From Trypanosoma brucei (lineage: Eukaryota): a DNA stretch of 64,000 nt. The stretch's first letter is position 1, and each line of letters opens with the position of its first letter. Shown in pieces: positions 1-64,000 of this stretch. The notes under the pieces are model-generated. The model searched no databases and had not been told where the DNA came from. It saw only the letters and a list, made by a program, of their open reading frames with translations. Position numbers and translations under genes: made by a program. Location: positions 2,816,001-2,880,000 of the forward strand of contig CH464491.1 in assembly GCA_000002445.1 (NCBI GenBank). The letters are read 5' to 3'.

Positions 1-1
1 T

Positions 2-2275
2 TTGCTTCGACCTTTCATGCTTCGACGACTGAAAAAGGACGTGGAGGCACAGCTACCCTCCAAGACGGAGAAGGTCGTCATGTGCCGACTATCACGGCGA
101 CAGCGAATGCTCTACGATGATTATATGCAGCTGGCAGAAACGCGTGAGCGAATTAGCGGTGGGGCGCGCGGCGTATTGGGAGTTTTATTGGCACTCCGTA
201 AGGTCTGCAATCACCCAGATATGTTTGAGGAGCGGCGAACCGTTACGCCAATGGCCTTAGACCATCAAAGTGAGATTGTGATTGAAGTCCCACGAGATGT
301 CTTGCTTCGTGGAAATAACTACAGCGGCTGTTACAGGTTTCAGAAGTGGAGGTTATGCATCGACGATGTATCCCTCCCTTCCCAAAGAGGAGAACCGCAT
401 GACGTGGCACGTGTGGAGGACGGCACCTTATTCGACGATTCCTGGTTACATTGCACCAAGTTGTATGTACTGACAGTAGATCATTGGTGGAGGATGCAAG
501 AACAGGAAATCAGTCGGTACATCGCCAGATACTCGACTGATAACTTCCATTGGCCATCTGATGTGCCCCGGATCCCGCCAGGGAACGAAGGGTTGAGTGA
601 AGACATCATGTCGGTGATACAGAACTACGTAGAGGAAGAAATGATGACGACGGACCAACGCCGACGTATGACAACTACCATACAGGTAGAGCGGTATCAT
701 AGAATGAGTGCTTCAGTGTGTGTAGGGTACCCAAATTGTCTTCACATTGCTCTCCCATTCCAGGAACAAGAGGATGTGCGATGGGGCGAAGGGAAATGTT
801 GCGCTTTGTCGCACTTACCAAGGGGATTGAGGCCGACGTTGAGACAACGCGTCAACGCTGTTCTCCCCATAGCGTTTAAGGTTGCTGTCTACGTACCAGC
901 CGCGGTAGCCGCTCGACCTCCGCGGTTGCACTGTCGTCTACCGGTGGCCCATTATCAGTCATTCCGCGCACACTGCCGAAGGAGCCTTGCTCCGTTGCTT
1001 GCCATAGCTTTACCTCCACCAGCTTCGCAATTTTCTCGTAAGACGAGTAATCGCGCAAACTTATTTGATGCTTCGCCCTTTCTTTACGAGCTTTGGCCAC
1101 TCTACGTCCGTCGTTGCTTCAGCTTCCCAGACAGGCATCTGCTTATTCACGACTGTGGCAAACTGCAGTTCTTGAAACACTGCCTCAAGCAGCTGAGGCG
1201 GGAGGGGCATCGTATGCTTATATTCACACAGTTTGTTCACATGCTCAACATACTGGAACGCTTTTTAGCCCTTATCGGTTTGCCATACCTGCGTATTGAT
1301 GGTAGCACGCAGCCGGAGCGGCGCCAGGCATACGTCGACTGGTTCAATGAAGATGAACGCATTACGTGCATGATTTTGTCCACCCGCTCGGGCGGCATCG
1401 GACTCAACCTGACAGGAGCGGATACGGTGATTTTCTACGACAGCGACTGGAACCCTACAATGGATCTCCAAGCGCAGGACCGTTGCCACCGCATAGGACA
1501 AACAAAGCCGGTGACAATATATCGGCTTATCAGTGAGCATACCGTGGAAGAGAGTATTTTGCAAAAGGCACGCGAGCGGAAGAAACTCAACAATGTGGTC
1601 ATCCGTGGAGGGCAGTTCCATGCCATGGCAAACGTGGATGACGTCTATGAAGACACTAGTGCAGCCTTAGCTGCACTGTCGAATCCCGTGCAGTTGCGAA
1701 GCTTTTTCCACGATTTGGATGAAGACGCCACTGTCGTGGCGGACGACCCTCTTCCAGGCAACGGACACCAGGACAACGGTGGACGCTGTGACATTAAGGA
1801 AGGTAGCGGAACAGAAAACAACGAAGCAGTGGACATCCGTGTGGAAATGATGAGACTGGAGGATCAAGAGGATCGCGAGGCACAGCAGAATGTGGAGGAG
1901 GAACTGCGCAAGCTTGAGGAGCAGAAGCGGAACGATGAAGAGGAACTTGGTGATGAAGATAAAGATGAGGAGGATGAGGATGAGGACGGGCACCCACAGC
2001 AAAGGAGAGGCGAAGGAAGAGAGGAAGGGGAAATGATGGCAGACCCGATGGTTGCCGTCAGCCTCATGTCGGGACGCGGATCGCCCGCTGTGCTCCAGAA
2101 ACGACGTGACATATTGAGGCGTCAGCGGACTCCCCTCGACCAATTGCTGTCGCTGCAGTACGCTGTTTGCCACAACGTCGAAGCGCGACGGCGTTACGCT
2201 GGGTTGTGTGAAAGTTACGCACGGCAAGTAGGTGAAGATGAGTTGCCTCTATTTACGGAAACATTTAACTCGTAA
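2..2275 (+). CDS. SNF2-family chromatin-remodelling ATPase, C-terminal part (SWR1/INO80-like split ATPase); 5' end truncated by window edge
   Basis: The ORF is open from window position 2. The N-terminal residues 'LRPFMLRRLKKDVEAQLP' match the end of the SNF2_N lobe. After an insertion of about 280 aa comes a clear Helicase_C lobe ('LIFTQFVHMLNILERF...GGIGLNLTGADTVIFYDSDWNPTMDLQAQDRCHRIGQTKPVTIYRLISEHTVEESI'). An acidic Glu/Asp-rich tail follows. Confidence 0.8.
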   Translation: MLRPFMLRRLKKDVEAQLPSKTEKVVMCRLSRRQRMLYDDYMQLAETRERISGGARGVLGVLLALRKVCNHPDMFEERRTVTPMALDHQSEIVIEVPRDVLLRGNNYSGCYRFQKWRLCIDDVSLPSQRGEPHDVARVEDGTLFDDSWLHCTKLYVLTVDHWWRMQEQEISRYIARYSTDNFHWPSDVPRIPPGNEGLSEDIMSVIQNYVEEEMMTTDQRRRMTTTIQVERYHRMSASVCVGYPNCLHIALPFQEQEDVRWGEGKCCALSHLPRGLRPTLRQRVNAVLPIAFKVAVYVPAAVAARPPRLHCRLPVAHYQSFRAHCRRSLAPLLAIALPPPASQFSRKTSNRANLFDASPFLYELWPLYVRRCFSFPDRHLLIHDCGKLQFLKHCLKQLRREGHRMLIFTQFVHMLNILERFLALIGLPYLRIDGSTQPERRQAYVDWFNEDERITCMILSTRSGGIGLNLTGADTVIFYDSDWNPTMDLQAQDRCHRIGQTKPVTIYRLISEHTVEESILQKARERKKLNNVVIRGGQFHAMANVDDVYEDTSAALAALSNPVQLRSFFHDLDEDATVVADDPLPGNGHQDNGGRCDIKEGSGTENNEAVDIRVEMMRLEDQEDREAQQNVEEELRKLEEQKRNDEEELGDEDKDEEDEDEDGHPQQRRGEGREEGEMMADPMVAVSLMSGRGSPAVLQKRRDILRRQRTPLDQLLSLQYAVCHNVEARRRYAGLCESYARQVGEDELPLFTETFNS

Positions 2276-2913
2276 TTCCAGCGAAGGAAAAAGGAGAGTG
2301 CCCGAAGAGGGGTGTGAGGTTCCGAGGGCACGGTCTTGCGATGCCTTGTGCTCCTCCCGCTCGTCGTTTTGTATGTTTTTACAGGTACCCAGCTTATTTT
2401 GCCATGAACGTTCATCGGGACGAACAAAACGGCGGGTTGGCGCATGCACCGGAGAGTTTGTCGGTTGTAGGTCATCGATCCAAGAAGCCGGAGCTGGAAA
2501 TGATTTCGGAATACCCGAGGGCGCACGTAATGAGACGTGACCCCGAGGTATGCGTTCCGGGCGGCGTTTTTAGCGGGCCTCGGCGCTACAACTCACTTTT
2601 GTCTTCGGTCCTGGATCCGTTGTGCGCTGCAACACGGACCCTATCAATGTCCGCCTGTCCTCCTGTATTTGCACTGCTTCACCCTGTATCGCAAGTCGTG
2701 GCCGTTTAATAATGAAGTGCCATACCGCGACGCATTTCGTTGAGTGTGGCTTGGCCCTGGAGCCCGCTTGACTTACAGTGTGGCTCCTTCTGTTTTTTGG
2801 GGACAAAAACGTAAAAATCCCACCTCCCCCCCCCTCATGGTTCTGTTGTACCCGAATTTAAGACGCGTTTGCACGTGTGAAGAACGTATGTGTGACGGTT
2901 TTCCGAATAAAGG

Positions 2914-2977
2914 TCTCTCTATCCCCCCTTCTCCTTTTGTAACCACTGTTCCGGTTGTTCCCCTGTATGCACGGTAG
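2914..2977 (+). promoter_or_regulatory. polypyrimidine tract + AG upstream of VPS28
   Basis: 'tctctctatcccccccttctccttttgtaaccactgttccggttgttcccctgtatgcacggtag' lies about 86 nt upstream of the ATG at 3063. Confidence 0.5.
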
Positions 2978-3062
2978 TGAGGGAAACGTGAACCGGTGCA
3001 CTGGTGAGTCGTGCATTAGTAAGAAAGGGAACCATAGTAGCAGCGCAGGCATATAGATTGAA

Positions 3063-3719
3063 ATGGAAGTGGCATTCACCATTTCGCCGGGAGAACGGCA
3101 ACATGTGGAATATCTTGCAGACCTATTTGCAATTATTCTCGCGATTGAGAAAGTGGAGAAGGCCACGTTACGCGATATCATTACGCAAGAACAATACAGT
3201 TCTACCATTACACGGTTGTTAGACAAGTACAAGTCTACTGTTACCTACCTCGAACAAAGTCGCAATCCGTTCTACTCCACTATTGACTCGTTTTGGGAGA
3301 ACTACGGTTCTAGGTGTCCCGCTGCCCGCACGCGCATTCAGCTTTCGTTTGATGACGCCAAGCAACAACAACAACAGCAGCAAGACAGTGATGTTAATGG
3401 TACTGTGGATCCTAGGCTAGTGCTAGAGTGTGGTCAGCACTTCATTACACTAATGGATTCGCTAAAACTACAACAAACGGCGGTTGATCAGTTGTACACG
3501 TTACTTGCAGACCTTGTGCGTGGCTTGCAGCGGCTTGGTGTCACAGATCAGAGCTTCTTTCACCGTCTTACGACGTGGAAAGAAAAGTTTGATACCATGA
3601 ATGCCTCAGACGAACTGAGTGAACGGGACACACGCGAGTTTGCGTTTGTTTTGGAGTGTGGCTACCAGGCCTTCCACGCGTACCTTAGCGAGTCATCTGC
3701 GCGACGGCCAAAGGCGTAA
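3063..3719 (+). CDS. VPS28: Vps28 (ESCRT-I subunit)
   Basis: The N-terminal block 'YLADLFAIILAIEKVEKATLRDIITQEQYSSTITRLLDKYK' aligns with the Vps28 N-domain (compare '[22 protein letters not shown]...YTAACSRLLVQYK'). The C-terminal 'MNASDELSERDTREFAFVLECGYQAFHAYL' matches the Vps28 C-domain 'SASDELDDSQVRQMLFDLESAYNAFNRFL'. A polyY tract with AG lies about 90 nt upstream. Confidence 0.75.
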   Translation: MEVAFTISPGERQHVEYLADLFAIILAIEKVEKATLRDIITQEQYSSTITRLLDKYKSTVTYLEQSRNPFYSTIDSFWENYGSRCPAARTRIQLSFDDAKQQQQQQQDSDVNGTVDPRLVLECGQHFITLMDSLKLQQTAVDQLYTLLADLVRGLQRLGVTDQSFFHRLTTWKEKFDTMNASDELSERDTREFAFVLECGYQAFHAYLSESSARRPKA

Positions 3720-3987
3720 CGCATCTAATGGGCTGTGAAAGCATTAGGTAGAATTAGTCAAGGAGGAAATTGCTGAAGCCTAAGTTGGAGGATTGGAGGT
3801 TTCCTTTACAGACTTGGGCGTTACACTTGAGGTGTGGAGTTAGCACAGATTCATTGATATCGTTCTCTTCTTTCGATGCACAAGCGTCGTTGCCGTCAAG
3901 TAAGAAAATAAATCATCCTGGCACTTTTGGTACTCCACTCGTTTTTTTTGTTAAGTCCACAAAGAAAGTAGAAAGGGCGACCATTGC

Positions 3988-5733
3988 ATGTCACGCTACA
4001 TCCCACCACACCGAAAACGCGCCAGTGAAGTTGAGAGCGGCAATAGTAAAGGCCCTGGAGATGAGACCGTCCAGCACGAGGCCTGGCGGGCACTAGGCCG
4101 CAGCATCACAGGTATTGTGAACAGAGTGAGCGGTGAAAATGTTGAATTATCGGCAACAGAGCTGTTCCGTGAAAATATAATTCGCGGTCGCGGGCTGCTC
4201 TGTCGTAGTCTTATGCGGGCGCAGTTGGTCAACCCTGACATAACAAACGTGCTTGCAGCACTTGTAAGTCGCGTGAACAAAGAGGTCTCCACTGTCGGGG
4301 CCCTACTATGCAAGCGGCTCGTGGTACAGTGGCGGCGGCTACATCGGCGAAAAGACTGGGAAGGCTTGCGATGCGTAAGTCGTTTCATTGGGTGGTTGTA
4401 CGTGTTCAATATAGTAAACGTGGAGGTCGTCTATCAAATCATGCTCACACACCTTACGGCGGAGCCGCGTACTGACGATGACGTTGACCAAGCGGCCTCA
4501 TTGTTCCGTGAGACGTTCCGCTCCATGTCACAGCGTGCTGTCTCCGAATTCCACATGCACGTGCTGACGCCTATCCGTGACCTACTTGCAATGGACAACG
4601 ACGAGTGGCGGCTCTCAGCGCGTGCCCAAACACTACTAGAGGGATGTTTACACGAAGTACAGCAGTGGGAGCGCGTGAAACATTCGATGAGTATAATCCC
4701 GGAGCACCTCCTTTTAGTGGATCCCACAGGACAGAACTGCCACGAGGTGGACTTGGAGGAAGTGACGGAAGCAGAAACAGAGGAAAAACTTGACCGCTTC
4801 GTCTACGACTCGGAGTATGAAGCCCACGAAGAAGCTTATGAGAAGGTGCGTTGCGCAATTCTGGGCGATAACTGGGAGGCGGAGTTGTTGGAGGGGATCG
4901 TTGCCGCAGAAGATGCTGATGAAGAGGAAGAGGAGGGGGAGGGAGCGGAAGAACAAGGGGAGACGCAAGGCGGTGTTGACCCATCTAAACAACTTATTGA
5001 TGAGCGGGAGCGGCAAATTCGCAGGGAGGTGTACATGGCGATGCGTAGTAGCGTTCGGGCGGACGAAGTGGTGCACAAGATACTGAAGTCCATTCAACCG
5101 GATGCGGAACGTACCGTGTGCTTTATGGTGATAGAAGGCTCTTCTGAGGAGACCTCCTACAGGAAGATATACGGTATGGTAGCAGAACGACTGTGTAAAA
5201 GCAACACGAAGTTTCAAGGATATTTTGCAGAGGCGTTCCGTCTGCGGTACACGCGTGCCGAGGATCTAGAGGAAAAACAGATCGAGTACACATGCAAAAT
5301 TTATGTCCACTTACTCAGGACGGATTCACTCCCATGGCACAAGTGTCTTTCCGTACTTGATATTGTTGAAAACAACATGTCACAGCGTCTAGTCATTCAG
5401 TGGCTTCTACAGGGGCTTGCAGAGGCAATGGGAATGCGTGCACTCATAAAGAGGTTTGAAGACGACAAGGAATTGAGAATCAGCACACACAAACTCTTTC
5501 CCATAGACTCAAACACTTCCGAAGAGGAACTGGAGCGGGCGGTTAATATGTTTGAGGCAATGGGGTTGGGTGACTTGGGAAGTAAAACAAGAGGACGGCT
5601 GGAAGAGATCCGCGCCGCAAGACGAGCGAACAGCAGTCACCATTACTACGGGGCTTCGGGTGATCCTAGTTATTGTGACAATCAAAAGAAACCCAGCAAG
5701 CGACTTCGCGATGGCGCACTGGAGTACGCGTGA
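3988..5733 (+). CDS. CWC22: pre-mRNA splicing factor CWC22 homologue (MIF4G + MA3 domains)
   Basis: 'ENIIRGRGLLCRSLMRAQLVNPDITNVLAALVSRVNKEVSTVGALLCKRLVVQWRRLHRRKDWEGL' parallels the human CWC22 MIF4G region ('[64 protein letters not shown]'). The MA3 region 'HLLRTDSLPWHKCLSVLDIVENN' parallels 'HLLYTDSLPWSVLECIKLSEE'. An acidic linker lies between the two domains. Confidence 0.75.
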   Translation: MSRYIPPHRKRASEVESGNSKGPGDETVQHEAWRALGRSITGIVNRVSGENVELSATELFRENIIRGRGLLCRSLMRAQLVNPDITNVLAALVSRVNKEVSTVGALLCKRLVVQWRRLHRRKDWEGLRCVSRFIGWLYVFNIVNVEVVYQIMLTHLTAEPRTDDDVDQAASLFRETFRSMSQRAVSEFHMHVLTPIRDLLAMDNDEWRLSARAQTLLEGCLHEVQQWERVKHSMSIIPEHLLLVDPTGQNCHEVDLEEVTEAETEEKLDRFVYDSEYEAHEEAYEKVRCAILGDNWEAELLEGIVAAEDADEEEEEGEGAEEQGETQGGVDPSKQLIDERERQIRREVYMAMRSSVRADEVVHKILKSIQPDAERTVCFMVIEGSSEETSYRKIYGMVAERLCKSNTKFQGYFAEAFRLRYTRAEDLEEKQIEYTCKIYVHLLRTDSLPWHKCLSVLDIVENNMSQRLVIQWLLQGLAEAMGMRALIKRFEDDKELRISTHKLFPIDSNTSEEELERAVNMFEAMGLGDLGSKTRGRLEEIRAARRANSSHHYYGASGDPSYCDNQKKPSKRLRDGALEYA

Positions 5734-6308
5734 GTGAGAATCTGTCATGACTTGTGGAGGCCAACTTTCGTATGTGGAAAAGAGGCAACTTTTTATTTTT
5801 CCAACAGTACTGCATTAACGTGCAGTGTTGTCTAAAACCGTAAGGGTTTCGGATGGACCCTTTTCCCTTCGAGTTAAAGGTTAGGGATAAGGAAATTCCC
5901 CATAGGATGATACCGCGCACTCATGCAGCGTTCGTTTACTTTGGTGTAACTTGTTGTGGAGAGCACTGGCGTTGTTTCTTGTGTTGTTGTTTGCGCTGTT
6001 TGACGGGCTCTTGATCACTAGGCAAAAACAATTTTTTTTTCTTAACTGTACTTCTGTCTGTTGTAAGACGAATAAATTTTAGATATTTGAATTTCCTGAA
6101 ATAATATATTACGGGTAGTTTAGAAAAGGCAAACTTACAAAAAGAAAATAAAGAGAGGAAAACAACACTATTAGACAGCACCGTACCAGTTACATACGCC
6201 TAAATATTTTATTTGGTAAACACATATTTAGAAGAAAAGAAAGTGTGTTTCGGAAAGGAAAGAAATTTGTCAAGGGGAAAGTCAAAGTCATAATAGTAAC
6301 CTATTGAA

Positions 6309-8162
6309 ATGCAAGCCGACACATTTGCTTATGCGCGTGTGGTCGTGCGAGTTCGGCCCTTCACCGACGAAGAGGCGAAGGTCTGTCCTGAGGACAGTCC
6401 CGTTCCGCGGGAAATTGTTGTTTGGGATGGAAACAGGACCTTAACAGTTCTCGATGCTACCAACGAGTTTCTACCACGCAAAAACGGAAAGTTTGAAGTG
6501 CAAAAAGTGATGTGGTCTTTTGTGGACGACTACCAACCAAGCGCGGTGGTACATAAACAAAAGGATGTTTACGACGCAATTATGAAACCTGCTATTGGGC
6601 GTATCCTAGACGGGCAAAACACCGCGTTTTGTGTAATGGGAGGGGCGGGGAGCGGGCGTGTGTATTCTCTCTACGGCAATAGCGTCGATGGATTAGAGGG
6701 CGGCATTCTTCCACGCTTTACTGACGAAATATTGGCCGCCTTCAAGCGCGAAAAGCGGGAGGACAGCACTGTCAAGTGCCAAGTTGAGGCAATTGATGTG
6801 TCCAACGAGACCTATGTGGATCTGCTTTCGCCAAAGCGTAAACCCGGGGCTAACGCTCAACAGGAGTACAAACTCGTACTTGATCCAGTGGAGGGTACCA
6901 AACTTCAGGGGGTGACGCGCGTTGATGTGCAAAAACCGGCCGACATGCTAAACATAGTGAGGCAGCTGTCGCAAGTGGTGCCCAAGCGTAACTCCTGTCA
7001 CACTGTCACTCTACGCATTGTTGAGTCCTTTCAGTTCACTGATCCCGAGCAAGGTCAGGCAGTCACAATGTCACGTCGCGTAAACGTTCTTTTTGCCCTT
7101 TTGCGGAACATGCCGCTCGGTTTCCAGCGCTGCGTTGACATTGCTGTGGAGCGTGACAGTGGTGAGAACCCTTTGGGGAAGGTGCCAACACGCGACACGG
7201 CTTTTACGAAGCTCTTCCCTGACTTACTGCAGCACGGCTACCACTTGAATTTCCTTTGCTGCGTCAGCCCCTTCTATGAGCATGTCCGTGAGACGATGCA
7301 GACGCTTACAGTAGCAACGAAGTTATCGAAACTGAAATGCAGCCCGAAGCGCTCACAAGATGAGGCACTGGTTCAACTGCGAACACTGGCTGCAGAGGTA
7401 AAGAATCTTAAGTCCGAGATGGTAAAGCAATCAGAGTCCACGAAGATTGTACAAAATGAACTCAATGCACGTGAATTGGCGTTGATGAAGCAGGAAGCCG
7501 CCCACCATGAATGCCGGAACAAGTTGTTGGCATCTTCAGAGAGATTGAGCATAGCAAGGACAGCGTTCAAGTTGAATGTGATCCGCACGGCAGTGCATCG
7601 CAAGAAGTTCCAAGATTCGGTGAGCAAGTTAAGGCGGGCTTTGGCGGATGTGGAGGTGGAAAAGGACAAAGCGGACGCCAATATGGTTGCGGCATCCCGT
7701 GAGACGGGGGAAATTGAAAAGAGGATACTGCACACAAATAGGCAAATCAAAACTCAGGAAGAAGTTAATGCTGTGTGCGAGGAAAAGGTTCAGAAGCGGG
7801 TTGATGGCGAAACGAAGTTGAAGAAGATCCTCGCATTCTTGAATGCATCTCCCGAGGAGAGGTTGCGCCTAATCGAGATGGACGTGGAGGCCAAAGAGCA
7901 AGGGCGGGCTGAAGAGGAGCAGCTGGAAAAGGAAATGGCAAAGATCACAAAGGAACTTGAGGAAATGGAGGCACGTTGCCGGGCTATCGAAAAGGAATTC
8001 GAATCGGTGCATCAAAAGGAGGGGGTAACCCGTGAGAAGGTGGACCTAAAGGCGAGACTCAGCAGTATGGAAAAGGATATCGCGGGAAAGGAAGAAGAAA
8101 ACAGGCAGCTGAGGATTCAGGCCGAGACTAAGTCTTCAGGATGCCAGTGTGTTACCATGTAA
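6309..8162 (+). CDS. kinesin-like protein with degenerate motor domain and C-terminal coiled coil
   Basis: The N-terminus 'VVRVRPFTDEE' is kinesin-like. A P-loop-like 'MGGAGSGRVYSLYG' stands at the position of the kinesin 'GQTGSGKTYTM'. The C-terminal 250 aa are strongly coiled-coil (E/K/L-rich). Switch motifs are not recognisable. Confidence 0.55.
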   Translation: MQADTFAYARVVVRVRPFTDEEAKVCPEDSPVPREIVVWDGNRTLTVLDATNEFLPRKNGKFEVQKVMWSFVDDYQPSAVVHKQKDVYDAIMKPAIGRILDGQNTAFCVMGGAGSGRVYSLYGNSVDGLEGGILPRFTDEILAAFKREKREDSTVKCQVEAIDVSNETYVDLLSPKRKPGANAQQEYKLVLDPVEGTKLQGVTRVDVQKPADMLNIVRQLSQVVPKRNSCHTVTLRIVESFQFTDPEQGQAVTMSRRVNVLFALLRNMPLGFQRCVDIAVERDSGENPLGKVPTRDTAFTKLFPDLLQHGYHLNFLCCVSPFYEHVRETMQTLTVATKLSKLKCSPKRSQDEALVQLRTLAAEVKNLKSEMVKQSESTKIVQNELNARELALMKQEAAHHECRNKLLASSERLSIARTAFKLNVIRTAVHRKKFQDSVSKLRRALADVEVEKDKADANMVAASRETGEIEKRILHTNRQIKTQEEVNAVCEEKVQKRVDGETKLKKILAFLNASPEERLRLIEMDVEAKEQGRAEEEQLEKEMAKITKELEEMEARCRAIEKEFESVHQKEGVTREKVDLKARLSSMEKDIAGKEEENRQLRIQAETKSSGCQCVTM

Positions 8163-8313
8163 GCGCGTAGACGTTTGCTGTACTCCTCCATACCGTTTCC
8201 ATGGTGCATCGTTCAAACGTCCAAGCCAGAATCCGTTAATACACCCCGCGGTTTGCGGGTGACATACTGCGCGTGGGTCCACATGATATACCCACCTGCT
8301 TTTGTAATTATAT

Positions 8314-8315
<2 letters not shown>

Positions 8316-8353
<38 letters not shown>
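8316..8353. repeat. (GT)n microsatellite
   Basis: About 19 GT dinucleotides directly downstream of the kinesin-like gene. Confidence 0.95.
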
Positions 8354-8356
<3 letters not shown>

Positions 8357-9900
8357 AATTAGGAAGTGGCAGCTTTGGTTGGTTGGTGAGTGAAGAAAGA
8401 GGAAGGGAGGTTCGTTGGAAGGAAATTATTCATCGCCATTTCCAAGTCTGTAAACACAGAAGAACCTCACGGCCACCACCATAAAACTCGTATCTGAGAT
8501 ATTTGTTTCCAGATAGAACTACTGTATAAGAAAGAGAAATAACAAGGTCCGTTCTTTTTTTCTATTTCTACTATTCAATAGGACAAGAAAACGGAGCACC
8601 GTGGGCCCTTTCGGAGTCGAAGGGATGACAGTTGACGACGGTAGAGAGAATATAGCAAGGGGAAAATAGATGAGCAGTGGGTCGCGGCGCAAGCGTCAGG
8701 AATGCAACCCACACACCAACATCATTTGTGTTTTCGGTGGTTAACCAACTTCAACCGTTTCATGCGTAAACTAAAAAAAAAAAACGGCCGCGGTCGTAAA
8801 TGGAGGAAGCGTGTCGAAGGGTAAAGGGGAGCTACCACCAGTCTCAGGGAAGGGAAGAAAAAAGAAGATGTTTTGGAGGCGTTGAGAAAGAACTGAGGAA
8901 GTAAAGTGGGTCTCTTGTTCTTTTTTTTTTCATTTTCTGCTTGTTTGTTTGCCGCCAAAAATCAAAAAGGTATGAACCACTGCAGAGTCGAAGGTGGTGC
9001 AGGAGAAATAAAGGAGTGTACATGGCCACGAACTTGTACATCAATTCACATCGACGTCCCATCGGTTCGGAATCGTTTTCTCTTCTATCTTTGGAAACGT
9101 CTTCCTTACTTGTGTATTTTTTTTTTCAGAATTTTCGGCCGTTATCATTTTTTCTAGTCTTGTTCGTCCATTTCCCCCCTTCTTTGATATCCCACTCTCT
9201 GTTGGTTGATTTTGTTCCGTCACCTCAACAAACATTACGTGGTCCCTCACACCCTGCAAGCCTACGGAAAACTCGATAAATATGATAAAGTTGGTATTTT
9301 TTTTTTCTTGCCCTCTTCCTCTTTCGACTGGCAGACTTAACAAGGGTTACGATTAGAAGGGTTTATATTAATACGTGTGCGTCTTGTGTATTTGATAGGC
9401 TCATTTTTCATCAACTGGTGGCTGCTTGTTCGTTTGTTTGGTGTGAGGAAATGCGACTCTGGGGGTTCCTCATGTGGACTCTGGAAAGTAACTCATGTTA
9501 CTGATGGGGAGGTGTAATACTTGCCCTCTGTTGTAGTTTGCCTCTTCCGGTTATTCGATCCTCGGGCACTTCCCCTGTGGCGTTTCCCTGACCTGGGGGA
9601 AATGAGAAGCTGTGAGAAGATTTGGACTGGTGAAATACAAAAAAAAAATTGGTTAAAGGAATGGAAGGCGACGGTAAAACAAGTAGAGAAGAAGCCGCTT
9701 CCGTGGATGCCGGAGTGCTGTACGGATTTCGTTTTCAACCCACTGTGTGCACTTATGTATGCACGCACGTAGGAAATGTTTGTTTGGTAAAGAATGAATC
9801 TGTTTCGCCCTTTTCTCCTTCTCGTTTTGTGTGACTTTAACCAGGGAAAAAAGGGGGGAATCGAAAAGAAAAAAGAGAAAAAAGAGGGAAAACAAAAAGA

Positions 9901-11277
9901 ATGGTGCTCCTCTCTGTTCTGGATAAAGCAAAGGACATGGCTTCGCGTCTTCTACCAACGCCTTACCTGGAACTTGTAGAGGAGGCCACTGAACCATGCT
10001 TAAGTACTCCTAAACTATCGGCTGTGACGCTGCTATGCGACAATGCCAATACGCGGGCGGAAAGCGTGGCCGATGTTGTGCGGGCTGTCCGCCGCCGCAT
10101 CGCCAATTCTGATCCAACTGTGCAGTATCTCACAGTTATTGTGCTGGAGTCGCTTGTCAAAAATTGTAACACGAAGTTGCACACGGAAGTCGCTGCGCAG
10201 AAAGGCATTGTGAAGGAACTGTACAACATTGCCACCCGCAGCGCTACCAGTGAGAAGGAGTGCTTAGCGAAGGAAGCAGCTTTGGCGCTCATTCTTAATT
10301 TCTCTGTTTGGTTTGCAGGGCATCCCAACAGCCGGTTAAAGTTCTTGACGTCAGTCGCTGAGGCTGTTCGACGGGCTGTAGGGCCCAATGCATTTGATGG
10401 AATCCAGCCCGACATTGATACGCGACTCTCCATGGCAGTAGGCCCAACGGGCCAGCGCACCCGTCCCCCGGCGAAGCAACCGAACAAATCAATACACCAT
10501 CCACCAGAAACTGGACTCCCGCCGGGAGCACACGTGGTAGACGCAATTGGCATCGTTTTACCAACGGACGAGGAGCTAGGTACCATGCTTGACGTATGTA
10601 TGACCCTTGCAGAATACCTCAATGACATCAAAGTGAACGAGGACGGAAGTGTAGAAATGGATGACGTTATCGAGAGTATTCTCAGTAGTATACGCAGCAG
10701 CAATAAACTAATTTTATTGATCCTTGGTTCTGATCTGAAGCCGAGTAACAGGGAAATGCTTGTGGATGTTTGCAACAGCCAAAATAATCTGATGCAGCGC
10801 CTGTCCAAGCGGGCACCTTCACAAGATACACGACAGGGCGGCACCACAGCACAATCGACTTCAGATTCACTGTCGGGGGCCTCGGTGGCTGCGACCGCTA
10901 AAACGCCATCAGCAAGTTCAAAAATGACGGCGGCAAGTGCAGCAAAGCCAAGTGCCCCACCCGAAACCCCAAAGGAGCAGCCGGTGAAATTGTTGGGCGC
11001 ATCTCAAACAGTGAAAAGGCCAGTGAAGCCAACAGGGGGTGAAAGTGCCGCACATCCACAAAACCCTCTTGACCTACTTGACGACCTATTCCCGGCTGCG
11101 CCCGCCCAGGCTCCTGCAGCGGCACCGCCGGCAGTTGAGGCGGTGGGAAAGGGAGCAGAAAATAACTGTGAAGATATGTACAGTAGTGAAGAGGTTTCTG
11201 AAGAAAGAAACCGGAAACCGGTTAAGCACGTTTATACCGATTTTGAAGACCTTTTGGCGCGACAGGCACCAAAGTAG
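9901..11277 (+). CDS. VHS-domain protein (TOM1-like endosomal adaptor)
   Basis: The N-terminal 140 aa fit the VHS consensus ('ATEPCLSTPKLSAVTLLCD..N..AESVADVVRAVRRRIANSDPTVQYLTVIVLESLVKNCNTKLHTEVAAQKGIVKELYNIA'). The C-terminal half is low-complexity, rich in Ala, Pro and Ser. Confidence 0.6.
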   Translation: MVLLSVLDKAKDMASRLLPTPYLELVEEATEPCLSTPKLSAVTLLCDNANTRAESVADVVRAVRRRIANSDPTVQYLTVIVLESLVKNCNTKLHTEVAAQKGIVKELYNIATRSATSEKECLAKEAALALILNFSVWFAGHPNSRLKFLTSVAEAVRRAVGPNAFDGIQPDIDTRLSMAVGPTGQRTRPPAKQPNKSIHHPPETGLPPGAHVVDAIGIVLPTDEELGTMLDVCMTLAEYLNDIKVNEDGSVEMDDVIESILSSIRSSNKLILLILGSDLKPSNREMLVDVCNSQNNLMQRLSKRAPSQDTRQGGTTAQSTSDSLSGASVAATAKTPSASSKMTAASAAKPSAPPETPKEQPVKLLGASQTVKRPVKPTGGESAAHPQNPLDLLDDLFPAAPAQAPAAAPPAVEAVGKGAENNCEDMYSSEEVSEERNRKPVKHVYTDFEDLLARQAPK

Positions 11278-11974
11278 TGTTAGCAATAACTCTCCACTGG
11301 GTGGGTAGTACACCAAGTATACATGATATTAGCATGGGTAGATTTGCGTGCGTGCGTGTTGGGTCGTTTTACGTAATGCAAATATGTTCAAGATCCTTTT
11401 CGTCTCAACTGGCATTTCGAATCAAAAGACAAGGGGGAAAAAGCAAAGGAAGGAGATGGCGCAACCAGATCCTCATTTTTTGTTCCTGAATTTGTACCGG
11501 TGGTTTGAACGTAAGTGGAGCGTTGTCGCAAGCTCTGGTCCCATGCGTTTAGTGCAGTTTTTAAGTATGGTACCGTTTTGTAGCGCTCGCAGGGCTCTAA
11601 GCATCATTTTTGTGGATACCACTACGCGAAAAAAAGGAAGTTGTTATGTGTTTTTATTTCCACTCCCGCACACTAGCATCAACATCTTTATCGTGCAGTG
11701 GTTACCTATGTTATTTCTTTTTTTTTTATTAGTGTCAGTCCTACTATTTATTCATTTTTGCAACTATCAGGACTAACTGAGCTTGGCTCTGCAATCTCAC
11801 GGCGTGACGGTCCACATCTCCTTTCCTGTGTAACTAAAGGTAAAAGAAAAGGTCAATACAAGGCACTAACACGCATTCCTAACTCAGAGAAGGACAGCAA
11901 TTGGAGTCTCATCGTTCCACAAAAAAAAGGGGGCGTAGAGAAAAGCGACGGTGCTTTAAAAGAAAGGAAAGAAG

Positions 11975-12814
11975 ATGGGTCCCAGTGAGTACGATGAGTT
12001 GGAGAACATCGTCGAACGCTGTAGCGCAAGAGGCCCAAACACATGTGGGTGGAAAATCACTATGACAGAGGACATACACGATGAACCGGACCGTCTCAAT
12101 GGCTACCCATTTGCTGACCACAACGGTATCGGAGTGCGGTTATCTTACACCAAAGGAAGCATCACGGTCCGGGCTAATGTGAGTTCGAACCCCAAGACCA
12201 CATGGTGTGATCTTCTTCCTACTCTCAAATGGAGGCGAGACGCGCATGGCGCCCAACATACCTTTTTCCTCCACATGGCCGCAACGCCCAGGTTTACGTA
12301 CACATTGCGTCACCCGGAGTTTTTTATCACATCGGACACAAATCTGGTGGATGGGTTTGTCTCCAGATGCACAGCAACCACACGCATATCACCAAAAAAT
12401 CAGGTGGGTGTGTCATTTACGTATGACCCCAGCAGAAGTGGTTTGAAAGACTACACGTTTCTTTTTGCACGGGAGGCGTGTGCCGCCGTGCTCGGTGGTG
12501 ACGTCGTGGCCAAGTATAACGCCACCCGCGGTATAGGCCTTCACCTTCGTGTTCCGACGAACGCATACACCAGTGCGGTTGTCTTGGCAGAAAAGCAGCG
12601 GTTCATAGTGGGAGCAGAGGCTCGCTCATCCTGCGGTGCTCAGATGTTAATGAATATAAACCTAGTCGACCAGAGGGCTGAAGTGGCTCTTTCGCGATTC
12701 TTTGGCCCAGTCTGGCAAGTGGCACTCAACTACTCAGCAGTTCTGAACAAGCCTACCACTGGGTATATTTCGACAGTGTCCCCGCGGTTTGGTATTGTTT
12801 TCACAGGAAGGTGA
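11975..12814 (+). CDS. hypothetical protein
   Basis: A 279-aa ORF in the same orientation as its neighbours. Codon usage is gene-like. I recognise no domain. Confidence 0.45.
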   Translation: MGPSEYDELENIVERCSARGPNTCGWKITMTEDIHDEPDRLNGYPFADHNGIGVRLSYTKGSITVRANVSSNPKTTWCDLLPTLKWRRDAHGAQHTFFLHMAATPRFTYTLRHPEFFITSDTNLVDGFVSRCTATTRISPKNQVGVSFTYDPSRSGLKDYTFLFAREACAAVLGGDVVAKYNATRGIGLHLRVPTNAYTSAVVLAEKQRFIVGAEARSSCGAQMLMNINLVDQRAEVALSRFFGPVWQVALNYSAVLNKPTTGYISTVSPRFGIVFTGR

Positions 12815-13221
12815 AATACGATACGGAACACAACAAGAAGGAAGGCGAAAACAGCAAAGTGGAAAACTGTGTTTTTCAGAACAAAACAAATTTCTCTACG
12901 ACCAAGTATTGTGAACCGCAATATTCCCTAAGGCACCTCATGAGAAACGTGAGAATGGAACATTTTAGTGCAAGGAGTTTACGTTTCTAAAACGCGATGT
13001 CAGGAAGGAAAGAAACAATACTCAGAGTCAGCGTCCGAGTAAATATCCCATCGCATGATAAGGATTATTAAATCTACGACGCAAACGTTGCCTCAATCGG
13101 AAGCAGAAGTATAAGCGCGGGTCATAACATCCACACGAGCTCAGATAAACAACACAAAGTTTTCAAACGGAAACAAACCACTGACACAAGGTGAAAAAAA
13201 AAGCGAATTATCCCGTCGTGA

Positions 13222-13263
13222 CCTTATTTTCCTTGTGCTTTCACCCTTCTCTCCCTCTCTTAG
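13222..13263 (+). promoter_or_regulatory. polypyrimidine tract + AG: putative trans-splice acceptor signal for RPSA copy 1
   Basis: 'ccttattttccttgtgctttcacccttctctccctctcttag' ends 35 nt upstream of the ATG. It is duplicated exactly upstream of copy 2, at 37549..37590. Confidence 0.6.
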
Positions 13264-13297
13264 TTCCAAAGCATTACGCAACTCCCACACACGCAAT

Positions 13298-14032
13298 ATG
13301 ACCTCCGTCTCGTCCGGCGCTAAGGTCCTCCGAATGAAGGAGAGCGACGTGCAGAAGTTGCTCGCCATGCACTGCCACCTCGGCACGAAGAACAGCAGCA
13401 GCGCCATGAAGAAGTACATCCACGGGCGCACAAGCGACGGCACAAATATCATTGATATCCACATGACGTGGGAGAAGCTGATCCTTGCCGCCCGTGTGAT
13501 CGCTGCGGTGGAGAACCCACAGGATGTCACCGTCTGTTCCACACGCCTATTCGGGCAGCGCGCCATCTTCAAGTTTTCCCAACTCGTTGGGACATCGTTC
13601 CTCGGTGGCCGGTTTATTCCCGGTACATTCACCAACCAGATCCAGAAGAAGTTCATGCAGCCACGCGTTCTGGTTGTCACGGATCCCCGCACAGACCACC
13701 AGGCCCTACGTGAAGCGAGCCTTGTCAACATCCCCGTCATTGCTTTCTGCGACACGGACGCACCACTGGAGTTTGTTGACATTGCCATCCCGTGCAATAA
13801 CCGTGGACGCCATTCTATCAGCATGATGTATTGGCTGTTAGCCCGGGAGGTGCTGAGGCTCCGTGGCACCATCCCACGTAGTGTCCCATGGGAAGTGAAA
13901 GTGGACCTCTTCTTCTACCGTGACCCTGAAGAGGCATTGAAGCAAGAGGAGGCCACCGCCGCAGCTGAGGTCCATGAAGAAGCTGACGAGGGTTATGGAT
14001 GGGTGGAGCGCGACAACACATGGGAGCAGTAA
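13298..14032 (+). CDS. RPSA: 40S ribosomal protein SA (p40 / laminin-receptor family, uS2), copy 1
   Basis: '[32 protein letters not shown]...[27 protein letters not shown]...[67 protein letters not shown]' is the uS2/SA signature. GC3 is very high, as expected for a highly expressed gene. The ATG at 13298 was chosen over the ORF-track start at 13235, because the upstream codons translate the polyY tract. Confidence 0.9.
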
Positions 14033-14578
14033 GCGAATTGTTGCCTTGGGACAAGCACAGTTGTTTAACATATATGTCTTGGTTGTTACCTCCGTATAAT
14101 TTTTAATTTTTTTTCTTTTCGGTGACCGCGTGCGGCATCGCTAACTTTAGGGAGGAATGAGGCGCTGCGCATTCGAAGGTGCTCTGCCGCTGAACAATGA
14201 CTGCCTCATGACACTATACAACCAACACCTCATTATTGCCCTAAGCGTCGTTTGACAATATTGCATCTCCTCTACAATACCTGTTTCTGTGTGATATTTT
14301 GTATCTGATGTTATATTTCCTTCTTCTTTTCTCTTAACTTCCTTCATTTCCGTACCATCTATTGCAGCGACAAACCCAGGGCAGCGCCAACGGGTGGTGA
14401 GTGAGCACTGGACCCTGCCTAGAGGCCACTCAAAAGTAACTGTCAAGCGGTCGCGCAGGAAAGGCTAAAAGTAGGCAAGGAATTGTGCGTGCACCACTGT
14501 GTAATTGAAACTCATCGGTACTTGTATCAATCACGTATTGTCAAAGCTCATTTTTAGTGCTCGGGAACTATTGCTGAG

Positions 14579-15382
14579 TTGGAGCGTGCCACGATGGAGC
14601 CAAGTAAAACCAGCACCCGGCGCAATCCCGATCAGTGCTATGCGTGCTACTCCGAGATTGCTAATATTGTAGCCCAAATGGGTGGGTTGTACTGTCACCA
14701 AAGCAGAAACGCTGGTCCCCAGTTACTCTGTCGTATATGGCGTACACTGTGCGAATCAGTGGAAGAAACCCTCGTGAGAAAGCGTTCTTGCATAATACCA
14801 GACTTCTTACATGCCAGCATCAAGGTGCAGAGGGTCTCGCCATTCGATGGTGAAATTAATTTGTACAAACCACAGATGGTGTTGCTTCCTGACTTTCTTT
14901 CAAAATTCCACGTTCAGAACGTTCTCACCTTTCGCGATGCGCACTATCATGCCACAGTCCCAAATATCATAAGCTTCGATGAGATAGCAGCGATTGTTGG
15001 AACAGATCGGCATATAGTGAAAGCGGCTGTGAGTGAGTCCGTGCGTGAAATTGGGAAATATTTGGATCGCAACAAGTGCGCGGTGTTATCTATCGATGTT
15101 GGTGTTGCTTTTTTGGAATTCCGGGGACGCGAATACCGAATCAAGTGGGCCGACACTTTTCTGGAACGGCTCAAGAGGGAAGTTGGACCCCGCTCCTTCG
15201 TCGAACCGTACATTCCACCAACCATGGCACCAGACGCGAGGGGTTGTCGCTTCCAATCAGAGTGCTTGACGAAGGAATCGCTACATGGGTCGCTAAACGA
15301 TACACTGCAGCGAGAAAGTCGAACTCAGGTGGTGGAGATGTGCGGCTCGCAAAACAAACAGTTTACGCTATCACCTTCTTGA
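14579..15382 (+). CDS. hypothetical protein
   Basis: A 267-aa ORF that begins immediately after the end of the duplicated RPSA segment. I recognise no confident domain. Confidence 0.45.
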   Translation: MERATMEPSKTSTRRNPDQCYACYSEIANIVAQMGGLYCHQSRNAGPQLLCRIWRTLCESVEETLVRKRSCIIPDFLHASIKVQRVSPFDGEINLYKPQMVLLPDFLSKFHVQNVLTFRDAHYHATVPNIISFDEIAAIVGTDRHIVKAAVSESVREIGKYLDRNKCAVLSIDVGVAFLEFRGREYRIKWADTFLERLKREVGPRSFVEPYIPPTMAPDARGCRFQSECLTKESLHGSLNDTLQRESRTQVVEMCGSQNKQFTLSPS

Positions 15383-15822
15383 AAACATCAGTTGCCGCGC
15401 CGGTAGTCTTCAGATGAGAAGAGTTTGAACAGGGAAAAGAATGTGTGCAAGAGGGTTGGAAAAAAAAAACGGCAGTAGTGAGGGTGAACTGATCCTCATC
15501 ACGCGAAATGTACAAATACATTTACTGTCATTATTTTACTTAGAGACTCTGAGAAGGGGGCGTGATTTTGGTGTTGTTTGGTTTTGAAACATGTAGAAGA
15601 GCAAGTTGTAGAAATGGTGTTCTGAAAGGAGGCTGGAGCGGGTACGTGTTGGGGTGTGGTACGACATTTGATATGGTACAAGAGCCCTTCAATCTCTCTC
15701 GGTTTAGTCGACGCATGGAACGGCTGTTGTTCAGTTCTCTGTTTGTCTAACACAAGAAGCGCATATACAGCACCGGCCCGCACGCTGCTGTTGGTTATCT
15801 GGTGATTGAGTGTTGCTTCTAA

Positions 15823-18498
15823 ATGGTATCCCCTGACAGGTGCATGAACAAAGGTTCCTCCCCCACATTCACTGATTTCCCCCCTCTTCTTTTGCTACTT
15901 CTTTCGACTTCGCCATCACCGAATCTACTACAAATAGTTACTCTTGCGCACACACGGATGAACGTCGCGTGGGGGACAAAGACTACACGTAATTGTAATG
16001 AACATATGCTAATGGCTTCTCCAGTGGCAGATGGATCGTGGAATCGGTCAGTGCGTTCTCTCCGTTGCTACAGCACGGAGTCTCATAGGTACAACCATAC
16101 CCCGTGCGACGGCAGCATTCCCATTGCATTTGCTCCGGTGGGCCTATCTTGCCTCCAAACGGGAGCCATCGTGGGGCATGCAAACCAGAATTCATCCATT
16201 CCAGTAGCATGCCAACGTGGCTTATGCACCTACGGTCACGATGTACAACTATTGCAGCATCATCACCAGCTCTACAACCAACGTCAAAGGTTGAGACGCG
16301 GCGCCCCACGCGAAGCCCCCGTAGCAAAAGAGACCGGGAGTGTTGAATACGGCGCGGGCCCTCCGACAGGATCTAACAGCAAGAGACCGCTTCGGTGGGA
16401 GGGTAGTCAGTCTTCTTTGAACGAGTCTCGTAAACAAAAGAAAAGGAACAGTGGGAGTGTGCGCGATCTGCTATTTGTTGCACATGTGTCCAACTTTTCC
16501 CAGTTGGAAGAGTTGCGGCGTACTAATTCCCTTCCGGATTTCCTACAGTCGTTTGTGCCGAAGCAGGCCAATCCGCCAACCACAAGTATGCCGATGAGGT
16601 TCTTGATCGTGGTTGAAAAGTTGTACCTTGCAGCCTGCGTGTCAATCCCACCGTCACCTGAAGATGTTGTTCTCTCTGAGAGGACGGCAGTGGAGTTTCT
16701 TGAGGTTCGGTACGTGCACTGCGACGATGGGCACCTCCTGGTGGACCTAAAGAGCGGTACATGCGTTGCCAAACGCATTCACTCAACATTTCGGAAGGCA
16801 CTGGTGCAACTTTCAAAACTTGAAGCAAAGTTGCTCACCGGTGAATATGCTGGAACCATGCAAGTCCTCCAGGATAAGTCACTTTTCAGAGGCATCTCCT
16901 ACAACCCCCTGGTCTATGCTGCGCTTTTCAACCTCTTAACGCAGAATGGGGGAGAAGAAGACATTGATGCCGCAGACTTGTGGTCAAAACTTATCCGTGA
17001 GCCTACACCCAACAGTTCACACAGTGACACGGCGGAGAGAAGCCATACACGATATGAGAAAGCAGAAGATGGTGAAAAACACTTGGTTGGCGACACTGCT
17101 TCGCTTCTCCCCTCCTGTGGAGTTGCGCTCTTCTCAACTGTTTACGGAGTTCGTTTGTTTAAGCGAGTAATGGGTATCCCCGGGTTGCGGAGGCTTTTTT
17201 TCCAACTGTTGGTGGAAGCAGCGCAGCCGATGTCAGTAACCGAAGTAACGACACCACCACCCTTGAAAGATGATGAAGCACTTGAAAGATCCACGGCCAA
17301 TGTTACGAAACGCCCCTCTGAGCAGTGCTTCATGGCCATCTTCTCGTGCTCACTCACGTCGTATTTCCTCTTTGAGTGCTTCGGTCTCGTGGATGGAGCA
17401 GACTGTTGCGAAGAGGAAGTGGATATCATTTGTGCCTGTCTAAAGCGATCTGCGGTGAAGGTTGCCTGTAGCAACGGTGGAAGCTTCACGATGATTGGGT
17501 TAATCAAGGCCCTTTCCACCCGTCGTTTCGGCGAATGCCAAAGGAACTGGCAGGGGGACGAAGGCAGCGTAATTGTGCACGAAAAGAGTGCGAGTATTAT
17601 CGACCCAAACAGCGAGAGTAATGTCCTCAGCACCTCTTCACCACATGAAAGGCTGCGAGAACGGCGGGTGGAAAGTGACGAAAAGTTTTTCCGCGCGGTC
17701 ATCAGGGGATTTGTGGCCGGTGAAGGCCCAGGAAGTACACGTGAAGAGAAAGTTTCACGAGGCCGCCGCGTGAAGTTTCTTACGCAGCACGTCATCGCAT
17801 GCCGTGTGACGCAGAGCCTCATTCCGGTACTTGTGGATTCCATCCACCTTATGGAGGATCGGATGAAAAAGCGCCAACGGCAGGAACCAGTCAGAAGGGG
17901 GGAAGAGGAGGAGGAGGATTTGTTGGAAGTGCAGTACTTCGAGGACTGTACGGCATTTCTTGAAGAAGCAACTGACCAGTGTGGGTTGATGGTAAACCAC
18001 GCGCATGGGAACTATGTACTTCAGGCGCTCATACGCGAATTAGTTAAGCGTAGTACACCACGGTCATTTGTTGAGAAAATGCTACAGAAAGTGTCAGATA
18101 TGCTCATTGCGTCCATACTTGAGGTTAGCAAGGAAAAATTTGCATCCAACTGCTTAGAAGCAATGATTGACGCCTGCAAGACAGCGCGTGGGGGAAATGG
18201 GATGATTTTATGCCTCGGGTCAACTTTACTCCGTAAGGGAAGGGACCGCATGCTACAAGTGACATTTGATCAATATGGAAACTACGTCGTGCGCAAAATG
18301 CTCAATCATATCACAGCCCTCGCGGTGGGTGAACAGAAAGCAATGGAGAGTGAACGAGAGGAAGCACGCAGACTGAGAGGGCAGTATTTTAGTATACTTG
18401 CGCAAAATTCCGAACAACTTCGCACCGCGCGATACGGATCAGGCATTTACGACTGGATATGTTGCCAGAGCTCCGGAATTCCTGCATCGCATAAATAA
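15823..18498 (+). CDS. PUF/Pumilio-family RNA-binding protein (start codon uncertain)
   Basis: C-terminal Pumilio-repeat signatures: 'NHAHGNYVLQALIRELV', 'KFASNCLEAMID' and 'DQYGNYVVRKMLNHI'. The N-terminal 600 aa are low-complexity. The true start is probably an internal Met, because the ORF-track N-terminus translates a pyrimidine tract. Confidence 0.65.
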   Translation: MVSPDRCMNKGSSPTFTDFPPLLLLLLSTSPSPNLLQIVTLAHTRMNVAWGTKTTRNCNEHMLMASPVADGSWNRSVRSLRCYSTESHRYNHTPCDGSIPIAFAPVGLSCLQTGAIVGHANQNSSIPVACQRGLCTYGHDVQLLQHHHQLYNQRQRLRRGAPREAPVAKETGSVEYGAGPPTGSNSKRPLRWEGSQSSLNESRKQKKRNSGSVRDLLFVAHVSNFSQLEELRRTNSLPDFLQSFVPKQANPPTTSMPMRFLIVVEKLYLAACVSIPPSPEDVVLSERTAVEFLEVRYVHCDDGHLLVDLKSGTCVAKRIHSTFRKALVQLSKLEAKLLTGEYAGTMQVLQDKSLFRGISYNPLVYAALFNLLTQNGGEEDIDAADLWSKLIREPTPNSSHSDTAERSHTRYEKAEDGEKHLVGDTASLLPSCGVALFSTVYGVRLFKRVMGIPGLRRLFFQLLVEAAQPMSVTEVTTPPPLKDDEALERSTANVTKRPSEQCFMAIFSCSLTSYFLFECFGLVDGADCCEEEVDIICACLKRSAVKVACSNGGSFTMIGLIKALSTRRFGECQRNWQGDEGSVIVHEKSASIIDPNSESNVLSTSSPHERLRERRVESDEKFFRAVIRGFVAGEGPGSTREEKVSRGRRVKFLTQHVIACRVTQSLIPVLVDSIHLMEDRMKKRQRQEPVRRGEEEEEDLLEVQYFEDCTAFLEEATDQCGLMVNHAHGNYVLQALIRELVKRSTPRSFVEKMLQKVSDMLIASILEVSKEKFASNCLEAMIDACKTARGGNGMILCLGSTLLRKGRDRMLQVTFDQYGNYVVRKMLNHITALAVGEQKAMESEREEARRLRGQYFSILAQNSEQLRTARYGSGIYDWICCQSSGIPASHK

Positions 18499-20049
18499 GC
18501 GAGGAAGTGGTGCCGAAGTGGAAAAATAAAAGATAAAAGGTAAAAAAAAAAAAAATGTCCTGGAGAATGAATGTATGGTTCTAAGAAGGGATACAAAAAA
18601 AAAAAGAAAAAGAACACTGATCAAATATACGGAAAAATAAGGGAAGACAAGACCACGGTTTTTTTTTGTACTCTAAGCGGTCACGCACCGCCGCGTGATG
18701 ATAAATGTCGTCTTTGTCGCTTCCCCCCTCCCCTTTTGGGGAGAATGTGTTTAACGTCAAAATTGTTATTTTGTCCTTTATGTCCTTTCGTGTCTTTGTC
18801 TTTCTTTTCTTTGCCTTTACTTATAACGGATGAACGCCGTTATTATTACCGTCGTTTCGAGAATAAAATGGAGAGGAAGGCTGACGTGCAGGGAGAAGGG
18901 AAAGTACATTGTCTCTTTTCTTTTTTTTTTTGCTTGTTTCGAATTCCCTTGCTTTTTTTTCCTAATCTCAAAAAAAAAAACGTAATAACACGTGTCCGAA
19001 GTGAAAATTAGCAGGGAAATGAGGAGGAAATTAAAAGGCGAAAGAAGAGGTTTTAAAGAAGCTGCTGATGCTGTATCCTTAACTTTTTAGTGACGGTATT
19101 TGAAAAAAAAAACAGAAATAGAGATTTGTTGATCAGCGCAATGCATTGAACGCATGGTTCCGCTATTTCAAAAAAAAAAGAAACGAAGTGATAAATGGTG
19201 GTTCATGCAGCTAAGTAAAGAACTAAATTGTAGAAAGAAGGTGCAAAGTTTACCAATAACCACAATGACTTTTCTCCCTGCTCTTTTTTATTCTATTCCT
19301 CAAAAAGTAAAGCAAAAAAAACTGCAAGGCAACCAGTCACCACCTCGAAGACTGAGGATTGTGCTTCAGACGGTAAATAAATAATAATAATAATAACAAT
19401 GACAATAAATATAATAAATGTAGCGTTCACTCACAGTTTCTCAAATTTTGATGTTGCCGTTGTTCCATCTTATAACGGTTGAGCTGAAGGGCTACGAAAG
19501 GGAATCCCTCTTTGCTTGCGCCGTGCGTATTTTGCGTGCGCCTGCGCTTTTGTTTGTTCTGTTTTTTTTGTTTGTTTTTGATCTTTAATTTGTTGTGTGT
19601 TGATTATCTTTATCATCTTTTTTTTTTTCACCCTCTTCCTCTGTTGTTGTTGCTATTGTTGAAATGCTTTATACTCTTCTTGCGACTGCAAGTTACTACT
19701 GTCGTTAAAAAACTTTATATTAATGATTTTCTTTTTTGTTGTTAAATACGTTGAATCACTGCTGCAGTAGACGTATTTTAAAAAAAAAAGAAAGTGGGGG
19801 AAGAAGTTTTGCTCATGAACGGCACGCTCTTTTATATGTGTGTGCTGTTTTTAATTCACGCTTGTTGCCACTTGCGACGGGCGGTGCCGGTATTAATTTT
19901 CATTTGTTTTGTTTGTTTGTTTTTTTTCGTTTGTTTTTTTTTACTTTTTATGAAGATACGAATGTAACCATTCGTCACCGCTTCTTCCCCCACACTTACC
20001 TCTTATGTACATTTTTTTTTGTTTTTGTCTGATATTGTCATCCTTGAAA

Positions 20050-20112
20050 ACAACAACGGCAACAGCAACAACAACAACAACAACAGTAACAATAATAATA
20101 ATAATATATTAT
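20050..20112. repeat. (CAA)n/(AAT)n trinucleotide repeat
   Basis: 'caacaacggcaacagcaacaacaacaacaacagtaacaataataataataat', within the 3-kb ORF-free region downstream of the PUF gene. Confidence 0.9.
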
Positions 20113-21546
20113 TATTATTATGTTATATTATATATTTTGTGTTATAAATGTTACTACTATTGTATAATATGTATACGTATGAAGAATATTTATACAATTA
20201 TATATCTCAATATGCTTTGAGTTTCCTTTCCTTACTTTCCCCCTCTATCCTTTCTTTTGTTTTTCCTTTCTATCAGTTTTTTTTTCTTGTATTATCCAAA
20301 ATTGGGGTACTCCTCTTTCATTTATTGATTTGTTAATGTATTTATGAACTTACAGTTTTTTTTTTAAAAAAATAAAAACGTTCATCTTTATATATTGAAA
20401 TATATCTTTATATATTTATTTATGTATTTTACCAGACAGTTTTGCCTCCTCTGCCCCCTCATTGTTTCAAGTACTGTTGTAATGCAATTTTGGTTTGCTT
20501 CCTTTTAACTTTTTTCCATAACAAATTTGATTTTTCTTTAACGCGAGAGAAACAAATATAATTTATAAATATGATATATAATTATCTGACTTAATTTGTT
20601 TTGTTTTGTTTTTTTAATGTTTCATATAGAAGGGGACACAACATTGATAAGTAAATAGATAAATAAATAATTTATTTCAAGTCTTTTGTTTGGTTTTTTT
20701 TTGAAAATGAAAAGCTATGAGTGAAACGGGGGGGGAAGCGGAGGGCTCACGGGACTATTTCGTCACTCCTTCTTTTTTTTTCAGTACAATTGTGACGAAA
20801 AGAAAAGAAAATGTAGGGAAGGGAGTCGGTAATATTAATATTTAAAAAAAAAAGGGAAATAGGAAATTTTTTTACCACTATTGTTGCTACTAATACCGGT
20901 GTTTGTTTGGTGCCAAACACCATCTGTTTCCATTTTAATTCTTTTGTGTTTATATGTTTTCTTTTTCTTTTGCCTCTTCTTTCCTACTTTATCCTCTTGT
21001 TTGTTTGACTTTTTTTTTCTCCCACTGATTCCTTCATGATCCACTTAGGCCCGTGAATTTGGACCGTTGTTTGTTGGCTCTTTTAGTTTGTTCGTTTGTT
21101 TGTTTGTTTGTTTTTGTTTTTGTTTTTGTTTTTTTTTGTTTTGCCTTTACTTTACTTTGCTTTGCTCGAGTGTTCCACCACAAGACGCCGCGCAGGTCGA
21201 CCAGCGCTGACAGTTTGCAGAAAAAAAAAGGAAATAAAATTTGTAAATAAAATAAAACAGAGTCACAAGAAGGAAACAAGGGGGAACGGCGTAGTGGAGG
21301 CAGCGGTATCACCGACTTAACCCACCTCTTCGTACTCACTTACTCCGTGTGTGTGTGTGTACGCGCGCGCTGTTGTATTTGTTTGTGTGTCTGGTTTATT
21401 AGAGGGGGAAACAAAAGGAAAGAAACCAACAAAAACAACAGGAAAACGCTGGAAGGCAAACTAACAGAGAGGCAACAGTAACAGTCAGATAAAAGAGGGG
21501 AAGGGAAAAGGAAAGTAGAAAGGAGGAATAACAAAAAAGGACAGGT

Positions 21547-22431
21547 ATGAACTACCCGATGTATGTTGGCGAGTACTCCGATGATCGTACAGGCTTCGAT
21601 GAGGAGGTTGACGAGGAAGTCATACCGTGGATTGTGTGGTTCTGCGAAATGAAGAGCCACGAGTTTTTCTGCGTGGTGGACAGGGACTTCATTGACGATG
21701 AGTTCAACCTTACCGGTCTTTCCTCCATGGTATCCTTCTACCACTATGCGCTCGATCTGATTCTGGACCTCGAAACGCAGAGCAGCTCCCGGCTGACGGA
21801 AGAACAACAGCGGCTTGTGGAGTCCTCCGCCGAAACGCTTTACGGTCTCATCCACGCCCGCTTCATCACGACACCGCGCGGTTTGAAGCTTATGGAAGAA
21901 AAATTTGTCGAAGGGGAGTTTGGCCGGTGCCCCCGAGTGTTTTGTGGCGGCCAAGCGGTGTTACCCGTGGGCCAGAGTGACGTGGTGCGCGAAAGCTCAG
22001 TGAAACTCTTCTGTCCAAAATGTCAGGACATTTATTATCCGCGGTCCTCACGACACCGCGCACTAGACGGTGCCTTCTGGGGGACAACGTTCCCACACCT
22101 CTTTCTTATGCATCTCAGGGAGAATGGAAAGGTGATTGGGCGCCCCAAGCAGCAATATATCCCTCGTATCTACGGCTTTCGGCTGCACAACAAGGAAAAG
22201 TGCGTTCGCGACGAAGATGTGGAGCGGGCCGGGAGTGTTGGCGGTGGTGCTGCAGGCGCCGACGAGGGAGATGCCGAAGAAGAGGAAGAACAAGAGGAAG
22301 AGGAGGGAAGTCACCACCAGCAACAAATTGGTGGGGAGGGCAGTACACGACAAAATACACCCAACTCTCGTAAGGGACGGAGTGGCGCTAGGGGGCCCAG
22401 AGGAGAGCCTGAGGAGACACCAAAGAGATAA
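21547..22431 (+). CDS. CK2B: casein kinase II regulatory (beta) subunit
   Basis: 'LYGLIHARFITTPRGLKLMEEKFVEGEFGRCPRVFCGGQAVLPVGQSDVVRESSVKLFCPKCQDIYYPRSSRH...AFWGTTFPHLFLM' matches the CK2-beta core, including the Cys4 zinc finger (CPRVFC...CPKC). A Glu/Gly-rich C-terminal tail follows. Confidence 0.85.
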   Translation: MNYPMYVGEYSDDRTGFDEEVDEEVIPWIVWFCEMKSHEFFCVVDRDFIDDEFNLTGLSSMVSFYHYALDLILDLETQSSSRLTEEQQRLVESSAETLYGLIHARFITTPRGLKLMEEKFVEGEFGRCPRVFCGGQAVLPVGQSDVVRESSVKLFCPKCQDIYYPRSSRHRALDGAFWGTTFPHLFLMHLRENGKVIGRPKQQYIPRIYGFRLHNKEKCVRDEDVERAGSVGGGAAGADEGDAEEEEEQEEEEGSHHQQQIGGEGSTRQNTPNSRKGRSGARGPRGEPEETPKR

Positions 22432-23471
22432 AGGAAATGAAGAAAAGACAAAGTAATAAGAGGGAAAATCTGTGGACGTAAGCCGAATGTGGTGACGGTG
22501 GTGGTGGTGGTGGTTTGATAGGCTTGGGTATCTGAGAGGGCGGTGTGACGTATATTTATTTAAAAATACGTGTGGTTGTGGAAGGTGAAGAAGCGGAGGT
22601 AGGCAGAAGTGAATGAGAGTTGCCTTCCTGTTTCCAATTACCCACCGTCCTCCCAGACGATGATGGACGTACACCTCACTTCTGAATGAAGAACGAGGGG
22701 TGAACAGAATGGAAGAAGTTGCGCAGTTGTTTTCAATGTTTTTCGTTTTCGTGTCCATGGCAGTGACTGTGGAATGGAGGCGTGTGTTGGGGGTTGTAGG
22801 AATGAAGGAGAGGTGGGGAAACAGGACGTCTTGGAAAGGTTACGGACGTACTGGAGTGATGAGAGGATGAAGCAAAAGGATGTAAAAGAAAGACTTTCAC
22901 CGGACTGTGGTCAAGCACGTTCAACTGAACATGCATTAAATCCATTTCAAAAGATGCGAGGCGGTAGTTGCGCGGTACTCCCCGCTGTATCTCATCCCTT
23001 ATTTTCTTTTGTTGTGTGTGATAAGGTGTTTTCATGTGGTGGTCTTTTATTATATATATATTTTTGTGTAAGTGCTCTTTCTTTGTACGGATGGTTGGTG
23101 TCGTTGCAAACGTGTGATCCTCTTTTACCGGGTGTACTGTCATTGTTCTCGGTCGGTGATGCCGTCTGTCCTTTACTCTGCCACGCTGGAACCAAGGACG
23201 CCACCCACAACGTGCATAGATATATACATATCTATATATACATGCGTATAACGTAAATGAGTGACCGCTGCATGGACGTAAGTATAGATGGGGGGTGGGG
23301 GCTGTGACTGCTCTGAATTCCATTGCCCAGCCGACTTTTCTCCCCTGCGCTGTTGTTTTGGCACTCATTTAATTTACTTCCCTACCGCATCGTGTCTCCC
23401 GAGACGCCGTTAGTGGAAGGAGGTGTTTAGTACCGAAAGGTTAGGGGAAAACTGGGAGAGGCTTCATCTCG

Positions 23472-25049
23472 TTGAGAACAGGAAGGAATACAGTTAAGAA
23501 CCGTGCTTGGATAGGTGGAGTTCCTTTGCATAAGAAAGCAGTCAGCGGGATGAATCCGCCGACTACTCAGGCCAATGGTGATAGACCTCAAAGACAATTT
23601 TCGGGGGCGAATCGTCAACCAGCCACACTCAGCCATGAAAAGAGTCACCACACACCAATGCGGCGTCTGATTATGACAAATCACAACCGCCATGCTGAGC
23701 AAAAGGGCCAACGACAGGGAAATGAAGCGGCTCAAAGTGATGGGGAGCTCTTGGGGCGTGCGAAGACCCACTCAAGTTTCGCGGAGCTCCGCCGTTCCCT
23801 GGTGGATGCGTCAGCCGTTGCGGAATTCATCCAGAAGAACTACACCGGAAGGTTACGCGACCCCAAACAACTCAATAACTTTTTTCAGGCCCTCAGTAAC
23901 CGACCGGAGACTATTTTTACGGAGCTTTGTGGATTGTACAAGAAAGAGGTTTGCCTCATGCTTGAGCGAATGCTGGAGGTGTACTCCACAGCCACCTCCA
24001 CTTCAGCGGTGCCAATTTCTCCAGCGGCACATGAGTTTATTATTCGCTGCGAGCAGAACGGTGTGCGAAGGATGACGTGGGCGGATGAGCTTACACAAAC
24101 CAACGGCACGCAAAAGGTGGAAAAGGGAGAGGAAGGAGAAGAAGGTGTGGACGCCAAAGCAAGTGCATCTGCATCCGGTCCGGTACCGGTGCTGTTGTTT
24201 TCGCCGCGCGAACTCATAAAGAAGGTTGCAAATGTAGAACCACGGGGTAGGCTAGAGCGTATGATTGAAATGTCCACCACGACAGCTGACCTTGAAAGCT
24301 GTGCACGGAAACTTCAAACTGTTGCAACACCAGCGCAGGAAGGTAAGAAGAATTTGGAGTACGCGGCGGTATGCCGGCTGCTCAGTAAGCTTGCCTCCAA
24401 GACGCGTCGCACATGTGAAGCCATAATTCGCACCGCCACGGAGGCAGGAAAGCTGCCTGTAGATGATCTATCTGCACTTGATCAAGTGATAGGTACGCTT
24501 CTCGCCGTGACCCAGCGTTCATTTTCTGAACGCCCACCCGTAGTGCAGCAACACCCCATAGCGAAACTCTCTAACCTAGTCAAGTGGTGCAACACACATA
24601 ATTTGCTTCAGTACAACGCTGATAAATACTCAGCACTCGTGGAAGCTCTCGAAAAGCAGTCGTCACTGGAGTTACACGCACAGGCAGCACAGTTGGAAAC
24701 AGTGTTGCTTCTCAAAGGGCTGCAACCCGGTGATGATGCGGCGGCTACGGAGACGCTTCAGAAACTGTGGAATGAGTCTCTGGGACGGTACGAACCGTGC
24801 AGTGCCGACGTTTTGTCATCCATTGCTGTCGTGTGTCGGGCCGATGGAATTTCCGATACTCTCCGTACGCAGGTTGCACAGCGCCTCGTCCTTACGCAAC
24901 AATGCGTGCAGAGGGAAAGGAAAAGCAACGAAACAATTCTTCCCAGGCGCGCACTGAGCTTCGTGCTGGTGGAGCAATCAAAAGAAAAGCGAGACGCCGT
25001 CAAGCGGATGCTGGCCAAAGAAGAGAATAAGAAAAGAGGAAGAGATTGA
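23472..25049 (+). CDS. hypothetical protein (likely starts at internal Met near 23550)
   Basis: A 525-aa ORF on the same strand with a helical-repeat-like composition. I recognise no domain. Confidence 0.45.
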   Translation: MRTGRNTVKNRAWIGGVPLHKKAVSGMNPPTTQANGDRPQRQFSGANRQPATLSHEKSHHTPMRRLIMTNHNRHAEQKGQRQGNEAAQSDGELLGRAKTHSSFAELRRSLVDASAVAEFIQKNYTGRLRDPKQLNNFFQALSNRPETIFTELCGLYKKEVCLMLERMLEVYSTATSTSAVPISPAAHEFIIRCEQNGVRRMTWADELTQTNGTQKVEKGEEGEEGVDAKASASASGPVPVLLFSPRELIKKVANVEPRGRLERMIEMSTTTADLESCARKLQTVATPAQEGKKNLEYAAVCRLLSKLASKTRRTCEAIIRTATEAGKLPVDDLSALDQVIGTLLAVTQRSFSERPPVVQQHPIAKLSNLVKWCNTHNLLQYNADKYSALVEALEKQSSLELHAQAAQLETVLLLKGLQPGDDAAATETLQKLWNESLGRYEPCSADVLSSIAVVCRADGISDTLRTQVAQRLVLTQQCVQRERKSNETILPRRALSFVLVEQSKEKRDAVKRMLAKEENKKRGRD

Positions 25050-25468
25050 GGCGAATATGACAGTTGGGAAGAGAATGCATTGCGAATGCTGATTTGGGTT
25101 TTGTGCGCGTTTATGCACACTTGCGTTTATTCGGTTAATTGATAATCCTTTACAGGACCTAGCGTCGCGTCCTCTGCTTAGTATTCGTGTCGCTCGTTAC
25201 TTAGTTATTATTCGTCAATATACAGTGTGCCCTGAACGTCCCAGTTGTTCCATTGCCATGTGCAACGCCTTGTTTTCTTTACTTCCTTTTTTAGTGCCAC
25301 CATTGCTCGTTGGACTGTAGTTGCACTCTCCGTTCGCTCAACCGGTTACGGAAAAGAGGGGGGAACTTCAAGTCGTGGCAAAGACACCTGTACTTTGGTG
25401 CCGTCACGAAGTTCGGTGGCACAGTGCTCAAGTTTTATCTTTAAGACCATTGTAGCGCCAACAGCCGG

Positions 25469-26728
25469 ATGCTAAACCTGGAGTCGCTTAACACAGGCCT
25501 CACACGAGTCGTGAGCGTGAAGAAATACCCTGTCACACGAAGGCAGCAACTGCACCTGTCACGCACCACCAAAGGTCGTGTTTTCCGGATTGGGGTCCTT
25601 CACAGCAAAGAAATGACTGAAGCAATGCTCCTGAAGAACCGACGTGGGTTTGTCAACAGTCAGGTGAATACGGTGGCTCACGCCCCATCCCTCTATCACT
25701 GGCTTTTTCACCGCTGCGGTGTGCCGTTTGAGGAGGCTGCAGAGTTGGCAAGCAGCGGCGGTTTAACCGTTAATGGCATCACGGTTGACCGCAGCGAGCT
25801 GGAGGCGCAGAGAGACTGGGCTGCGTTCCAGCAAAAGGACATCCTCATCCGCGTGCCGGCTCCACTGTCTGAACGCACCGCCGGCCTATCGAGCCGCTAT
25901 GGGAACAAAGAAACTCCCTCCAATAGAGACAATAACGGTGAAACTAACGGTAGTAGCAGTTCTAAAGCTTCGCTGTGGGTTCCAGCACTGAAACGGGCAT
26001 TACACCGGCAGTACTTTCTTATCTATCTTCACCCCGGGGTATCCATCACCTCAGATCAAACGGATCCCCGGAGTTTCGTACACCGACTCACTCCGACTAT
26101 TGGAAGCACAGCGGGGCTCGGAATGAATATTCTACGGCCGATCGGTTTTATGAATGGAATGAAGGGTATAGGAATCGCAACAAACGATGTCTCCATGGTG
26201 CGCTACTGGAACAACGAGTTCTTGGGGAATTTTGGTGTCTACGACGTTCGATTCCCGAGAGGTGTGCCGCCCGAAGTATTGTGGCGACTGTCAGAGGAAA
26301 TAAATGCAGACTTGGATAACGGAATCAGGAAGCAACTAAGTCGAGATGTGAAGGTACCCTGCACCTGTGCAGTCGAGCCCGTCCCAATATTTAAGCAGCA
26401 TCGACAAACGCAACGACGCGATGTCGTGTCTGACGTGTACCCCCAAGCACTTCATAACGAACGACTAGTGATAAGAACTCCGCTCCTCCCTTATCGAGTG
26501 GCTCGGAAGATACGGCATGCCAGTGGTCTTACGACGTTGGTGCGCTCCGGCCCGTTCGTATTTCCGCCATCACTACCTGAGGTAAAGGCCCGCCAGTTGT
26601 CACCACAGGAGCTGGCTCTCATGTTCACATTTGAGCGCAAACTCAAGACGAACCGTGTGATACTTAGCCTGCGTGAGTTTGAAGCAGATGCACACGACGA
26701 CATTGCGGGGGAACGACGTGGGCTATGA
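25469..26728 (+). CDS. hypothetical protein with S4-like RNA-binding segment
   Basis: 'FHRCGVPFEEAAELASSGGLTVNGITVDRSELEAQ..DILIRVP' resembles an S4 RNA-binding fold (alpha-L motif). The rest of the protein is unassigned. Confidence 0.4.
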   Translation: MLNLESLNTGLTRVVSVKKYPVTRRQQLHLSRTTKGRVFRIGVLHSKEMTEAMLLKNRRGFVNSQVNTVAHAPSLYHWLFHRCGVPFEEAAELASSGGLTVNGITVDRSELEAQRDWAAFQQKDILIRVPAPLSERTAGLSSRYGNKETPSNRDNNGETNGSSSSKASLWVPALKRALHRQYFLIYLHPGVSITSDQTDPRSFVHRLTPTIGSTAGLGMNILRPIGFMNGMKGIGIATNDVSMVRYWNNEFLGNFGVYDVRFPRGVPPEVLWRLSEEINADLDNGIRKQLSRDVKVPCTCAVEPVPIFKQHRQTQRRDVVSDVYPQALHNERLVIRTPLLPYRVARKIRHASGLTTLVRSGPFVFPPSLPEVKARQLSPQELALMFTFERKLKTNRVILSLREFEADAHDDIAGERRGL

Positions 26729-27117
26729 TTAAGGGGAATAGTTTCGCGCAAATTTTTTCCATGTGTTGATGGTTGGATGGGACGGTTCTTTGACTTGGGC
26801 GAAGCGGATGGCTTTTGGCCCTGGAAAGGGGGAAGAGTAGGGCTGGAAGTAACACACTGTAACGCGGCTACCCACACTTTGAGATGGCGGGCGAATGAAA
26901 ATTGTTTGAGAAACATCACTTTGGTTGTAACCATGCTGGGCTATCTCTACGTGAATAAATATACGTTAAGCACGGTACATCACCCATTTTACCCGTTAAA
27001 TTTCTAGTAGTCACACGTGCATGTCCCTTCCTGTCCCATTTGTCTCCTCCCCTTTCCATTTCTCCCAACACGTAATGCAGGTGTTTGAAGGGTGTATAAG
27101 AAGCCGCAACGGTAATT

Positions 27118-28416
27118 ATGTCGTGGGCTGCACTTGTGGAGAAAGCGAAGGATGTCACGCCGGCGGTGACGGAACCGAAACGAGTTGCGTTTGCGGTAGA
27201 ACCCGGTGAAGGAAGAAAAAAGGAGAGCAATAGTGCGGAAGGTAAAGATGGCAACGATGTGGTGGGGGATGTAGTGGGTGTGGAAGTGCCCTCATTCTCG
27301 AAAGGCCTTTTGGTTCTTGATGCGAACGCCTTCATCAAAGGTATGAATTTGCTAGACGGCACAGCTGATGCACTCGTAACGACCTCACAGGTTATTTCCG
27401 AGGTGCGCGATCGTGCAGCTCGCCAGATGCTGGAAAGGCTTCCAACGCACCTCCATGTATTGGAACCCTCGAAGGAGTCGGTGACCGCCATCGTCAACAT
27501 CGCACAGAAAACAGGTGACTTAGGCACTCTGAGCCGAACAGATATTCGTGTGTGTGCACTTGCGCTGGATTGTTGCAAGGCCACTAATACGCTTTTGGAG
27601 CCAATAGCGCCTCGAGCTGCGGTGATCAACCCTGAGTGTAGCGACGGAACAAAGATTGTAACAGAGCTGAAAGATGAAAGTGAAGAAGCACAAAGCGAGG
27701 ATGATCAAAACGATGAAGGTGTAGCTGATCATAAGAACGATACGGAAAGAGGGGACGACGACGATGAAGGCTGGATTACGCCAGAAAATATTCATTTATG
27801 TAAGGCAAACGAGGGCTCGAGTGCCGGAGCCGCTGCAGGGGAACGGTTTGAGTGTGGGGTCGCATGCGTTACGTCAGACTATGCGATGCAAAACACTCTG
27901 CTGCACGTTGGTGTCCCAATAGTTGGACCGCACGGCATGAGAATACGCGAAGTGCGGCAATGGCTGCTCCGCTGCACCGCCTGTTTCACTATCAATGCAG
28001 ACACGACACGACAGTTCTGCAGTGAATGCGGTAGCGGTAATACGCTTCGGCGTGTGCAGTATGTCGTCACCACTGACGGAGAACGGCAATTGTTTATTAA
28101 CTTCCGTAAGCGGATTAGCACCCGTGGAACAGTGTACAATCTCCCAAAACCACGTGGAGGACGAAGGGGAACAAACAGATGTCTGGTGCTTCGCGAAGAT
28201 CAATTGGCACACCTTATCCGTGGAACCACCTCCATGAAAATGAAAGAGAAACTTGCCACACGATCTGGAAACGGCGGACTCGATGATGATCTGGCTGCCT
28301 TCGGTGAGGCACCGAAGCAACGTAAGCGGGACCCCGATCAACCACGAGTGACCTCATCCTATCATAAGTACAATGTGAACGAACGGAAAAAGCTTCGCGC
28401 GGCGCGACGGAAGTGA
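27118..28416 (+). CDS. NOB1: NOB1-like endonuclease (PIN domain + zinc ribbon), 18S rRNA 3'-end processing
   Basis: A PIN-like N-domain ('LLVLDANAFIKGMNLLD...LVTTSQVISEVRD') is followed by an acidic insert, then the zinc ribbon 'CTACFTINADTTRQFCSECGSGNTLRRV' and a basic tail. This is the Nob1 architecture. Confidence 0.7.
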   Translation: MSWAALVEKAKDVTPAVTEPKRVAFAVEPGEGRKKESNSAEGKDGNDVVGDVVGVEVPSFSKGLLVLDANAFIKGMNLLDGTADALVTTSQVISEVRDRAARQMLERLPTHLHVLEPSKESVTAIVNIAQKTGDLGTLSRTDIRVCALALDCCKATNTLLEPIAPRAAVINPECSDGTKIVTELKDESEEAQSEDDQNDEGVADHKNDTERGDDDDEGWITPENIHLCKANEGSSAGAAAGERFECGVACVTSDYAMQNTLLHVGVPIVGPHGMRIREVRQWLLRCTACFTINADTTRQFCSECGSGNTLRRVQYVVTTDGERQLFINFRKRISTRGTVYNLPKPRGGRRGTNRCLVLREDQLAHLIRGTTSMKMKEKLATRSGNGGLDDDLAAFGEAPKQRKRDPDQPRVTSSYHKYNVNERKKLRAARRK

Positions 28417-28787
28417 TTTGTGCGTGTGTGTGCGTGTGTGTGTGTCCTCACCAGATGAATCTTGCCTCCCTCTCCCCCCCGTACCGAAAAGGATAGAGGG
28501 CTGAGCAGGTGAAACTGTAGGAGGGGGATGTGAACGGCACCTGAGGAACTCGCTAACTGGTCCACACATAATTGCACGGCAGAACCGCGTGGACATCCTC
28601 CTGGTTATGTCGTACATTTTTAGTTAAAATGGTTGTAGCCTACGACTATAAGGTAAATAAGACAGTTCGTCGTCAGTACGTGTAGTAAATAAAGTGCTAT
28701 TGCGTGAACGAAGCAGCCGTATATGGCCATTCTACGGGAGTTGCACGTGACCGTAGGTACGAAAATGCTTTATAAAATCGCCTGGCG

Positions 28788-29639
28788 ATGGCGTCCTGCG
28801 TGACCCCCCACACCCGCGTATTTCTTTTCATCTGTTTTTTTTTCCTCCTCTTTCCATGCCTTTCTTTAACTTGTAGATCCGGGCCGGGTGGGTGGGACGA
28901 AAACGAAGGGATGCGTTACCCGGGGCGAAGGACTTTCTGCCGGGTCGCTTCCACGGCCACCTGTGGAGTTCTACTGGCAAACACGCTGCTCATCTCCTAC
29001 GCATGTTATGGAAAAGACACTTTTTTTCTTCAGCACTGGAATTATGGTAAACCAGTTATAATGAAGAAAACGCATTTGTTGGCGTTTTGGGAAAACGCCC
29101 TCAGTGCTGGGGAACGAGGTTGTGTTCAGGCTTGGTTAGACGCAATGAGTCTGAAGTCGCCATCCCACTCATTATTTTCCCCGCTTTTCGTGTTGCAAGA
29201 CACATTACTTTTTGTGTGTGGCTTACCGGAGTGGCGCAGCGCGGTCCTCACGCTGAGTAAACTGTTGGGTACAGATGTGGTGCCGTATTGCATGGAAATA
29301 CGACGGGAACGGCAAGGTGATGTGATTTTTCTGCATCTCAAACTGGAGACAGAGTTGAGACCCCGTTTTCTCCAATGGGCGAAAGGCGAGAAGGGCGGAA
29401 CACTCTCGTTTCCGTCAGTGGCAACATTGCAACTGGAAGAAAATAGCCCTGGAAGTGTTGGTAGTAATAAGTGGCGAATTGCTGCCGCAGAGCACCGTTG
29501 GTTCGGCGGTCCCATTGTGTCGCAGCAAAGCGCAACGTTGCGCTCGCCGTGGGGAGACGTGGGGGATATCCTGCGGCGTTTCTTCGCCTATTCCATGTTG
29601 GGCATTTCCCGTATTTTAGTTCGAGAAAAAGAGTTGTGA
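28788..29639 (+). CDS. hypothetical protein (start probably internal)
   Basis: A 283-aa ORF. Its first 30 codons translate a polyY tract. No domain assigned. Confidence 0.4.
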   Translation: MASCVTPHTRVFLFICFFFLLFPCLSLTCRSGPGGWDENEGMRYPGRRTFCRVASTATCGVLLANTLLISYACYGKDTFFLQHWNYGKPVIMKKTHLLAFWENALSAGERGCVQAWLDAMSLKSPSHSLFSPLFVLQDTLLFVCGLPEWRSAVLTLSKLLGTDVVPYCMEIRRERQGDVIFLHLKLETELRPRFLQWAKGEKGGTLSFPSVATLQLEENSPGSVGSNKWRIAAAEHRWFGGPIVSQQSATLRSPWGDVGDILRRFFAYSMLGISRILVREKEL

Positions 29640-30730
29640 GGTTGCGTGGCCGTCCGTCTGCTTGCCCTTGTGTGCGTGTGTTTGTGACCACTTGAAATGA
29701 AATAACAAACACTGACGCGAAGGTTGGTCCCAAAGAGAGGCGTTACAAATGTTAAGCGAAGGAGATTAATGAAGGAAATAACTGACACATTATAGCCGGA
29801 ACACCCACGAATGCGGGGACGGGTTTGGGTTCAACCGAAAGATTCGAGCTTGAGCTTAACGAATTGGGGATATAACCAAAGGTTCCAAAAAAAAAAAAAA
29901 GAATGGGACCTGACATTCCTCTATTACCACGTTATCTTCCTGTCACAACTTCGTGACGCATGATCTGCATTACTATCGGCAGATGAAAGGGTTGGAGAAA
30001 GGCGCCGCCTGTTCCAACAAGTGATTCATTTATATTAGGGGTTTGCGGGGAGCAACAACGTGACGCAAAGCTTGCCTAACCAGCATTTATCATTTTCCCG
30101 TCGTCCATTACTGGTCTTAATATTTATGTGGGCGGGAAAATGTAAGATAGGATTCTTATGCCGCTCCAGTGCCCGCTCGTTCGTGAGCCGCGGGTTATTG
30201 TCGTGCCGTATTGCTCCGAAGCGGTTCATTCCTACGTGTTGAGAAGGTCGCTGGCGTATAATTATTTTTTTTGAGAAGCTTTGACTAGCGTTTGCTTCGT
30301 TTTGGACACTCGTTATTGTAGGAAGCTGCTCATTCAGGCAGAAAGGGTTATTGAAGTCGCATATTCCTCGTGACAACCTCTTGGTGTAAATTGTTATTTA
30401 CATTTGACAGTGGTGGTAAGTGGACATCTATGCTCACAGAAGGACGTTCATATGCATATATTCAGGGAACTGCAACACGGTTAGTGGGTTCTGACTTGAT
30501 AGGCGCGTGGGCAACCGTGTCCTCGTTTCGCCTAATGCTATCGGGAACTTCAAGTGGTGTGGAGCCTCCCGTTACTGTTGGTAACGTTTGGAAAAAGGAA
30601 ACAACTCGCCGCATTGAGCTTCCTTCATCTACTGGCATCTACAGAAATGCCAGCCCTCCGACCTCCCATGCTTGAAAACCATGCACTTGTTGTTGCAGCG
30701 CTTGCCATGTCATTCCCCTCCCCACACGTG

Positions 30731-30763
30731 TCTTCTCTAATACTTTTGTTTTTTAGTCCTGAG
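30731..30763 (+). promoter_or_regulatory. polypyrimidine tract + AG immediately upstream of proposed gamma-CA-like start
   Basis: 'tcttctctaatacttttgttttttagtcctgag' directly precedes the ATG at 30764. This supports the shorter gene model. Confidence 0.45.
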
Positions 30764-32059
30764 ATGCTTCGCCGTACACTTTCGCGCTGCTTTTCTGCGG
30801 ATGCCATTGGCCCCGTGCACCCCGATGTGATGTGGGGATATATGGACGCCCGCTACGCAGGGCCGGGGTGGGTGAGTTGGATCAAGCAGTTGCCCGTCGA
30901 AACGCTCACCATGCAGGGTGGCACCTCCATGACAAATATGAACGACCGTACCGGCGTCATTGCCGACCCAGAGGATCCCCGGCATCCAATAGCGCTCATA
31001 CAATGGGGACCCATGAACCACTATGACGGAGCCTTCATGCAACTCTCCTACGGAGACTACGGTCCAATCAGCCAAGGCTCCCGACTAATGCAGGTGCTCT
31101 ACGATAACTATTTGGAACCCTTTTCCATGAACCGGGTGTGTGCCCAGCTGTACTTCTATCAGAAGGTGCCGAACAACTACCACGAGTCTGTTGAGGCTTC
31201 TGCCGAATATATTGGCCAAACTGCCTCGCTCATTGGGCAAGTGTTGGTAGGAATGGGTTCTGTTATTATGGAAGGTGTGACGGTGAAGGGTGACACGAAC
31301 TGTGTGTACATTGCAGAGGGCGTACAAGTGTTGGAAAACACGTGTATAGTGAGTGACGCTCCAACCGACCTCCTTGCCTATCAGCGGCACGAGGCAATCA
31401 ACCCCTACCAGCAATGGGACGGCATGGATGGTGTGTGTAGAATCATGCAGAACACGATCATTGAACCTAACTGCTTCTTGGATAGCTGTTCCATCGGGCC
31501 TTTCAATCGCATAGGTCACAATACCAAGATCATGAAGGGGGTAACGACAGGAACGATGGTCCATATCCTCCCGGGAAGCGTTGTAACAAAGGACACAAAA
31601 ATTGGCGACGGTGAGCTTTGGGGTGGTGCTCCTGCGGTTAAAATTGGAAAAGTGAGCAAATTCGAGTGGAAACGTCCCTACTTCGCCTCCCTCCTGCACA
31701 GAGAGAGCGTAGTGGAGTCTTACCGCAACATGTCGCGGTATGGTGACCAGGTGGTGCACTTTCAAGACAAGATGGGAAAGTTAGATACGCTCATGCTGCA
31801 ATATGAAAAGGATGTTCCAGCTTCTGTGAAGGCGAAGATAAAGGAGTTTGTACAGGGGCGTGAACCGTTCCATCATATGCTGACGCGGATCACGCAAGGT
31901 TGGTCGCCCGCTAACCGCCCAGACGACAAGAACTACAATCTGTGCCCACCGCTTCCGGGAGTGAAACTGTTTGCGGAGCACAATAACGATTCCTCTGATA
32001 GTGATCTTCATGGAACTTATATGGACATCACAAATATATTTAACGACTTCCGCTGGTAG
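30764..32059 (+). CDS. gamma-carbonic-anhydrase-like hexapeptide-repeat (left-handed beta-helix) protein with predicted mitochondrial presequence
   Basis: The ATG at 30764 is preceded by a polyY tract and AG. The N-terminal 'MLRRTLSRCFSA' is presequence-like. LbH hexapeptide blocks include 'IGQVLVGMGSVIMEGVTVKGDTNCVYIAEGVQVLENTCIVSD'. The segment 'GSVVTKDTKIGDGELWGGAPAVKIGKVSKFE' parallels the gamma-CA C-terminus. The ORF-track start at 30554 is probably over-extended. Confidence 0.55.
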   Translation: MLRRTLSRCFSADAIGPVHPDVMWGYMDARYAGPGWVSWIKQLPVETLTMQGGTSMTNMNDRTGVIADPEDPRHPIALIQWGPMNHYDGAFMQLSYGDYGPISQGSRLMQVLYDNYLEPFSMNRVCAQLYFYQKVPNNYHESVEASAEYIGQTASLIGQVLVGMGSVIMEGVTVKGDTNCVYIAEGVQVLENTCIVSDAPTDLLAYQRHEAINPYQQWDGMDGVCRIMQNTIIEPNCFLDSCSIGPFNRIGHNTKIMKGVTTGTMVHILPGSVVTKDTKIGDGELWGGAPAVKIGKVSKFEWKRPYFASLLHRESVVESYRNMSRYGDQVVHFQDKMGKLDTLMLQYEKDVPASVKAKIKEFVQGREPFHHMLTRITQGWSPANRPDDKNYNLCPPLPGVKLFAEHNNDSSDSDLHGTYMDITNIFNDFRW

Positions 32060-32941
32060 GTTCAGTCGTGCTTACTCGCTTTTCTTTGCTGACATACGCA
32101 CCTCCTGCGCGTTGGTGGTTTTTTTCGTGGTCGTATGTTTCTACCGCGGGCAAGAAGTTTAGGAATGGTATCTGTACCTTATACATGCGCGTGTCTGCTT
32201 ACATACACGTGTGCACCTTAGGAGTACGGAGCGAAGAGAGCATTTGTAACTCCAACGACGTTTGAGTTGTAGACGGGAATACATGAGGAAGGTGTGCTTG
32301 ATGAAATAGCGGTGGTCTCTCTCTACTTGAATTCCCCTCATAGCGGCTGATCACCTCAGACGGATGCAATTCTTTCTTTTGTGCTTTTCTCCGTCCCGTG
32401 GGGAAGGGAGGTGTGCGCGTGAGGAAGGAGGCGGCGAGGCTGAAATTGAGGGTTACAAGAGATGACGGCATTAGTACTAGTAGTAGCAGTATCATTGTTG
32501 TTTGAACCCAAATGTATGTCGTGTTTCATGTGTGTGGCGGGAGCGCTATTCTTGGGCTGTTGGGTGCTACCAACAGAAGTGGTGTATGAATTAGGATATG
32601 GTTAGTGTTTATCGTCTTGCTGGGTAATGTAGTGGGGGTGCGGTTAGGTACGGATATTCGACAGCTGTGCAGATACACCTCTGTTTGTTTTCTTCCGACT
32701 CGTTCGATGAGTAGCGCAGCGCTCGCATTTATCACGATGCCTTTACCCTCAGTCTTTCGACCCTTAACCTTTAGACTTATACGCAACGAGGCAAGAGCGC
32801 GTACGTGAATTTTCTATGGGTAAATAACATGTTTCTGCTTCTGCGGGCACACCTTTGTTTAGGTACGGAGAACAGTGTAATATTTGTGTGCTCTTTTCAT
32901 ATTTCTTCTCTTTTATGGACTTCAAACCCGATGATTGATGA

Positions 32942-34270
32942 ATGGGGAAGATACATGAGATTGTAAAGCCACGACAAATGGATACGAGCTCGCCGAACTT
33001 CGGCCTCAAAAGCCCTTATGCCCATCGGGATGCATCAGATGAAATCGACGAGCTTCGAAGTGAGGTAGCCCTCCTGCGGCAACGCCAGGAACAGCACATG
33101 ATGCGGTGGGAAGCCGCCATGAAGGAACAGCGGCAGCATTGCTGTGATTTGGCTGCCGTATATCGGCAATTACAAGAGTTGGTAAATGGCATCCCGGACG
33201 ACAGTTTGGGCGTTGCAAGGAAGAAACCCCTTCGCCCGTCGCCTCCTGATAGCACCTTGCTTGATGAGGTTCGTGAGGTGCTGCTCGACTTCAAAAACTA
33301 CATTGAGCGAGGCAGAATCGTCACCAATCAAAAACTTGAGGATATGTACAATGGCATAGGGGAGGTGAAGAGGGCCTTGGAGGAGGAAGCACAACATCGG
33401 AAGCGAGGGGAAGAACGGCTCAGACGGCTAGAAGAAAAGCAGGAGCAATTGTTCCAGTTGGTAGCCTCTGCTGCTTCAGCTAACGATTTGAGCACGCTAC
33501 GCACTACATTGACTGAGTTGTTCAAGTCCGGACAGAATGATTTGGTAGTCTCCTCATCACGGCAGTACGACAGTGTGAAAGAGAGAATAGCGGACTGCGA
33601 AAGGCAGTTTCGTGCGCTACAAGCAGAGCGTGAGCATAGTGAAAGGAAGTTGGAGTCTCTATGTCATGGGAACCTCCAAACAGCGGAAGTCAGCATTCAA
33701 CAGCTACAGCGGCGAGTGGAGACCCTTTGCCAAGAGCTGCGGGCTCACACAGCGCCGCAAAACGCTGAGAAGCCCAGCGCTCAAACATACACGGCATACA
33801 AGATAGATGAAATGTTGGCGTCGCTTGAGATGCGAATGTCCGAGCGTGTCGATACAACTATCAAGCAATTTGATATGAAGCATGTGCAGTTCGTTGAGCA
33901 CATGGTGGACTCTGCAAAGAAGGCCATTGAGGTGGCGGATAACCTGCCAAAACAAGTAAACCACCTGCAGGACGAGGTTGCAAATATTCAAGAGGCCATT
34001 CAGCGTCATGGTGAGGCGCTGAACGATCAGTTCCTACAGGGCCCGCTGTATGGCGCCTTTGAAGAAGTGAGGGGCTGGCTGCGAGATGTTGAACAACACA
34101 CGGTGAAGCGTGGCGAATTCAACGAAGCGATGGTCAATTTTGATGAGAAACTTGCGTCGCTGAGACGTGAGTTTCTTATTGGTGGGTCGGTGGAGCATGT
34201 TTCGGATGAAAGTGCCGATGACACTGGCGCGTTTAGACAATCAAAATTAGCTATCATAGCGCCCCCATGA
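32942..34270 (+). CDS. coiled-coil protein, hypothetical
   Basis: A 442-aa ORF with heptad-rich E/K/Q/L composition throughout. Confidence 0.5.
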   Translation: MGKIHEIVKPRQMDTSSPNFGLKSPYAHRDASDEIDELRSEVALLRQRQEQHMMRWEAAMKEQRQHCCDLAAVYRQLQELVNGIPDDSLGVARKKPLRPSPPDSTLLDEVREVLLDFKNYIERGRIVTNQKLEDMYNGIGEVKRALEEEAQHRKRGEERLRRLEEKQEQLFQLVASAASANDLSTLRTTLTELFKSGQNDLVVSSSRQYDSVKERIADCERQFRALQAEREHSERKLESLCHGNLQTAEVSIQQLQRRVETLCQELRAHTAPQNAEKPSAQTYTAYKIDEMLASLEMRMSERVDTTIKQFDMKHVQFVEHMVDSAKKAIEVADNLPKQVNHLQDEVANIQEAIQRHGEALNDQFLQGPLYGAFEEVRGWLRDVEQHTVKRGEFNEAMVNFDEKLASLRREFLIGGSVEHVSDESADDTGAFRQSKLAIIAPP

Positions 34271-34743
34271 CGTTGCTGCGCTCAGATGTGGCTGTTCTTC
34301 GTCGTGTACGTACAAGCCCAGAGACCTTTCGCACTACCGTCGGGGCTCATCCGTATCTGGAAGAAAAAAAAAGGTGTAACGGCAGGGGGACGGGCAGGTG
34401 CCTTCTCGGTGCTGTAGCTTGGCGTATTTATATCCGCACTATTTGGGACACCTGGTACCTTTTGTGTATGTCCCGAATTTACGTAGACTCGCCACCGTGT
34501 GGTAATTCTTTTGGAGCCGAGTACTCATAATGTGTACTATTTCAACCTAACTTCTCTGTGTATTACCTTTGTGGTCTTGTTGCGCTGCGAGTGGGCTTTG
34601 TTAGTGTTCACTTTCCTTTCTTCTTTCCTTCAATGCACCTTCATACGCCTTCTGTTGTATTTTTTAAGTAAACACGCGTGCCCTAGAGGGTGGGATAAAC
34701 TACTACCGTACGCAGGTCCACTGCTGCACAAGGAGTTGGAAAG

Positions 34744-37290
34744 ATGGAAAACGGAAAGAATGACGAATTTACCGTGAGTGATGAGGCCGTGGAGAACCTC
34801 CAGAAGGATTTTGAGGAGGCAATGGCAGCCCTCGCTGAGCATGAAAGCTTCGATCGTTTCCGAATGGAATATGACGTCTTATATCGTGCGCTTCGCAAGA
34901 GTCACGACTCCGAAAAGCGGCTTGTGAAACGGTGCCAGCAGCTCACGCAGGAGCTGATGAGTAATGCGGCGAAGGTGCAGGCCGCACTGAAGTTGTCTCA
35001 GTCAGACCACACTACAATAGATGCACTGAAGAAGGAAATTGAAAAGGCGTGGCGGATGGTCGATTCTGCAAATGAAAAAGATGCCCACGCGAAGGAAACA
35101 ATGAAAAATTTAAAGGAAGAAGTGGCATCACTGCAGGAAATTATGGCCAACGGTGCTGAGCTCACCTCTTCGCAGTCTGCAACCCTAGAGGGACTGAAGT
35201 TGGAGAAAAAAAGGATGGAAATGGAGTATGGTGAGTTGGTGAAGCAGATGGACAACCTGACGAAGGAAATAAAGGAGCTGAACACGAAATCGAAGGAACT
35301 TGAGGTCGAAATTATGAACAATCAAGAAGAGTTTAAGCGTGTTACGGACAGGGAGACCTTGATACAACAGGAGTACGACAAAGAAATAAAAGCTCGGGAG
35401 CGTGCCGACTTTCAGGTGAAAGAGCAGCTGCATTTAGCGCAACAAAGGGCAAAAGAGCTGAAGACTCACGAACAACTGCGTATCAACCTGACAGAGACGG
35501 TAACTAAACTCCGCGCGCAGGTACAAGAGGATAACGAAAAGCGCCAGCTGCTGGAGCAAAAAATCGAGACGGCAGAGAAACAACTGTACCACACGCAGCA
35601 ATCTTACGATGACGCTGTTGATACCACAGAGGCCCTCAACGAGCGACATCGCGCCGTGTGTAAGGAGATTGCAGAAGCTGAGAAAATGGCACACGACCTT
35701 CTTTCAGAGGAAGAGCGAACGCGCGCAGTGTGTGATGGCGATTACAAGAAGCTGCGTCGCCTCATACAGCAGAACGACGACGTAAGACAGGAGTATGAAA
35801 ACCTGACTCGCCAGCAGAGCAACATTCAAAAGCGCATTAATACGGTAAAGAAAGAGAGGCATGCCATGAATAATGCCTACGAGGTTTTGCAGAAGGAACA
35901 GGATACCCTCAAGAAGTATGGTGAACACGAACGAAAGAAGTTGCAAACCATCGAAGGCATTATAGCAAACGAAGTGGAAAGTCAAAAAGATGTAGAAGCC
36001 GCTATTGAACGTGAGCGGGAAATAAGCGTCCGCCTTAGCAAAACAATAGCAAAACTAGAAAGTGAGAGGGAGAAATATACAGCGGAGGTGCTGCAGGCCG
36101 TCGAGCAGCATGCACTCGTGAAGGAAGATCTGAAGGTTGCCACTATAACTTGCAATGAGACACAAAAGGCGATAGAAGAGAGTGAGCAGCGACTAAAGAA
36201 GCAACAGGGACTTTATGAGCAGGCGAGGGCTGAACGTAACCTCTACACAAAGAAATTGATCGAGTCACAGGACGAAGTGATGGAACTGAAACAGGGCTTC
36301 CGAATGATGGACCACCAAATTAGACAATTGAAGGAAGAACTGGCAATGAAAGAGAAGAAATTTCAGGATGAAACATCTGCGCAGAAGATAGCAAAGGAAA
36401 AACTTGCCAAAGTACGCCGCGTTGTCAATGAGCGTACCATAGCCCTCGACGACACGATTCGTAATTGCGAGAATGTCGCACAAAACATTAAACAACTTGT
36501 CAAAGTTGTTAATGAATGTGATAAACAACTTAGCGAGCAGCGTCAAATGTTCTTGTCAGTTAGTAACGAGCGTGACATGCTTGGTACTCAACTAATCCGT
36601 CGTAATGACGAGCTTGCCTTGCTTTACGAGAAAATTCGTATGCAACAAGAAGTACTTAGCCGTGGGTATGCCGCATGCCGCGCGCGCCAGGAAGATATGC
36701 GCCTTCTGCGTTTGAAGACTGAGGACCTCAAGCGGCAGGCCAAAATAGCAGATAGGCGAGCACAGGACACGAAACAGTTGCAAGAAGATATCAAGCAACT
36801 GGTGTACGATCTCACAGTGCAGCGCGCGAAGGTGCAAGCCCTCACCGAGGAGGCCGAGAACCCAAAGAGCTCACTTAGGTGGGAAAAGGTGGATGGCCGG
36901 AATCCAACGGCGGAAGAGCTCAACCGCAAGATATTCCGTCTTCAACGTCGGCTTATCACAAAATCGGAGGAATGTGTTGAAAAGGATATGGAACTGCAGG
37001 AAAAGCAGCGCCTCCTAACGGAGTTGACGAACATACTCGCGCGGCAGCCGGGGCCTGAAGTGGTACAGAGGCTTAACATGTGCCAAAAGGAGCTACACCG
37101 TACTTGCTCCGTAATGAAGCAGAAGGCATCAGAACTCAATATGACAGGAACGCACTTCGCTGAGTTAAAATATGAAGCCGAGCGACTTAGGCGGGAGGTC
37201 AATGATACAAGACGCAAGTACTACGAGATGCGAATGAGTAACGATGAACTAACGAAAGCGATGGAGGCTTCGAGGAGCATTAAGTCGTGA
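34744..37290 (+). CDS. long coiled-coil protein, hypothetical (cytoskeletal/flagellar type)
   Basis: An 848-aa ORF that is almost entirely predicted coiled coil, with no globular domain. Confidence 0.55.
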   Translation: MENGKNDEFTVSDEAVENLQKDFEEAMAALAEHESFDRFRMEYDVLYRALRKSHDSEKRLVKRCQQLTQELMSNAAKVQAALKLSQSDHTTIDALKKEIEKAWRMVDSANEKDAHAKETMKNLKEEVASLQEIMANGAELTSSQSATLEGLKLEKKRMEMEYGELVKQMDNLTKEIKELNTKSKELEVEIMNNQEEFKRVTDRETLIQQEYDKEIKARERADFQVKEQLHLAQQRAKELKTHEQLRINLTETVTKLRAQVQEDNEKRQLLEQKIETAEKQLYHTQQSYDDAVDTTEALNERHRAVCKEIAEAEKMAHDLLSEEERTRAVCDGDYKKLRRLIQQNDDVRQEYENLTRQQSNIQKRINTVKKERHAMNNAYEVLQKEQDTLKKYGEHERKKLQTIEGIIANEVESQKDVEAAIEREREISVRLSKTIAKLESEREKYTAEVLQAVEQHALVKEDLKVATITCNETQKAIEESEQRLKKQQGLYEQARAERNLYTKKLIESQDEVMELKQGFRMMDHQIRQLKEELAMKEKKFQDETSAQKIAKEKLAKVRRVVNERTIALDDTIRNCENVAQNIKQLVKVVNECDKQLSEQRQMFLSVSNERDMLGTQLIRRNDELALLYEKIRMQQEVLSRGYAACRARQEDMRLLRLKTEDLKRQAKIADRRAQDTKQLQEDIKQLVYDLTVQRAKVQALTEEAENPKSSLRWEKVDGRNPTAEELNRKIFRLQRRLITKSEECVEKDMELQEKQRLLTELTNILARQPGPEVVQRLNMCQKELHRTCSVMKQKASELNMTGTHFAELKYEAERLRREVNDTRRKYYEMRMSNDELTKAMEASRSIKS

Positions 37291-37548
37291 GCATCGGTAC
37301 GGAGCGACGCCGACTGTCAGGCATTTGTTAACCACACTCGTCAACTACCGGAAGGTGAACAGCTGAACACACTTAGACTTCGTTGTCAACATTGCCACAC
37401 ATGTAGAATATACCTTATTCCCTTATTTCACCTCACCTCACACTACCCTTTGTTTGTTGTCTCGCCGCAGATTGTGAGCGGTTTTACGCACAAGTACTGA
37501 ACATTACAGAGGCGAAGCTGACTACAATGACAGAAACATCCCGTCGTG

Positions 37549-37590
37549 ACCTTATTTTCCTTGTGCTTTCACCCTTCTCTCCCTCTCTTA
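37549..37590 (+). promoter_or_regulatory. polypyrimidine tract + AG: putative trans-splice acceptor signal for RPSA copy 2
   Basis: Same sequence as 13222..13263, included in the duplicated unit. Confidence 0.6.
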
Positions 37591-37625
37591 GTTCCAAAGC
37601 ATTACGCAACTCCCACACACGCAAT

Positions 37626-38360
37626 ATGACCTCCGTCTCGTCCGGCGCTAAGGTCCTCCGAATGAAGGAGAGCGACGTGCAGAAGTTGCTCGCCATGCAC
37701 TGCCACCTCGGCACGAAGAACAGCAGCAGCGCCATGAAGAAGTACATCCACGGGCGCACAAGCGACGGCACAAATATCATTGATATCCACATGACGTGGG
37801 AGAAGCTGATCCTTGCCGCCCGTGTGATCGCTGCGGTGGAGAACCCACAGGATGTCACCGTCTGTTCCACACGCCTATTCGGGCAGCGCGCCATCTTCAA
37901 GTTTTCCCAACTCGTTGGGACATCGTTCCTCGGTGGCCGGTTTATTCCCGGTACATTCACCAACCAGATCCAGAAGAAGTTCATGCAGCCACGCGTTCTG
38001 GTTGTCACGGATCCCCGCACAGACCACCAGGCCCTACGTGAAGCGAGCCTTGTCAACATCCCCGTCATTGCTTTCTGCGACACGGACGCACCACTGGAGT
38101 TTGTTGACATTGCCATCCCGTGCAATAACCGTGGACGCCATTCTATCAGCATGATGTATTGGCTGTTAGCCCGGGAGGTGCTGAGGCTCCGTGGCACCAT
38201 CCCACGTAGTGTCCCATGGGAAGTGAAAGTGGACCTCTTCTTCTACCGTGACCCTGAAGAGGCATTGAAGCAAGAGGAGGCCACCGCCGCAGCTGAGGTC
38301 CATGAAGAAGCTGACGAGGGTTATGGATGGGTGGAGCGCGACAACACATGGGAGCAGTAA
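37626..38360 (+). CDS. RPSA: 40S ribosomal protein SA (uS2), copy 2 (identical to copy 1)
   Basis: The nucleotide sequence is identical to 13298..14032, as part of a 1.35-kb perfect duplication. The ATG at 37626 was chosen over the ORF-track start at 37527 for the same reason as copy 1. Confidence 0.9.
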
Positions 38361-39152
38361 GCGAATTGTTGCCTTGGGACAAGCACAGTTGTTTAACATA
38401 TATGTCTTGGTTGTTACCTCCGTATAATTTTTAATTTTTTTTCTTTTCGGTGACCGCGTGCGGCATCGCTAACTTTAGGGAGGAATGAGGCGCTGCGCAT
38501 TCGAAGGTGCTCTGCCGCTGAACAATGACTGCCTCATGACACTATACAACCAACACCTCATTATTGCCCTAAGCGTCGTTTGACAATATTGCATCTCCTC
38601 TACAATACCTGTTTCTGTGTGATATTTTGTATCTGATGTTATATTTCCTTCTTCTTTTCTCTTAACTTCCTTCATTTCCGTACCATCTATTGCAGCGACA
38701 AACCCAGGGCAGCGCCAACGGGTGGTGAGTGAGCACTGGACCCTGCCTAGAGGCCACTCAAAAGTAACTGTCAAGCGGTCGCGCAGGAAAGGCTAAAAGT
38801 AGGCAAGGAATTGTGCGTGCACCACTGTGTAATTGAAACTCATCGGTACTTGTATCAATCACGTATTGTCAAAGCTCATTTTTAGTGCTCAGGGGACAGC
38901 TGTTGTTAGTTGTTGATACAGATTTATTTGGTGAACTGAAGTGTAGTTTAAAACTATTTTTTTTTTCGAGTGTTAGCGCGGTAACTGAAGCAGTGAGCTT
39001 CACCGATTTTGTTGAGGGCACGGGAAGCTAAGCACCCCCTCCCCACCCTCGGGTCGTGTAATAGCCGAGGGCTATTGTAACAACGGCCCACACTGCACGT
39101 CGTCAAAAGGAGATCGGAGTATTTGGAGTAGCCCCCCCCAAAAAAAAAAAGA

Positions 39153-40106
39153 ATGTGGCTTTTCTTTGGAACTTTGTGTCGTGGAGCACTTGTGGTACTC
39201 CTGACCTTTCTTCTTTATTTTGATTCTAGTCGTCTTCCGACGCCTGATTATGTTGCCGGAGAGATGTGTAACATGTTGGAGAGACACGCGGAGTGTTCCA
39301 GCTGTCAGAAGCTTCTGAGCCATTTCGATGTCGATGGAAAAGGCGATGAGTCCCCGATCTGGCAAACTTTGCGACGGTTAGACAAGCCGCGTATGCCTGC
39401 AGTGCAACCATGTGATGGCAAAACGAGGAGTGTGGAGTGTAATCATTTTCTTGAAAATAGTCTCATTGAAAAGTGGAGCATGGTCTCTGCGCTTGTTCAC
39501 GAAATGAAAAAGTTTTACGCCACTACGGATCCGGATGCCGTGGGCATCGTTAACACTCGGCACGATGAACTCGTAGAGTTTATACTGAATGAAAGGGAAG
39601 CAAGAGAAAGTGAACAGCGGGAATTGCAGAAGTGGGAAGATTGCTCTTCTATAGTCGATGTCGAAAGTGACACTTCGGAGCTTTCCACGAACAAATTGAG
39701 GAGGCACACATATGAAAGCAGTGCGTGCAGCATTAGTTTCAGCAACGACCGCCAGCGATCGTTCTGCTGGTGCCACTGCGCGGGAAAGTTGCCTTTCATG
39801 GAGCGGACGCGGATTTGGTTGCTTCATATTTACCTCTCGTACGATATGCGCATGAAAATAATTATTTTACAGCATCAAAGGAACACCCTCTTTTGCCTTC
39901 TGTTGGAATTATGTTTACTTGGAATAGTGATGAGGCACCAGACTGTGGAGGCTGCAGTTGAAGTGGCGGGCGCCGTACATCCCACCAACGGCAAATTGAG
40001 CAATGAACTCACGGATGTTTTTATGTCACAGGTTCACACGGGAAAATCAACCACACGTCGGGTTGCGCCTCCACGATTAAGAGGGTCCAGTCACCGGAAA
40101 GACTGA
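39153..40106 (+). CDS. hypothetical Cys-containing protein with hydrophobic N-terminus (possible signal peptide/TM)
   Basis: A 317-aa ORF. The N-terminus 'MWLFFGTLCRGALVVLLTFLLYF' is hydrophobic. No domain assigned. Confidence 0.35.
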   Translation: MWLFFGTLCRGALVVLLTFLLYFDSSRLPTPDYVAGEMCNMLERHAECSSCQKLLSHFDVDGKGDESPIWQTLRRLDKPRMPAVQPCDGKTRSVECNHFLENSLIEKWSMVSALVHEMKKFYATTDPDAVGIVNTRHDELVEFILNEREARESEQRELQKWEDCSSIVDVESDTSELSTNKLRRHTYESSACSISFSNDRQRSFCWCHCAGKLPFMERTRIWLLHIYLSYDMRMKIIILQHQRNTLFCLLLELCLLGIVMRHQTVEAAVEVAGAVHPTNGKLSNELTDVFMSQVHTGKSTTRRVAPPRLRGSSHRKD

Positions 40107-41602
40107 GGGAAAGGGGGAAAACAAAAAGATGAGAGCAGGTAAAGAAATACAATGGACCCAGTGTTTATACAGGCATAAAAACATATGAAGAAACGTCTTT
40201 GTGTGTTGTTCTGTTTTCTATTTTATTTTTGTTTTTAAACGAATTAATAAATATATTAAAACGTAATCACCAAGGGGGATCGTTTTTGCAGGGTGGCGTT
40301 TTTTTTCTTACCACACACCATTGAACGGAGGGTGATTTGGTGGGTCTCGCCCGCGCCTTGCCTTTTTAAAAAAAATTAAATATTTCCTCTAATTTACCAC
40401 ACTAATCCCACCTTTTTTTTTTATTTCCCTCTGTCGTTGTTTCTAGTGAAAACTTGAAGCAGGGGAATTTCCCTTTCTTTCACTTCCGTTTATCTTTTTC
40501 ACTTTTACTTAATAAATAAAAAGACTTTATTGTTTTGATTGGAGCTCCTCTTTGAGAGGTTAAATCGGCCTTCCCCACATTGTGCCTAGCTGTGTTACTC
40601 ACTTTACCTGGTGATATTATTTGTTTGTTATTTACTTAGAAACGTCTTTCATGCGGTATGAACCTTGTGTGAGCTTACATATGTGTATTACACAGGGTTG
40701 TATCTGCTCATTTAACATAGATTAAATAATAATGAAATAATATGGTGCATTAGTGGGTATTGAAGGTCGAAAAGTGGGAGGGGGAGGGGGAGGAGGGGCA
40801 AAAACTAATGTGGGATCGACTACATTTAATTGAAAGAAAAAAGCAATTGCCTTGGCAATTCAAATCAGCAACAGGCATTATAGTTTGTAAACGTAGACAC
40901 GTTCCCATGTGTGGCTCAATATATCCACTGTCACTGATACATGCGGGGACGTGTGATTTTTTTTTGAAAATTTGTTTATATTTTGTTTACTTTGATCTCG
41001 TCACTGCCTACCGTTGTTAGTGAAGAGAAGAAAGGAAACAGAGAGTGTCTATACAAAGCATTGAACAGGTATGGATGAAAGGTGAGGCGAAGGGAACACA
41101 GAGCGGAGTTTGTTGGTACATCACGCTGTGCATGCGCAAAGCATCAAGTAAAATACGTTGGCTTCATATATCCGCGAGCCGCTTGACAAGAGGATGTCCA
41201 GAAACATATATGATCCCCATGAATGCGCCTTGTTGCTACATTCTCTTTTTTCTCCTCTTGTCACGATCATTTTAAATTATTACCCGTGTTCTCTTCATAC
41301 GTGCATATAAACTTTTTCCCAAGGGCTGTTCAACCAGGTCTGCTTGCTCCGCCACCCGAAGGAGCTGCGAGGTCCAAAGAGAAGAAGCGGGACCTTGCGG
41401 TTGTTAGATTTCCCCTGGTCCCTGCGCTGGGACGCAGCAACTCACCACTCGCTGTGGTGCCGCAAACCAACGCGAGGTTTTGCTGTGAACAAGTGAAACG
41501 AGCTGGAGAAATAGGGGGAGGAGAGTTGAGAGTGTCGGGGGTGGAAATTGAAATTCTACTTGTACTTGACGCCTCTTCGTCACCCAACCTTTCCCAACAC
41601 TT

Positions 41603-43072
41603 ATGGCATGTGTGCATGTCCTGGTGGGGCAGTGTGGCAACCAACTTGGCGCACACTTTTTGACCGCACTAACAGATGAGGCACGCCGCTGCAGTGATGA
41701 AGATTATGCATCCCAAATTTCGGCTGATCATTTCCGTCCGGCACCAACACAAAAGGGAATCAGACGAGGAGGCGTAAGTAACGGCAACTCCGGTCATCAT
41801 GACGAACCACCACTACCGCGCTCCGTCATGATTGATATGGAACCAAAAGTGGTCGAATCCGTCGTGACAGGCGTTAACGACGGAGGCGCATTCCAGGTAC
41901 GAGCGGAGCAGTGCGTCACCCGGGACGAGGGAAGCGGGAACAACTGGGCGTTTGGATACTATGAGCAAGGAAGAAGTAGATGCGATGAGATCGTGGAATC
42001 CTTACGCCGGCAGAGTGAGGCGCGTGGGGCAGCTCATTCCTTTCATATCGTGCACAGTGTTGCAGGTGGAACCGGCTCGGGGGTGGGATGTTTGGTGTCC
42101 GACGCCATCCGGGTGGAGTTCCCACGAGCGCTTCTCCTCCACACGGCGGTGTGGCCGTTTGCCACCGGTGAGGTCGTAACGCAATGGTACAACTGCGTGT
42201 TGGCTATGAGTGCCCTACGCGAGAGTGCGGATGCTGTTTTCGTGGCGCATAATGATGACTTTGACGTCAGCGCGAGACCTTTGCAGAAGGCTGTCAACGG
42301 CCGAACAAGCGAAGTGAGCTTCGATACTATAAATCACGAAATTGGCCGCCTCCTCCTCGACCTCCATCTTCCGAAGAAATTGTACCCGGTTCCCTCAACT
42401 GCACCCGAGAAAAAACCTCACCCACAGTCAACGTTTCCGGCTTCTAGAACAACTTCCAGTACGGGTGCTATGGCGTCGCTTAGATGCGGAGGCCTCACAG
42501 ACGTCGTGGAAGCGGTTGCACTAGACCCAGCACTGAAGTTCTTCTCTGGTTTAGCCCTTCCCGTGACTCCACCTGACAACCGTGTCGTTGCGCCAGAGGC
42601 AACGTCGTGGTACCCGCTGTTGTGTGAAGCATCTCGTCGAACCAGTGAGTTATTCGTACCGGCACCGTCTGGTGACAATAACACTAGCAACAACCTTTCT
42701 ACCGCATTCATCGAGCAGCGGCCCCTCCTATGGAGTTTGCGTGGGCCAGCTGCATGCAGTGAAGGTCTCGCGCATCTGCGGGAAGTGCTCTCGAGAAGTA
42801 CGCCGACCCCTGACGGACGGGAGTTGTATGTACCGCCCTCTGCACTCCTTCTGCATGAGGAGCGGCTTCTCGGACGGAGAGCCCATGTTTCAGTTTTTGG
42901 TCCTACACATAACATCGGACTTCGACTAGCTTCCGCACTCGAGAGGGCTGAAGATTTACTTCGCGTCAGTGCGTACGTTCACCATTTTAGTCGATACGGA
43001 GTAGGTGAAGAGGAGCTGCGGGACGCCGTTGTGCGTATGTGGGACACTGCTGCCGCATACGGGGCGGCTTGA
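41603..43072 (+). CDS. divergent tubulin-superfamily protein (delta-tubulin-like)
   Basis: The N-terminal 'MACVHVLVGQCGNQLGAHFLTAL' carries the tubulin GQCGNQ motif. 'RSVMIDMEPKVV' parallels the tubulin 'RAVLVDLEPGTM'. 'GGTGSGVG' is the tubulin GGGTGSG nucleotide-binding loop. There are long insertions relative to alpha/beta tubulin. Confidence 0.65.
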   Translation: MACVHVLVGQCGNQLGAHFLTALTDEARRCSDEDYASQISADHFRPAPTQKGIRRGGVSNGNSGHHDEPPLPRSVMIDMEPKVVESVVTGVNDGGAFQVRAEQCVTRDEGSGNNWAFGYYEQGRSRCDEIVESLRRQSEARGAAHSFHIVHSVAGGTGSGVGCLVSDAIRVEFPRALLLHTAVWPFATGEVVTQWYNCVLAMSALRESADAVFVAHNDDFDVSARPLQKAVNGRTSEVSFDTINHEIGRLLLDLHLPKKLYPVPSTAPEKKPHPQSTFPASRTTSSTGAMASLRCGGLTDVVEAVALDPALKFFSGLALPVTPPDNRVVAPEATSWYPLLCEASRRTSELFVPAPSGDNNTSNNLSTAFIEQRPLLWSLRGPAACSEGLAHLREVLSRSTPTPDGRELYVPPSALLLHEERLLGRRAHVSVFGPTHNIGLRLASALERAEDLLRVSAYVHHFSRYGVGEEELRDAVVRMWDTAAAYGAA

Positions 43073-43344
43073 GCACATCTGTACGTGAAGAGCGTGCACG
43101 CAGAAGTGGATTGTATGATGCAGTGTAATGTGATGTGCTTTCGTCCAGGTGGGTGTCGTGTTGTCATGGCACAGGATGTAGCTAGTGACCAAATGGATTG
43201 TAGAAGGGAAAAGTGACCATAGAACTCCCACAAAGTGATAATAGACCTAAAAGAGGCGAGGTGTGTCGTCTATGGGCTACGGGACAAATCGCTTGTCAGT
43301 AATCAAAGGAGCAAGTAAAGGGGGATATACACGCATGCGTATAG

Positions 43345-43368
43345 ATATATATATATATATATATATAT
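43345..43368. repeat. (TA)n microsatellite
   Basis: A perfect TA run in the intergenic region. Confidence 0.9.
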
Positions 43369-43743
43369 TTGGAGTTTTTTAGGGTGCAGCAAGGTGAGAA
43401 GGAGGTTAAATACCCTCCCCTCGTTTTATCCGCATCCGTCATTTTCCCCCTTTTTCTTCACTTCTCTTCGCTCTGTGCCCTCTTCCTTTTACATATGTGC
43501 GTTTACGATAAGCAGCAAAGGAATAATTTACATATCCAAGTTTCAATCACCAAAGAACGAGAAGGTAGAGTAAACGAAATAGGTTTGAGCAGATTAGGAA
43601 AAAAGTTTAAAAAGGAAGTGAGAAGCAGACAAGCTTGCAACGTTTGCGTGAGAAATAGGGGAAAAAGTGAGGTAAAGAAGGGTGCCTACGGGGGGGGAAA
43701 AAAAAATTATATTTACACATATCACCTAGAAACTCCACATATC

Positions 43744-44595
43744 ATGTCAACCACCTGCACCAAGAATGAGCCTCGTGGCTTCCACCATGACCCATATGGC
43801 ACGCCCCTGCTTGATCAAGGGAGCGAGGAGCGCAAGAATAACGCCGCCCTGAACTTCTTCACGGCTGCCACCTACGCTGACGAGCACCAAAAGCAGGAAC
43901 AATACTCTTTAACAAACTTTGACACGTTAAGTTCTGTTGATCAGATGACTTCTACAGAAGGTGAAGGTGGCATATCCGATAACGGAACGGTGGAATCCAG
44001 CGGACCGTTTGTGGTGACACCAGTCCCTCAACCTACTTCTACAGTCGCCCTTGCCATGGCGTCATCAACTGTTATTGCTGCAGCCGCCTCAGTGGTTCGT
44101 TACGCCTCTGTCGACTTTCGCTTCGGTAGCGCATGGTTTGTGGCGCCGTTCCGTACTTCCGTTGGTGAGATCGTTGTGGTAGAGTATCCACATAACGGCA
44201 GTCTCCATGTTGGACTCGTAAGTTGCATCACAACGACGATCCCACCGACCTTCACAACACTGCGAGCAGCAGAGCAAGCGGGCCTTATGCCTACCGAAGA
44301 GGATCTCATGCAATACCCCCGTCTGGTGCGCCATGCTCGTGAATTCGACCGCCACACAAAGTTGGAGTTACGCACGCATGATCTCGCTTCACTCAGGTCT
44401 GCGCGCGAACTGGCTGAGGAAATGGGAGCACCCATCACATTTATCGATGCTGAGTGGCTGTTGGATCTGACAGCCGTAACGTTCCTGGTGCAGGTATGGG
44501 GCAACATGGAGCAAGTGGATCGCCTAGCTGATGAACTTGCCGCGCGCGAAGGAGCGGAGGTTGTGTTTACTTATCCTGCAGTGAGGTATGAGTAG
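43744..44595 (+). CDS. hypothetical protein with PSP1 C-terminal-like region
   Basis: The ATG at 43744 was chosen because the ORF-track N-terminus from 43369 translates low-complexity intergenic sequence. The C-terminal block 'EIVVVEYPHNGSLHVGLV...ITFIDAEWLLDLTAVTFLVQVWGNMEQVDRLADEL' weakly resembles the PSP1-C domain. Confidence 0.4.
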   Translation: MSTTCTKNEPRGFHHDPYGTPLLDQGSEERKNNAALNFFTAATYADEHQKQEQYSLTNFDTLSSVDQMTSTEGEGGISDNGTVESSGPFVVTPVPQPTSTVALAMASSTVIAAAASVVRYASVDFRFGSAWFVAPFRTSVGEIVVVEYPHNGSLHVGLVSCITTTIPPTFTTLRAAEQAGLMPTEEDLMQYPRLVRHAREFDRHTKLELRTHDLASLRSARELAEEMGAPITFIDAEWLLDLTAVTFLVQVWGNMEQVDRLADELAAREGAEVVFTYPAVRYE

Positions 44596-46204
44596 AAGCG
44601 GCAATCGTTGCATCCACATATTTTTCTCTTTGTTAGGTGTAGGTTGTTTCACTGTTGCTGTTGGTGTTGGTGTTGGTGTTGGTGTCTCTTCCTCCCTTCT
44701 TCGCAGTGATGGCTGTCCGATAATTTCCGCTCTCATTACTGTAAAGAAGTGGGTTTCTGCATCTGCATATATATATATATATATAAAAGGGCGGCAGAAA
44801 GAGCTAAGCGGAAAGGCATCACATACCTTTCTTTAAGGGGGGAGGGGGCTCACGCGAATGTTGGCAAGCAGGAGATACGTGTGAAAAAGAGCACACAGCT
44901 ACGTTTATACATGTATATTTATATAAATATGTGTTGCTTACATGCACAAAAGTGTACGGATTGAATTGCAGGAATAGCCGCGAAGGTAGGATTTAGGTGC
45001 GCGCCGGCCTCTAGAAACGGGAATTAGAGACGTTTCTTTTTTTTTTCAGTGAACAACGGTAAGGAACACGAATAAGATGCTCGCACGATGCGTGTGTGCT
45101 CGTGCGTCTAAATGCGTATGTATGCATATTTAACTGTGTAGCGTCGAAAGGAATGAAGAAAAAGGTAACGTGGGGCGAAGGTAAGAAAGTAATAATACCA
45201 CACTTTTATTCTTCCTCGATTTTGATGTCGTTGGTGTGCTTTGTTTGTTTGTTTGTCTTTTTTTTTTCTGTTGTTTGTTTGTTTTCCCATCTTAACTTTC
45301 TGACTTCACCAAATGGGGCCCACGTACGCTCCGCGACCAGACTTTCTTTTTTTTTTCTTTAGAGTTCGTTTAGGGCAGCGGTGGCGCCTCTTCATTTTTT
45401 TTTCTCCTCTTGTATTATTATTTTCCTTTTGTTTTCCTTGTCTGTGTGTTTTGTTTTTGTTTTATCTTTTTGGATTCATTCACTTGTTTCTCATTTCAGT
45501 TGTGCTTTGGTGGCGCCCACATCCACTGCAGGACGAGATGAGATGAATCATTAAAGTGAAAATGGTGAGGATTCGAGGAAAGGAGTTATAATAATAATAA
45601 TAATTGTTGTTATTATTATATTCCCAATGTTATTATTAATATTATTATTATTATTGTCATAATTATTATTGATGTTGTTTCCGGTTCAGGAAAAGGTAGC
45701 AATGAAAGGGATGTGAAAGAATGGTAGTAGAAGAGTGCTTCAGCTTGTTTTGTTTTGTTTTCTTTTCTTTTCTTTTTTTTTTTTGCTGTTTGCTCTCAAT
45801 ATATAATAGAGAGGGGAGGGGAGGGAAAAAAAAAAGAGGTAAAGAGGGAGGAACAACGAAAGAAAAAGGAATAACAAAATAAGGTGAGCAATTAATGAAC
45901 CACGGAATGAAGCAAAAAATAAAAAAACAAAGAAGTGAAAAGTGAAAAGGAAAGAAAAAGAAAAAATGACGTTCACGAAATTATTTACTCCATTGAGTGG
46001 GTCACATGATATATAAATGGATAAATGAAAAAGAGAGAAGTAAGGCGTAGCGATCAGCACATGCCTTCGTAGAGGTGCTGTGTTATATTAATTTATTCCC
46101 GCACAGCTCCACACAAGAACGGAGAGAAAAATGAAAAGAAAGGAAGTAGATAATAAAGAGGAAAAAGAAAATATTAATTTTGTGGTAAAAATAAATAAAT
46201 AAAT

Positions 46205-46207
<3 letters not shown>

Positions 46208-46246
<39 letters not shown>
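46208..46246. repeat. (TA)n microsatellite
   Basis: About 19 TA units inside the long ORF-free region. Confidence 0.95.
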
Positions 46247-46250
<4 letters not shown>

Positions 46251-46636
46251 TATAATTAAATAGAGGTGGGATCGGGGGGAAGAACAAAATGAATAAATTC
46301 CCAAAACATTTTCTTTTATTTACAATACTGCACTGCACAAATTTACAAAAATTATATATGTATTGATGTATATTTAATTATTCGCATCTGCAAGCAAAAA
46401 AAAAAATCACAATAAAGTGAAGAAGAAGAAGAAAAGTGGGCCAGGAAAAAAAGAAAAAGAAAAGAAAAGAAGGGTGGGAGAAACTGATGCCCATTTATTG
46501 TTGGAAATGTAGAAAGTAGAAAAGGACAAAGAAAAAAAAAAGGTAATATACATGTGTTTATATTTATATATGTCTTTAGGTACATTTTCTTTTCGCCCAC
46601 TTGTGTTCTTCCTTTCTTTCTTTATTTGCTGTGTTA

Positions 46637-46658
46637 TGTGTGTGTGTGTGTGTGTGTG
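46637..46658. repeat. (GT)n microsatellite
   Basis: GT run followed by (TTG)n. Confidence 0.9.
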
Positions 46659-46920
46659 ATTGTTGTGTTGTTGTTTGTTGTTGTTGTTTTTCCGGTTTCA
46701 CACTTATGCGTTTCCTGTCCCCTCCACTCAGTCCCTTTTTTTTCTGTGCGGTAACAAAAAAAAAAGAATAATGATTAAATAGTAAACAAATACAAAAAAG
46801 AAAAAAAAAGAAAGAAACTTACAATTGAGCAAAGACAAAAAAAACAAAAAATGGGGGATGCCAGTGAAAGGAGGTGGAAACTGAGAAATGAAACGAAAAA
46901 GAATTTGTTTTTTTTTTCAA

Positions 46921-46949
46921 TAACTAACTAATTAATTAATTAATTAATT
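46921..46949. repeat. (TTAA/TAAC)n simple repeat
   Basis: 'taactaactaattaattaattaattaatt'. Confidence 0.9.
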
Positions 46950-48009
46950 TTTTTTATTTGCTTTCGTGTAATAACGGAAGAGAAAGGAAACAAACAAAAA
47001 AAGAATGAGTTAATCAATCAATCACACACACATGCACACACATACACGCGGAAAAAGGGAAAGAAAGAGGGGGGAAAATGTGGAAATAATAATAATTTGT
47101 GATGATGACGACAATTACTATTGTTTATTACTAAAATCAACAACAACACGATGAACTAATGGATGAATGAATGGATGAATGAATGAAAAAGGAAAAAGAA
47201 AATGAAGGCGTGAGGAAAACACGTAACGGACAGAAATGTAATCGGAACCCACGAGTGAAGGTTTTGGGAAAGGAAAAAAAAATGAAAAAAATAAATAAAT
47301 TAGCACAAAAGGGGGGAAACGGAGATCACAAAAAAACTTATCATTTCTGTTTTTTTGTCATGTCACCAAAACACGAAGCGTGAGGAAATATTAACTCCTC
47401 TTTTTTTTCCCCCCTCCACCCCTTTTCTCTTTTGTGCATATGTGTTATATTATTTATTAATTCATTTACTGTTCCTCCTCTTCCTGTTTTATTCTACACA
47501 TTGTGCTCGTCCGTGTGTACTCTCGTCAACAGCTCACATCCACCATTTTCATCACCAGCCGGTTTCCTTTTTTTTTTTCCTTATCCCTTCGGTTCTTTTT
47601 GCTTGGTTTTATCTTTATTCCATTTTTTTTGTTTTGTTTTGTTTTCTTTTAGAGCAGCTCACCTGGACGCGTCTTCCAGTTTTCATTTATTCCTTTTAAA
47701 TCCCTTCGCCTTTTTTTTTGCTCGATTTTGTCCGTACTGAATTGAACTAGATTTTGCATTAATCCGTTGCTAAGATGAAAAAACAAAACAAAACGAAATA
47801 AGGAAGTGGATGTGATAGGGGAAAGGGGGAAAGGGGATCCAACGAGACGCGCATGGCAGCCGTAAACACAATTGAAGGGAGGTTGAATGGATAATAAATA
47901 ATAATAAAAAAAAGAAAGGAAGAAAGGAAGGAAGGAAAGGAAGTGCAAGTATAAGTGAGTGGGTGGGGAGAGGAAGGGAAAAAGAAAAAGAAAAAGGAAC
48001 AGTGAGGAT

Positions 48010-48024
<15 letters not shown>

Positions 48025-48042
<18 letters not shown>

Positions 48043-48079
48043 TGTGCGTGCGTGCGTGTGTGTGTGTGTGTGTGTGTGT
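48025..48079. repeat. compound (TA)n-(GTGC)n-(GT)n microsatellite
   Basis: 'atatatatatatatatatgtgcgtgcgtgcgtgtgtgtgtgtgtgtgtgtgt'. Confidence 0.95.
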
Positions 48080-49893
48080 TTGCGTAATAAACGCATGTCT
48101 CACCCAATTCGTTTCTTTTTTCTTTTTTTATATCCTTTTCTTACAATCTACGCGTAACACATGCCAAGGTGTTCATATACTCATTCATGTATTTACTCTT
48201 ATTTATATTGATTCGTTTATATGACCCACTCCAGCACTCCTTTCATCCTTTGAGTTTAACACGCTGCTCTTTGGAGTTCACCCTTTCTCTCTCCCCCCCC
48301 CCTCCCCCTCCCACACACTCACACACACCTTCTTTTTTTTTTAAATTTGCGTGTGTGGTTTCCTTTTATTTTCCTATATATATAAATAAATAATATCTTT
48401 GTTGACAATAACAGTCGGTGGGGTAGGTTTCCCGTTTTGTTCGGTATGAGAGGCGCCGCTGTAATGTCTGTTGCGCATTCTCTTTCTTTCTCTCTCATTT
48501 GCTCTCGCAACCACCAGGCTTTGTCGTCATTGTTGTATTTTTAGTTTAGTTTAGTTCTACGACGCTTTTTTTTTTCTGGTTTTTGTTTCATTACTGCACT
48601 CTGATATGTGTGCATTCGTATATGCGTGTAATGTTCGATACCGGACGCTGTTGATTTAAAGTGTATTTGTTATTTTTTTTTCTTTTAAAAAACCTGTAAT
48701 GTTCCTGGCACTTCCCGCATCCTAATGCCCTAACCCTGCCAATGATAGAATGTTGGCGGCAAGGTGTAGGGGAATGAAGAAATAAAGAAAAGGGAGAAGA
48801 AGAAGGAAAAGAAAAGAAAAGGAAAAGGAATAGAGGTCTACGGGGAAGGGAAAACACTCATATGTATATAAATAAACACAAACGAATATATTCATATTTA
48901 TTTACATGAAGGTGTATAGAGAGGGCTTTGGTCTGATCATTTGGAAGAAATGAATGAAAAGACGTTTTGAGAGGTATCCTTCTCCCTTTTCTTTTTTCGT
49001 TTAATTTCTTCTTCATAATTCTGTCGGCGTTCTCTCCTTCTCTTTTTTTCCGGTTCCTAACGCAGATACGCGCCATAATGAAACTGAATTAGCATCGGCT
49101 GCACATAAGGAACAACGGTGAAAGGAGGCGAGTAAGAATGAGTGAATGAGAAAGCAGAATGGAGGCGTTGTCACGCGGATCTGTGTAGACCTCATTCTTT
49201 CCTTTCTTTTGTTTTGTGTTTGTTTGTTGTTGGTGATGATGTGGTGACGTTCTGCTCCCTTTCGTTTGTTTCATCACCTGTTTTTGTCACGGTCACTTTC
49301 TCTCTCTTTTTTTTTTGCTTTTGGAAGACACCACCGCCAAATCACGCCGCAAATATGGCAGTTTTGTATCGAAAACACCCGGGCGCGAGAGAATGTAGAA
49401 CCCCTTCCCCACAGTAGGAATGAATTTGCAATATGTGGAAGAAGAAAATTTTCCTCGAAAGAGGAAGAGATATTGAGTAAAAGAATGCAGAGAGAAGGAG
49501 AGATAGAGGGAGAAAAGCGAAAAAGAAAAAGAAAAGGGCAGCTTCAGCCGGTCAATAACACTTTCGCACACCGCCACAAACCCACAAGCGCAGCACATAC
49601 ACGTGGCTTCAAGTATGTATAGGAAATGCGTGTGACGCTATTTTACAGTTGAAGCCCCGGGTGAGCGGCGGGGGAGGTATTTTCATCCTCTCCCTCTGCT
49701 GTTTTCTTTTTCATTTTTTCCTGTTATCTTTGCTTGTGCTTTACTATTTATAAACCCTCTATTACTTGACTCACCACCTATACTTCTACAGCAGTTGCCT
49801 CTGTTGTTGCCGTCGGTGGGCCCGCATACAGAAGAAACGCACTCGCCAACCGCAGTGTCAATCTCCTCACCATCTGTTGTTTGCCTTCCAGGC

Positions 49894-49927
<34 letters not shown>
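49894..49927. repeat. compound (TA)n-(GT)n microsatellite
   Basis: 'atatatatatatatatatatgtgtgtgtgtgtgt', about 150 nt upstream of the J-domain gene. Confidence 0.95.
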
Positions 49928-50078
49928 ATCAATACCCGTACGCATGTGCATTTGTGCACCGTTTAGATGTTACCTTTACCTCATTCCTTTTACTTCTGTT
50001 GGGTTGCCTTGCCTCATCCTCACTCTTTAGCGGGGCGGCTACTGAAGCAGAGGGTACCGTAGTACATATCATAGCCGA

Positions 50079-51068
50079 ATGTTTCGTTTCAACCAAACCC
50101 TCCGTGCAGCACTGGCAACGCCAAAGGATATCGCAGCTGCTCTCCGTGTACTAGGATTGGACACCAACAGCGCGAATATCAGTAGCGAGGCAGTAAGAGC
50201 ACAGTATCTGAGACTTGCGCGGCTCCATCACCCAGATATCAGCAGTGGTGATGATCAGAAGATGAAGATTATCAACACAGCGTATGAGATGCTTCAGAGC
50301 AGCGGCGCTTTAAACCCAAAGGCCGCCAGTACGTCAGGTACGGCGGATGAAGACAAGGAAACAAAACCAGGCGACACTGTAGAAAATGCAAATGGTGGTC
50401 GGTTCTCCCCTAAGGCTGGACGACGACGGCGAAGGGTGCCGGATGATTTTGCGGACGGTGACAGGTGGGACATGAAGTCGACGCTCGAGTGGCGTGCTAT
50501 GACAATGATGGGAGCCGGGTCCGTGAGCGAGGAGGAGCTCCGCAACCCCGCAAATCACCCGTTCAGCCACAGTAAATTTTTTTCGTTCGAGGAGGACGTA
50601 ACGATCTACCGTATGATACGCGGCGGCGCGACGATACGCCAAGTGGCTCGTACACTAGGGAAGGCCCCAACATTTGTGGAGCGGCGCCTGCAGAACGCGC
50701 AGTTCAAACAGCGGGTGCAATATGTCATGCGGCATGAGAAGCGTCAAGGGCTGAAGGAGCGAGCTTCGGGGACGGGGGCGAACTCTGGTGGCTTTAACAT
50801 GACAGAGCGGCTGTTTGGGACAACTACCGGCGGGAACAGCCGCGGGCGGGAAGGTCACCGGAAGAAGGAGTGGGAACCAACCGCTCTCGATGGTGAGGTT
50901 CCTGCTCACTTCGCGGATATGAGTCTCGAGGAGAAGGGCCTCCACGCCCGACTAATGCAAGAGGAAAGGCGGCAGCAGCAACTTCCCTCCTGGGGCGTAG
51001 TGGCGTCGAAGGTGGGAAGGTCGTATTCAAATTACGCGCGATTCACTGGGAATTACAAAAAGACGTGA
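50079..51068 (+). CDS. J-domain (DnaJ) protein with SANT/Myb-like helix-turn-helix region
   Basis: J-domain region 'AVRAQYLRLARLHHPDISSGDDQKMKIINTAYEMLQ', with the HPD motif. 'FSFEEDVTIYRMIRGGATIRQVARTLGKAPTFVERRL' resembles a SANT/Myb repeat. Confidence 0.6.
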   Translation: MFRFNQTLRAALATPKDIAAALRVLGLDTNSANISSEAVRAQYLRLARLHHPDISSGDDQKMKIINTAYEMLQSSGALNPKAASTSGTADEDKETKPGDTVENANGGRFSPKAGRRRRRVPDDFADGDRWDMKSTLEWRAMTMMGAGSVSEEELRNPANHPFSHSKFFSFEEDVTIYRMIRGGATIRQVARTLGKAPTFVERRLQNAQFKQRVQYVMRHEKRQGLKERASGTGANSGGFNMTERLFGTTTGGNSRGREGHRKKEWEPTALDGEVPAHFADMSLEEKGLHARLMQEERRQQQLPSWGVVASKVGRSYSNYARFTGNYKKT

Positions 51069-51558
51069 CACAAAAGTAGTCGGTGTCACAGTGGCATTTC
51101 TCTCTTTATTTCGATGCTTTTAAACCAGCGTCCAGGGCAAGCAGCAGGAACGGCCTTAACAACACAATTCAGGGCTATCCCTAACCCCTCTCGTCTTACT
51201 CCATAATTGTTGCATGTTAGGTTTTATGTTGTTCCTTCCAACGCGTACTTGTACAAGTTTGCCCAGTTTTCTGAGTACTCTTATCACTTTCCCCTACTTA
51301 TTCTTGGATCCCTTAAACTTCGCATTTTCTGCGCCCGTTACGGACGTTCAAAGAAAAAAATAGTGTGTTCCCGGGTGTAGCAAGAGCGACGACAACCGAG
51401 GGGCCAGCGGGGGAGCTCTATTTAGGCTGCAGCACTTTGGATTTCCTCTCTGTTCCAGCTTCCTTTGACTAACTGTGCTTGTCCAGGCAGGGCGGTGTGC
51501 CCTGTTTGTTCGGTATAGACACAGGCAGTAGAATTCGGGTATAGATAATAACGACAAA

Positions 51559-54500
51559 ATGAGTGCACAGTTCAAAAAAGAAAATATTAAAGGGGAGGAA
51601 GGGGAGGGAAGGAAGGGAAAACCATTGCACAAGATGGCTCCCGGTGGCTGCGATGCGATCTTGCAGGAGGCGCTATTGTTGGGTTCATATGCTGATTTCT
51701 GGAAACTTGCCACCGGTTATACAAAGGCGCTATGCAATGTATACGTCGCCCCAAACCCCTATCCAACTCCTGGTGGAGGAAATGCAGCCGATGGACACAA
51801 CCCGAACTCAGCTACCCAAAATATGGTAAAAGTGACGACGACGGTACCTTGTAGCCTTAGGACCTTTGCCACGTTCATCACAGCGCCACGAAGCGTGCGA
51901 TACTGCGAGGACAACGTCATGTTTTGCGATATCATTGAAAGAGATAACAAGACAAAGTTGTTTCACACCGCATACGCAGGCGATCCTCCATGTGATGTGG
52001 TTGCCGTGCATATAACGGCGGCGTACAAAGTGCCGGAGAACACCACCGAAAACAATCCCTTGTGCAAGTTTGTGGCAAGCCTTCGTGACGATAAACGCCG
52101 GGGCCACGTGCCACAACCCTCGTCAACGATATTCGTTTACGCTATGAAGAGTGCTGAGCACCCCAAGACACCTCCTTCGCCGCCGTACGTGCGTATGCGC
52201 TTTCACTTATCTGCCTTTATCGCCTATGAAATACCAGGGCCACTCGTTCGAGTGGTGTTCGTTCACGCACCAGGAGATCGTACTCCAAAGATGGTTGACC
52301 GGTGCATAACAAAAATGGTCTGTGTGCGGAACTTATGCCAAATGCTTGAGTGGCTTAACACAGGTGGCCCTCTCACGGAACCTGTCATCTGGGAGAATCA
52401 GCGGCCACAAGAAACGCCAAATGCACACTCCGTTGGGGCCGAAAACACACGCGAGCCCAATCCTCTCGTTGAGGAGCCATCAGATGTAGTGTTACAAGGG
52501 GACAACCCATCCTCTGCTCCAGGCCGTGTATTTCAAACATTGTTTGCCCTGCATGCTTCAGCCGCGTGGCGTTTGGTCCTTCAACATGAAGGATGCACGG
52601 TGGAGGAATGCGAAGCACGATGTTGCTTTCCTGCACCGGCTTTTCTAAAGGCTTACCGTTTCGCGACAACTATCGCATGTTCTCTGGATATTTTCCGCCG
52701 ATTAGTGAGCGACCCGATGCAGTTGCACAGGTACGACCCGAGTGTAGAGAAAGTAGAGCTCCTCCACTCACAAAAGGGTGAGGATACCGTTCACATACAT
52801 TTCAAGCAACTGTCTCATTCTGCTCCCAAGCAGGATGCCTGCATTCTAACATCTAACGCACTCTTGCAACCCGACGAGGCACACCGATGGCGTTTATACC
52901 AGCTGACAGACAACATAAATGTTGTTTACGTGCAGAATGGTATTCAAAGCACTGAAATTCCTGCTGCTGGCGCGTGCGACCGACAGGTAGTGTATGCAAT
53001 GGGATACGTCGCCATCCCATCAGTGAAGCGACAACCCACGGGAGCTGGGGATGGCAATGAAGGCAGTGAGGCGCTGCGGGTCTACCATGTCGTCTGCGTG
53101 GACAACAACACTGCTTCATTCGCGGATAAGCAGCTTGTGACTATTCGTCAGCATTTTTTCCGCCTTACTGGAATACGAAATTTGTGCGATGAAGCGAAGA
53201 GCAAACCTCCTACCTGTTCTTTACCTCCTCACACAACTCGGGATGTTAATGATTTCTTCGAGAGCGGTACGTTAGCAGGATTTACAGAGGTGGAAACGCT
53301 TGAAGACGCCTCCCTTGAAAGAACAAGCAGCACGAATAATGTACGTAGACAGCTCGATTTAGTCGATGGGATGGAAGGCTACACCAGCCACGCGACTGCG
53401 CATGTGGACACCATGATGAACTCTTCTTCATTGGAGAAGCTTCACCAGTTTCTCTTGCACTTTGCACCCCATTATTGTATAGAGCACAAACAAAGTGAGC
53501 TCGACAACAAACTTGTTCCAGCAGCTGCTGCACTGCAACCCTCACCATTCACCGAGCAACAGCAAATATCCCCTTCAGTTTGGCAAGCACACGCGCCAAC
53601 ACCCGATCAGCAGAAACAGGAAGTGCAAACTGCTCAACTGGTGCAGCGTGGAAAAGTAAGTGCACCTCCAGCTATTCAGCAGAGTGGAGGAAAGGCAGCT
53701 TTGACATGGGACACCAGTGTGGAAGAGGTAGTGCCTGACAAGCAGAAACAGGAAGTGCAAACTGCTCAACTGGTGCAGCGTGGAAAAGTAAGTGCACCTC
53801 CAGCTATTCAGCAGATTGGAGGAAAGGCAGCTTTGACATGGGACACCAGTGTGGAAGAGGTAGTGCCTGACAAGCAGAAACAGGAAGTGCAAACTGCTCA
53901 ACTGGTGCAGCGTGGAAAAGTAAGTGCACCTCCAGCTATTCAGCAGATTGGAGGAAAGGCAGCTTTGACATGGGACACCAGTGTGGAAGAGGTAGTGCCT
54001 GACAAGCAGAAACAGGAAGTGCAAACTGCTCAACTGGTGCAATGTGGAAAAGTAAGTGCACCTCCAGCTATTCAGCAGATTGGAGGAAAGGCAGCTTTGA
54101 CATGGGACACCAGTGTGGAAGAGGTAGTGCCTGACAAGCAGAAACAGGAAGTGCAAACTGCTCAACTGGTGCAACGTGGAAAAGTAAGTGCACCTCCAGC
54201 TATTCAGCAGAGTGGAGGAAAGGCAGCTTTGACATGGGACACCAGTGTGGAAGAGGTAGTGCCTGACAAGCAGAAACAGGAAGTGCAAACTGCTCAACTG
54301 GTGCAACGTGGAAAAGTAAGTGCACCTCCAGCTATTCAGCAGAGTGGAGGAAAGGCAGCTTTGACATGGGACACCAGTGTGGAAGAGGTAGTGCCTGACA
54401 AGCAGAAACAGGAAGTGCAAACTGCTCAACTGGTGCAACGTGGAAAAGTAAGTGCACCTCCAGCTATTCAGCAGATTGGAGGAAAGGCAGCTTTGACATG

Positions 54501-57500
54501 GGACACCAGTGTGGAAGAGGTAGTGCCTGACAAGCAGAAACAGGAAGTGCAAACTGCTCAACTGGTGCAGCGTGGAAAAGTAAGTGCACCTCCAGCTATT
54601 CAGCAGATTGGAGGAAAGGCAGCTTTGACATGGGACACCAGTGTGGAAGAGGTAGTGCCTGACAAGCAGAAACAGGAAGTGCAAACTGCTCAACTGGTGC
54701 AGCGTGGAAAAGTAAGTGCACCTCCAGCTATTCAGCAGATTGGAGGAAAGGCAGCTTTGACATGGGACACCAGTGTGGAAGAGGTAGTGCCTGACAAGCA
54801 GAAACAGGAAGTGCAAACTGCTCAACTGGTGCAACGTGGAAAAGTAAGTGCACCTCCAGCTATTCAGCAGATTGGAGGAAAGGCAGCTTTGACATGGGAC
54901 ACCAGTGTGGAAGAGGTAGTGCCTGACAAGCAGAAACAGGAAGTGCAAACTGCTCAACTGGTGCAACGTGGAAAAGTAAGTGCACCTCCAGCTATTCAGC
55001 AGAGTGGAGGAAAGGCAGCTTTGACATGGGACACCAGTGTGGAAGAGGTAGTGCCTGACAAGCAGAAACAGGAAGTGCAAACTGCTCAACTGGTGCAACG
55101 TGGAAAAGTAAGTGCACCTCCAGCTATTCAGCAGAGTGGAGGAAAGGCAGCTTTGACATGGGACACCAGTGTGGAAGAGGTAGTGCCTGACAAGCAGAAA
55201 CAGGAAGTGCAAACTGCTCAACTGGTGCAACGTGGAAAAGTAAGTGCACCTCCAGCTATTCAGCAGAGTGGAGGAAAGGCAGCTTTGACATGGGACACCA
55301 GTGTGGAAGAGGTAGTGCCTGACAAGCAGAAACAGGAAGTGCAAACTGCTCAACTGGTGCAATGTGGAAAAGTAAGTGCACCTCCAGCTATTCAGCAGAG
55401 TGGAGGAAAGGCAGCTTTGACATGGGACACCAGTGTGGAAGAGGTAGTGCCTGACAAGCAGAAACAGGAAGTGCAAACTGCTCAACTGGTGCAATGTGGA
55501 AAAGTAAGTGCACCTCCAGCTATTCAGCAGAGTGGAGGAAAGGCAGCTTTGACATGGGACACCAGTGTGGAAGAGGTAGTGCCTGACAAGCAGAAACAGG
55601 AAGTGCAAACTGCTCAACTGGTGCAATGTGGAAAAGTAAGTGCACCTCCAGCTATTCAGCAGATTGGAGGAAAGGCAGCTTTGACATGGGACACCAGTGT
55701 GGAAGAGGTAGTGCCTGACAAGCAGAAACAGGAAGTGCAAACTGCTCAACTGGTGCAACGTGGAAAAGTAAGTGCACCTCCAGCTATTCAGCAGAGTGGA
55801 GGAAAGGCAGCTTTGACATGGGACACCAGTGTGGAAGAGGTAGTGCCTGACAAGCAGAAACAGGAAGTGCAAACTGCTCAACTGGTGCAACGTGGAAAAG
55901 TAAGTGCACCTCCAGCTATTCAGCAGAGTGAAAAAGGGGCTATCGACAGAAAAGAAAAGAACGTTCATATGAAGAATTTTATGCAGGCGATTCACACTGA
56001 AGGCGAGCCCGTTCATAGGAGAAGAGATGATGAAAGACTGGGGTTGCAACCATTACAGAGAAAGAAAGGTTTCCAATCCATCCCAACCAATCTTGAAGAG
56101 GAAGCATCCCCAGTACAGGTGATCGGTGAAGAATCAAAACGCAATAGTGGGGAACCGCAACCAGTTGGGGGGCAAGGGGATTGCTTGGCGCGAGCAGTGC
56201 GGGAGGGACAGGAGAAATTAACACGACTTACGGGGGGTTGGTGTAAAGGACGCATAGAGAAAACTTCTGCTTTCGGAGAAAAAGATAGCCCCGTACAAGA
56301 AGTTCAGGTAAAGGAGAATATCCCGCAAGTAACCTGTGGCTTGAGTGTGTGGCCCACGCCAGATGCATTGAAAGTTAGGAGGGAAGGAATGAGCGTCTTG
56401 AAATTGTCACAGCGGCTGGAGCTTCGCCCCGCTCGGCAGGAACCACGGCGGCAGGAAGAGTTGATATGGCCCATGAAGGGAGGATGGCAAGGATCTTCGG
56501 GTTCAGTAAGTGATGGGAATGAAGGATTGTTATTGCCGATGGGATCGCGGTCTGTGGATACAGATGACGTATGGGAAGAGCGCGTTAAATTATCTGACGG
56601 AACGTTCGGCCGGAAGGTGAACAACAAAATTCAGGTAAACGTCCGGGCGTGTCGTAACATGCCAGCGGCAACGCAAAAAAAACATATGCTGTCTATTCAG
56701 ATCAGCACATCTTCTACGGAGGCGCAAACATGGTTGGTACCTCTGACCCTCAATCCCATCTTCCCCCATCAAACAATTTTACTGGACGAACCAGAAGATG
56801 ACACGGTCAACGTTACAGCGATAGTAAAAACTGAAGATGATCGCATGAAGCGACTGGGGGAAGCAGTTGTTTCGCTGCGCTATTTGCATGTGTTAGATTC
56901 GTATACCCGCTGGATTTCGCTGATATGTAATGTAGGCACAAGCGATGCTTTCGAATGTGGTGACGTTTGCATTACTTTCCGTCGCGGTACAGAAGAAGGA
57001 CCCAATGGTGTCGTCTCAATTAATGGAAAGCAATGCGAACAGCAGCAACTGCAGTGGGGGGAAGCCGAAAGGACACAAGAAGAGGAGAAACTGCGGCGTT
57101 ATGTCCGTGATGTGCTTGTATCCGCGGGGAATGCAAACCTCCACTTGTTGGAGTGGTTAGTAGGGAACTGCTACCGTAAAACACCAGGGGAAATAGATGC
57201 GTTTATTAGGCGGTATAGGAAAGATGATACAATAATGCTAACTGTGTTTGAGGTGTGCGGACTTAGAACGGAAGTCGGGGTCCCACTACTGCGTCCGGTG
57301 CCTTGCCACGTTTTGGTTGAAACAAGCAGAGGATCGTGTACAACATCCCCCGTAAACCTTCAAGGACAAGCAGCTCCGCTGAACATGGTGTTTCACCTGG
57401 TAATAGGGGTGAACGAACCCATTCGTCTCATCGTATTTACCGGCGACACCGCGGTTGGTGAAACGGTTATTACCACTGCCCAAGATGGCACGCGCACTCG

Positions 57501-60030
57501 CGTGTTGGTTTCGCGGGCCGGCACGGAGGAAGCGGTACCTTGTGGTACGATCACTGTAGGTACGAGGCGCGGTAGCGTATCTGAATTGACTGAAAGCCCC
57601 AAACCACTTCGAGTGGAAGTAAATGAAGAGAACAGCAAGCGCATGGCGTACCTACACCACATATTATGGATGAACGCCCGAAGCTCACTTCACAAGCTGG
57701 ATGTAATTGCCGCTTCCCCACTGGAGTCGGGCCGTCTACTGGAAAAGTTTGGACCGACAGCGAAGTGGTACGATCTTCGAGTTTCCTTGAGGCACTGGAG
57801 GCCCACATCTGCTGCGTGGGATAGCCCAATAGTTGACAATACACTTGGCACTCACAAGAGAGAAAAAGACGGCGATGAGTTGCTGCAACATGTACAAACG
57901 GTATACCGCAGGGTATTCGCTGTGGTTCACATTGGGTTGCAGTACCATAAAACTTTTGAGGTCCGTACCGACTGTGCTGGTGAAGTGCACTTCAATGAAA
58001 CCTTCACTTTCAGTGGTGTTTGCCCTCGGCGGGATGAGGTTTTTGTGTCTGTCATCGGGAAGGGTCTCACTGGCACCGAGGATCATGATCTGGGAGTAAC
58101 CGTCCTTTCCATGAAATCACTGAAGTTACAACAGCGAACCCACATGACTGTTCCGTTGGTGCGCCAAGCGGGAACTCGTGGTGCTCGCTTCCAAGGATCA
58201 CTGTACTTGGAACTGTTTGCGGTTAACTTTGACGGTGTTGCCGCTAACGACTACGAGGCAGAAATGTGTCGGCCTTCTATTCGGAGCATTCTTTACCACC
58301 ACGCACCTAGAGAGTTGCATAAGGCAGAGTGCTTCCTTGGTAGCTACGCAAGCCGTGAAAAGGACTGCCTACGAGAGCTACGAAAAACCTATGGGCCGGA
58401 CATTCTCAAACTACCCATGGCGATACGGCTAATGAGCCTGAACCAACTGACACCTTATCCTAACAGTTACTTGAAAGTGTACCTCAATGATACCCCAGTG
58501 ATACGCACTGAGAAGCTATCCACCGATGATCCTATTTTATTCGACCCAGAAGACAGCAAAAGTAGGGCAAGGGTACTCGTTGATGATGTCTATGACGTTA
58601 GGTTACGGTTCAAGGTGAAGCAAACGCGATTTTTACTAACAAAGACTCTTTGCACGGGTGATTTTTCCTTACGAGGTATGGTGGTATCGCAGGAGGGCGT
58701 ATACTGGATCCCTTTGGTTGACAGTGAGGGTGTGAGTGTCGGGAATCTCTGTGTTGAACTGAAGTCAAGTGCTTTTGTCTACAATGATACTGTGAAAAGG
58801 GCTAAAGATTTTGTGGAGGACGACGTCGTGTCGTTAATTCGGAGGTACAGACCGTCTAAGGTGCCCATCATGCATATGATAATGGAAAAAGTCTCAAATC
58901 GGGAGGCAGCCCACTCCGAAATCAGAAGGGAGGTCGTTACCGAACCGGTTGCAGCTACAGTGTTTATATCTGTAGAACTCCTTTCCATTCATCGTGTGTT
59001 TTTCGAGCAAACCGAGGAAGACGATCAGCAGGTGTGGCCAGAAGGTGAGACGGAATATGTTGTGACAGCAAAATACGGTGGCGATGAAAGTAGTACTACA
59101 ACCAAAAACTTCACACCACAAGGGAACAGCAGCACCATTCGCCTAGACGTGCGCACCTTTCGCGAACGGAAAGCACACAAGCTCATCATCACTGTCCGAC
59201 GTCAGCGCACCCTTCCACCGCCTTGCCCTGCGAAATCGTCGGAAGCGCAGAACGGCAAGATTCCGCGTTTTGGTCCATTTTGTAAAGCCACCCCTGTTGT
59301 GTCGAAGCAAAGGCCGCGTGTTATAATGCCCCAGCCTCCCTCCCTTTTACATGAACCTGAATATGTAGGTTGCGCAGTCATCTCTCTCCGTGCGCTTTTC
59401 ACCCCTTTGCTCTACAGCACCGGGGAGCTCGTGACGGTACCGCTGCTTTACCTTCCACCGAACGCGAATGGAGGGCCGGTTGTACCGGACGGCCGGGACC
59501 ATACCGGCAGTGGTGTACATTCTGAAGGGGAAGTTGTCGGAAACATTGCGTTCAGGGTGCGCCTTCCAGCGTATGAGCAGATCCCTTCATGGTTGCAATT
59601 CGACGCCACAACCCTCGAAAAAGAAATTAAGCTGGACCGAGCGGCCATTCGATACTATGAGGAGCGCATTCGCAATATTTTAGCTGAGCACAAATCACAC
59701 TGTTTGTGGAATATGCACTACAGATTGTATGAAAAATACGTTGCCAGTGGCCACTGGCATCGACTGCTGCGTGGCTGGAGAAATGCGTTGCTGCGGCAAT
59801 TCCCCTCAGCAAATAACAGCAACGACGTTCCAACATCTTCCATGTGGTACGCCCCCTCGACAGCATCCGATCGCGACTTGAGGAGCGATAATATGAACAG
59901 CATCTTGGAAAGACTGAAAGGAGAGTTTAGCAGTGACGACAGTTTGATGGGCGATGTCGCGGAAACAGAAATGGCAGGGGGAGAAAACTCGATAGAAACA
60001 GGAAGCGGGAGCGAAAGCGAAAGTGACTAA
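51559..60030 (+). CDS. giant repeat-containing protein (2823 aa) with 44-aa tandem repeats and multiple C2-like domains
   Basis: A single uninterrupted ORF. Its central part holds 17.6 copies of 'DKQKQEVQTAQLVQ(R/C)GKVSAPPAIQQ(S/I)GGKAALTWDTSVEEVVP'. C-terminal regions have C2-like beta-sandwich signatures, for example 'KIQVNVRACRNMP...DEPEDDTVNVTAIVKTEDD...RWISLI' and 'LKVYLNDTPVIRTEKL...DVRLRF'. The start codon is uncertain; a Met at 'MAPGGCDA' is an alternative. Confidence 0.7.
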   Translation: MSAQFKKENIKGEEGEGRKGKPLHKMAPGGCDAILQEALLLGSYADFWKLATGYTKALCNVYVAPNPYPTPGGGNAADGHNPNSATQNMVKVTTTVPCSLRTFATFITAPRSVRYCEDNVMFCDIIERDNKTKLFHTAYAGDPPCDVVAVHITAAYKVPENTTENNPLCKFVASLRDDKRRGHVPQPSSTIFVYAMKSAEHPKTPPSPPYVRMRFHLSAFIAYEIPGPLVRVVFVHAPGDRTPKMVDRCITKMVCVRNLCQMLEWLNTGGPLTEPVIWENQRPQETPNAHSVGAENTREPNPLVEEPSDVVLQGDNPSSAPGRVFQTLFALHASAAWRLVLQHEGCTVEECEARCCFPAPAFLKAYRFATTIACSLDIFRRLVSDPMQLHRYDPSVEKVELLHSQKGEDTVHIHFKQLSHSAPKQDACILTSNALLQPDEAHRWRLYQLTDNINVVYVQNGIQSTEIPAAGACDRQVVYAMGYVAIPSVKRQPTGAGDGNEGSEALRVYHVVCVDNNTASFADKQLVTIRQHFFRLTGIRNLCDEAKSKPPTCSLPPHTTRDVNDFFESGTLAGFTEVETLEDASLERTSSTNNVRRQLDLVDGMEGYTSHATAHVDTMMNSSSLEKLHQFLLHFAPHYCIEHKQSELDNKLVPAAAALQPSPFTEQQQISPSVWQAHAPTPDQQKQEVQTAQLVQRGKVSAPPAIQQSGGKAALTWDTSVEEVVPDKQKQEVQTAQLVQRGKVSAPPAIQQIGGKAALTWDTSVEEVVPDKQKQEVQTAQLVQRGKVSAPPAIQQIGGKAALTWDTSVEEVVPDKQKQEVQTAQLVQCGKVSAPPAIQQIGGKAALTWDTSVEEVVPDKQKQEVQTAQLVQRGKVSAPPAIQQSGGKAALTWDTSVEEVVPDKQKQEVQTAQLVQRGKVSAPPAIQQSGGKAALTWDTSVEEVVPDKQKQEVQTAQLVQRGKVSAPPAIQQIGGKAALTWDTSVEEVVPDKQKQEVQTAQLVQRGKVSAPPAIQQIGGKAALTWDTSVEEVVPDKQKQEVQTAQLVQRGKVSAPPAIQQIGGKAALTWDTSVEEVVPDKQKQEVQTAQLVQRGKVSAPPAIQQIGGKAALTWDTSVEEVVPDKQKQEVQTAQLVQRGKVSAPPAIQQSGGKAALTWDTSVEEVVPDKQKQEVQTAQLVQRGKVSAPPAIQQSGGKAALTWDTSVEEVVPDKQKQEVQTAQLVQRGKVSAPPAIQQSGGKAALTWDTSVEEVVPDKQKQEVQTAQLVQCGKVSAPPAIQQSGGKAALTWDTSVEEVVPDKQKQEVQTAQLVQCGKVSAPPAIQQSGGKAALTWDTSVEEVVPDKQKQEVQTAQLVQCGKVSAPPAIQQIGGKAALTWDTSVEEVVPDKQKQEVQTAQLVQRGKVSAPPAIQQSGGKAALTWDTSVEEVVPDKQKQEVQTAQLVQRGKVSAPPAIQQSEKGAIDRKEKNVHMKNFMQAIHTEGEPVHRRRDDERLGLQPLQRKKGFQSIPTNLEEEASPVQVIGEESKRNSGEPQPVGGQGDCLARAVREGQEKLTRLTGGWCKGRIEKTSAFGEKDSPVQEVQVKENIPQVTCGLSVWPTPDALKVRREGMSVLKLSQRLELRPARQEPRRQEELIWPMKGGWQGSSGSVSDGNEGLLLPMGSRSVDTDDVWEERVKLSDGTFGRKVNNKIQVNVRACRNMPAATQKKHMLSIQISTSSTEAQTWLVPLTLNPIFPHQTILLDEPEDDTVNVTAIVKTEDDRMKRLGEAVVSLRYLHVLDSYTRWISLICNVGTSDAFECGDVCITFRRGTEEGPNGVVSINGKQCEQQQLQWGEAERTQEEEKLRRYVRDVLVSAGNANLHLLEWLVGNCYRKTPGEIDAFIRRYRKDDTIMLTVFEVCGLRTEVGVPLLRPVPCHVLVETSRGSCTTSPVNLQGQAAPLNMVFHLVIGVNEPIRLIVFTGDTAVGETVITTAQDGTRTRVLVSRAGTEEAVPCGTITVGTRRGSVSELTESPKPLRVEVNEENSKRMAYLHHILWMNARSSLHKLDVIAASPLESGRLLEKFGPTAKWYDLRVSLRHWRPTSAAWDSPIVDNTLGTHKREKDGDELLQHVQTVYRRVFAVVHIGLQYHKTFEVRTDCAGEVHFNETFTFSGVCPRRDEVFVSVIGKGLTGTEDHDLGVTVLSMKSLKLQQRTHMTVPLVRQAGTRGARFQGSLYLELFAVNFDGVAANDYEAEMCRPSIRSILYHHAPRELHKAECFLGSYASREKDCLRELRKTYGPDILKLPMAIRLMSLNQLTPYPNSYLKVYLNDTPVIRTEKLSTDDPILFDPEDSKSRARVLVDDVYDVRLRFKVKQTRFLLTKTLCTGDFSLRGMVVSQEGVYWIPLVDSEGVSVGNLCVELKSSAFVYNDTVKRAKDFVEDDVVSLIRRYRPSKVPIMHMIMEKVSNREAAHSEIRREVVTEPVAATVFISVELLSIHRVFFEQTEEDDQQVWPEGETEYVVTAKYGGDESSTTTKNFTPQGNSSTIRLDVRTFRERKAHKLIITVRRQRTLPPPCPAKSSEAQNGKIPRFGPFCKATPVVSKQRPRVIMPQPPSLLHEPEYVGCAVISLRALFTPLLYSTGELVTVPLLYLPPNANGGPVVPDGRDHTGSGVHSEGEVVGNIAFRVRLPAYEQIPSWLQFDATTLEKEIKLDRAAIRYYEERIRNILAEHKSHCLWNMHYRLYEKYVASGHWHRLLRGWRNALLRQFPSANNSNDVPTSSMWYAPSTASDRDLRSDNMNSILERLKGEFSSDDSLMGDVAETEMAGGENSIETGSGSESESD
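53608..55930 (+). repeat. 132-bp in-frame tandem repeat array (~17.6 units) inside giant CDS
   Basis: Units are identical except at three nucleotide positions: cag/caa, cgt/tgt and agt/att. A mirrored 824-aa artefact ORF appears on the minus strand across the array. Confidence 0.95.
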
Positions 60031-60602
60031 TAGAAAAACAAAGTTATGTAGAGAAGGGAAATTAAAAATAAACATCCGAAAAGTAAATGAATAGATAGCC
60101 ATAAAAAAAAATTTTTTTTGAAAAGCGCTGTCCTTTCCATAAGGACTTTTTTTTGATCTAAATGCACAGTTATATCAACGTTTTTTACTCCCTCTATATA
60201 TACTCACGAACAGCCTTTAGATAACGCTGTCAGGCTTCTTTTTGTTTTCAACCACGTAGTTTTCCCTATATCTCATATTTATTTGCCCGACAGCGGTGAG
60301 GAAGATGGTTTGTTTTGCTGTGAGTAGTGTTCTTGATTAGTTACTGTTTTTGCTTCTGCGTTTGTATACTCGGCATTGCGTTCTACCCGTCGCGCGGTCC
60401 TTCCTCAATCCCCATTGTTCGATACCTCGCGCTTTTTGTCGTCATTATCACTGAATCCCTCACTTCTGTCGTTTTGCGTTTTTGGTGCTTCTCCCTCAGT
60501 TTAACCTACGGAACCTGAGGTATCTGTCAAGTGGTTTACCGACAAAGGGGGTAAAAGCACTGCCTCTATTGAGGTGAAGAACCAACAACAGATAAGGAAA
60601 GG

Positions 60603-62555
60603 ATGCGCAGGTGCCTTATTTTGCCTGTTTTGACTACAGCGAGCAAAAGCAGCTTTGCTTCGTGCCGCCACAGCAGCAGCGGTGATGGAAGAAATGGCGG
60701 TCTCGGCAGCAGCGCTAGCAGCAGCGCTACCACCATAAGAGAAAGCATGAAGTCGGCAGGATTTAACTTTAACACCCCCAACTTCTGCCTTGAGGGCGCG
60801 ACTGAGTCAGATGTTGCCGACACGGCAGGTGAACTTATCACAAGCCCAGTGACTTCCCTCAACTTCGTGCGTGACATGTACGGCCCGTGGTTGGTGCTGA
60901 CGGAGGAAATACAGGGTGAATTGTTCATTGACCACGACAAGATGGTGTACCTCCGCCCTGCAAACGGCCTTGGATTCGGTGTTGGTCGCATAGACACTGG
61001 AGAGCCGTGTTCGTCAGGCACAGCCTTTCTCATGAGCCTAGAATGGTACACATATCCGGCAACAACGTCAATGCCCCCAAATAACGCCTGTAAAACCGAA
61101 GTCACTGGCGTGGTGAAACATGTACACTCATCTTCCATGGATTACAGCACATTCACCCTAGTCGCCTCGTGGCGAAGCAGCAGCGGCACTAGTGGGAAAT
61201 TCAACGCGGCAAAACTCTCGCCTTGGGACCCAGTGGGAGGCGTGAAGCGCTGGACACCTAACGGTGACCTAATGCAAGTATTCCATCAGGTATTCCCCAC
61301 CCCACTGAGGCTAACCTCTCATATCAAACGGGCGACAGCAGCCCGTCAAGTGGGAAGCCGGTCTGGTGGTTTAGGCGAAGGGGAATTGGGTTCGTCCCCG
61401 CACCACTTATCGTTAGAACAGTATCGCGTCGGAGAACTACCCGACTTGTACTACATTCCCAACTATATTTCAGAGGAAGAGGAACAGGAAATGATGGAAG
61501 CTGTTCGTAGCACACCACGCGAACTGAAAACGCAGCTTACCAAGCGCACTGTACAAGAATGGGGTTGCAGTATGTGCGAGACATGCAATAAGAGCTTCGT
61601 ATCCGATCGTAACATGCCCCCTTGGGTGGAGGCTTGTACCGACATGCAGGTGTACGATGGTATCTTCACACCCTCCGTGTTCCCTAACAGTGTACGAGTG
61701 CATGAATACCACCCACACGAGGGCATCGCCCCGCATTGCGATGGTCCCATTTATGTACCGCGCGTGTCGGTGCTTTCGCTTGGCACTCCGTGCGTGATGT
61801 TTTTCTACTCCCGCCGTGAGCCTTACTCCGAGCCAATGGAACACTACAACGATACTTTCCGCTTCAAAGAGGGTATCGCCAAAGAATCACCGATTCAATC
61901 GGTGGTGTTAGAGCCCCGCTCCCTTTTGGTGTTTGCCGGTGATGTCTTTCACTACTATCCACACGGAACCTGCGACAGGAAAATAGTCCCCTTAACAACG
62001 GAGGTGGCGGGTCGGGTAGTGAATAGACATCTTCTTCAGGATCCAGACATAAAGGAAGTGCACAAAGGTTTCCGCGTGAGTGTCACTACGCGCAATCTCC
62101 TTCCACGGTGCAACCACCAGCCGGAACGGACTGAGTACGGGATGAAACGCGCATGGTTTATTTACAACCAACTGCCCGTGCCGCAGCAGCTGTTCACTTC
62201 ACCGCCTTTGGCTCCGGATGCTAAGACTGGAAATGCGGGGGGTGAAGAGAAAGCGAAGCCATTTGACGCTTCAGCAGGAAAATCAGCAGCAGGAAGTGCA
62301 CACCCGGGCACTGATGAGAATATGGCAAATATCGAAAAGAAGTTGGACCAGTTACTCAAACAGCAAAACGCGTTGTCACAGCAGTTGGACGAAGTGCGGC
62401 AACTAATAGCGGGAGATGCAGGTTTCCGTCACGAGGTATCGACTGTGTTGGGTCATCTCACCTCAACTGTCCTGCAGATAGAAAGCAAGTTGGAAGAGTT
62501 GGAGGATAATCGCGCACGTGAGATGGGCGAAACCGGCGGCCAGCCAACTGCGTAA
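60603..62555 (+). CDS. AlkB-family 2OG-Fe(II) dioxygenase (ALKBH6-like) with N-terminal extension and C-terminal coiled coil
   Basis: 'LPDLYYIPNYISEEEEQEMMEAV' parallels ALKBH6 'PGLFYVPDFISKEEEEYLL'. 'VHEYHPHEGIAPHCDGPIYVPRVSVLSLGTPCVMFFY' parallels ALKBH6 '[37 protein letters not shown]' (HxD...H iron triad). 'LEPRSLLVFAGDVFHYYPHG' is also conserved. Confidence 0.75.
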   Translation: MRRCLILPVLTTASKSSFASCRHSSSGDGRNGGLGSSASSSATTIRESMKSAGFNFNTPNFCLEGATESDVADTAGELITSPVTSLNFVRDMYGPWLVLTEEIQGELFIDHDKMVYLRPANGLGFGVGRIDTGEPCSSGTAFLMSLEWYTYPATTSMPPNNACKTEVTGVVKHVHSSSMDYSTFTLVASWRSSSGTSGKFNAAKLSPWDPVGGVKRWTPNGDLMQVFHQVFPTPLRLTSHIKRATAARQVGSRSGGLGEGELGSSPHHLSLEQYRVGELPDLYYIPNYISEEEEQEMMEAVRSTPRELKTQLTKRTVQEWGCSMCETCNKSFVSDRNMPPWVEACTDMQVYDGIFTPSVFPNSVRVHEYHPHEGIAPHCDGPIYVPRVSVLSLGTPCVMFFYSRREPYSEPMEHYNDTFRFKEGIAKESPIQSVVLEPRSLLVFAGDVFHYYPHGTCDRKIVPLTTEVAGRVVNRHLLQDPDIKEVHKGFRVSVTTRNLLPRCNHQPERTEYGMKRAWFIYNQLPVPQQLFTSPPLAPDAKTGNAGGEEKAKPFDASAGKSAAGSAHPGTDENMANIEKKLDQLLKQQNALSQQLDEVRQLIAGDAGFRHEVSTVLGHLTSTVLQIESKLEELEDNRAREMGETGGQPTA

Positions 62556-63201
62556 AGAACAGGGGTAGGGTGCTCCAAAAAAAAAAAAGGCAAAAAGGGC
62601 ACCCATTTGGTGTGCAACTTGGTTGTTTCTGTTTTTTCTTCCTTTGGTGCAGAGTGAGGGCAGACAGCACAGTAGGCTATTTGGTTTGTTTCCATCGCTT
62701 GTTGGAATGCTACGCAGAGCGCGAGGTTGATGGTATTTTTCGGGGGTTCCCATTTATCTTCGGGTAGTCACGGGCCCCAATTATGTGTGTGGTGCATTTG
62801 CATACACATGTATTGGGAAAGTTTGGTAGCGACATGAACGTATCGGAGCGACGCATCGGTTTTGTGCAAAAGAAATGAGGCAAAGCCACGGCGTGGGGAA
62901 GGCACATAGGAATTATCTCTTTATGATTTTATTTCTTACCATTATCATAAATGCTTTCCACTTTCGCTGCCCATCTCTCACACACACACTCTCTTCAGGG
63001 GAGGTTGTATATACGTGAGGCATTAATACCCTCCACCTCCTGCCCCGGGGCTTTCCTCTGCTTCGACGTGTTTGGTGCATTGTCGTTTGCTCATCTGGGT
63101 TCTTTTTAAAAAAAAAACGGGATGCACATGTTCATAGTAGTAGCGGCGCCCACCTCCGCCTTCATTTGGTGAGAAAGTGGCGCTTTGCACTCAAGCAGGG
63201 A

Positions 63202-63984
63202 ATGGAAAATGATGTGGATGAAGAGGTTCGATTGCTATTGGCCGTGTTCCCTGACGAAGTAAAGAGGGATCCTGGTCATGCAGGGACCCTCATCGTTTCA
63301 CTGCCGTTCCGCTTTGAATTGCAAATAACACTCCCCCCGCATGGGTACCCTTCCACATCGCCTCCGTCATTGTTCGTCGCGTCTGGACCAAACGTAACTC
63401 TCATTAGTGAATACTCTTCCCAACTCTTGCGGCTCGTGCGGGAGGAGATTCCGCTCGGTGGGCCGATGCTCCTTCATATTGTAACACTTGCCCAAAACCT
63501 CGCCACCGAGCTTCAAGTGACGCGCGAAGCGCAGCGACAGGCAAAAGAGGAACAGCAGGCGAAACATAAGCTTGAAGCCGCGGCGAAGGAAGAGGAACTG
63601 CAGGTTACAGCAGTGGAAGTGTGGAGCAGTGATCCCATCACCGACCGGAAGTCCAAGTTTGTGGCGCACATGGCACGAGTAAACTCTGAGGCAGGTGTAC
63701 AGGAGGTGGTGCAGCATCTGCGGCGGCAGAAGCACATCGCGGAAGCTACGCACCCCACCATTTACGCCTACCGGTTCACTGACACTGCTGGAGTCTTGCA
63801 TGCCGATTGCAATGACGATGGTGAAACGGGGGCGGCGTCGCGGATTATGTTTCTGTTGGAGCAGAAGAAAGTGGACGGATACGTGGTGGTGGTGACACGC
63901 TGGTTTGGTGGTATATTATTGGGACCCGACCGGTTCAAACACATCATGGAGGTGGTGCACAATATTCTCTTGACAATGCCGTAA
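63202..63984 (+). CDS. IMPACT-family protein (RWD domain + Impact/UPF0029 domain)
   Basis: An N-terminal RWD-like region begins 'MENDVDEEVRLLLAVFPDEV'. The C-terminal 'ITDRKSKFVAHMARVNSEAGVQEVVQHLRRQKHIAEATHPTIYAYRF' matches the Impact_N/YigZ signature (compare 'DRGSRFQAH...KIASATHNIYAYRI'). Met at 63202 was preferred over the ORF-track start at 63166. Confidence 0.7.
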   Translation: MENDVDEEVRLLLAVFPDEVKRDPGHAGTLIVSLPFRFELQITLPPHGYPSTSPPSLFVASGPNVTLISEYSSQLLRLVREEIPLGGPMLLHIVTLAQNLATELQVTREAQRQAKEEQQAKHKLEAAAKEEELQVTAVEVWSSDPITDRKSKFVAHMARVNSEAGVQEVVQHLRRQKHIAEATHPTIYAYRFTDTAGVLHADCNDDGETGAASRIMFLLEQKKVDGYVVVVTRWFGGILLGPDRFKHIMEVVHNILLTMP

Positions 63985-64000
63985 CTCAGGTGATCGTGAA

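Follow-up and report, generated by a model that had tools for sequence, protein, structure and literature searches.

The 64,000-nucleotide stretch of Trypanosoma brucei DNA analysed here (the window) carries two copies of the gene for 40S ribosomal protein SA (RPSA/uS2), whose coordinates are given in Table 1 together with those of associated features. Self-comparison of the window showed the two copies to be letter-for-letter identical over 1,353 bp, ungapped and at an offset of 24,328; this direct repeat comprises 88 bp of upstream sequence, the 735-bp CDS and 530 bp of downstream sequence. The match was lengthened by blastn to 13210-14565 and 37538-38894 with one indel, and just beyond either end of the repeat similarity was at the random level. 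Apart from a 132-bp tandem array, self-blastn revealed no other dispersed repeat of at least 80 bp in the 64-kb window, and chance cannot have produced an exact 1.35-kb match within 64 kb. The copies share one orientation at a distance of 24.3 kb; 11 unrelated + strand genes intervene, in agreement with the accession gap from EAN80031 to EAN80043, and both copies belong to one same-strand gene run, on chromosome 11 according to the matching gambiense record. An earlier, sequence-only reading had reported apparently identical segments at 13211..14565 and 37538..38893, with ∼87 bp upstream, a 735-bp CDS and ∼530 bp downstream, dispersed in the same orientation at 24 kb with about 11 genes between. 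Its coordinates were right to 1-3 nt, its anatomy agrees with our measurements and its account of the arrangement is borne out by the gene calls; in the self-alignment that it had proposed as a check, mismatches and indels were absent from the 1,353 bp, the single indel being confined to the blastn extension.

Table 1. Features of the two RPSA loci (positions in the window) and extent of the homogenised tract by lineage (nt relative to the CDS).
Feature	Position	Strand	Remarks
Homogenised unit, copy 1 (locus 1)	13210..14562	+	Flanked by 279-aa gene and CCDC81-like gene; exact 1,353-bp identity
Polypyrimidine tract and first AG, predicted trans-splice acceptor of RPSA copy 1	13222..13263	+	Sequence scan
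RPSA/uS2 (40S ribosomal protein SA) CDS, copy 1, 244 aa	13298..14032	+	Pfam Ribosomal_S2, E = 7e-26
Sole strong polypyrimidine tract and AG (14366-14367) in RPSA 3′ flank	14309..14367	+	Twin 38637-38695; sequence scan
CCDC81-like gene, locus 1 downstream neighbour	14594..15382	+	Pfam HU-CCDC81_euk_1/2
Upstream in-frame ATG and 33-codon extension, giving 277-aa annotation of copy 2	37527..37625	+	Probably spurious
Homogenised unit, copy 2 (locus 2)	37538..38890	+	Flanked by CFAP58-like gene and 317-aa gene; exact identity
RPSA/uS2 CDS, copy 2, 244 aa	37626..38360	+	Nucleotide-identical to copy 1; 0 synonymous, 0 non-synonymous differences
317-aa gene, locus 2 downstream neighbour	39153..40106	+	No Pfam hit
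T. brucei tract	-88 to +530		
T. vivax tract	-162 to +554		
T. cruzi tract	about -212 to +350		
L. martiniquensis tract	-70 to +15		
L. major tract	-32 to +12		
Leptomonas tract	-29 to +51		

The ATG of copy 1, at 13298, lies 88 bp into the repeat. When Pfam gathering thresholds were applied, both copies matched Ribosomal_S2 (PF00318) at 91.2 bits against a cut-off of 26.1, while 40S_SA_C (PF16122) scored 20.4 bits, below its 25-bit cut-off, and was covered at profile positions 1-26 of 95 only. The 244-aa protein is an exact match to 40S ribosomal protein SA annotations of T. b. brucei TREU927, T. b. gambiense and T. equiperdum. A 277-aa form of copy 2 is 100% identical to EAN80043.1 (TREU927), whose listed accessions include PDB chain 4V8M_AC; 4V8M is the T. 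brucei ribosome structure. The ATG of this longer model lies in flank specific to locus 2, where two other T. brucei-group assemblies have AAG instead, and the 277-aa gene model is probably spurious.

The repeat also contains putative processing signals. In copy 1 a polypyrimidine tract at 13222-13261 is followed by AG at 13262-13263, with its twin in copy 2 at 37550-37591; a sequence scan found no earlier AG from the start of the tract, and by the general rules of trypanosome trans-splicing this dinucleotide would be the acceptor. The repeat begins 52 nt upstream of the predicted RPSA acceptor. The 3′ flank has a single strong polypyrimidine tract with AG, which is predicted to determine where RPSA mRNA is polyadenylated and to serve as acceptor for the CCDC81-like gene. 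At locus 2 the interval from the end of the repeat to the next start codon, at 39153, contained no comparable tract, and the signal borne by the repeat may therefore also serve the 317-aa gene. The proposal that the unit is a self-contained expression cassette fits these predicted sites, which run from polypyrimidine tract and acceptor AG through the CDS and 3′ flank to the next strong signal.

Gene order at locus 1 is VHS–279aa–RPSA–CCDC81–PUF and at locus 2 Hexapep–430aa–CFAP58–RPSA–~300aa–tubulin; the genes between the copies include NOB1, CK2-beta and an eIF2B-like gene. The neighbours of the two loci are not paralogous to each other. The 317-aa gene was considered as a paralogue of the CCDC81-like gene and rejected (BLASTP E = 0.098); since these two genes are non-homologous, the original duplication involved RPSA only. 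The CCDC81-like ATG lies 31 nt past the end of the repeat in T. brucei and 41 nt past the end of the tract in T. vivax, and the gene adjoins RPSA copy 1 in all examined species in which it was called or detected.

Both RPSA loci, with the same neighbours, were found in the T. brucei group, T. vivax, T. cruzi, L. major, L. martiniquensis and Leptomonas pyrrhocoris, a sample of three Trypanosoma lineages (T. cruzi being represented by three strains) and three Leishmaniinae. The second copy was present in 6/6 lineages examined, the spacing in these species was 24-54 kb and the orientation was always the same; pairs of identical-protein accessions about 11 apart occur also in T. congolense, L. donovani, L. 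panamensis and Lotmaria. This synteny across six lineages indicates that the RPSA duplication is ancient, older than the split of the Trypanosoma and Leishmania lineages. If a 1.35-kb RPSA cassette had been copied 24 kb away very recently, within the T. brucei lineage, and had had no time to diverge, such a segmental duplication would account for perfect identity with sharp ends and for the involvement of a single gene. We judge it very improbable, because the same two syntenic slots are filled in the other five lineages, independent insertion at the same two intergenic sites in six lineages not being credible, and because the dS of orthologues is about 1.

Divergence within and between species points the same way. 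In every genome compared the RPSA paralogues were 98.8-100% identical (dS 0-0.006), as against an orthologue dS of 0.98-1.28 when T. brucei was compared with T. cruzi, T. vivax or Leishmania. In a neighbour-joining tree the paralogues grouped by species and, in T. cruzi, by strain: two T. cruzi strains had 7 synonymous differences at both loci while their paralogues differed by only 1, and L. major and L. martiniquensis had 37 nucleotide differences in 4/4 comparisons, with 0-2 between paralogues. The non-coding part of the tract was at least 99% identical between paralogues, all 618 bp of it being identical in T. brucei, but these flanks showed no detectable homology among T. brucei, T. vivax and T. 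cruzi and could not be aligned.

Strong purifying selection and codon bias might be thought to have kept old copies identical with no recombinational exchange, given a low dN/dS (about 0.05) and the finding that few transcripts of T. brucei are more abundant than those of RPSA (PMC5176191). However, synonymous sites that are saturated across species (dS about 1-1.3) are identical between paralogues, strain-specific alleles are common to both paralogues, and selection on sequence cannot explain the identity of non-coding flanks that are unalignable across species. We therefore give selection alone next to no weight. Identity within species, saturated synonymous divergence between species and unalignable flanks together require repeated homogenisation, and we consider it highly probable that RPSA is an old paralogue pair homogenised repeatedly by ectopic gene conversion, that is, by concerted evolution.

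Comparison of T. brucei-group assemblies, which are haploid consensus assemblies of diploid organisms and in which gambiense locus 1 is visibly mis-scaffolded beside the repeat, bears on the timing of these events. The CDS was identical between copies in every assembly. Two other assemblies had six flank differences between copies and the window none; perfect identity here would thus reflect recent conversion. The edge alleles specific to copy 2 (13266T, 14545G, 14556G) are copy-1-like in the window, and the latest conversion probably ran from copy 1 to copy 2. The outer boundaries of the repeat (-88, +530/533) were unchanged in the two other assemblies. Sites 13885 and 14076 carry strain-specific alleles that are present in both copies, and the haplotype 14107C/14516T, which gambiense has at locus 1, is found at locus 2 in GCA_003543875, a soft observation given the mis-scaffolding of gambiense locus 1. 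Strain alleles shared between copies, and one haplotype at different loci, suggest individual conversion events.

We also considered that one copy might be a misplaced duplicate, or that both might be real and their identity created by consensus building or polishing across a collapsed repeat. Several assemblies do break or mis-join exactly at the RPSA repeat: that of T. equiperdum OVI has a 10-N join at the repeat start, gambiense (DAL972) locus 1 has locus-2 sequence followed by 100 N, and that of T. conorhini has a 25-N gap beside the RPSA gene. The presence of six flank differences in the two other assemblies and none here is also compatible with such an artefact. Nevertheless, each copy has unique flanks on both sides that are collinear with the orthologous loci in many species and assemblies, some of them chromosome-scale, and GCA_000210295.1 and GCA_003543875.1 each contain both junction pairs. 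In other isolates, four independent short-read (Logan) contigs that contain the upstream CFAP58 gene end at 37546-37567, having entered the repeat by 9-30 nt, as contigs should where a repeat makes the assembly branch. Errors of consensus are further opposed by the identity of the CDS in all T. brucei-group assemblies and by the position of the missing copy-2-specific alleles, 10-60 nt from unique flank, where flank-anchored reads would resolve them. An assembly artefact is therefore improbable, although consensus building over the repeat may have contributed to the perfect identity seen in this reference. The sequence-only reading had left three options open. Of these, ongoing gene conversion is upheld by the contrast of paralogue identity with saturated orthologue dS and unalignable flanks; recent segmental duplication fails on the syntenic slots filled in three Trypanosoma lineages and three Leishmaniinae, and mis-assembly on the two-copy structure of many independent assemblies.

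The homogenised tract differs in extent between lineages (Table 1), as expected of ongoing events rather than of one frozen duplication. In Trypanosoma it spans the predicted splice-acceptor signal, the CDS, the 3′ flank and the next predicted acceptor signal; in Leishmaniinae it reaches scarcely beyond the CDS. Near-restriction of the Leishmaniinae tract to the 5′UTR-proximal region and CDS might suggest that RNA was involved, one copy being a retrocopy or cDNA of the mRNA having acted as conversion donor; for the ribosomal protein genes of yeast, cDNA has been suggested as the donor (PMC6993855). Yet the Leishmaniinae tract ends 12-51 nt past the stop codon and not at the 3′ end of the mRNA, and the 5′ end of the tract in T. 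brucei, T. vivax and T. cruzi lies ahead of the polypyrimidine tract and acceptor AG, in sequence that mature mRNA lacks. The tract also passes the second polypyrimidine tract and AG, 330 nt beyond the stop codon. No poly(A) run was found at either end of the 1,353-bp repeat and no match to a spliced-leader remnant with up to 3 mismatches. A processed copy was accordingly rejected, as the sequence-only reading had correctly argued from the missing poly(A) tail, and an RNA-mediated route is scarcely conceivable; inclusion of the non-transcript polypyrimidine tract upstream of the acceptor points to a genomic DNA donor.

More tentatively, how far homogenisation reaches may be under selection and specific to the lineage, and not an accident of tract endpoints. 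In Trypanosoma the whole processing unit would be kept identical, from RPSA's own acceptor signal through 5′UTR, CDS and 3′UTR to the polypyrimidine tract and AG downstream, and in Leishmaniinae the tract would be trimmed to the CDS; we regard this as possible but doubtful. If true, both Trypanosoma loci would give the same mRNA and the CCDC81-like and 317-aa genes would share an acceptor borne by the repeat, while the locus-specific UTRs of Leishmaniinae would be free for paralogue-specific regulation. Concerted evolution would then have operated since before the Trypanosoma/Leishmania split, over 24-54 kb of unrelated and partly essential genes.

The history most consistent with gene conversion would begin with duplication of a member of the single-gene ribosomal protein SA/uS2 family before the Trypanosoma/Leishmania split. 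The two paralogues would afterwards have been overwritten again and again by non-reciprocal (ectopic, interlocus) homologous recombination, the latest event in this genome taking in the whole homology block, from -88 to +530, and leaving no differences. RAD51-type homologous recombination or synthesis-dependent strand annealing may be responsible. Crossovers would presumably be eliminated, since each would remove the 11 genes that lie between the copies. Dosage may be the reason why the pair is retained, the mRNA being very highly expressed and the organism lacking transcriptional control of individual genes, and the mRNAs from the two loci would be indistinguishable.

Related systems have been described. 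Duplicated ribosomal protein genes of Leishmania (RPS16 and RPL13a among them) have identical or near-identical CDS and divergent UTRs (PMC11098316, in which the term gene conversion does not occur). The RPSA pair of L. major, L. martiniquensis and Leptomonas resembles them, with identical CDS and about 12-70 bp each side but locus-specific UTRs; that of T. brucei, T. vivax and T. cruzi does not, since here the copies share the acceptor signal along with 350-550 bp of the 3′ flank, and hence the UTRs. Ectopic gene conversion and concerted evolution have been proposed for the dispersed beta-tubulin loci of Leishmania, which are likewise syntenic paralogues with coding regions that group by species and not by locus, and with locus-specific flanks in Leishmania (Jackson, Vaughan & Gull 2006; PMC1533823). 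The beta-tubulin loci are on different chromosomes, however, whereas the RPSA loci lie 24-54 kb apart on one chromosome, each holds one gene instead of an array, and they are homogenised in every lineage sampled, reaching the processing signals in Trypanosoma.

In T. brucei itself, tandem gene arrays, which provide dosage through copy number under polycistronic transcription, are homogenised by gene conversion and evolve in concert (Jackson 2007; PMC1855330). There, a pair of array copies split off by two inserted genes, with unique UTRs, kept its orthology with other species; the RPSA copies are fully homogenised despite 11 unrelated genes between them. Duplicated ribosomal protein genes of fungi are similarly kept for transcript dosage with repeated gene conversion over long periods (2019; PMC6993855), but arose by whole-genome duplication or retroposition. 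Finally, direct and inverted repeats of Leishmania mediate amplification in extrachromosomal form (Ubeda et al. 2014; PMC4028189). With direct repeats of 0.8-1.4 kb on either side of a 24-54 kb segment, the RPSA pair is the kind of substrate described there for recombination between repeats; the segment between the RPSA copies was seen neither amplified nor deleted here.

In conclusion, the RPSA pair provides a clear, if unexceptional, instance of concerted evolution, a phenomenon already known from ribosomal protein paralogues and beta-tubulin, and it leaves current understanding standing. Its practical consequences are that RNA-seq and proteomic reads of the two genes cannot be assigned to a locus, and that the repeat has caused recurrent errors in public genomes, namely the mis-scaffolds in DAL972, OVI and T. 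conorhini and the probably spurious 277-aa model of TREU927. The contrast between lineages, with UTRs and processing signals homogenised in Trypanosoma and not in Leishmaniinae, is testable. The pair indicates that ectopic conversion in trypanosomatids is efficient across tens of kilobases of unrelated genes and not in tandem arrays alone, and it offers a natural example of long-lived concerted evolution between single-copy paralogues at dispersed sites, in an organism dependent on gene dosage and post-transcriptional control.

Direct comparison showed that positions 13210-14562 and 37538-38890 are identical, without gaps, over 1,353 bp at an offset of 24,328, and that similarity drops to the random level directly beyond either end; blastn gave 13210-14565 and 37538-38894, with one indel. 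The 1.35-kb identical duplication of the ribosomal protein SA (RPSA) gene described in the sequence-only reading is therefore real and has sharp ends. It is the sole dispersed repeat of at least 80 bp in the window, besides a 132-bp tandem array at ~53.5-56 kb, and 11 unrelated + strand genes separate its copies (see the table). The tandem array (53470-56013) comprises 18 head-to-tail units, the inner copies being 97-99% identical, and lies within an ORF at 51559-60030 (+), where it encodes 44-aa repeats in a 2,823-aa product whose sole Pfam match is a C2 domain; at the corresponding position, the T. cruzi neighbour is a 1,749-aa C2 protein. Two long, ORF-poor intergenic stretches (19011-21547 and 45200-48050) abound in low-complexity runs rich in T/G and in (TA)n microsatellites, such as at 46187-46246.

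Features of the RPSA repeat unit, its two loci and the tract (the stretch kept identical between both RPSA loci of one genome); tract limits are relative to ATG/stop
Feature	Position or extent	Description
RPSA unit, 5' part	88 bp before ATG	polypyrimidine tract 13222-13261, then the only AG of that stretch, 13262-13263
RPSA ORF, copy 1	13298-14032	735 bp; Pfam Ribosomal_S2, E = 7e-26; ribosomal protein SA/uS2
RPSA unit, 3' part	530 bp past stop codon	
3' polyY/AG of RPSA unit	14309-14367	only strong polyY/AG in the 3' intergenic region (T. brucei)
Genes between RPSA copies		CCDC81-like, PUF, CK2-beta, NOB1, hexapeptide-repeat/eIF2B-like, CFAP58-like, several without Pfam match
Locus 1 order		kinesin–VHS–~279 aa–RPSA–CCDC81–PUF–…–CK2-beta
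Locus 2 order		NOB1–…–hexapeptide protein–~430 aa–CFAP58–RPSA–~300 aa–tubulin
Both slots occupied		T. brucei group; T. vivax; T. cruzi (three strains); L. martiniquensis; L. major; Leptomonas pyrrhocoris
Tract, T. brucei	-88/+530	outer limits the same in three assemblies
Tract, T. vivax	-162/+554	
Tract, T. cruzi	about -212/+350	
Tract, L. martiniquensis	-70/+15	
Tract, L. major	-32/+12	
Tract, Leptomonas	-29/+51	

RPSA occupies the same two slots in every trypanosomatid whose gene context was fetched, always in the same orientation and 24-54 kb apart across the species compared. Cluster listings also hold one identical RPSA protein under accession pairs ~11 apart for T. congolense, L. donovani, L. 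panamensis and Lotmaria passim. This shared two-slot synteny excludes both a recent duplication specific to T. brucei and a false duplication, so that neither the very recent segmental duplication nor the mis-assembly offered at first sight can stand; gene order indicates that the duplication is ancient. The neighbouring genes of locus 1 and locus 2 were tested for paralogy and none was found, which rules out a larger ancestral duplication and indicates that the original event took in RPSA alone. A search with the CFAP58 homologue yielded no Bodo or Angomonas entry as an anchor. In T. cruzi, the loci are 33.7 kb apart in GCA_013358655.1 and 54.2 kb apart in GCA_015033625.1; one strain must thus have gained or lost ~20 kb of the intervening sequence. 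In Angomonas deanei (LR877145.1), where the contigs examined cover locus 1 only, that locus (9968-11899 of the fetched region) holds two complete tandem RPSA genes, at 10001-10729 and 11013-11741. The tandem unit is 920 bp, 99.1% identical and free of N, and its second gene is annotated as 67 aa only.

Divergence was estimated as dS by the Nei-Gojobori method on a codon alignment. Between paralogues, dS was 0 in three T. brucei-group assemblies, T. vivax and L. martiniquensis, and 0.006 (one site) in two T. cruzi strains. Between orthologues, the values for T. brucei were 0.98-1.00 against T. cruzi, 1.26 against T. vivax and 1.28 against L. martiniquensis, and in a neighbour-joining tree the paralogues clustered by species. 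Each of the four pairings of an L. major copy with an L. martiniquensis copy shows 37 nt differences, against 0-2 between paralogues. Seven synonymous sites separate two T. cruzi strains at both loci alike, implying that homogenisation went on after the strains split. Within the tract, non-coding flank identity between paralogues is at least 99%, yet no flank homology was detectable among T. brucei, T. vivax and T. cruzi; across species, flanks matched only in CCDC81 coding sequence and between the close relatives cruzi and conorhini. Neither purifying selection nor codon bias can explain identity of this kind, because flanks without detectable homology between species are at least 99% identical between paralogues. 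It can be explained by recurrent non-reciprocal exchange between the two loci, and the gene-conversion option of the sequence-only reading proved correct. We consider it very likely, on this comparative evidence, that RPSA is an ancient dispersed pair subject to recurrent ectopic gene conversion. A non-coding RNA was considered as the source of a match between the Angomonas 3' flank and the T. conorhini 5' flank; the segment had no Rfam or tRNA match and is RPSA coding sequence, belonging to the genuine second tandem copy in Angomonas and to a fragment beside 25 N in T. conorhini.

Variation within T. brucei points to ongoing exchange. The assemblies compared are consensus sequences of diploids, and that of gambiense has a scaffolding error next to the repeat at locus 1. 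The coding sequences of the two copies are identical in both gambiense and GCA_003543875.1, and each assembly shows six flank differences. Strain-specific alleles at 13885 and 14076 are present in both copies; gambiense has the linked pair 14107C/14516T at locus 1, and GCA_003543875.1 has it at locus 2. At 13266, 14545 and 14556, 10-60 nt from the tract edges, both other assemblies carry copy-2-specific alleles and copy 2 of the window is copy-1-like. The simplest reading is that copy 1 recently converted copy 2 over the whole homology block in this strain's lineage. Consensus building may have added to the perfect identity in this assembly; however, edge alleles of this type lie near unique flank, where flank-anchored reads should resolve them.

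The tract differs between Trypanosoma and Leishmaniinae in whether it includes processing signals and UTRs, a mildly distinctive feature. In all three Trypanosoma species, the RPSA upstream polypyrimidine tract and acceptor AG lie inside it. As a general rule, stated for instance in PMC9380746, the next downstream splice signal sets trypanosome poly(A) sites; with a polyY/AG inside the tract on either side of the CDS, the T. brucei unit would hold everything that defines the RPSA mRNA at its predicted sites. At locus 2, no comparable polyY tract was found from the end of the repeat to the ATG of the following gene, and for this reason two unrelated downstream genes, one at each locus, may share a predicted acceptor borne by the repeat. 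At locus 1, the distance from the tract end to the downstream CCDC81 ATG is 31 nt in T. brucei (14562/14594), 41 nt in T. vivax (11286/11328 of the fetched locus) and ~180 nt in T. cruzi; the T. brucei and T. vivax distances are similar despite unalignable flanks. In Leishmaniinae, the tract comprises little beyond the CDS, and each locus has its own UTRs; a like pattern is on record for other Leishmania ribosomal protein paralogues (PMC11098316).

These limits also bear on the nature of the donor. They speak against retroposition, and likewise against a cDNA donor of the kind put forward for ribosomal protein genes of fungi (PMC6993855). The Trypanosoma tract begins before the acceptor AG, by at least 52 nt, and so takes in sequence that the mature mRNA lacks, and in T. 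brucei it runs beyond the second acceptor signal, while in Leishmaniinae it ends 12-51 nt past the stop codon and not at the mRNA end. The inclusion of non-mRNA sequence and of a second acceptor signal indicates a donor at the DNA level. Neither a poly(A) run at either end of the repeat nor a spliced-leader remnant was found. We suggest that conversion from such a DNA donor would proceed by homologous recombination without crossover between the loci, since crossing over between direct repeats would cut out the 11 genes that lie between them.

The repeat has left visible errors in public data. In gambiense DAL972 (FN554974.1), locus 1 (11269-12489 of the fetched region) has locus-2 sequence after copy 1, then 100 N, then the last 480 bp of the repeat again, and the segment includes a truncated 285-aa version of the 317-aa gene as an extra 'gene'. 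A gambiense-specific longer duplication of 2,477 bp, arising by repair 'overshoot' or as a deletion polymorphism, was rejected because it abuts the 100-N gap; the segment most likely reflects a scaffolding error that runs through the repeat. In T. equiperdum OVI (CZPT02001007.1), a 10-N gap falls exactly at the repeat start (7653-7662 of the fetched region), and the join links the locus 2 left flank to locus 1 upstream sequence, with one RPSA copy represented and the gene order wrong; the order CFAP58–279aa–RPSA was rejected as genuine on account of this scaffold join. At 9671-9836 of the fetched region, T. conorhini MKKU01000312.1 carries a duplicated 47-codon RPSA 5' fragment with upstream flank, which 25 N separate from the complete gene, and the contig stops 239 bp past that gene; the repeat appears to have caused an assembly artefact here. 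Short-read contigs stop 9-30 nt inside the repeat.

Annotation is affected as well. The 244-aa RPSA protein has exact matches twice on chromosome 11 of T. b. gambiense DAL972 (FN554974.1), twice on CM010682.1 (GCA_003543875.1) and once in a T. equiperdum OVI scaffold, and a 277-aa ORF from 37527 is 100% identical to TREU927 EAN80043.1; judged by the gambiense matches and EAN80043.1, the pair sits on T. brucei chromosome 11. The 277-aa model of copy 2, whose extension covers 37527-37625, takes its ATG from locus-2-specific flank and runs over the repeat boundary through the polyY/AG acceptor. Because both gambiense and GCA_003543875.1 have AAG in place of this ATG, the 33-aa extension of the TREU927 model is probably an annotation artefact. 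Tb927.11.10790 is cited for one of the two genes (PMC3493610); when the second TriTrypDB identifier and UTR lengths were sought in the supplements of PMC4845500, only Tb927.11.10790 was documented, and Tb927.11.10670, a glycosyl hydrolase, was ruled out as the second.

Gene conversion has been documented as a cause of concerted evolution in tandem arrays of T. brucei (PMC1855330), dispersed beta-tubulin loci of Leishmania (PMC1533823) and fungal ribosomal protein paralogues (PMC6993855), and duplicated ribosomal protein genes with identical CDS have been described in Leishmania (PMC11098316). The phenomenon is thus already known in kind, and the RPSA pair, on which we found no specific paper in the literature searched, is a straightforward further example; it is mildly distinctive that every sampled lineage has kept the copies homogenised over a separation of 24-54 kb and 11 unrelated genes. 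Gene dosage may be the reason why the pair is retained: transcripts of both RPSA genes are listed with the most abundant of T. brucei (PMC5176191), and where transcription is polycistronic, extra gene copies are an accepted means of raising expression (PMC1855330).

What the first reader, a model, noticed from the sequence alone, without database searches (positions are those of the whole stretch)
44596..50078. 5.4-kb ORF-free, low-complexity region with alternating strand-asymmetric purine/pyrimidine blocks inside a unidirectional gene array
There is no credible ORF between the PSP1-like gene and the J-domain gene. The ORF-track hits here are translations of homopolymeric or pyrimidine tracts. 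The region is AT-rich and packed with microsatellites: (TA)n, (GT)n, (GTGC)n, (TTAA)n, (GAAT)n. On the + strand it alternates between purine-rich blocks (about 45.8–46.5, 46.75–47.35, 47.77–48.0, 49.4–49.55 kb) and pyrimidine-rich blocks (about 46.55–46.75, 47.4–47.75, 48.1–48.7, 48.97–49.35, 49.68–50.0 kb). This is far longer than typical intergenic spacers in the window, which run 0.3–1.7 kb. It could be an unusually long UTR. It could also be a cluster of small RNA or short-peptide genes that each use a polyY tract, or an internal transcription start or termination region within the polycistron, of the kind marked by histone variants or base J in trypanosomatids.
Basis: seen in the sequence. 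Interest (0 to 1): 0.5.

Follow-up and report, generated by a model that had tools for sequence, protein, structure and literature searches.

The report
Long regulatory 3' UTR in trypanosome
The 5.5-kb "empty" stretch is almost entirely the already annotated, unusually long 3' untranslated region of a Trypanosoma brucei gene, and its alternating purine-rich and pyrimidine-rich blocks match a published class of regulatory UTRs, so it is real but ordinary.

Summary
Window 44596-50078 is a 5,483-bp spacer with no credible ORF. It is AT-rich, full of microsatellites and built of alternating purine and pyrimidine blocks (14x the block variance of shuffles).

The window is T. brucei brucei TREU927 chromosome 11. 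The flanking genes are Tb927.11.10940 (a conserved hypothetical with only a sub-threshold PSP1 match) and, by gene order, Tb927.11.10950 (J-domain protein J69).

Trenaman et al. 2024 (PMC11405848) list the UTR of Tb927.11.10940 as Tb927_11_v5.1:2918238-2923505. That maps to window 44596-49863: 5,268 nt, or 96% of the flagged region. The remaining 215 nt are the poly(A)/trans-splice spacer and a short J69 5' UTR.

The same paper describes this class: 3' UTRs longer than 2 kb, dense in A-rich polypurine tracts (which raise translation) and U-rich polypyrimidine tracts (proposed to mask them).

I found no tRNA, no Rfam family, no conserved ORF, no CDS-like codon usage and no GT-rich promoter signature. 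A long spacer (3.0-8.8 kb) sits at this syntenic position in T. vivax, T. cruzi, T. rangeli and Leishmania, with no sequence conservation.

Verdict: already known, low interest.

The parts
43744..44595 (+). CDS of Tb927.11.10940, a conserved hypothetical protein. It is 283 aa from this ATG; the TREU927 GenBank model starts at 43495 and gives 366 aa. This is the gene that owns the long 3' UTR.
   Evidence: Exact-sequence look-up gives the T. brucei, T. b. gambiense and T. equiperdum hypothetical proteins. It lies next to delta tubulin, which is Tb927.11.10930. The Pfam PSP1 match is sub-threshold at 17 bits against a cut-off of 27.
44596..49863 (+). Annotated 3' UTR of Tb927.11.10940 (5,268 nt). 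It is AT-rich, dense in microsatellites, and alternates between A-rich polypurine and U-rich polypyrimidine blocks.
   Evidence: Trenaman 2024 Supplementary Data 1 gives UTR_Start 2918238 and UTR_End 2923505 on Tb927_11_v5.1. The offset of 2,873,642 is confirmed by three other UTR starts that fall exactly one base after window ORF stops (14033, 18499, 38361); a fourth, Tb11.01.2730, maps to 60033, three bases after the stop at 60030.
45748..45866 (+). Example of predicted pairing between a polypyrimidine and a polypurine tract: the U-rich tract (about 45748-45784) folds onto the A/G-rich tract (about 45803-45866) as a long imperfect hairpin.
   Evidence: strand folding gives an MFE of -41.9 kcal/mol, z = -3.14 against 200 dinucleotide shuffles, with 1 shuffle folding as well. 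The same hairpin gives a sub-threshold mir-1282-like Rfam hit (38 bits against 107), which is a low-complexity artefact.
46276..47327 (+). UTR fragment recovered in the positive arm of the published reporter screen. It is mostly a polypurine block.
   Evidence: Chromosome coordinates 2919918-2920969, fully contained in the UTR. Positive-screen reads were 7, 4, 5, 5, 7 and 8 against 0 in the negative screen; log2FC 2.78, FDR 0.052, no downstream splice site. Counts are low, so this is borderline.
47880..48940 (+). Second UTR-internal library fragment from the reporter screen, essentially unselected.
   Evidence: Chromosome coordinates 2921522-2922582. Reads were 2, 1, 1, 0, 0 and 0 against 0; FDR 0.15.
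49864..50030 (+). Processing spacer between the two mRNAs. It contains the (TA)10(TG)7.5 microsatellite at 49894-49927 and the polypyrimidine tract at about 49972-50028, followed by the AG at 50029-50030. That AG is the predicted spliced-leader acceptor of the J69 mRNA.
   Evidence: The AG at 50029/50030 has the highest upstream pyrimidine content of any AG in 49640-50078, at 0.78 over 40 nt. The annotated UTR end at 49863 lies 167 nt upstream. Inferred rather than mapped here.
50031..50078 (+). Inferred 48-nt 5' UTR of the J-domain gene, assigned by gene order to Tb927.11.10950 (J69).
   Evidence: Use of the AG at 50029/50030 predicts 48 nt. The Tb927.11.10950 row in an Antwi 2016 supplementary table carries the value 48 in what looks like a 5'-UTR-length column. 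I could not read the column header, so this is tentative.
50079..51068 (+). CDS of J-domain protein J69 (329 aa), assigned to Tb927.11.10950 from its position next to Tb927.11.10940 rather than from a direct ID look-up.
   Evidence: 100% identical to TREU927 XP_829159.1. Pfam DnaJ scores 31.8 bits. The Leishmania orthologue is named J69/JDP69.

Best explanation
About 96% of the region (44596-49863) is the 3' untranslated region of the Tb927.11.10940 mRNA. It is one of the long-tail 3' UTRs of T. brucei, about 14 times the median length.

RNA polymerase II reads through it as part of the polycistron. The mRNA is then cleaved and polyadenylated near 49863. This step is coupled to spliced-leader addition at the AG at 50029/50030 downstream of the last polypyrimidine tract, which creates the short 5' UTR of the J69 mRNA.

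The low-complexity content is the regulatory payload. According to the published reporter screen, A-rich polypurine tracts raise translation in a dose-dependent way. U-rich polypyrimidine tracts lower expression. They are proposed to base-pair with the purine tracts and mask them conditionally, for example by life-cycle stage or temperature.

The many internal polypyrimidine tracts are potential cryptic trans-splice signals. They must normally be ignored, a job attributed in the literature to DRBD18-type binding proteins.

What is shown: the extent of the UTR (published annotation), the composition and the folding potential. What is inferred: the regulatory effect on this particular mRNA, the masking and the suppression of internal sites.
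For: Identity of the locus:
- The delta-tubulin and J69 proteins are 100% identical to the TREU927 entries.
- Delta tubulin is Tb927.11.10930.

Annotation:
- The UTR of Tb927.11.10940 is 2918238-2923505 (+) on Tb927_11_v5.1.
- Three other UTR starts in the same table map exactly one base after window stop codons, and a fourth maps three bases after.
- The annotation set was informed by nanopore direct-RNA, SL and poly(A) reads.

Precedent for the length:
- 3' UTR median 388 nt, mean 622 nt; range up to about 6,000 nt.
- The RBP10 3' UTR is 7.3 kb and the DRBD12 mRNA is 8.4 kb.

The class:
- 3' UTRs longer than 2 kb with more than 20 polypurine and more than 20 polypyrimidine motifs per kb are described, together with the masking model.
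- By a stricter proxy, this UTR has 42.7 A-rich purine 9-mers and 34.4 T-rich pyrimidine 9-mers per kb. Short intergenic DNA has 10.7 and 9.3, and shuffles have about 1.

Folding:
- 37% of 200-nt windows fold with z < -2, against 3% of CDS windows.
- The Y/R hairpin at 45748-45866 has z = -3.1.

Reporter data:
- The internal fragment 46276-47327 was enriched in the positive arm of the screen.

Nothing else is there.

The region is real:
- Independent assemblies of T. equiperdum, T. b. gambiense and another Trypanozoon genome have a 5,415-5,437-bp spacer here.
- The T. equiperdum copy aligns along its whole length at 96.9% identity.

The second long spacer in the window (18499-20965) is likewise an annotated 2,467-nt UTR, of Tb927.11.10810.
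Against: - I saw the annotation only as two coordinates in a supplementary table, not the reads. I cannot tell whether this UTR was one of the 4,703 manually revised ones.
- I cannot tell whether the full-length isoform is the major one, or whether shorter polyadenylated isoforms dominate.
- Reporter support is weak: single-digit read counts, FDR 0.052 for one fragment, and no effect for the second.
- With dinucleotide shuffles, a second R/Y junction folds only at z = -1.55. (TA)n self-complementarity contributes to the sliding-window result.
- No data on stage-specific expression or translation of Tb927.11.10940 could be retrieved.
Confidence: 0.88

Rival explanations
1. The region is a composite transcription product. 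The coding mRNA mostly ends at an upstream internal poly(A) site. The distal kilobases are released as one or more separate trans-spliced, polyadenylated non-coding RNAs (UTR-internal transcripts or lncRNAs) made from the internal polypyrimidine-AG signals.
For: - There are 19 strong polypyrimidine tracts on the sense strand inside the gap, 3.5 per kb.
- Kolev 2010 documents loci with a full-length transcript plus a shorter ORF-containing transcript and a UTR-internal non-coding transcript.
- DRBD18 depletion unmasks exactly such sites in more than 200 long-UTR mRNAs.
Against: - The published annotation gives a single UTR to 49863.
- No separate gene ID appears in the published table between .10940 and the next listed gene, and no paper text mentions an intermediate ID.
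- This reading complements a long UTR rather than excluding it.
Confidence: 0.2
2. The region is an internal (non-divergent) RNA polymerase II transcription start or termination region within the gene array, marked by histone variants or base J.
For: - It is a long ORF-free stretch.
- It has local GT-rich sequence at 45.0-45.7 kb (G+T 0.63-0.64) and several (TG)n or (TTG)n tracts.
- GT-rich elements can drive Pol II initiation and H2A.Z deposition.
- Internal initiation sites exist.
Against: - Only 57 non-divergent start regions were counted genome-wide.
- Overall G+T is 0.533 against 0.510 for the window. The other annotated long UTR is equally or more GT-rich, at 0.551 with a peak of 0.644.
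- There are no tRNA or other small RNA genes.
- The region is annotated as a continuous UTR.
Confidence: 0.04
3. The region hides unannotated genes: snoRNAs or other small RNAs, or short peptide-coding ORFs, each served by its own polypyrimidine tract.
For: - Kolev 2010 added 1,114 new transcripts, some coding for small conserved peptides.
- There are 37 ATG-ORFs of at least 25 aa in the gap.
Against: - No Rfam family at gathering score. E-value mode gives only miRNA-like or low-complexity hits far below threshold.
- No tRNA.
- No tandem array of longer units typical of trypanosome snoRNA clusters.
- tblastx against the syntenic spacers of T. vivax, T. cruzi, T. rangeli and L. mexicana finds only translated microsatellites.
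- The best ORF codon score (0.035) is below every real CDS.
- No Pfam hits.
Confidence: 0.04
4. The region is decayed mobile-element or pseudogene debris, or an assembly artefact.
For: - Low-complexity DNA is prone to mis-assembly.
- The T. rangeli spacer carries a 455-bp copy of the delta-tubulin 5' region.
Against: - Three other independent Trypanozoon assemblies carry a 5.4-kb spacer at this position. The T. equiperdum copy is collinear at 96.9% identity, with only 16 substitutions and microsatellite-length indels.
- There are no dust-filtered repeats shared with the rest of the window.
- There is no protein-level similarity to anything in the syntenic spacers.
Confidence: 0.01

Closest known systems
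Long polypurine- and polypyrimidine-rich 3' UTRs of T. brucei (Trenaman, Tinti, Wall and Horn 2024, PMC11405848). Examples are RBP10 (>7 kb), RDK2, CFB2 and GPI-PLC.
   Same: - Same organism and same position (stop codon to poly(A) site).
- Longer than 2 kb.
[quoted passage not shown]
- A fragment scored in the positive arm of the same screen.
- This very UTR is listed in that paper's data table.
   Different: - Tb927.11.10940 is not one of the paper's named exemplars.
- Its bloodstream-form versus procyclic translation ratio was not retrievable here.
- Reporter counts are low.
- The encoded protein is an uncharacterised conserved hypothetical, not a known RNA-binding protein or kinase.
DRBD18-protected long 3' UTRs with internal polypyrimidine tracts (Bishola Tshitenge et al. 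2022, PMC9380746)
   Same: A multi-kb 3' UTR that contains many internal polypyrimidine tracts followed by AG. These would be competent trans-splice and polyadenylation signals if they were not suppressed.
   Different: Whether DRBD18 binds this mRNA, or whether its processing changes on DRBD18 depletion, is unknown. The supplementary tables were not available.
UTR-internal transcripts and lncRNAs of T. brucei (Kolev 2010, PMC2936537; Guegan 2022, PMC9200285)
   Same: Long 3' UTR regions can also yield separate spliced, polyadenylated non-coding RNAs.
   Different: I could not obtain any evidence for such a transcript at this locus.
Non-divergent transcription start regions with GT-rich promoters (Wedel 2017, PMC5579346)
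   Same: Lies within a unidirectional gene array and contains some GT-rich tracts.
   Different: No overall GT enrichment. Annotated as UTR. Chromatin marks were not testable.

Membership tests
Trypanosome mRNA 3' UTR | Lies on the sense strand between the stop codon of a CDS and a mapped poly(A) site, and is annotated as part of that mRNA | tested here: met
   A published table gives the UTR of Tb927.11.10940 as chr11 2918238-2923505, which is window 44596-49863. It starts one base after the stop codon at 44595. The annotation was informed by long-read RNA, SL and poly(A) reads. I saw the coordinates only, not the primary reads.
Trypanosome mRNA 3' UTR | The poly(A) site lies a short distance upstream of the polypyrimidine tract and AG used for trans-splicing of the next mRNA | tested here: met
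   The UTR end at 49863 lies 167 nt upstream of the best polyY-AG (AG at 50029/50030; 0.78 pyrimidine in the 40 nt upstream). The splice site itself is predicted. It is supported only tentatively by the value 48 in the Antwi 2016 table.
Long pPuT+pPyT-rich regulatory 3' UTR class (Trenaman 2024) | 3' UTR longer than 2 kb | tested here: met
   5,268 nt.
Long pPuT+pPyT-rich regulatory 3' UTR class (Trenaman 2024) | More than 20 A-rich polypurine and more than 20 U-rich polypyrimidine motif hits per kb (FIMO p<0.01) | tested here: met
   Proxy only. Exact all-purine 9-mers with at least 6 A occur at 42.7 per kb, and all-pyrimidine 9-mers with at least 6 T at 34.4 per kb. The proxy is probably stricter than FIMO at p<0.01, which I did not verify; the paper's motif matrices were not re-run.
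Long pPuT+pPyT-rich regulatory 3' UTR class (Trenaman 2024) | Positive regulatory activity of UTR fragments in the reporter assay | tested here: inconclusive
   Fragment 46276-47327: log2FC 2.78, FDR 0.052, single-digit reads. Fragment 47880-48940: no signal. Fragment 49181-50606: log2FC 1.8, FDR 0.12.
Long pPuT+pPyT-rich regulatory 3' UTR class (Trenaman 2024) | mRNA translated more than 3-fold better in bloodstream forms | not testable with these tools
   No ribosome-profiling values for Tb927.11.10940 could be retrieved.
Non-divergent Pol II transcription start region | GT-rich sense strand | tested here: not met
   G+T is 0.533 against a window mean of 0.510. Only a local peak of 0.64 at 45.0-45.7 kb, equalled by the other annotated UTR at 19.5 kb.
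Non-divergent Pol II transcription start region | H2A.Z/H2B.V/H4K10ac enrichment and 5'-triphosphate RNA starts | not testable with these tools
   No ChIP or primary-transcript data were accessible. The supplementary files of Wedel 2017 held no chr11 coordinates.
snoRNA / small RNA gene cluster | Match to a known RNA family or tRNA, or a tandem array of repeat units carrying the genes | tested here: not met
   No Rfam match at gathering score. Only low-complexity sub-threshold hits. No tRNA. Tandem repeats are all microsatellites with periods of at most 24 bp.
Protein-coding short ORFs | ORF conserved in related species, or with CDS-like codon usage | tested here: not met
   tblastx between the syntenic spacers finds only translated microsatellites. 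The best codon score is 0.035, below all 25 CDS at 0.040-0.221. No Pfam hit.
PSP1 C-terminal domain protein (label given to the upstream gene) | Pfam PF04468 at or above the gathering score (27 bits) | tested here: not met
   17.2 bits (T. brucei) and 19 bits (T. vivax). No hit in the T. cruzi, T. rangeli or L. mexicana orthologues.

The most novel reading that the evidence does not exclude
A very long spacer downstream of this gene is an ancestral feature kept by selection across Trypanosomatidae. It measures 5.4-5.5 kb in Trypanozoon, 6.4 kb in T. vivax, 3.0 kb in T. cruzi, 3.3 kb in T. rangeli and 8.8 kb in L. mexicana, and in each sampled locus it is the longest spacer. It shows no detectable sequence conservation. 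That would mean selection acts on length and low-complexity texture, or on UTR-internal non-coding RNAs processed from the internal polyY-AG sites, and not on specific motifs.
Probability: 0.2. Interest if true: 0.35.

Novelty: already known. Interest (0 to 1): 0.1.

Why it matters
It matters little as a discovery. The region is already annotated as a 3' UTR in the reference genome, and its sequence texture matches a published cis-regulatory class.

It is a clean natural example of a 5-kb UTR with sharply alternating polypurine and polypyrimidine blocks, and it sits at a position where every sampled trypanosomatid has a long spacer. That could make it a convenient test case for two things:
- the proposed purine-tract masking model;
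- how internal trans-splice signals are silenced.

For the genome scan, the lesson is that long ORF-free, microsatellite-rich, block-structured spacers in trypanosome polycistrons should be read as long 3' UTRs by default.

Tried and rejected
- Rfam at gathering score on the whole window and in E-value mode on the region gave nothing real. The mir-1282, mir-297 and SCARNA7-like hits are low-complexity hairpins or microsatellites far below threshold.
- The tRNA scan found none.
- The bacterial promoter/terminator scan matched chance expectation and is irrelevant to a trypanosome.
- Pfam on the eight longest gap ORFs gave nothing.
- blastn and tblastx of the spacer against the syntenic spacers of five other species found only microsatellite matches. 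The T. cruzi L004 spacer is mostly N and was discarded.
- The self-comparison for dispersed repeats or mobile elements found none.
- The T. brucei versus T. equiperdum substitution profile has too little divergence (16 substitutions in 5.2 kb) to reveal constraint.
- Literature searches for Tb927.11.10940 and Tb927.11.10950 in main texts found nothing.
- Supplementary tables gave no usable data in several papers. Nothing was held for the two DRBD18 papers and the Guegan lncRNA paper. The Clayton 2019 review, Wedel 2017 and Kolev 2010 (old-style IDs guessed) had no matching entries.
- The Logan contigs for J69 (L011, L012) start 8 nt upstream of the predicted acceptor AG and carry no spliced leader, so they say nothing about processing.
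- My first folding scan timed out and was redone.
- One 'CDS' with a negative codon score was my own out-of-frame slice, not a real outlier.

Full report
**1. What the window is**

All large ORFs lie on the + strand. The delta-tubulin protein (41603-43072) and the J-domain protein (50079-51068) are 100% identical to the Trypanosoma brucei brucei TREU927 entries EAN80045 and XP_829159. Delta tubulin is Tb927.11.10930 (PMC3985637).

UTR coordinates published for neighbouring genes fix the offset at chromosome position minus 2,873,642:
- Tb927.11.10790 maps to window 14033
- Tb927.11.10810 maps to 18499
- Tb927.11.10910 maps to 38361
- Tb11.01.2730 maps to 60033

The first three fall exactly one base after a window stop codon. 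The fourth falls three bases after the stop at 60030. The window is therefore Tb927_11_v5.1 at about 2,873,643-2,937,642. The flagged gap lies between Tb927.11.10940 and the J-domain gene. By its position next to .10940, I take that gene to be Tb927.11.10950.

**2. The observation**

It is confirmed in every detail.
- The gap is 5,483 bp (44596-50078) with GC 0.371.
- All the named microsatellites are present.
- The claimed purine blocks have purine fractions of 0.69-0.81. The claimed pyrimidine blocks have 0.25-0.40.
- The block structure is far beyond chance. The variance of purine fraction per 100 bp is 14.1 times that of shuffles, against about 2 times in coding sequence.

Tract densities per kb are similar in the two spacers. 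The flagged region is therefore the extreme of a local type, not a unique object.

**3. What is not there**

- No tRNA.
- No Rfam family at gathering score in the whole window.
- In E-value mode, only far-sub-threshold hits to miRNA or scaRNA models. These sit on a polyU/polyA hairpin and on the (TA)n(TG)n repeats.
- No Pfam domain in the longest gap ORFs.
- No gap ORF with CDS-like codon usage. The best per-codon log-likelihood is 0.035, below all 25 CDS of the window at 0.040-0.221.
- No dispersed repeat shared with the rest of the window.

The region is not an assembly artefact. Three other Trypanozoon assemblies have a 5,415-5,437-bp spacer at this position. The T. equiperdum copy aligns end to end at 96.9% identity, with only 16 substitutions plus microsatellite-length indels.

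**4. What it is**

Supplementary Data 1 of Trenaman et al. 2024 (PMC11405848) lists the UTR of Tb927.11.10940 (+) as 2918238-2923505. That is window 44596-49863. It is 5,268 nt long, starts one base after the stop codon and covers 96% of the flagged interval.

The paper's UTR set was refined in Apollo using nanopore direct-RNA reads and reads carrying the spliced leader or a poly(A) tail.

Of the remaining 215 nt, the AG at 50029/50030 has the most pyrimidine-rich upstream 40 nt (0.78) and would give a 48-nt 5' UTR. The Tb927.11.10950 row of an Antwi 2016 table carries the value 48 in what appears to be the 5'-UTR column. I could not read the header, so this point is tentative. The annotated poly(A) end lies 167 nt upstream of that AG. 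As far as I know, that fits the usual coupling of polyadenylation to downstream trans-splicing.

The other long spacer in the window is likewise an annotated 2,467-nt UTR, of Tb927.11.10810.

**5. How unusual it is**

T. brucei 3' UTRs have a median of 388 nt and a mean of 622 nt, with a range up to about 6,000 nt in the 2010 data. RBP10 has a 7.3-kb 3' UTR and the DRBD12 mRNA is 8.4 kb. So 5.3 kb is in the far tail, but it has precedent.

**6. How it most likely works**

Trenaman et al. report three things:
- U-rich polypyrimidine tracts lower expression.
- 3' UTRs longer than 2 kb with more than 20 of each motif per kb are over-represented among bloodstream-form up-translated mRNAs.

They propose that pyrimidine tracts base-pair with purine tracts and mask them, with conditional unmasking.

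By a stricter proxy, this UTR has 42.7 A-rich purine 9-mers and 34.4 T-rich pyrimidine 9-mers per kb. Short spacers have 10.7 and 9.3, CDS has 3.2 and 0.8, and shuffles have about 1.

Local folding is consistent with purine/pyrimidine pairing. 37% of 200-nt windows fold with z < -2, against 3% of CDS windows. The Y/R junction at 45748-45866 forms a long imperfect hairpin with z = -3.1 against dinucleotide shuffles. A second junction is weaker at z = -1.55, and (TA)n self-pairing contributes to the window statistic.

One internal fragment (46276-47327, mostly a purine block) was enriched in the positive arm of the reporter screen, with low counts (log2FC 2.78, FDR 0.052). A second fragment (47880-48940) was not enriched.

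The 19 strong sense-strand polypyrimidine tracts are potential cryptic trans-splice signals. The literature attributes their silencing in long UTRs to DRBD18 binding. Whether that applies here is inference.

**7. Rivals**

- Composite transcript. A shorter mRNA plus UTR-internal non-coding RNAs is a documented phenomenon elsewhere and is not excluded. It would complement the UTR reading, not replace it.
- Internal transcription start or termination region. This has no sequence support: G+T is 0.533 against 0.510, there are no Pol III genes, and only 57 non-divergent start regions were counted genome-wide. Chromatin data were not available.
- Hidden small-RNA or peptide genes, and debris or artefact readings. 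These are contradicted by the tests in section 3.

**8. Comparative context**

The gene order delta tubulin, Tb927.11.10940 orthologue, spacer, J69 recurs in the other Trypanosoma loci, followed by the large repeat protein. The L. mexicana locus shows the Tb927.11.10940 orthologue, the spacer and J69.

| Species | Spacer length |
|---|---|
| T. brucei TREU927 | 5,483 bp |
| Other Trypanozoon assemblies | 5,415-5,437 bp |
| T. vivax | about 6,411 bp |
| T. cruzi | about 3,030 bp |
| T. rangeli | 3,264 bp |
| L. mexicana | 8,778 bp |

In each locus this is the longest spacer. There is no nucleotide or translated similarity between species beyond microsatellites.

Block structure is present everywhere, at 5-14 times shuffles. 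High polypurine density is seen only in the T. brucei group and partly in T. cruzi. A long 3' UTR for this gene may therefore be ancestral, but transcript ends in the other species were not examined.

**9. Verdict**

- Observation: confirmed.
- Interpretation: the 'unusually long UTR' option is right. The small-gene and start/termination options are unsupported.
- Novelty: already known. The region is an annotated UTR and a member of a published class.
- Interest: low, about 0.1.

Noticed in passing
window 13210-14565 and 37538-38894: A 1,357-bp segment is duplicated at 99.9% identity, 24 kb apart. It carries the two copies of the 40S ribosomal protein SA (Ribosomal_S2) gene, Tb927.11.10790 and Tb927.11.10910. 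Both have identical annotated 198-nt 3' UTRs.
   Followed up: partly
window 18499-21546: This is a second long spacer (3,048 bp) with the same microsatellite and purine/pyrimidine block texture. Its first 2,467 nt are the annotated 3' UTR of Tb927.11.10810. A fragment at its 3' end was among the strongest positive reporter hits in the listed rows, with log2FC 7.1.
   Followed up: partly
window 53609-55930 (inside ORF 51559-60030): The 2,823-aa ORF downstream of J69 (old ID Tb11.01.2730) contains a near-perfect tandem array of 17.6 copies of a 132-bp (44-aa) unit, with 99% matches. The T. b. gambiense gene model is 2,427 aa, and another Trypanozoon assembly splits the gene in two. This suggests copy-number variation or collapse of the repeat in assembly.
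   Followed up: no
L008 (T. rangeli) 4741-5195 versus 425-879: Inside the T. rangeli spacer there is a 455-bp copy, 99.8% identical, of the region spanning the upstream flank and first 60 codons of that species' own delta-tubulin gene. It was called there as a 131-aa gene. It is either a very recent segmental duplication or an assembly artefact, since the contig contains Ns.
   Followed up: partly
L004 (T. cruzi GCA_003719155.1) 6091-10000: The apparent 3.9-kb spacer in this T. cruzi assembly is 3,118 bp of N, a scaffold gap. The two other T. cruzi assemblies give about 3.03 kb.
   Followed up: yes
window 43369-44595: The start codon of Tb927.11.10940 is ambiguous. The mechanical ORF is 408 aa from a TTG, the TREU927 GenBank model is 366 aa (from 43495), and the gambiense and equiperdum models are 283 aa (from 43744). 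Similarity to the orthologues of other species begins at residue 1 of the 283-aa form, which favours the short model.
   Followed up: partly
window 50079-51068: Besides its J domain, the J69 protein gives a sub-threshold helix-turn-helix match (Pfam HTH_38, 21 bits against a cut-off of 27, residues 169-203).
   Followed up: no

What the first reader, a model, noticed from the sequence alone, without database searches (positions are those of the whole stretch)
53608..55930. Seventeen and a half near-identical 132-bp coding tandem repeats inside a 2823-aa ORF
The units encode 44 aa, 'DKQKQEVQTAQLVQ(R/C)GKVSAPPAIQQ(S/I)GGKAALTWDTSVEEVVP'. They differ at only three nucleotide positions (cag/caa, cgt/tgt, agt/att). 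The variants occur in blocks: the Cys variant at units 4 and 14–16, the Ile variant at units 2–4, 7–10 and 16. This pattern is typical of unequal crossover and concerted evolution. The R/C polymorphism would place a variable number of cysteines in an otherwise Cys-free repeat. Arrays this homogeneous are often collapsed in assemblies, so the true copy number may be higher. Repeat proteins of this kind in trypanosomatids are often cytoskeleton-associated and immunodominant.
Basis: partly seen in the sequence, partly recalled or inferred. Interest (0 to 1): 0.6.

Follow-up and report, generated by a model that had tools for sequence, protein, structure and literature searches.

The report
Repeat linker in trypanosome START–C2 protein
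The 17.6 near-identical 44-residue repeats are real; they form a variable-length middle section of an unstudied Trypanosoma brucei protein with two lipid-binding START domains at one end and five membrane-binding C2 modules at the other, which is ordinary for trypanosome repeats, though this domain combination was not found described.

Summary
The array is 17.6 head-to-tail copies of 132 bp at 53608-55930, in frame in a 2823-aa ORF (51559-60030).

The window is T. brucei chromosome 11: a published tagging primer for Tb927.11.10930 matches it exactly.

The array lies between two N-terminal START-fold domains and five C-terminal modules, each a C2 domain plus a three-helix bundle.

The same array, with the same boundaries, has 8.6 units in T. 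b. gambiense. It has 10.6 units in T. b. equiperdum, where deletions at the polymorphic sites split the gene.

The T. congolense orthologue has about 12.5 units of a related 34-aa repeat at the same place. T. cruzi and T. rangeli have none.

So the array is a lineage-specific, concertedly evolving, copy-number-unstable linker.

Best reading (inferred, about 0.45): a flexible spacer between the lipid-binding and membrane-binding ends. Cytoskeleton binding and antigenicity were not tested.

It may be Tb11.01.2730, a bilobe protein; this is unverified.

This is an ordinary kind of feature, with a moderately interesting architecture.

The parts
51559..60030 (+). Whole ORF: 2823 aa, about 312 kDa, with no convincing transmembrane segment
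   Evidence: Orthologues are T. b. gambiense CBH18108.1 (2427 aa), T. congolense TCIL3000_11_11660 and T. cruzi PWV07412.1.
51640..52368 (+). START-fold domain 1 (aa about 28-270)
52531..53214 (+). START-like domain 2 (aa about 325-552)
   Evidence: Same order of secondary-structure elements as domain 1, but low pLDDT of 40-60. hhalign of domain 1 against domain 2 gives probability 94.7%, E 6e-08, 191 columns. Sub-threshold Polyketide_cyc2 hit, E 0.15.
53215..53607 (+). Poorly conserved linker before the array
   Evidence: pLDDT below 30. For the stretch after the conserved EVETLED motif, identity to T. congolense is 26% of the longer sequence. It is not a degenerate repeat unit.
53608..55930 (+). 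17.6 x 132-bp (44-aa) tandem array: the finding
   Evidence: Purine-rich (A 0.32, G 0.31), GC3 0.39 against 0.50 in the rest of the gene. Unit pI 6.9, GRAVY -0.62, Q/V/A/K-rich.
55931..56619 (+). Linker after the array, containing a conserved VWPTPDALKVR motif at 56347-56379
   Evidence: Identity to T. congolense is 20% up to the motif, which is itself identical between the two. A similar WPTP is present in T. rangeli.
56620..57222 (+). Module 1: C2 beta-sandwich (aa 1688-1811) plus three-helix bundle (aa 1826-1888)
57223..57756 (+). Module 2: C2 plus three-helix bundle
57763..58398 (+). Module 3: C2 (with an insert) plus three-helix bundle
58405..58941 (+). Module 4: C2 (the Pfam C2 hit) plus three-helix bundle
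   Evidence: Pfam PF00168, 31.7-33.1 bits against a cut-off of 22. Also.
58942..59823 (+). Module 5: C2 with long disordered inserts plus a C-terminal helical bundle
53575..56049 (-). Antisense 824-aa ORF: a by-product of the stop-free reverse frame of the unit, not a gene
   Evidence: Its translation is itself a perfect repeat, and it ends just outside the array.

Best explanation
The array is a genuine in-frame coding tandem repeat in a large T. brucei chromosome 11 gene that is uncharacterised, or at most barely characterised.

Architecture: the protein has two START-fold (lipid-binding) domains at the N-terminus, then a poorly conserved linker holding the array, then five modules of a C2 domain plus a three-helix bundle.

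SHOWN:
- The array is homogenised within T. brucei and diverged between species.
- It sits at a linker where orthologues carry a related 34-aa array (T. congolense), acidic 21-22-aa repeats after the START region (a relative of unknown source), or nothing (T. cruzi, T. rangeli).
- Its unit number differs by whole units between T. brucei assemblies.
- Variants are reshuffled between units.

INFERRED mechanism of evolution: unequal sister-chromatid or allelic crossover, together with short-tract gene conversion, expand, contract and homogenise the array.

INFERRED function:
- The repeat is a hydrophilic, near-neutral, probably flexible spacer about 380-775 residues long.
- It separates the START heads from the C2 modules that would hold the protein on a membrane or scaffold.
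- Its length, more than its exact sequence, would set the reach of the START end.
- This is the logic of lipid-transfer proteins that pair a lipid-binding domain with membrane-targeting domains through a long linker.

The modest conservation of a core motif (LVQxG..KVS..QQ..L.W) between T. brucei and T. congolense leaves room for a sequence-specific partner.
For: Array and reading frame.

Identity of the locus:
- The TrypTag primer for Tb927.11.10930 matches window 42990-43035 with 0 mismatches.
- Relatives at 99% identity are T. b. equiperdum and T. b. gambiense proteins.

Copy number:
- The window has 17.6 units, T. b. equiperdum 10.6 and T. b. gambiense 8.6, all ending at the same partial unit.
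- The 396-aa length difference from the gambiense protein is exactly 9 units.

Variants:
- The R/C and S/I variants are shared across subspecies. A Q/H variant is absent from the window.
- The four-gamete condition is met at site pairs 39/76 and 38/76.

Orthologues:
- T. congolense has about 12.5 x 34-aa units at the same position. The unit-to-unit alignment scores 56 against 30 +/- 9 for shuffles, with 38 of 2000 shuffles reaching it.
- Best rotated unit identity is 14 residues (about 42%). The flanking linkers are 20-26% identical and the folded regions 47-53%.
- T. cruzi and T. rangeli have no repeats.

Domains:
- Five beta-sandwich plus three-helix units in a model with mean pLDDT 77.

Other properties:
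- No convincing transmembrane segment; the hydrophobic maximum is a C2 strand.
- Unit composition and charge.
Against: - Nothing here measures the structure of the repeat.
- Neither lipid binding by the START domains nor membrane binding by the C2 domains has been tested. By eye, the canonical Ca2+-binding aspartates look absent from C2-1 and C2-4.
- Pfam's START model does not match.
- T. cruzi does without any repeat, so the array cannot be needed for the protein's core function.
- The differences in copy number may be partly or wholly due to assembly. The equiperdum array carries clear consensus errors, and DAL972 is an older assembly.
- Within the array there are 3 non-synonymous sites to 1 synonymous, so there is no sign of purifying selection on the unit at this timescale.
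Confidence: 0.45

Rival explanations
1. The repeats form a multivalent cytoskeleton-binding array, binding microtubules or hook-complex components. This would resemble the 38-aa repeats of MARP-1/2 or the repeat region of WCB. The protein would then link a membrane (through C2 and START) to a cytoskeletal structure.
For: - A core motif is kept between T. brucei and T. congolense units, more than in the surrounding linkers.
- If the gene is Tb11.01.2730, it was recovered in the detergent-insoluble pellet of a TbPLK BioID and localised to the bilobe by endogenous tagging.
- Many large repeat proteins appear in that same list: p197, MARP1, CC2D and Tb927.7.3330.
Against: - The unit is near-neutral (pI 6.9), whereas known microtubule-binding repeats are typically basic (own knowledge).
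- No similarity to any other protein's repeats was found.
- The T. cruzi and T. rangeli orthologues lack the array.
- The Tb11.01.2730 identification rests only on the order of gene identifiers.
Confidence: 0.2
2. The array is a selectively neutral passenger. The inter-domain linker tolerates any low-complexity insertion, and slippage or unequal crossover has inflated one there. Neither its length nor its sequence has a function.
For: - The array is absent from T. cruzi and T. rangeli, and a different, acidic repeat follows the START region in another relative (P0001).
- Copy number ranges from 8.6 to 17.6 among very close relatives.
- The ratio of non-synonymous to synonymous variants is about the neutral 3:1.
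Against: - The array has been maintained in frame at the same site since before the T. brucei / T. congolense split, with a recognisable core.
- GC3 and purine skew differ from the rest of the gene, but the frame is intact over 2.3 kb.
Confidence: 0.2
3. The main biological significance of the array is as an immunodominant B-cell epitope, as with other tandem-repeat antigens of trypanosomatids. It might be a diagnostic antigen or an immune decoy released from lysed parasites.
For: - The Tandem Repeats Finder score is very high (4525), which is the criterion used in tandem-repeat antigen screens (own knowledge of work by Goto and colleagues; not retrieved here).
- The unit is hydrophilic.
Against: - No serological evidence was found.
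- The protein has no signal peptide or transmembrane segment.
- Antigenicity would be a consequence of the array, not a cellular mechanism.
Confidence: 0.08
4. The array, or its length in this window, is an assembly artefact.
For: - Homogeneous 132-bp units are hard to assemble.
- The equiperdum assembly shows polishing deletions at the variable sites, and the three assemblies disagree on unit number.
Against: - The array is present with identical boundaries and shared variants in three independent assemblies, and in related form in T. congolense.
- The window copy has no indels and an intact frame.
- So only the exact number of units can be an artefact.
Confidence: 0.05

Closest known systems
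p197 of the T. brucei tripartite attachment complex (Tb927.10.15750)
   Same: A very large T. brucei protein whose centre is a long run of near-identical repeats between distinct terminal domains. The repeats act as a molecular spacer whose length sets a distance (own knowledge). p197 is listed as a basal-body BioID hit.
   Different: The p197 units are about 175 aa and predicted helical, with no sequence similarity to this unit. Its end domains bind the basal body and the mitochondrial outer membrane, not START and C2. A spacer role is inferred here, not demonstrated.
MARP-1/2 (38-aa repeats) and WCB (C2 domain plus repeats) of the subpellicular corset
   Same: T. brucei proteins with long homogeneous repeat arrays. 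WCB also combines a C2 domain with a repeat region (own knowledge). MARP1 and WCB appear.
   Different: There is no sequence similarity. Those repeats bind microtubules, which was not tested here. This unit is near-neutral. Those proteins have no START domains.
ClpGM6 and FLAM3, flagellum attachment zone proteins with repeat cores
   Same: The central repeat core causes broken gene models. The TrypTag paper notes that ClpGM6 is split into Tb927.11.1090 and Tb927.11.1100. Here the T. b. equiperdum gene is split into DPX39_110085500 and DPX39_110085600.
   Different: The domains differ (calpain-like, CLU) and so do the repeat units. A flagellum attachment zone location is not shown for this protein.
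Extended synaptotagmins and tricalbins, including T. brucei E-Syt
   Different: The lipid module here is START, not SMP. There is no transmembrane hairpin. There are five C2 domains, each with a three-helix bundle. E-Syts have no repeat array.
START-domain lipid-transfer proteins with targeting domains (CERT/STARD11, STARD3/MLN64)
   Different: Sequence identity is only 11-16% and Pfam START is not matched. The START domain is tandemly duplicated. Targeting would be by C2 rather than PH or FFAT. The ligand is unknown.

Membership tests
Coding tandem repeat under concerted evolution | Head-to-tail copies whose period is a multiple of 3, keeping the frame open | tested here: met
   Period 132, 17.6 copies, 0% indels, inside the 2823-aa ORF.
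Coding tandem repeat under concerted evolution | Units more alike within a species than between species at the orthologous site | tested here: met
   99% DNA identity within T. brucei, against about 42% protein identity to the T. congolense 34-aa unit at the same position.
Coding tandem repeat under concerted evolution | Copy number changes by whole units between strains | tested here: inconclusive
   17.6, 10.6 and 8.6 units with the same boundaries, but assembly collapse cannot be separated from real variation. The equiperdum array has polishing errors.
Coding tandem repeat under concerted evolution | Evidence of exchange between units | tested here: met
   All four allele combinations occur at site pairs 39/76 and 38/76. 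Variants lie in blocks.
START / Bet v 1-like lipid-binding domain | Helix-grip fold | tested here: met
   [not shown]
START / Bet v 1-like lipid-binding domain | Match to the family sequence model | tested here: not met
   No Pfam START hit at E<=1. The only hit is Polyketide_cyc2 at E 0.15 for domain 2. UniProt nevertheless names relatives' fragments 'START domain-containing protein'.
START / Bet v 1-like lipid-binding domain | Hydrophobic ligand cavity and lipid binding | not testable with these tools
   Needs a high-confidence model or an experiment.
C2 domain | Match to the family sequence model and beta-sandwich fold | tested here: met
   [not shown]
C2 domain | Ca2+-coordinating aspartates in loops 1 and 3 | not tested
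   By eye, C2-1 and C2-4 lack the DPY and DxD motifs. No formal alignment was made.
Extended synaptotagmin / tricalbin | SMP domain and N-terminal membrane hairpin | tested here: not met
   No SMP hit in Pfam. The N-terminal fold is START. No transmembrane segment.
MARP-like microtubule-binding repeats | Sequence similarity to known microtubule-binding repeat units | tested here: not met
   A three-unit query found nothing at E<=0.01. That index also missed known close relatives, so the negative is weak.
MARP-like microtubule-binding repeats | Binding to microtubules or localisation to the corset | not testable with these tools
   The only lead is the unverified link to Tb11.01.2730 (bilobe).
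Trypanosomatid tandem-repeat B-cell antigens | Recognition by sera from infected hosts | not testable with these tools
   No paper was found for this unit.

The most novel reading that the evidence does not exclude
The array is a tunable molecular ruler in a kinetoplastid-specific lipid-transfer tether. The five modules of C2 plus helix bundle would fix the protein at one membrane or at the hook complex near the flagellar pocket neck. The two START heads would swing on a 380-775-residue repeat leash to a second membrane. Changes in unit number between T. brucei lineages, and the gain of the array in salivarian trypanosomes, would then alter the distance over which lipid is exchanged.
Probability: 0.12. 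Interest if true: 0.6.

Novelty: new member of a known kind. Interest (0 to 1): 0.35.

Why it matters
Near-identical coding repeats are common in trypanosome genomes, so the array itself is not surprising.

Three things give it some value:
- It marks a protein with a domain combination that the literature searches did not find described: tandem START domains, a repeat linker, and five C2 domains each with a three-helix bundle. This is a candidate non-vesicular lipid-transfer or tethering protein in an organism whose contact-site machinery is poorly known.
- The natural series of 0, 8.6, 10.6, about 12.5 and 17.6 units across species and subspecies offers ready-made length variants for testing whether linker length matters.
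- It is a concrete example of a repeat that breaks gene models. The gene is split in T. b. equiperdum, and the protein is 396 aa shorter in T. b. gambiense. That matters for anyone using those annotations, designing tagging or RNAi constructs, or interpreting proteomics.

Tried and rejected
Ideas rejected:
- That the sequences flanking the array are decayed repeat units. Local alignment scores fall below the shuffle means, 19 against 22 and 23 against 25. DNA identity upstream is 39/132.
- That the antisense 824-aa ORF is a gene.
- That there is a membrane anchor. The hydrophobicity maximum is a C2 strand.
- That the C-terminal region has recent internal repeats. Self-BLAST found none. The five modules are related only at the level of fold and motif.

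Searches that found nothing:
- The word-indexed protein search found nothing for the C-terminal half or for three repeat units. It found only one relative for the N-terminus. The exhaustive representative search was needed.
- A profile of the three-helix motif found nothing significant among solved structures.
- Rfam and tRNA scans of the window were empty.
- Exact look-ups of the window protein and of a neighbouring protein were not on record.
- The afdb50 fold library was unavailable.

Attempts to get a gene identifier and localisation:
- Full-text searches for the peptide, for '44 amino acid repeat' and for START+C2+Trypanosoma gave nothing specific.
- Searches for Tb927.11.10940-10980 gave nothing.
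- The TrypTag tables are held only in part and lack this gene.
- Supplements of the papers that mention Tb11.01.2730 are not held or do not contain it.
- One guessed PMC id was not held.


Full report
**1. The observation**

Tandem Repeats Finder reports one outstanding array in the region: 53609-55930, period 132, 17.6 copies, 99% matches, no indels, score 4525. It lies in frame inside the ORF 51559-60030 (+), 2823 aa.

Cutting the array from 53608 gives 17 complete units and 79 nt of an 18th. Units differ only at three offsets:
- offset 38, G/A, silent (cag/caa);
- offset 39, C/T, Arg/Cys;
- offset 76, G/T, Ser/Ile.

Cys is in units 4 and 14-16. Ile is in units 2-4, 7-10 and 16.

The right-hand boundary is abrupt: identity stops at 55930. 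Neither flank is a decayed unit, because alignment scores are below the shuffle means. The unit occurs nowhere else in the window.

The 824-aa antisense ORF 53575-56049 is simply the stop-free reverse frame of the unit.

**2. Where the window comes from**

All ORFs of 250 aa or more that have recognisable domains are on the + strand. They have no introns and are separated by AT-rich spacers rich in simple repeats. They encode eukaryotic proteins: kinesin, VHS, PUF, NOB1, CFAP58, a divergent tubulin, DnaJ, a 2OG oxygenase and RWD/UPF0029. This is a trypanosomatid polycistron.

An exhaustive search with the C-terminal 1199 aa found 45 relatives. Cluster look-up named them:
- T. brucei equiperdum DPX39_110085600, 99% identity;
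- T. b. gambiense DAL972 CBH18108.1 / XP_011780372.1 (UniProt D0A8V7);
- T. congolense TCIL3000_11_11660, 52%;
- T. cruzi PWV07412.1, 39%;
- T. rangeli, T. grayi and T. conorhini proteins.

The published TrypTag C-terminal tagging primer for Tb927.11.10930 matches window 42990-43035 without a mismatch. So the window is T. brucei TREU927-like chromosome 11, and the divergent tubulin ORF 41603-43072 is Tb927.11.10930.

The target gene is two or three gene models downstream, about Tb927.11.10950-10970 by counting. This is not verified. No paper in the library mentions those identifiers.

**3. The protein around the array**

*N-terminal 683 aa.*
- Pfam finds nothing here.
- An AF2 model built on a five-sequence alignment has modest confidence: mean pLDDT 46, with 60-83 over aa about 30-268. 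It shows the same order of elements twice: three strands, two helices, several strands and a long C-terminal helix.
- The two halves are homologous to each other (hhalign probability 94.7%, E 6e-08, 191 columns).
- UniProt's automatic names for N-terminal fragments of relatives are 'START domain-containing protein'.
- Pfam's START model is still not matched. Domain 2 gives only a sub-threshold Polyketide_cyc2 hit.

*C-terminal 1096 aa.*
- These were modelled with a 21-sequence alignment at mean pLDDT 77. The model shows five beta-sandwiches, each followed by a three-helix bundle.
- Pfam C2 is above its cut-off (31.7-33.1 bits against 22) and is found in 18 of 21 relatives.
- A family profile hits ferlins, Munc13 and synaptotagmins among solved structures.
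- The five helical bundles share a motif (R..L....P..LH+L; alignment A3). The motif matches nothing in the PDB by sequence and has no Pfam family.

There is no convincing transmembrane segment. The hydrophobic maximum is a strand of C2-5.

The overall architecture is START-START, linker, 17.6 x 44 aa, linker, then five modules of C2 plus three-helix bundle. The protein is about 312 kDa.

**4. The array in relatives**

I fetched the loci of two other T. brucei subspecies.

*T. b. gambiense DAL972.* It has 8.6 units, all 132 bp and in frame. The protein is 2427 aa, exactly 9 units (396 aa) shorter than the window protein.

*T. b. equiperdum.* It has 10.6 units. Units 5 and 7-10 carry 1-2-bp deletions located exactly at the polymorphic offsets 39, 71 and 76. 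This is the signature of consensus polishing over heterogeneous repeat copies. It breaks the gene into two annotated proteins, DPX39_110085500 (N-terminal) and DPX39_110085600 (C-terminal).

All three arrays start and end at the same positions. The R/C and S/I variants are shared. A further Q/H variant (offset 71, always with Ile) is present in gambiense and equiperdum but not in the window. The silent offset-38 variant is seen only in the window.

Within the window, all four allele combinations occur for site pairs 39/76 and 38/76. So variants have been reshuffled between units by crossover or conversion.

*T. congolense.* It carries about 12.5 units of 34 aa (DNDKGILVQAGQQLKVSSTKGTQQCEDGTTLAWG) at the same position.
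- Its unit aligns with the T. brucei unit through a core LVQxG..KVS..QQ..L.W. The score is 56 against 30 +/- 9 for shuffled units, reached by 38 of 2000 shuffles.
- The best rotation gives 14 identities, about 42%. The flanking linkers are 20-26% identical and the START and C2 regions 47-53%.

*Other relatives.*
- T. cruzi (1749 aa) and T. rangeli have no repeats and only a short linker.
- A relative of unknown source (P0001) has acidic 21-22-aa repeats after the START region.
- A GC-rich relative (P0019) has no tandem repeat.

So an array existed before the T. brucei / T. congolense split. It has since been homogenised separately in each lineage, and the unit length changed. It is not part of the conserved core of the protein.

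**5. What it most likely is and does**

*Shown:* a real, in-frame, concertedly evolving array in a variable inter-domain linker, with unit number differing between assemblies.

*Inferred mechanism of evolution:* unequal crossover and short-tract conversion.

*Inferred function:*
- The unit is hydrophilic (GRAVY -0.62), near-neutral (pI 6.9) and rich in Q, A, K, G, S and P. It also has six Val and one conserved Trp.
- The simplest reading is a flexible spacer of 380-775 residues between a lipid-binding head and membrane-binding modules. Length would matter more than sequence. I put this at about 0.45.

*Rivals:*
- A cytoskeleton- or partner-binding multivalent array (0.2). The conserved core and the possible bilobe link favour it. 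The neutral charge and the absence of the array from T. cruzi argue against it.
- A neutral passenger in a tolerant linker (0.2).
- An antigen (0.08, untested).
- An artefact (0.05, for the exact copy number only).

**6. A lead on identity**

The old-style identifier Tb11.01.2730 lies between Tb11.01.2695 (= Tb927.11.10930) and Tb11.01.2780 (= Tb927.11.10990).

McAllaster et al. 2015 list Tb11.01.2730 as a TbPLK BioID hit in whole-cell lysate and the detergent pellet. They localised it to the bilobe by endogenous tagging (PMC4551316). A review repeats it as a candidate hook-complex or centrin-arm component (PMC4695855). A peptide from it was not a CK1.2 substrate (PMC12222847).

It is the only gene in the retrieved stretches of the McAllaster table that still has an old identifier. 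That would fit a gene model changed by a revised repeat. The order of identifiers fits the target gene. However, I could not obtain any sequence, size or peptide for Tb11.01.2730. This is a lead, not a result.

**7. Comparison with what is known, and novelty**

The array belongs to the familiar class of homogeneous coding repeats in trypanosome proteins, such as p197, MARPs, ClpGM6, FLAM3 and WCB. ClpGM6 is likewise split by its repeats in the reference annotation (PMC9981465).

The array has no sequence similarity to other proteins' repeats that I could detect. That index is weak, because it also missed true relatives.

The protein is not an extended synaptotagmin: it has no SMP domain and no membrane hairpin. 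It resembles that class, and CERT-type START proteins, in pairing a lipid-binding domain with membrane-targeting domains.

The sequence is already in public genomes as a 'hypothetical protein'. Apart from the possible Tb11.01.2730 mentions, I found no study of it.

Verdict: a new member of a known kind. Interest is 0.35, mainly for the START-repeat-C2 architecture and the natural series of linker lengths.

Noticed in passing
L001 9976-11364 (T. b. equiperdum CM010682.1): Units 5 and 7-10 of the array carry 1-2-bp deletions exactly at the polymorphic offsets 39, 71 and 76. This looks like a long-read polishing artefact. It splits the gene into DPX39_110085500 and DPX39_110085600.
   Followed up: yes
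window 41603-43072 (+): This divergent tubulin-family ORF has its best PDB matches to beta-tubulins at only E 5e-32 over the N-terminal half. It is Tb927.11.10930: the TrypTag primer matches 42990-43035 exactly. TrypTag tables list it among basal-body proteins ('not G1') and, in one tagging entry, as endocytic / weak reticulated cytoplasm.
   Followed up: partly
window 44600-50070: A 5.4-kb AT-rich stretch (GC 0.33-0.43) full of simple repeats ((AT)n, (TG)n, TTTG, purine-rich 12-24-mers). It has no ORF over 152 aa and lies between a PSP1-like ORF and the DnaJ gene. It could be an unusually long UTR or intergenic region. A second AT-rich stretch lies at about 18500-21500.
   Followed up: no
window 57034-57222, 57616-57756, 58240-58398, 58795-58941, 59629-59823: Each of the five C2 domains is followed by a three-helix bundle of about 45-60 aa with a shared R..L....P..LH+L motif. 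The motif is conserved in relatives across Trypanosoma. It has no Pfam family and no PDB sequence match, so it may be an undescribed accessory domain of C2.
   Followed up: partly
[not shown]
   Followed up: no
window 56347-56379: The motif VWPTPDALKVR in the otherwise poorly conserved linker after the array is identical in T. congolense, and a WPTP is kept in T. rangeli. It may be a short linear motif, for example a proline-directed phosphosite or a docking site.
   Followed up: no
P0003 aa 678-1102 (T. congolense TCIL3000_11_11660): Every T. congolense unit has an invariant Cys (QQC/QPC), at a different position from the polymorphic R/C site of T. brucei. The T. congolense array is also more heterogeneous, with at least five variable sites in 34 aa.
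   Followed up: partly
T. conorhini Tco025E_05766 and Tco025E_05767 (P0007, P0013): Two adjacent genes encode multi-C2 relatives that lack the START region. This indicates a wider kinetoplastid family of proteins built from C2-plus-helix modules. 45 relatives were found in the library.
   Followed up: no
window 53575-56049 (-): This 824-aa antisense ORF is produced only because the reverse frame of the unit has no stop codon. It could be miscalled as a gene by ORF-based annotation.
   Followed up: yes

What the first reader, a model, noticed from the sequence alone, without database searches (positions are those of the whole stretch)
56600..58780. C-terminal half of the giant repeat protein contains several C2-like domains
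Downstream of the repeat array are at least three segments with C2 beta-sandwich patterns of alternating hydrophobic strands. They are 'IQVNVRACRNMP...DEPEDDTVNVTAIVKTEDD...RWISLI', 'VHFNETFTFSGVCP...VSVIGKGL...LGVTVLSMKSLKL' and 'LKVYLNDTPVIRTEKLSTDDPILFDPED...DVRLRFKV'. Multi-C2 proteins in flagellates are typically membrane–cytoskeleton tethers, for example at the flagellar attachment zone or ciliary transition zone. A repeat array combined with multiple C2 domains is an unusual architecture.
Basis: inference. Interest (0 to 1): 0.5.

Follow-up and report, generated by a model that had tools for sequence, protein, structure and literature searches.

The report
Five C2 domains with helical spacers
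The C-terminal 1,100 residues of this 2,823-residue Trypanosoma brucei protein are a chain of four clear C2 domains and a fifth probable one, each followed by a small three-helix bundle; the C2 domains lack the usual calcium-binding residues, public databases already call the protein 'C2 domain-containing', and its function is untested.

Summary
All eight quoted peptides are in ORF 51559..60030 (+) at the stated places, and each of the three segments lies inside a real C2 domain.

- **Identity:** the ORF is identical to T. brucei TREU927 XP_829160.1 / UniProt Q383I3, already named 'C2 domain-containing protein'.
  - There are five beta-sandwich modules, not three. They are aa 1690-1809, 1890-2004, 2071-2221, 2286-2403 and 2466-2668. 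The fifth is divergent and less certain.
  - Each module is followed by a 45-60 aa three-helix bundle with no Pfam or PDB-sequence match.
  - The canonical Ca2+-binding aspartates are absent.
  - No transmembrane segment was found.
- **Conservation:** the ten-element order is kept in most full-length members of a small family of 45 cluster representatives. Every named member is a trypanosomatid.
- **Variable parts:** the repeat array and the N-terminal domain are lineage-specific additions.
- **Function:** most likely a Ca2+-independent multivalent scaffold or tether. This is inferred, not shown.

Interest is modest: a new member of a known kind.

The parts
51559..60030 (+). Whole ORF, 2823 aa. 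It is T. brucei TREU927 XP_829160.1 / EAN80048.1 / UniProt Q383I3, 'C2 domain-containing protein'.
   Evidence: ORF list and translation. 100% identity and full coverage to P0048.
51634..53409 (+). N-terminal domain, seen only in Trypanosoma orthologues (aa 26-617). It consists of two homologous alpha/beta halves (about aa 46-270 and 335-552). UniProt's automatic naming calls fragments of it 'START'. That was not reproduced here.
   Evidence: Orthologue alignment with many invariant columns starting at M26. hhalign between the two halves gives 94.1% probability. START label seen. Negative results: Pfam, PDB sequence profiles, AlphaFold2 pLDDT 28.8.
53609..55930 (+). Tandem array of 132 nt (44 aa) x 17.6 copies at 99% identity. 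It lies between the N-terminal domain and the C2 region, separated from the first C2 module by a further ~230-residue non-repetitive spacer (aa ~1458-1689).
   Evidence: Tandem Repeats Finder. 17 copies here against 8 in T. b. gambiense, a related 34-aa unit in T. congolense, and no room for such an array between the N-terminal domain and the first C2 module in the 1749-aa T. cruzi orthologue.
56626..56985 (+). C2 module 1 (aa 1690-1809).
   Evidence: Pfam C2 19.6 bits, E 1e-3, over the full profile length. About eight strands, pLDDT 73-89. hhalign to modules 2, 3 and 4 gives 95-98%.
57040..57216 (+). Three-helix spacer 1 (aa 1828-1886).
   Evidence: Three helices in the model. hhalign to spacers 2 and 3 gives 94-96%. 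No Pfam or PDB sequence match for the spacer profile.
57226..57570 (+). C2 module 2 (aa 1890-2004).
   Evidence: About eight strands, pLDDT about 80-89. hhalign to module 1 gives 97.6% and to module 3 gives 96.8%. Three of five orthologous segments hit Pfam C2 at 25-27 bits.
57625..57750 (+). Three-helix spacer 2 (aa 2023-2064).
57769..58221 (+). C2 module 3 (aa 2071-2221), with a disordered insertion at aa 2084-2114.
   Evidence: Pfam C2 20.3 bits, E 7e-4. Model. hhalign to module 1 gives 98%.
58249..58392 (+). Three-helix spacer 3 (aa 2231-2278).
   Evidence: The homologue P0034 carries three copies of this motif and nothing else.
58414..58767 (+). C2 module 4 (aa 2286-2403).
   Evidence: No Pfam hit for the T. 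brucei sequence itself. Five of five orthologous segments hit C2. The profile against PDB sequences returns only C2 domains, best E 9e-4. hhalign to module 1 gives 95%, and 98.4-98.7% with larger alignments.
58801..58935 (+). Three-helix spacer 4 (aa 2415-2459).
   Evidence: hhalign to spacer 3 gives 80%.
58954..59562 (+). Module 5 (aa 2466-2668). A divergent beta-sandwich, probably C2, with low-confidence stretches of the model that include aa 2553-2598 and 2635-2655.
   Evidence: About eight strands, with lower and patchy pLDDT. hhalign to module 3 gives only 88.7% with larger alignments. No Pfam or PDB sequence hit.
59638..59799 (+). Three-helix spacer 5 (aa 2694-2747). Together with the second half of module 5 it is one of the most widely detected parts of the family.
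   Evidence: hhalign to spacer 3 gives 85%. Many homologues match only aa 2600-2750.
59815..60027 (+). Disordered acidic, Ser-rich C-terminal tail (aa 2753-2823). No transmembrane anchor.
   Evidence: pLDDT about 30. Net charge -12 and no TM-like hydrophobic stretch anywhere in the protein.

Best explanation
The region encodes the conserved core of a trypanosomatid-specific multi-C2 protein.

**Shown:**
- There are five beta-sandwich modules. Four are demonstrably C2 and the fifth is probably C2.
- Each module is followed by a compact three-helix bundle, in the fixed order C2-1/3H-1 ... C2-5/3H-5.
- The protein ends in an acidic disordered tail.
- The Ca2+-ligand aspartates of synaptotagmin-type and PKC-type C2 domains are missing.
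- There is no transmembrane segment.
- Each module has its own orthologue across the family.

**Inferred:**
- The protein acts as a Ca2+-independent, soluble or peripheral scaffold.
- The helical bundles hold the C2 domains apart as a beads-on-a-rod array.
- The C2 domains give multivalent, constitutive binding to a surface. That surface could be acidic membrane lipids or a protein lattice such as microtubules.
- In the T. brucei and T. congolense orthologues examined, the long tandem-repeat array acts as a flexible spacer. It links this binding platform to the duplicated N-terminal alpha/beta domain, seen only in Trypanosoma orthologues.
- The whole protein would therefore tether two structures.

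The confidence of 0.55 is for the whole statement. The shown part (at least four C2 domains with helical spacers, no Ca2+ ligands, no TM) I put at about 0.95. The inferred scaffold or tether role I put at about 0.4.
- **Spacer bundles:** three helices after every module in the model. The spacers are mutually homologous.
- **No Ca2+ ligands:** at the five Asp positions of Syt1 C2A and PKC-alpha C2, the T. brucei modules keep at most one Asp, and the orthologues behave likewise.
- **No TM, near-neutral modules:**
- **Conserved ten-element order:** seen in most full-length homologues.
- **Restricted distribution:** only 45 cluster representatives in an exhaustive HMMER scan of 1.84 billion proteins. 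All named ones are Trypanosomatidae.
- **Repeat array is dispensable and variable:**
- **Precedents:** C2 plus a repeat region in the cortical cytoskeleton protein WCB (paper title seen; the repeat region is from my own knowledge). A C2 protein bound directly to the tubulin lattice, Tetrahymena C2D1 (PDB 9nw3 chain 3A), is among the top structural hits.
Against: - No localisation, interaction or phenotype data were found, so the binding partner is unknown.
- pTM is 0.44, so the relative arrangement of the modules ('rod') is not established.
- The modules carry no net positive charge, which does not favour electrostatic lipid binding.
- Module 5 is not shown to be C2 by any sequence method.
Confidence: 0.55

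Rival explanations
1. It is a lipid-transfer tether at a membrane contact site. The duplicated N-terminal domain would be a START-like lipid-binding module, and the C2 array would dock on a target membrane. This would be functionally analogous to extended synaptotagmins (SMP plus C2 domains) or to Lam/GRAMD1 proteins.
For: - UniProt's automatic naming calls N-terminal fragments of the T. b. equiperdum and T. cruzi orthologues 'START domain-containing'.
- There is a faint Pfam hit to Polyketide_cyc2, a member of the START/Bet v 1 superfamily (E 0.19).
- Each N-terminal half is about 230 aa and ends in a long predicted helix (low confidence). The halves are homologous.
- E-Syt2 C2A-C2B and the T. 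brucei E-Syt C2B are among the structural hits.
Against: - START was not reproduced by any test here. Pfam gives nothing at E of 1 or below on the T. brucei sequence or on orthologues.
- Two PDB profile searches found no START or Bet v 1 protein.
- The AlphaFold2 model failed, with pLDDT 28.8.
- There is no membrane anchor to fix one end.
- The N-terminal domain is absent from paralogues and from all non-Trypanosoma family members, so it is not part of the conserved function of the C2 array.
Confidence: 0.15
2. It is a structural protein of the microtubule cytoskeleton, flagellum or basal body. Its C2 domains would bind tubulin or other proteins rather than membranes, as in CEP120, CFAP70 and Tetrahymena C2D1.
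- A further match to CFAP70 of the central apparatus.
- C2D1 sits on the outer tubulin surface.
- The modules are Ca2+-ligand-free and near neutral.
- Large repetitive proteins of T. brucei are often cytoskeletal (general knowledge; see the references listed).
Confidence: 0.25
3. It is a ferlin-like, Ca2+-triggered membrane fusion or repair protein.
For: The top Foldseek hits are otoferlin, myoferlin and dysferlin, aligned over about 1000-1600 columns (E down to 9e-21).
Against: - The Ca2+-ligand aspartates are absent from modules 1-4.
- There is no C-terminal transmembrane helix.
- No FerA, DysF or other ferlin-specific Pfam domain was hit.
- TM-scores are only about 0.1, so just the serial C2 content is shared.
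- No ferlin appears among the sequence homologues.
Confidence: 0.03
4. The beta-strand patterns are chance or belong to another beta-sandwich fold, such as Ig-like or jelly-roll.
For: The T. brucei sequences of modules 2, 4 and 5 have no Pfam hit of their own. Module 5 has no sequence support at all.
Against: For modules 1-4 every independent test returns C2. Non-C2 beta-sandwich hits in Foldseek (complement C3, leptin receptor) appear only at rank 40 and below, with probability about 0.6.
Confidence: 0.02

Closest known systems
Ferlins (otoferlin, myoferlin, dysferlin)
   Different: This protein has no C-terminal transmembrane anchor and no Ca2+-ligand aspartates. It has no FerA, FerB or DysF domain. 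Its spacers are uniform three-helix bundles. There is no sequence homology, and the global TM-score is about 0.1.
Extended synaptotagmins, including T. brucei E-Syt (PDB 7a1r)
   Different: This protein has no SMP domain and no N-terminal membrane hairpin. It has five modules with helical spacers, and it lacks Ca2+ ligands.
WCB, the C2-domain protein of the plasma membrane / subpellicular microtubule corset (Baines & Gull 2008, cited in PMC8625193 and PMC8168904)
   Same: A kinetoplastid protein combining C2 with an internal repetitive region (the repeats are from my own knowledge). It is a precedent for a membrane-cytoskeleton linking role.
   Different: From my own knowledge of the paper, WCB has a single N-terminal C2. 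It was not recovered among the 45 homologues of the C2 array. The paper itself was not read here; only its title was seen.
CEP120 and Tetrahymena C2D1 (ciliary and centriolar C2 proteins that bind microtubules)
   Different: No sequence relationship was found. The numbers and spacing of C2 domains differ. Nothing shows that this protein is on microtubules.

Membership tests
C2 domain (Pfam PF00168 / C2 fold) | A sequence match to the C2 profile above the curated threshold. | tested here: met
   The whole C-terminal half scores 31.8 bits against a cut-off of 22. This comes from two stretches of 19.6 and 20.3 bits, each just under the cut-off alone. Orthologous segments of modules 2 and 4 reach 22.4-27.4 bits.
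C2 domain (Pfam PF00168 / C2 fold) | An eight-stranded beta-sandwich that superposes on solved C2 domains. | tested here: met
C2 domain (Pfam PF00168 / C2 fold) | Each of the five modules is individually C2. | tested here: inconclusive
   Modules 1-4 are C2 by Pfam, orthologue Pfam hits, hhalign at 95-98% and a PDB profile search. Module 5 has only an 88.7% hhalign match to module 3 and the strand count in the model. It has no Pfam or PDB sequence hit.
Ca2+-binding C2 domains (synaptotagmin / PKC type) | Five conserved acidic ligands in loops 1 and 3. | tested here: not met
   In a MAFFT alignment to Syt1 C2A and PKC-alpha C2, the T. brucei modules keep at most one Asp at the five Asp-ligand positions, and the orthologues are the same.
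Ferlins | A C-terminal transmembrane helix. | tested here: not met
   The best 19-residue Kyte-Doolittle window scores 1.71 and lies in a predicted beta-strand. The C-terminus is acidic and disordered.
Ferlins | Ferlin-specific domains (FerA, FerB, FerI, DysF) and sequence homology to ferlins. | tested here: not met
   Pfam lists no such family at E up to 1-10. A phmmer search against PDB sequences gives nothing. All named homologues are trypanosomatid hypothetical or C2 proteins.
Extended synaptotagmins | An SMP lipid-transfer domain and an N-terminal membrane hairpin. | tested here: not met
   No SMP hit in Pfam. No hydrophobic hairpin.
START / Bet v 1-like lipid-binding domain (N-terminal region) | A sequence or structural match to the helix-grip fold. 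| tested here: inconclusive
   The only support is UniProt's automatic name on fragments and a faint Polyketide_cyc2 hit at E 0.19. Pfam START gives no hit. PDB profile searches give no hit. The AlphaFold2 model is unusable, with pLDDT 28.8.
Trypanosomatid five-module C2/three-helix family (defined here) | The colinear order C2-1/3H-1 ... C2-5/3H-5, with each element best matched by its own orthologous profile. | tested here: met
   Assigning regions to per-module HMMs recovers the same order in the window protein and in most full-length homologues. Some paralogues carry extra N-terminal modules.

The most novel reading that the evidence does not exclude
The ten-element array, five Ca2+-independent C2 domains each followed by an undescribed three-helix domain, may be a rigid kinetoplastid-specific binding platform of a new type. 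In Trypanosoma it would have been fused to a duplicated lipid-binding (START-like) domain through an expandable repeat spacer. That would make a soluble lipid-transfer tether with no counterpart in other eukaryotes.
Probability: 0.12. Interest if true: 0.55.

Novelty: new member of a known kind. Interest (0 to 1): 0.3.

Why it matters
Multi-C2 proteins organise membrane contact, fusion and cytoskeleton-membrane links. A trypanosomatid-only family with a strictly conserved five-module layout could mark a parasite-specific structure.

As it stands, the result refines the annotation of one uncharacterised T. brucei protein:
- five C2 modules instead of an unspecified 'C2 domain-containing';
- no Ca2+ sites;
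- a new helical spacer motif;
- clear domain boundaries for tagging and truncation.

It does not reveal a new kind of system. The C2 content was already in public databases.

Tried and rejected
**Sequence and profile searches**
1. A word-indexed protein search gave almost nothing. The C-terminal half returned 1 hit, the alignment A1 returned 3, and the N-terminal alignment returned 1. In the first two, only the 8000 candidates sharing most words were scored. The exhaustive HMMER scan was needed to find homologues.
2. A phmmer search of the C-terminal half against PDB sequences gave nothing.
3. A self-BLASTP of the C-terminal half found no internal repeats. Profile-profile comparison was required.
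4. The spacer motif has no Pfam or PDB sequence match.
5. The module 5 profile has no PDB match.

**N-terminal domain**
6. Pfam gave no significant hit (one faint Polyketide_cyc2 match, E 0.19). Two PDB profile searches gave nothing. AlphaFold2 with four sequences failed, pLDDT 28.8. No fold search was run on that model because it would be meaningless.

**Tools and look-ups that did not work**
7. The afdb50 fold library was unavailable.
8. The look-up of encoding contigs had no record for P0048 or P0004.

**Literature**
9. No paper mentioning this protein by accession or by architecture was found. The TriTrypDB gene ID could not be recovered. TrypTag and proteomic localisation therefore could not be checked.

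**Other**
10. Rfam on the whole window gave no hits.
11. The ferlin and E-Syt membership readings were considered and rejected because defining features were tested and not met.
Full report
**What is there**

The window is a one-strand gene array typical of a trypanosomatid chromosome. The finding lies in a single ORF, 51559..60030 on the + strand, 2823 aa. It is 100% identical over its full length to T. brucei brucei TREU927 XP_829160.1 / EAN80048.1 / UniProt Q383I3. UniProt names that entry 'C2 domain-containing protein', and it carries a precomputed PF00168 hit.

- segment 1 at aa 1691-1789;
- segment 2 at aa 2143-2190;
- segment 3 at aa 2305-2353.

They lie downstream of a 132-nt (44-aa) x 17.6 tandem array at nt 53609-55930.

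**Are the segments C2 domains?**

Pfam C2 scores 31.8 bits on the C-terminal half, against a cut-off of 22. This comes from two stretches over segments 1 and 2, at 19.6 and 20.3 bits. Segment 3 gives no Pfam hit in T. brucei.

An exhaustive HMMER scan of 1.84 billion cluster representatives found 45 homologues. From a nine-sequence alignment (the window protein and eight of these homologues) I cut out ten elements. Profile-profile comparison shows that four beta-rich modules are homologous to one another:
- M1 to M2: 97.6%
- M1 to M3: 98.0%
- M1 to M4: 95.0%
- M2 to M3: 96.8%

With larger alignments, M4 matches M1 and M3 at 98.4-98.7%.

Orthologous segments also hit Pfam C2 directly. For module 2, three of five did so, at 25-27 bits. 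An 18-sequence profile of module 4 returns only C2 domains from PDB sequences. All 20 hits at E up to 10 are C2, though only the best is significant (plant SYT1 C2A, E 9e-4).

**Structure**

The AlphaFold2 model of aa 1648-2823 used a nine-sequence alignment. Mean pLDDT is 68.4, with most domain blocks at 70-90, and pTM is 0.44. It shows five beta-sandwiches of about eight strands, each followed by three helices. In protein coordinates:

| Element | Residues | Note |
|---|---|---|
| C2-1 | 1690-1809 | |
| 3H-1 | 1828-1886 | |
| C2-2 | 1890-2004 | |
| 3H-2 | 2023-2064 | |
| C2-3 | 2071-2221 | disordered insertion 2084-2114 |
| 3H-3 | 2231-2278 | |
| C2-4 | 2286-2403 | |
| 3H-4 | 2415-2459 | |
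| C2-5 | 2466-2668 | low-confidence stretches incl. 2553-2598, 2635-2655 |
| 3H-5 | 2694-2747 | |
| tail | 2753-2823 | disordered, acidic |

Foldseek against the PDB gives 273 hits at E of 1e-3 or below. They are led by ferlins (otoferlin, E 9e-21), then E-Syt2 C2A-C2B, the cPLA2 C2 domain, the copine BON1, and the CEP120 and Itch C2 domains.

Both searches used the whole model, so individual hits cannot be assigned to modules. The low pTM means the relative arrangement of the modules is not established.

Module 5 is the weak point. It has no Pfam or PDB sequence hit and only an 88.7% hhalign match to module 3. I call it 'probably C2'.

1. There are five modules, not three.
2. The repeat unit is C2 plus a 45-60 aa three-helix bundle.
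   - The consensus is roughly R..v..lL..YaPeeLHRle.ll....g.Ee.l...L...YGpEp.
   - Spacers 1-3 are clearly homologous (90-96%). Spacers 4 and 5 match spacer 3 more weakly (80-85%).
   - A 32-sequence profile has no Pfam or PDB sequence match.
   - One homologue, P0034, is three copies of this motif alone.
3. Ca2+ sites are absent. Aligned to Syt1 C2A and PKC-alpha C2, the four clear modules keep at most one Asp at the five ligand positions. The orthologues behave the same way.
4. There is no transmembrane segment, and the modules are near neutral in net charge.

**Family and evolution**

Assigning each homologue's regions to per-module HMMs recovers the same order, M1-L1 through M5-L5, in most full-length members. 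Some paralogues carry two or three extra modules at the N-terminal side. So each module has its own orthologue, and the layout is old and fixed.

Every homologue that carries a name is a trypanosomatid: T. congolense, T. vivax, T. cruzi, T. conorhini (two adjacent paralogues), Leishmania, Leptomonas, Lotmaria, Angomonas and Phytomonas.

The N-terminal domain (aa 26-617) occurs only in the Trypanosoma orthologues. It consists of two homologous halves (hhalign 94.1%). UniProt's automatic naming calls fragments of it 'START'. I could not reproduce that:
- Pfam gives no significant hit; the only match is a faint one to Polyketide_cyc2 at E 0.19;
- two PDB profile searches give nothing;
- the AlphaFold2 model is unusable, with pLDDT 28.8.

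The repeat array is lineage-specific and unstable. There are 17 copies here against 8 in T. b. gambiense. T. congolense has a related 34-aa unit, and the 1749-aa T. cruzi orthologue leaves no room for such an array.

**Mechanism**

Shown: a soluble protein with four or five Ca2+-ligand-free C2 domains separated by uniform helical bundles.

Inferred, and the reading I commit to: a Ca2+-independent multivalent scaffold or tether. The C2 array would bind a surface constitutively. In T. brucei and T. congolense, the repeat array would space it from the N-terminal domain.

Which surface is open. The rivals are:
- **Cytoskeletal or flagellar lattice.** Precedents are CEP120, CFAP70 and Tetrahymena C2D1, which sits on the outer tubulin surface.
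- **Lipid-transfer tether.** This depends on the unverified START label.
- **Ferlin-like, Ca2+-triggered fusion.** This is rejected: no transmembrane helix, no Ca2+ ligands, no ferlin domains.

No localisation or phenotype data could be found. I could not recover the TriTrypDB identifier.

**Verdict**

The functional gloss is untested. The C2 content is already in public annotation. What is added here is the module count and boundaries, the undescribed helical spacer, the loss of Ca2+ sites, and the strictly conserved trypanosomatid-specific layout.

This is a new member of a known kind (multi-C2 proteins) and of modest interest.

Noticed in passing
window 57040-57216, 57625-57750, 58249-58392, 58801-58935, 59638-59799: A 45-60 aa three-helix motif follows every C2 module. 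Its consensus is roughly R..v..lL..YaPeeLHRle...g.Ee.l..L...YGpEp. It has no Pfam or PDB sequence match. One homologue (P0034, 227 aa) consists of three copies of it alone. It looks like an undescribed small domain.
   Followed up: partly
window 51634-53409 (aa 26-617): The N-terminal region is an internal duplication of an alpha/beta domain of about 230 aa (hhalign 94.1% between the halves). UniProt's automatic label calls fragments of it 'START', but Pfam, PDB profile searches and AlphaFold2 (pLDDT 28.8) could not confirm this.
   Followed up: partly
window 51559-51633: Orthologues from T. congolense and two more distant Trypanosoma orthologues, one of them T. cruzi, align only from Met26, which is an invariant column. 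The first 25 codons of the annotated ORF may therefore not be translated, and the real start may be nt 51634.
   Followed up: no
window 53609-55930: Repeat copy number is unstable. There are 17 full motif copies here against 8 in T. b. gambiense (2427 aa). T. congolense has a related 34-aa unit, and the 1749-aa T. cruzi orthologue leaves no room for such an array. In the T. b. equiperdum assembly the gene is split into two models (865 and 881 aa) at the array.
   Followed up: partly
window 53575-56049 (- strand): An 824-aa antisense ORF lies almost entirely inside the tandem array. It is most likely an artefact of the periodic sequence rather than a gene.
   Followed up: no
window ~18000-22000 and ~44600-50000: Two stretches have low GC (0.33-0.43) and no ORF of 200 aa or more on the coding strand, within an otherwise dense one-strand gene array. 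Rfam found nothing in them.
   Followed up: partly
window 1-51068 and 60603-63984: Pfam identifies the neighbouring genes as: SNF2-type helicase, MIF4G/MA3 protein, kinesin, VHS-domain protein, PUF protein, NOB1, a CFAP58 homologue, a divergent tubulin-family protein (489 aa), a DnaJ protein, a 2OG-Fe(II) oxygenase and an RWD+UPF0029 (IMPACT-like) protein. None is functionally linked to the C2 protein in any obvious way.
   Followed up: partly
window 56900-56970, 57500-57560, 58150-58210 (between the last two strands of C2-1, C2-2 and C2-3): A family-specific motif R.(A/P)GT..A..(C)G is conserved in modules 1-3 across all orthologues. It is not part of the generic C2 signature and may be an interface with the following helical bundle.
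   Followed up: no
homologues P0008 and P0014 (T. conorhini Tco025E_05766 and 05767): Two paralogues of the family, one with five modules and one with seven or eight, carry consecutive locus tags and lie on the same 19-kb T. conorhini contig, so they appear to be neighbours. No paralogue lies next to the T. brucei gene in this window.
   Followed up: no
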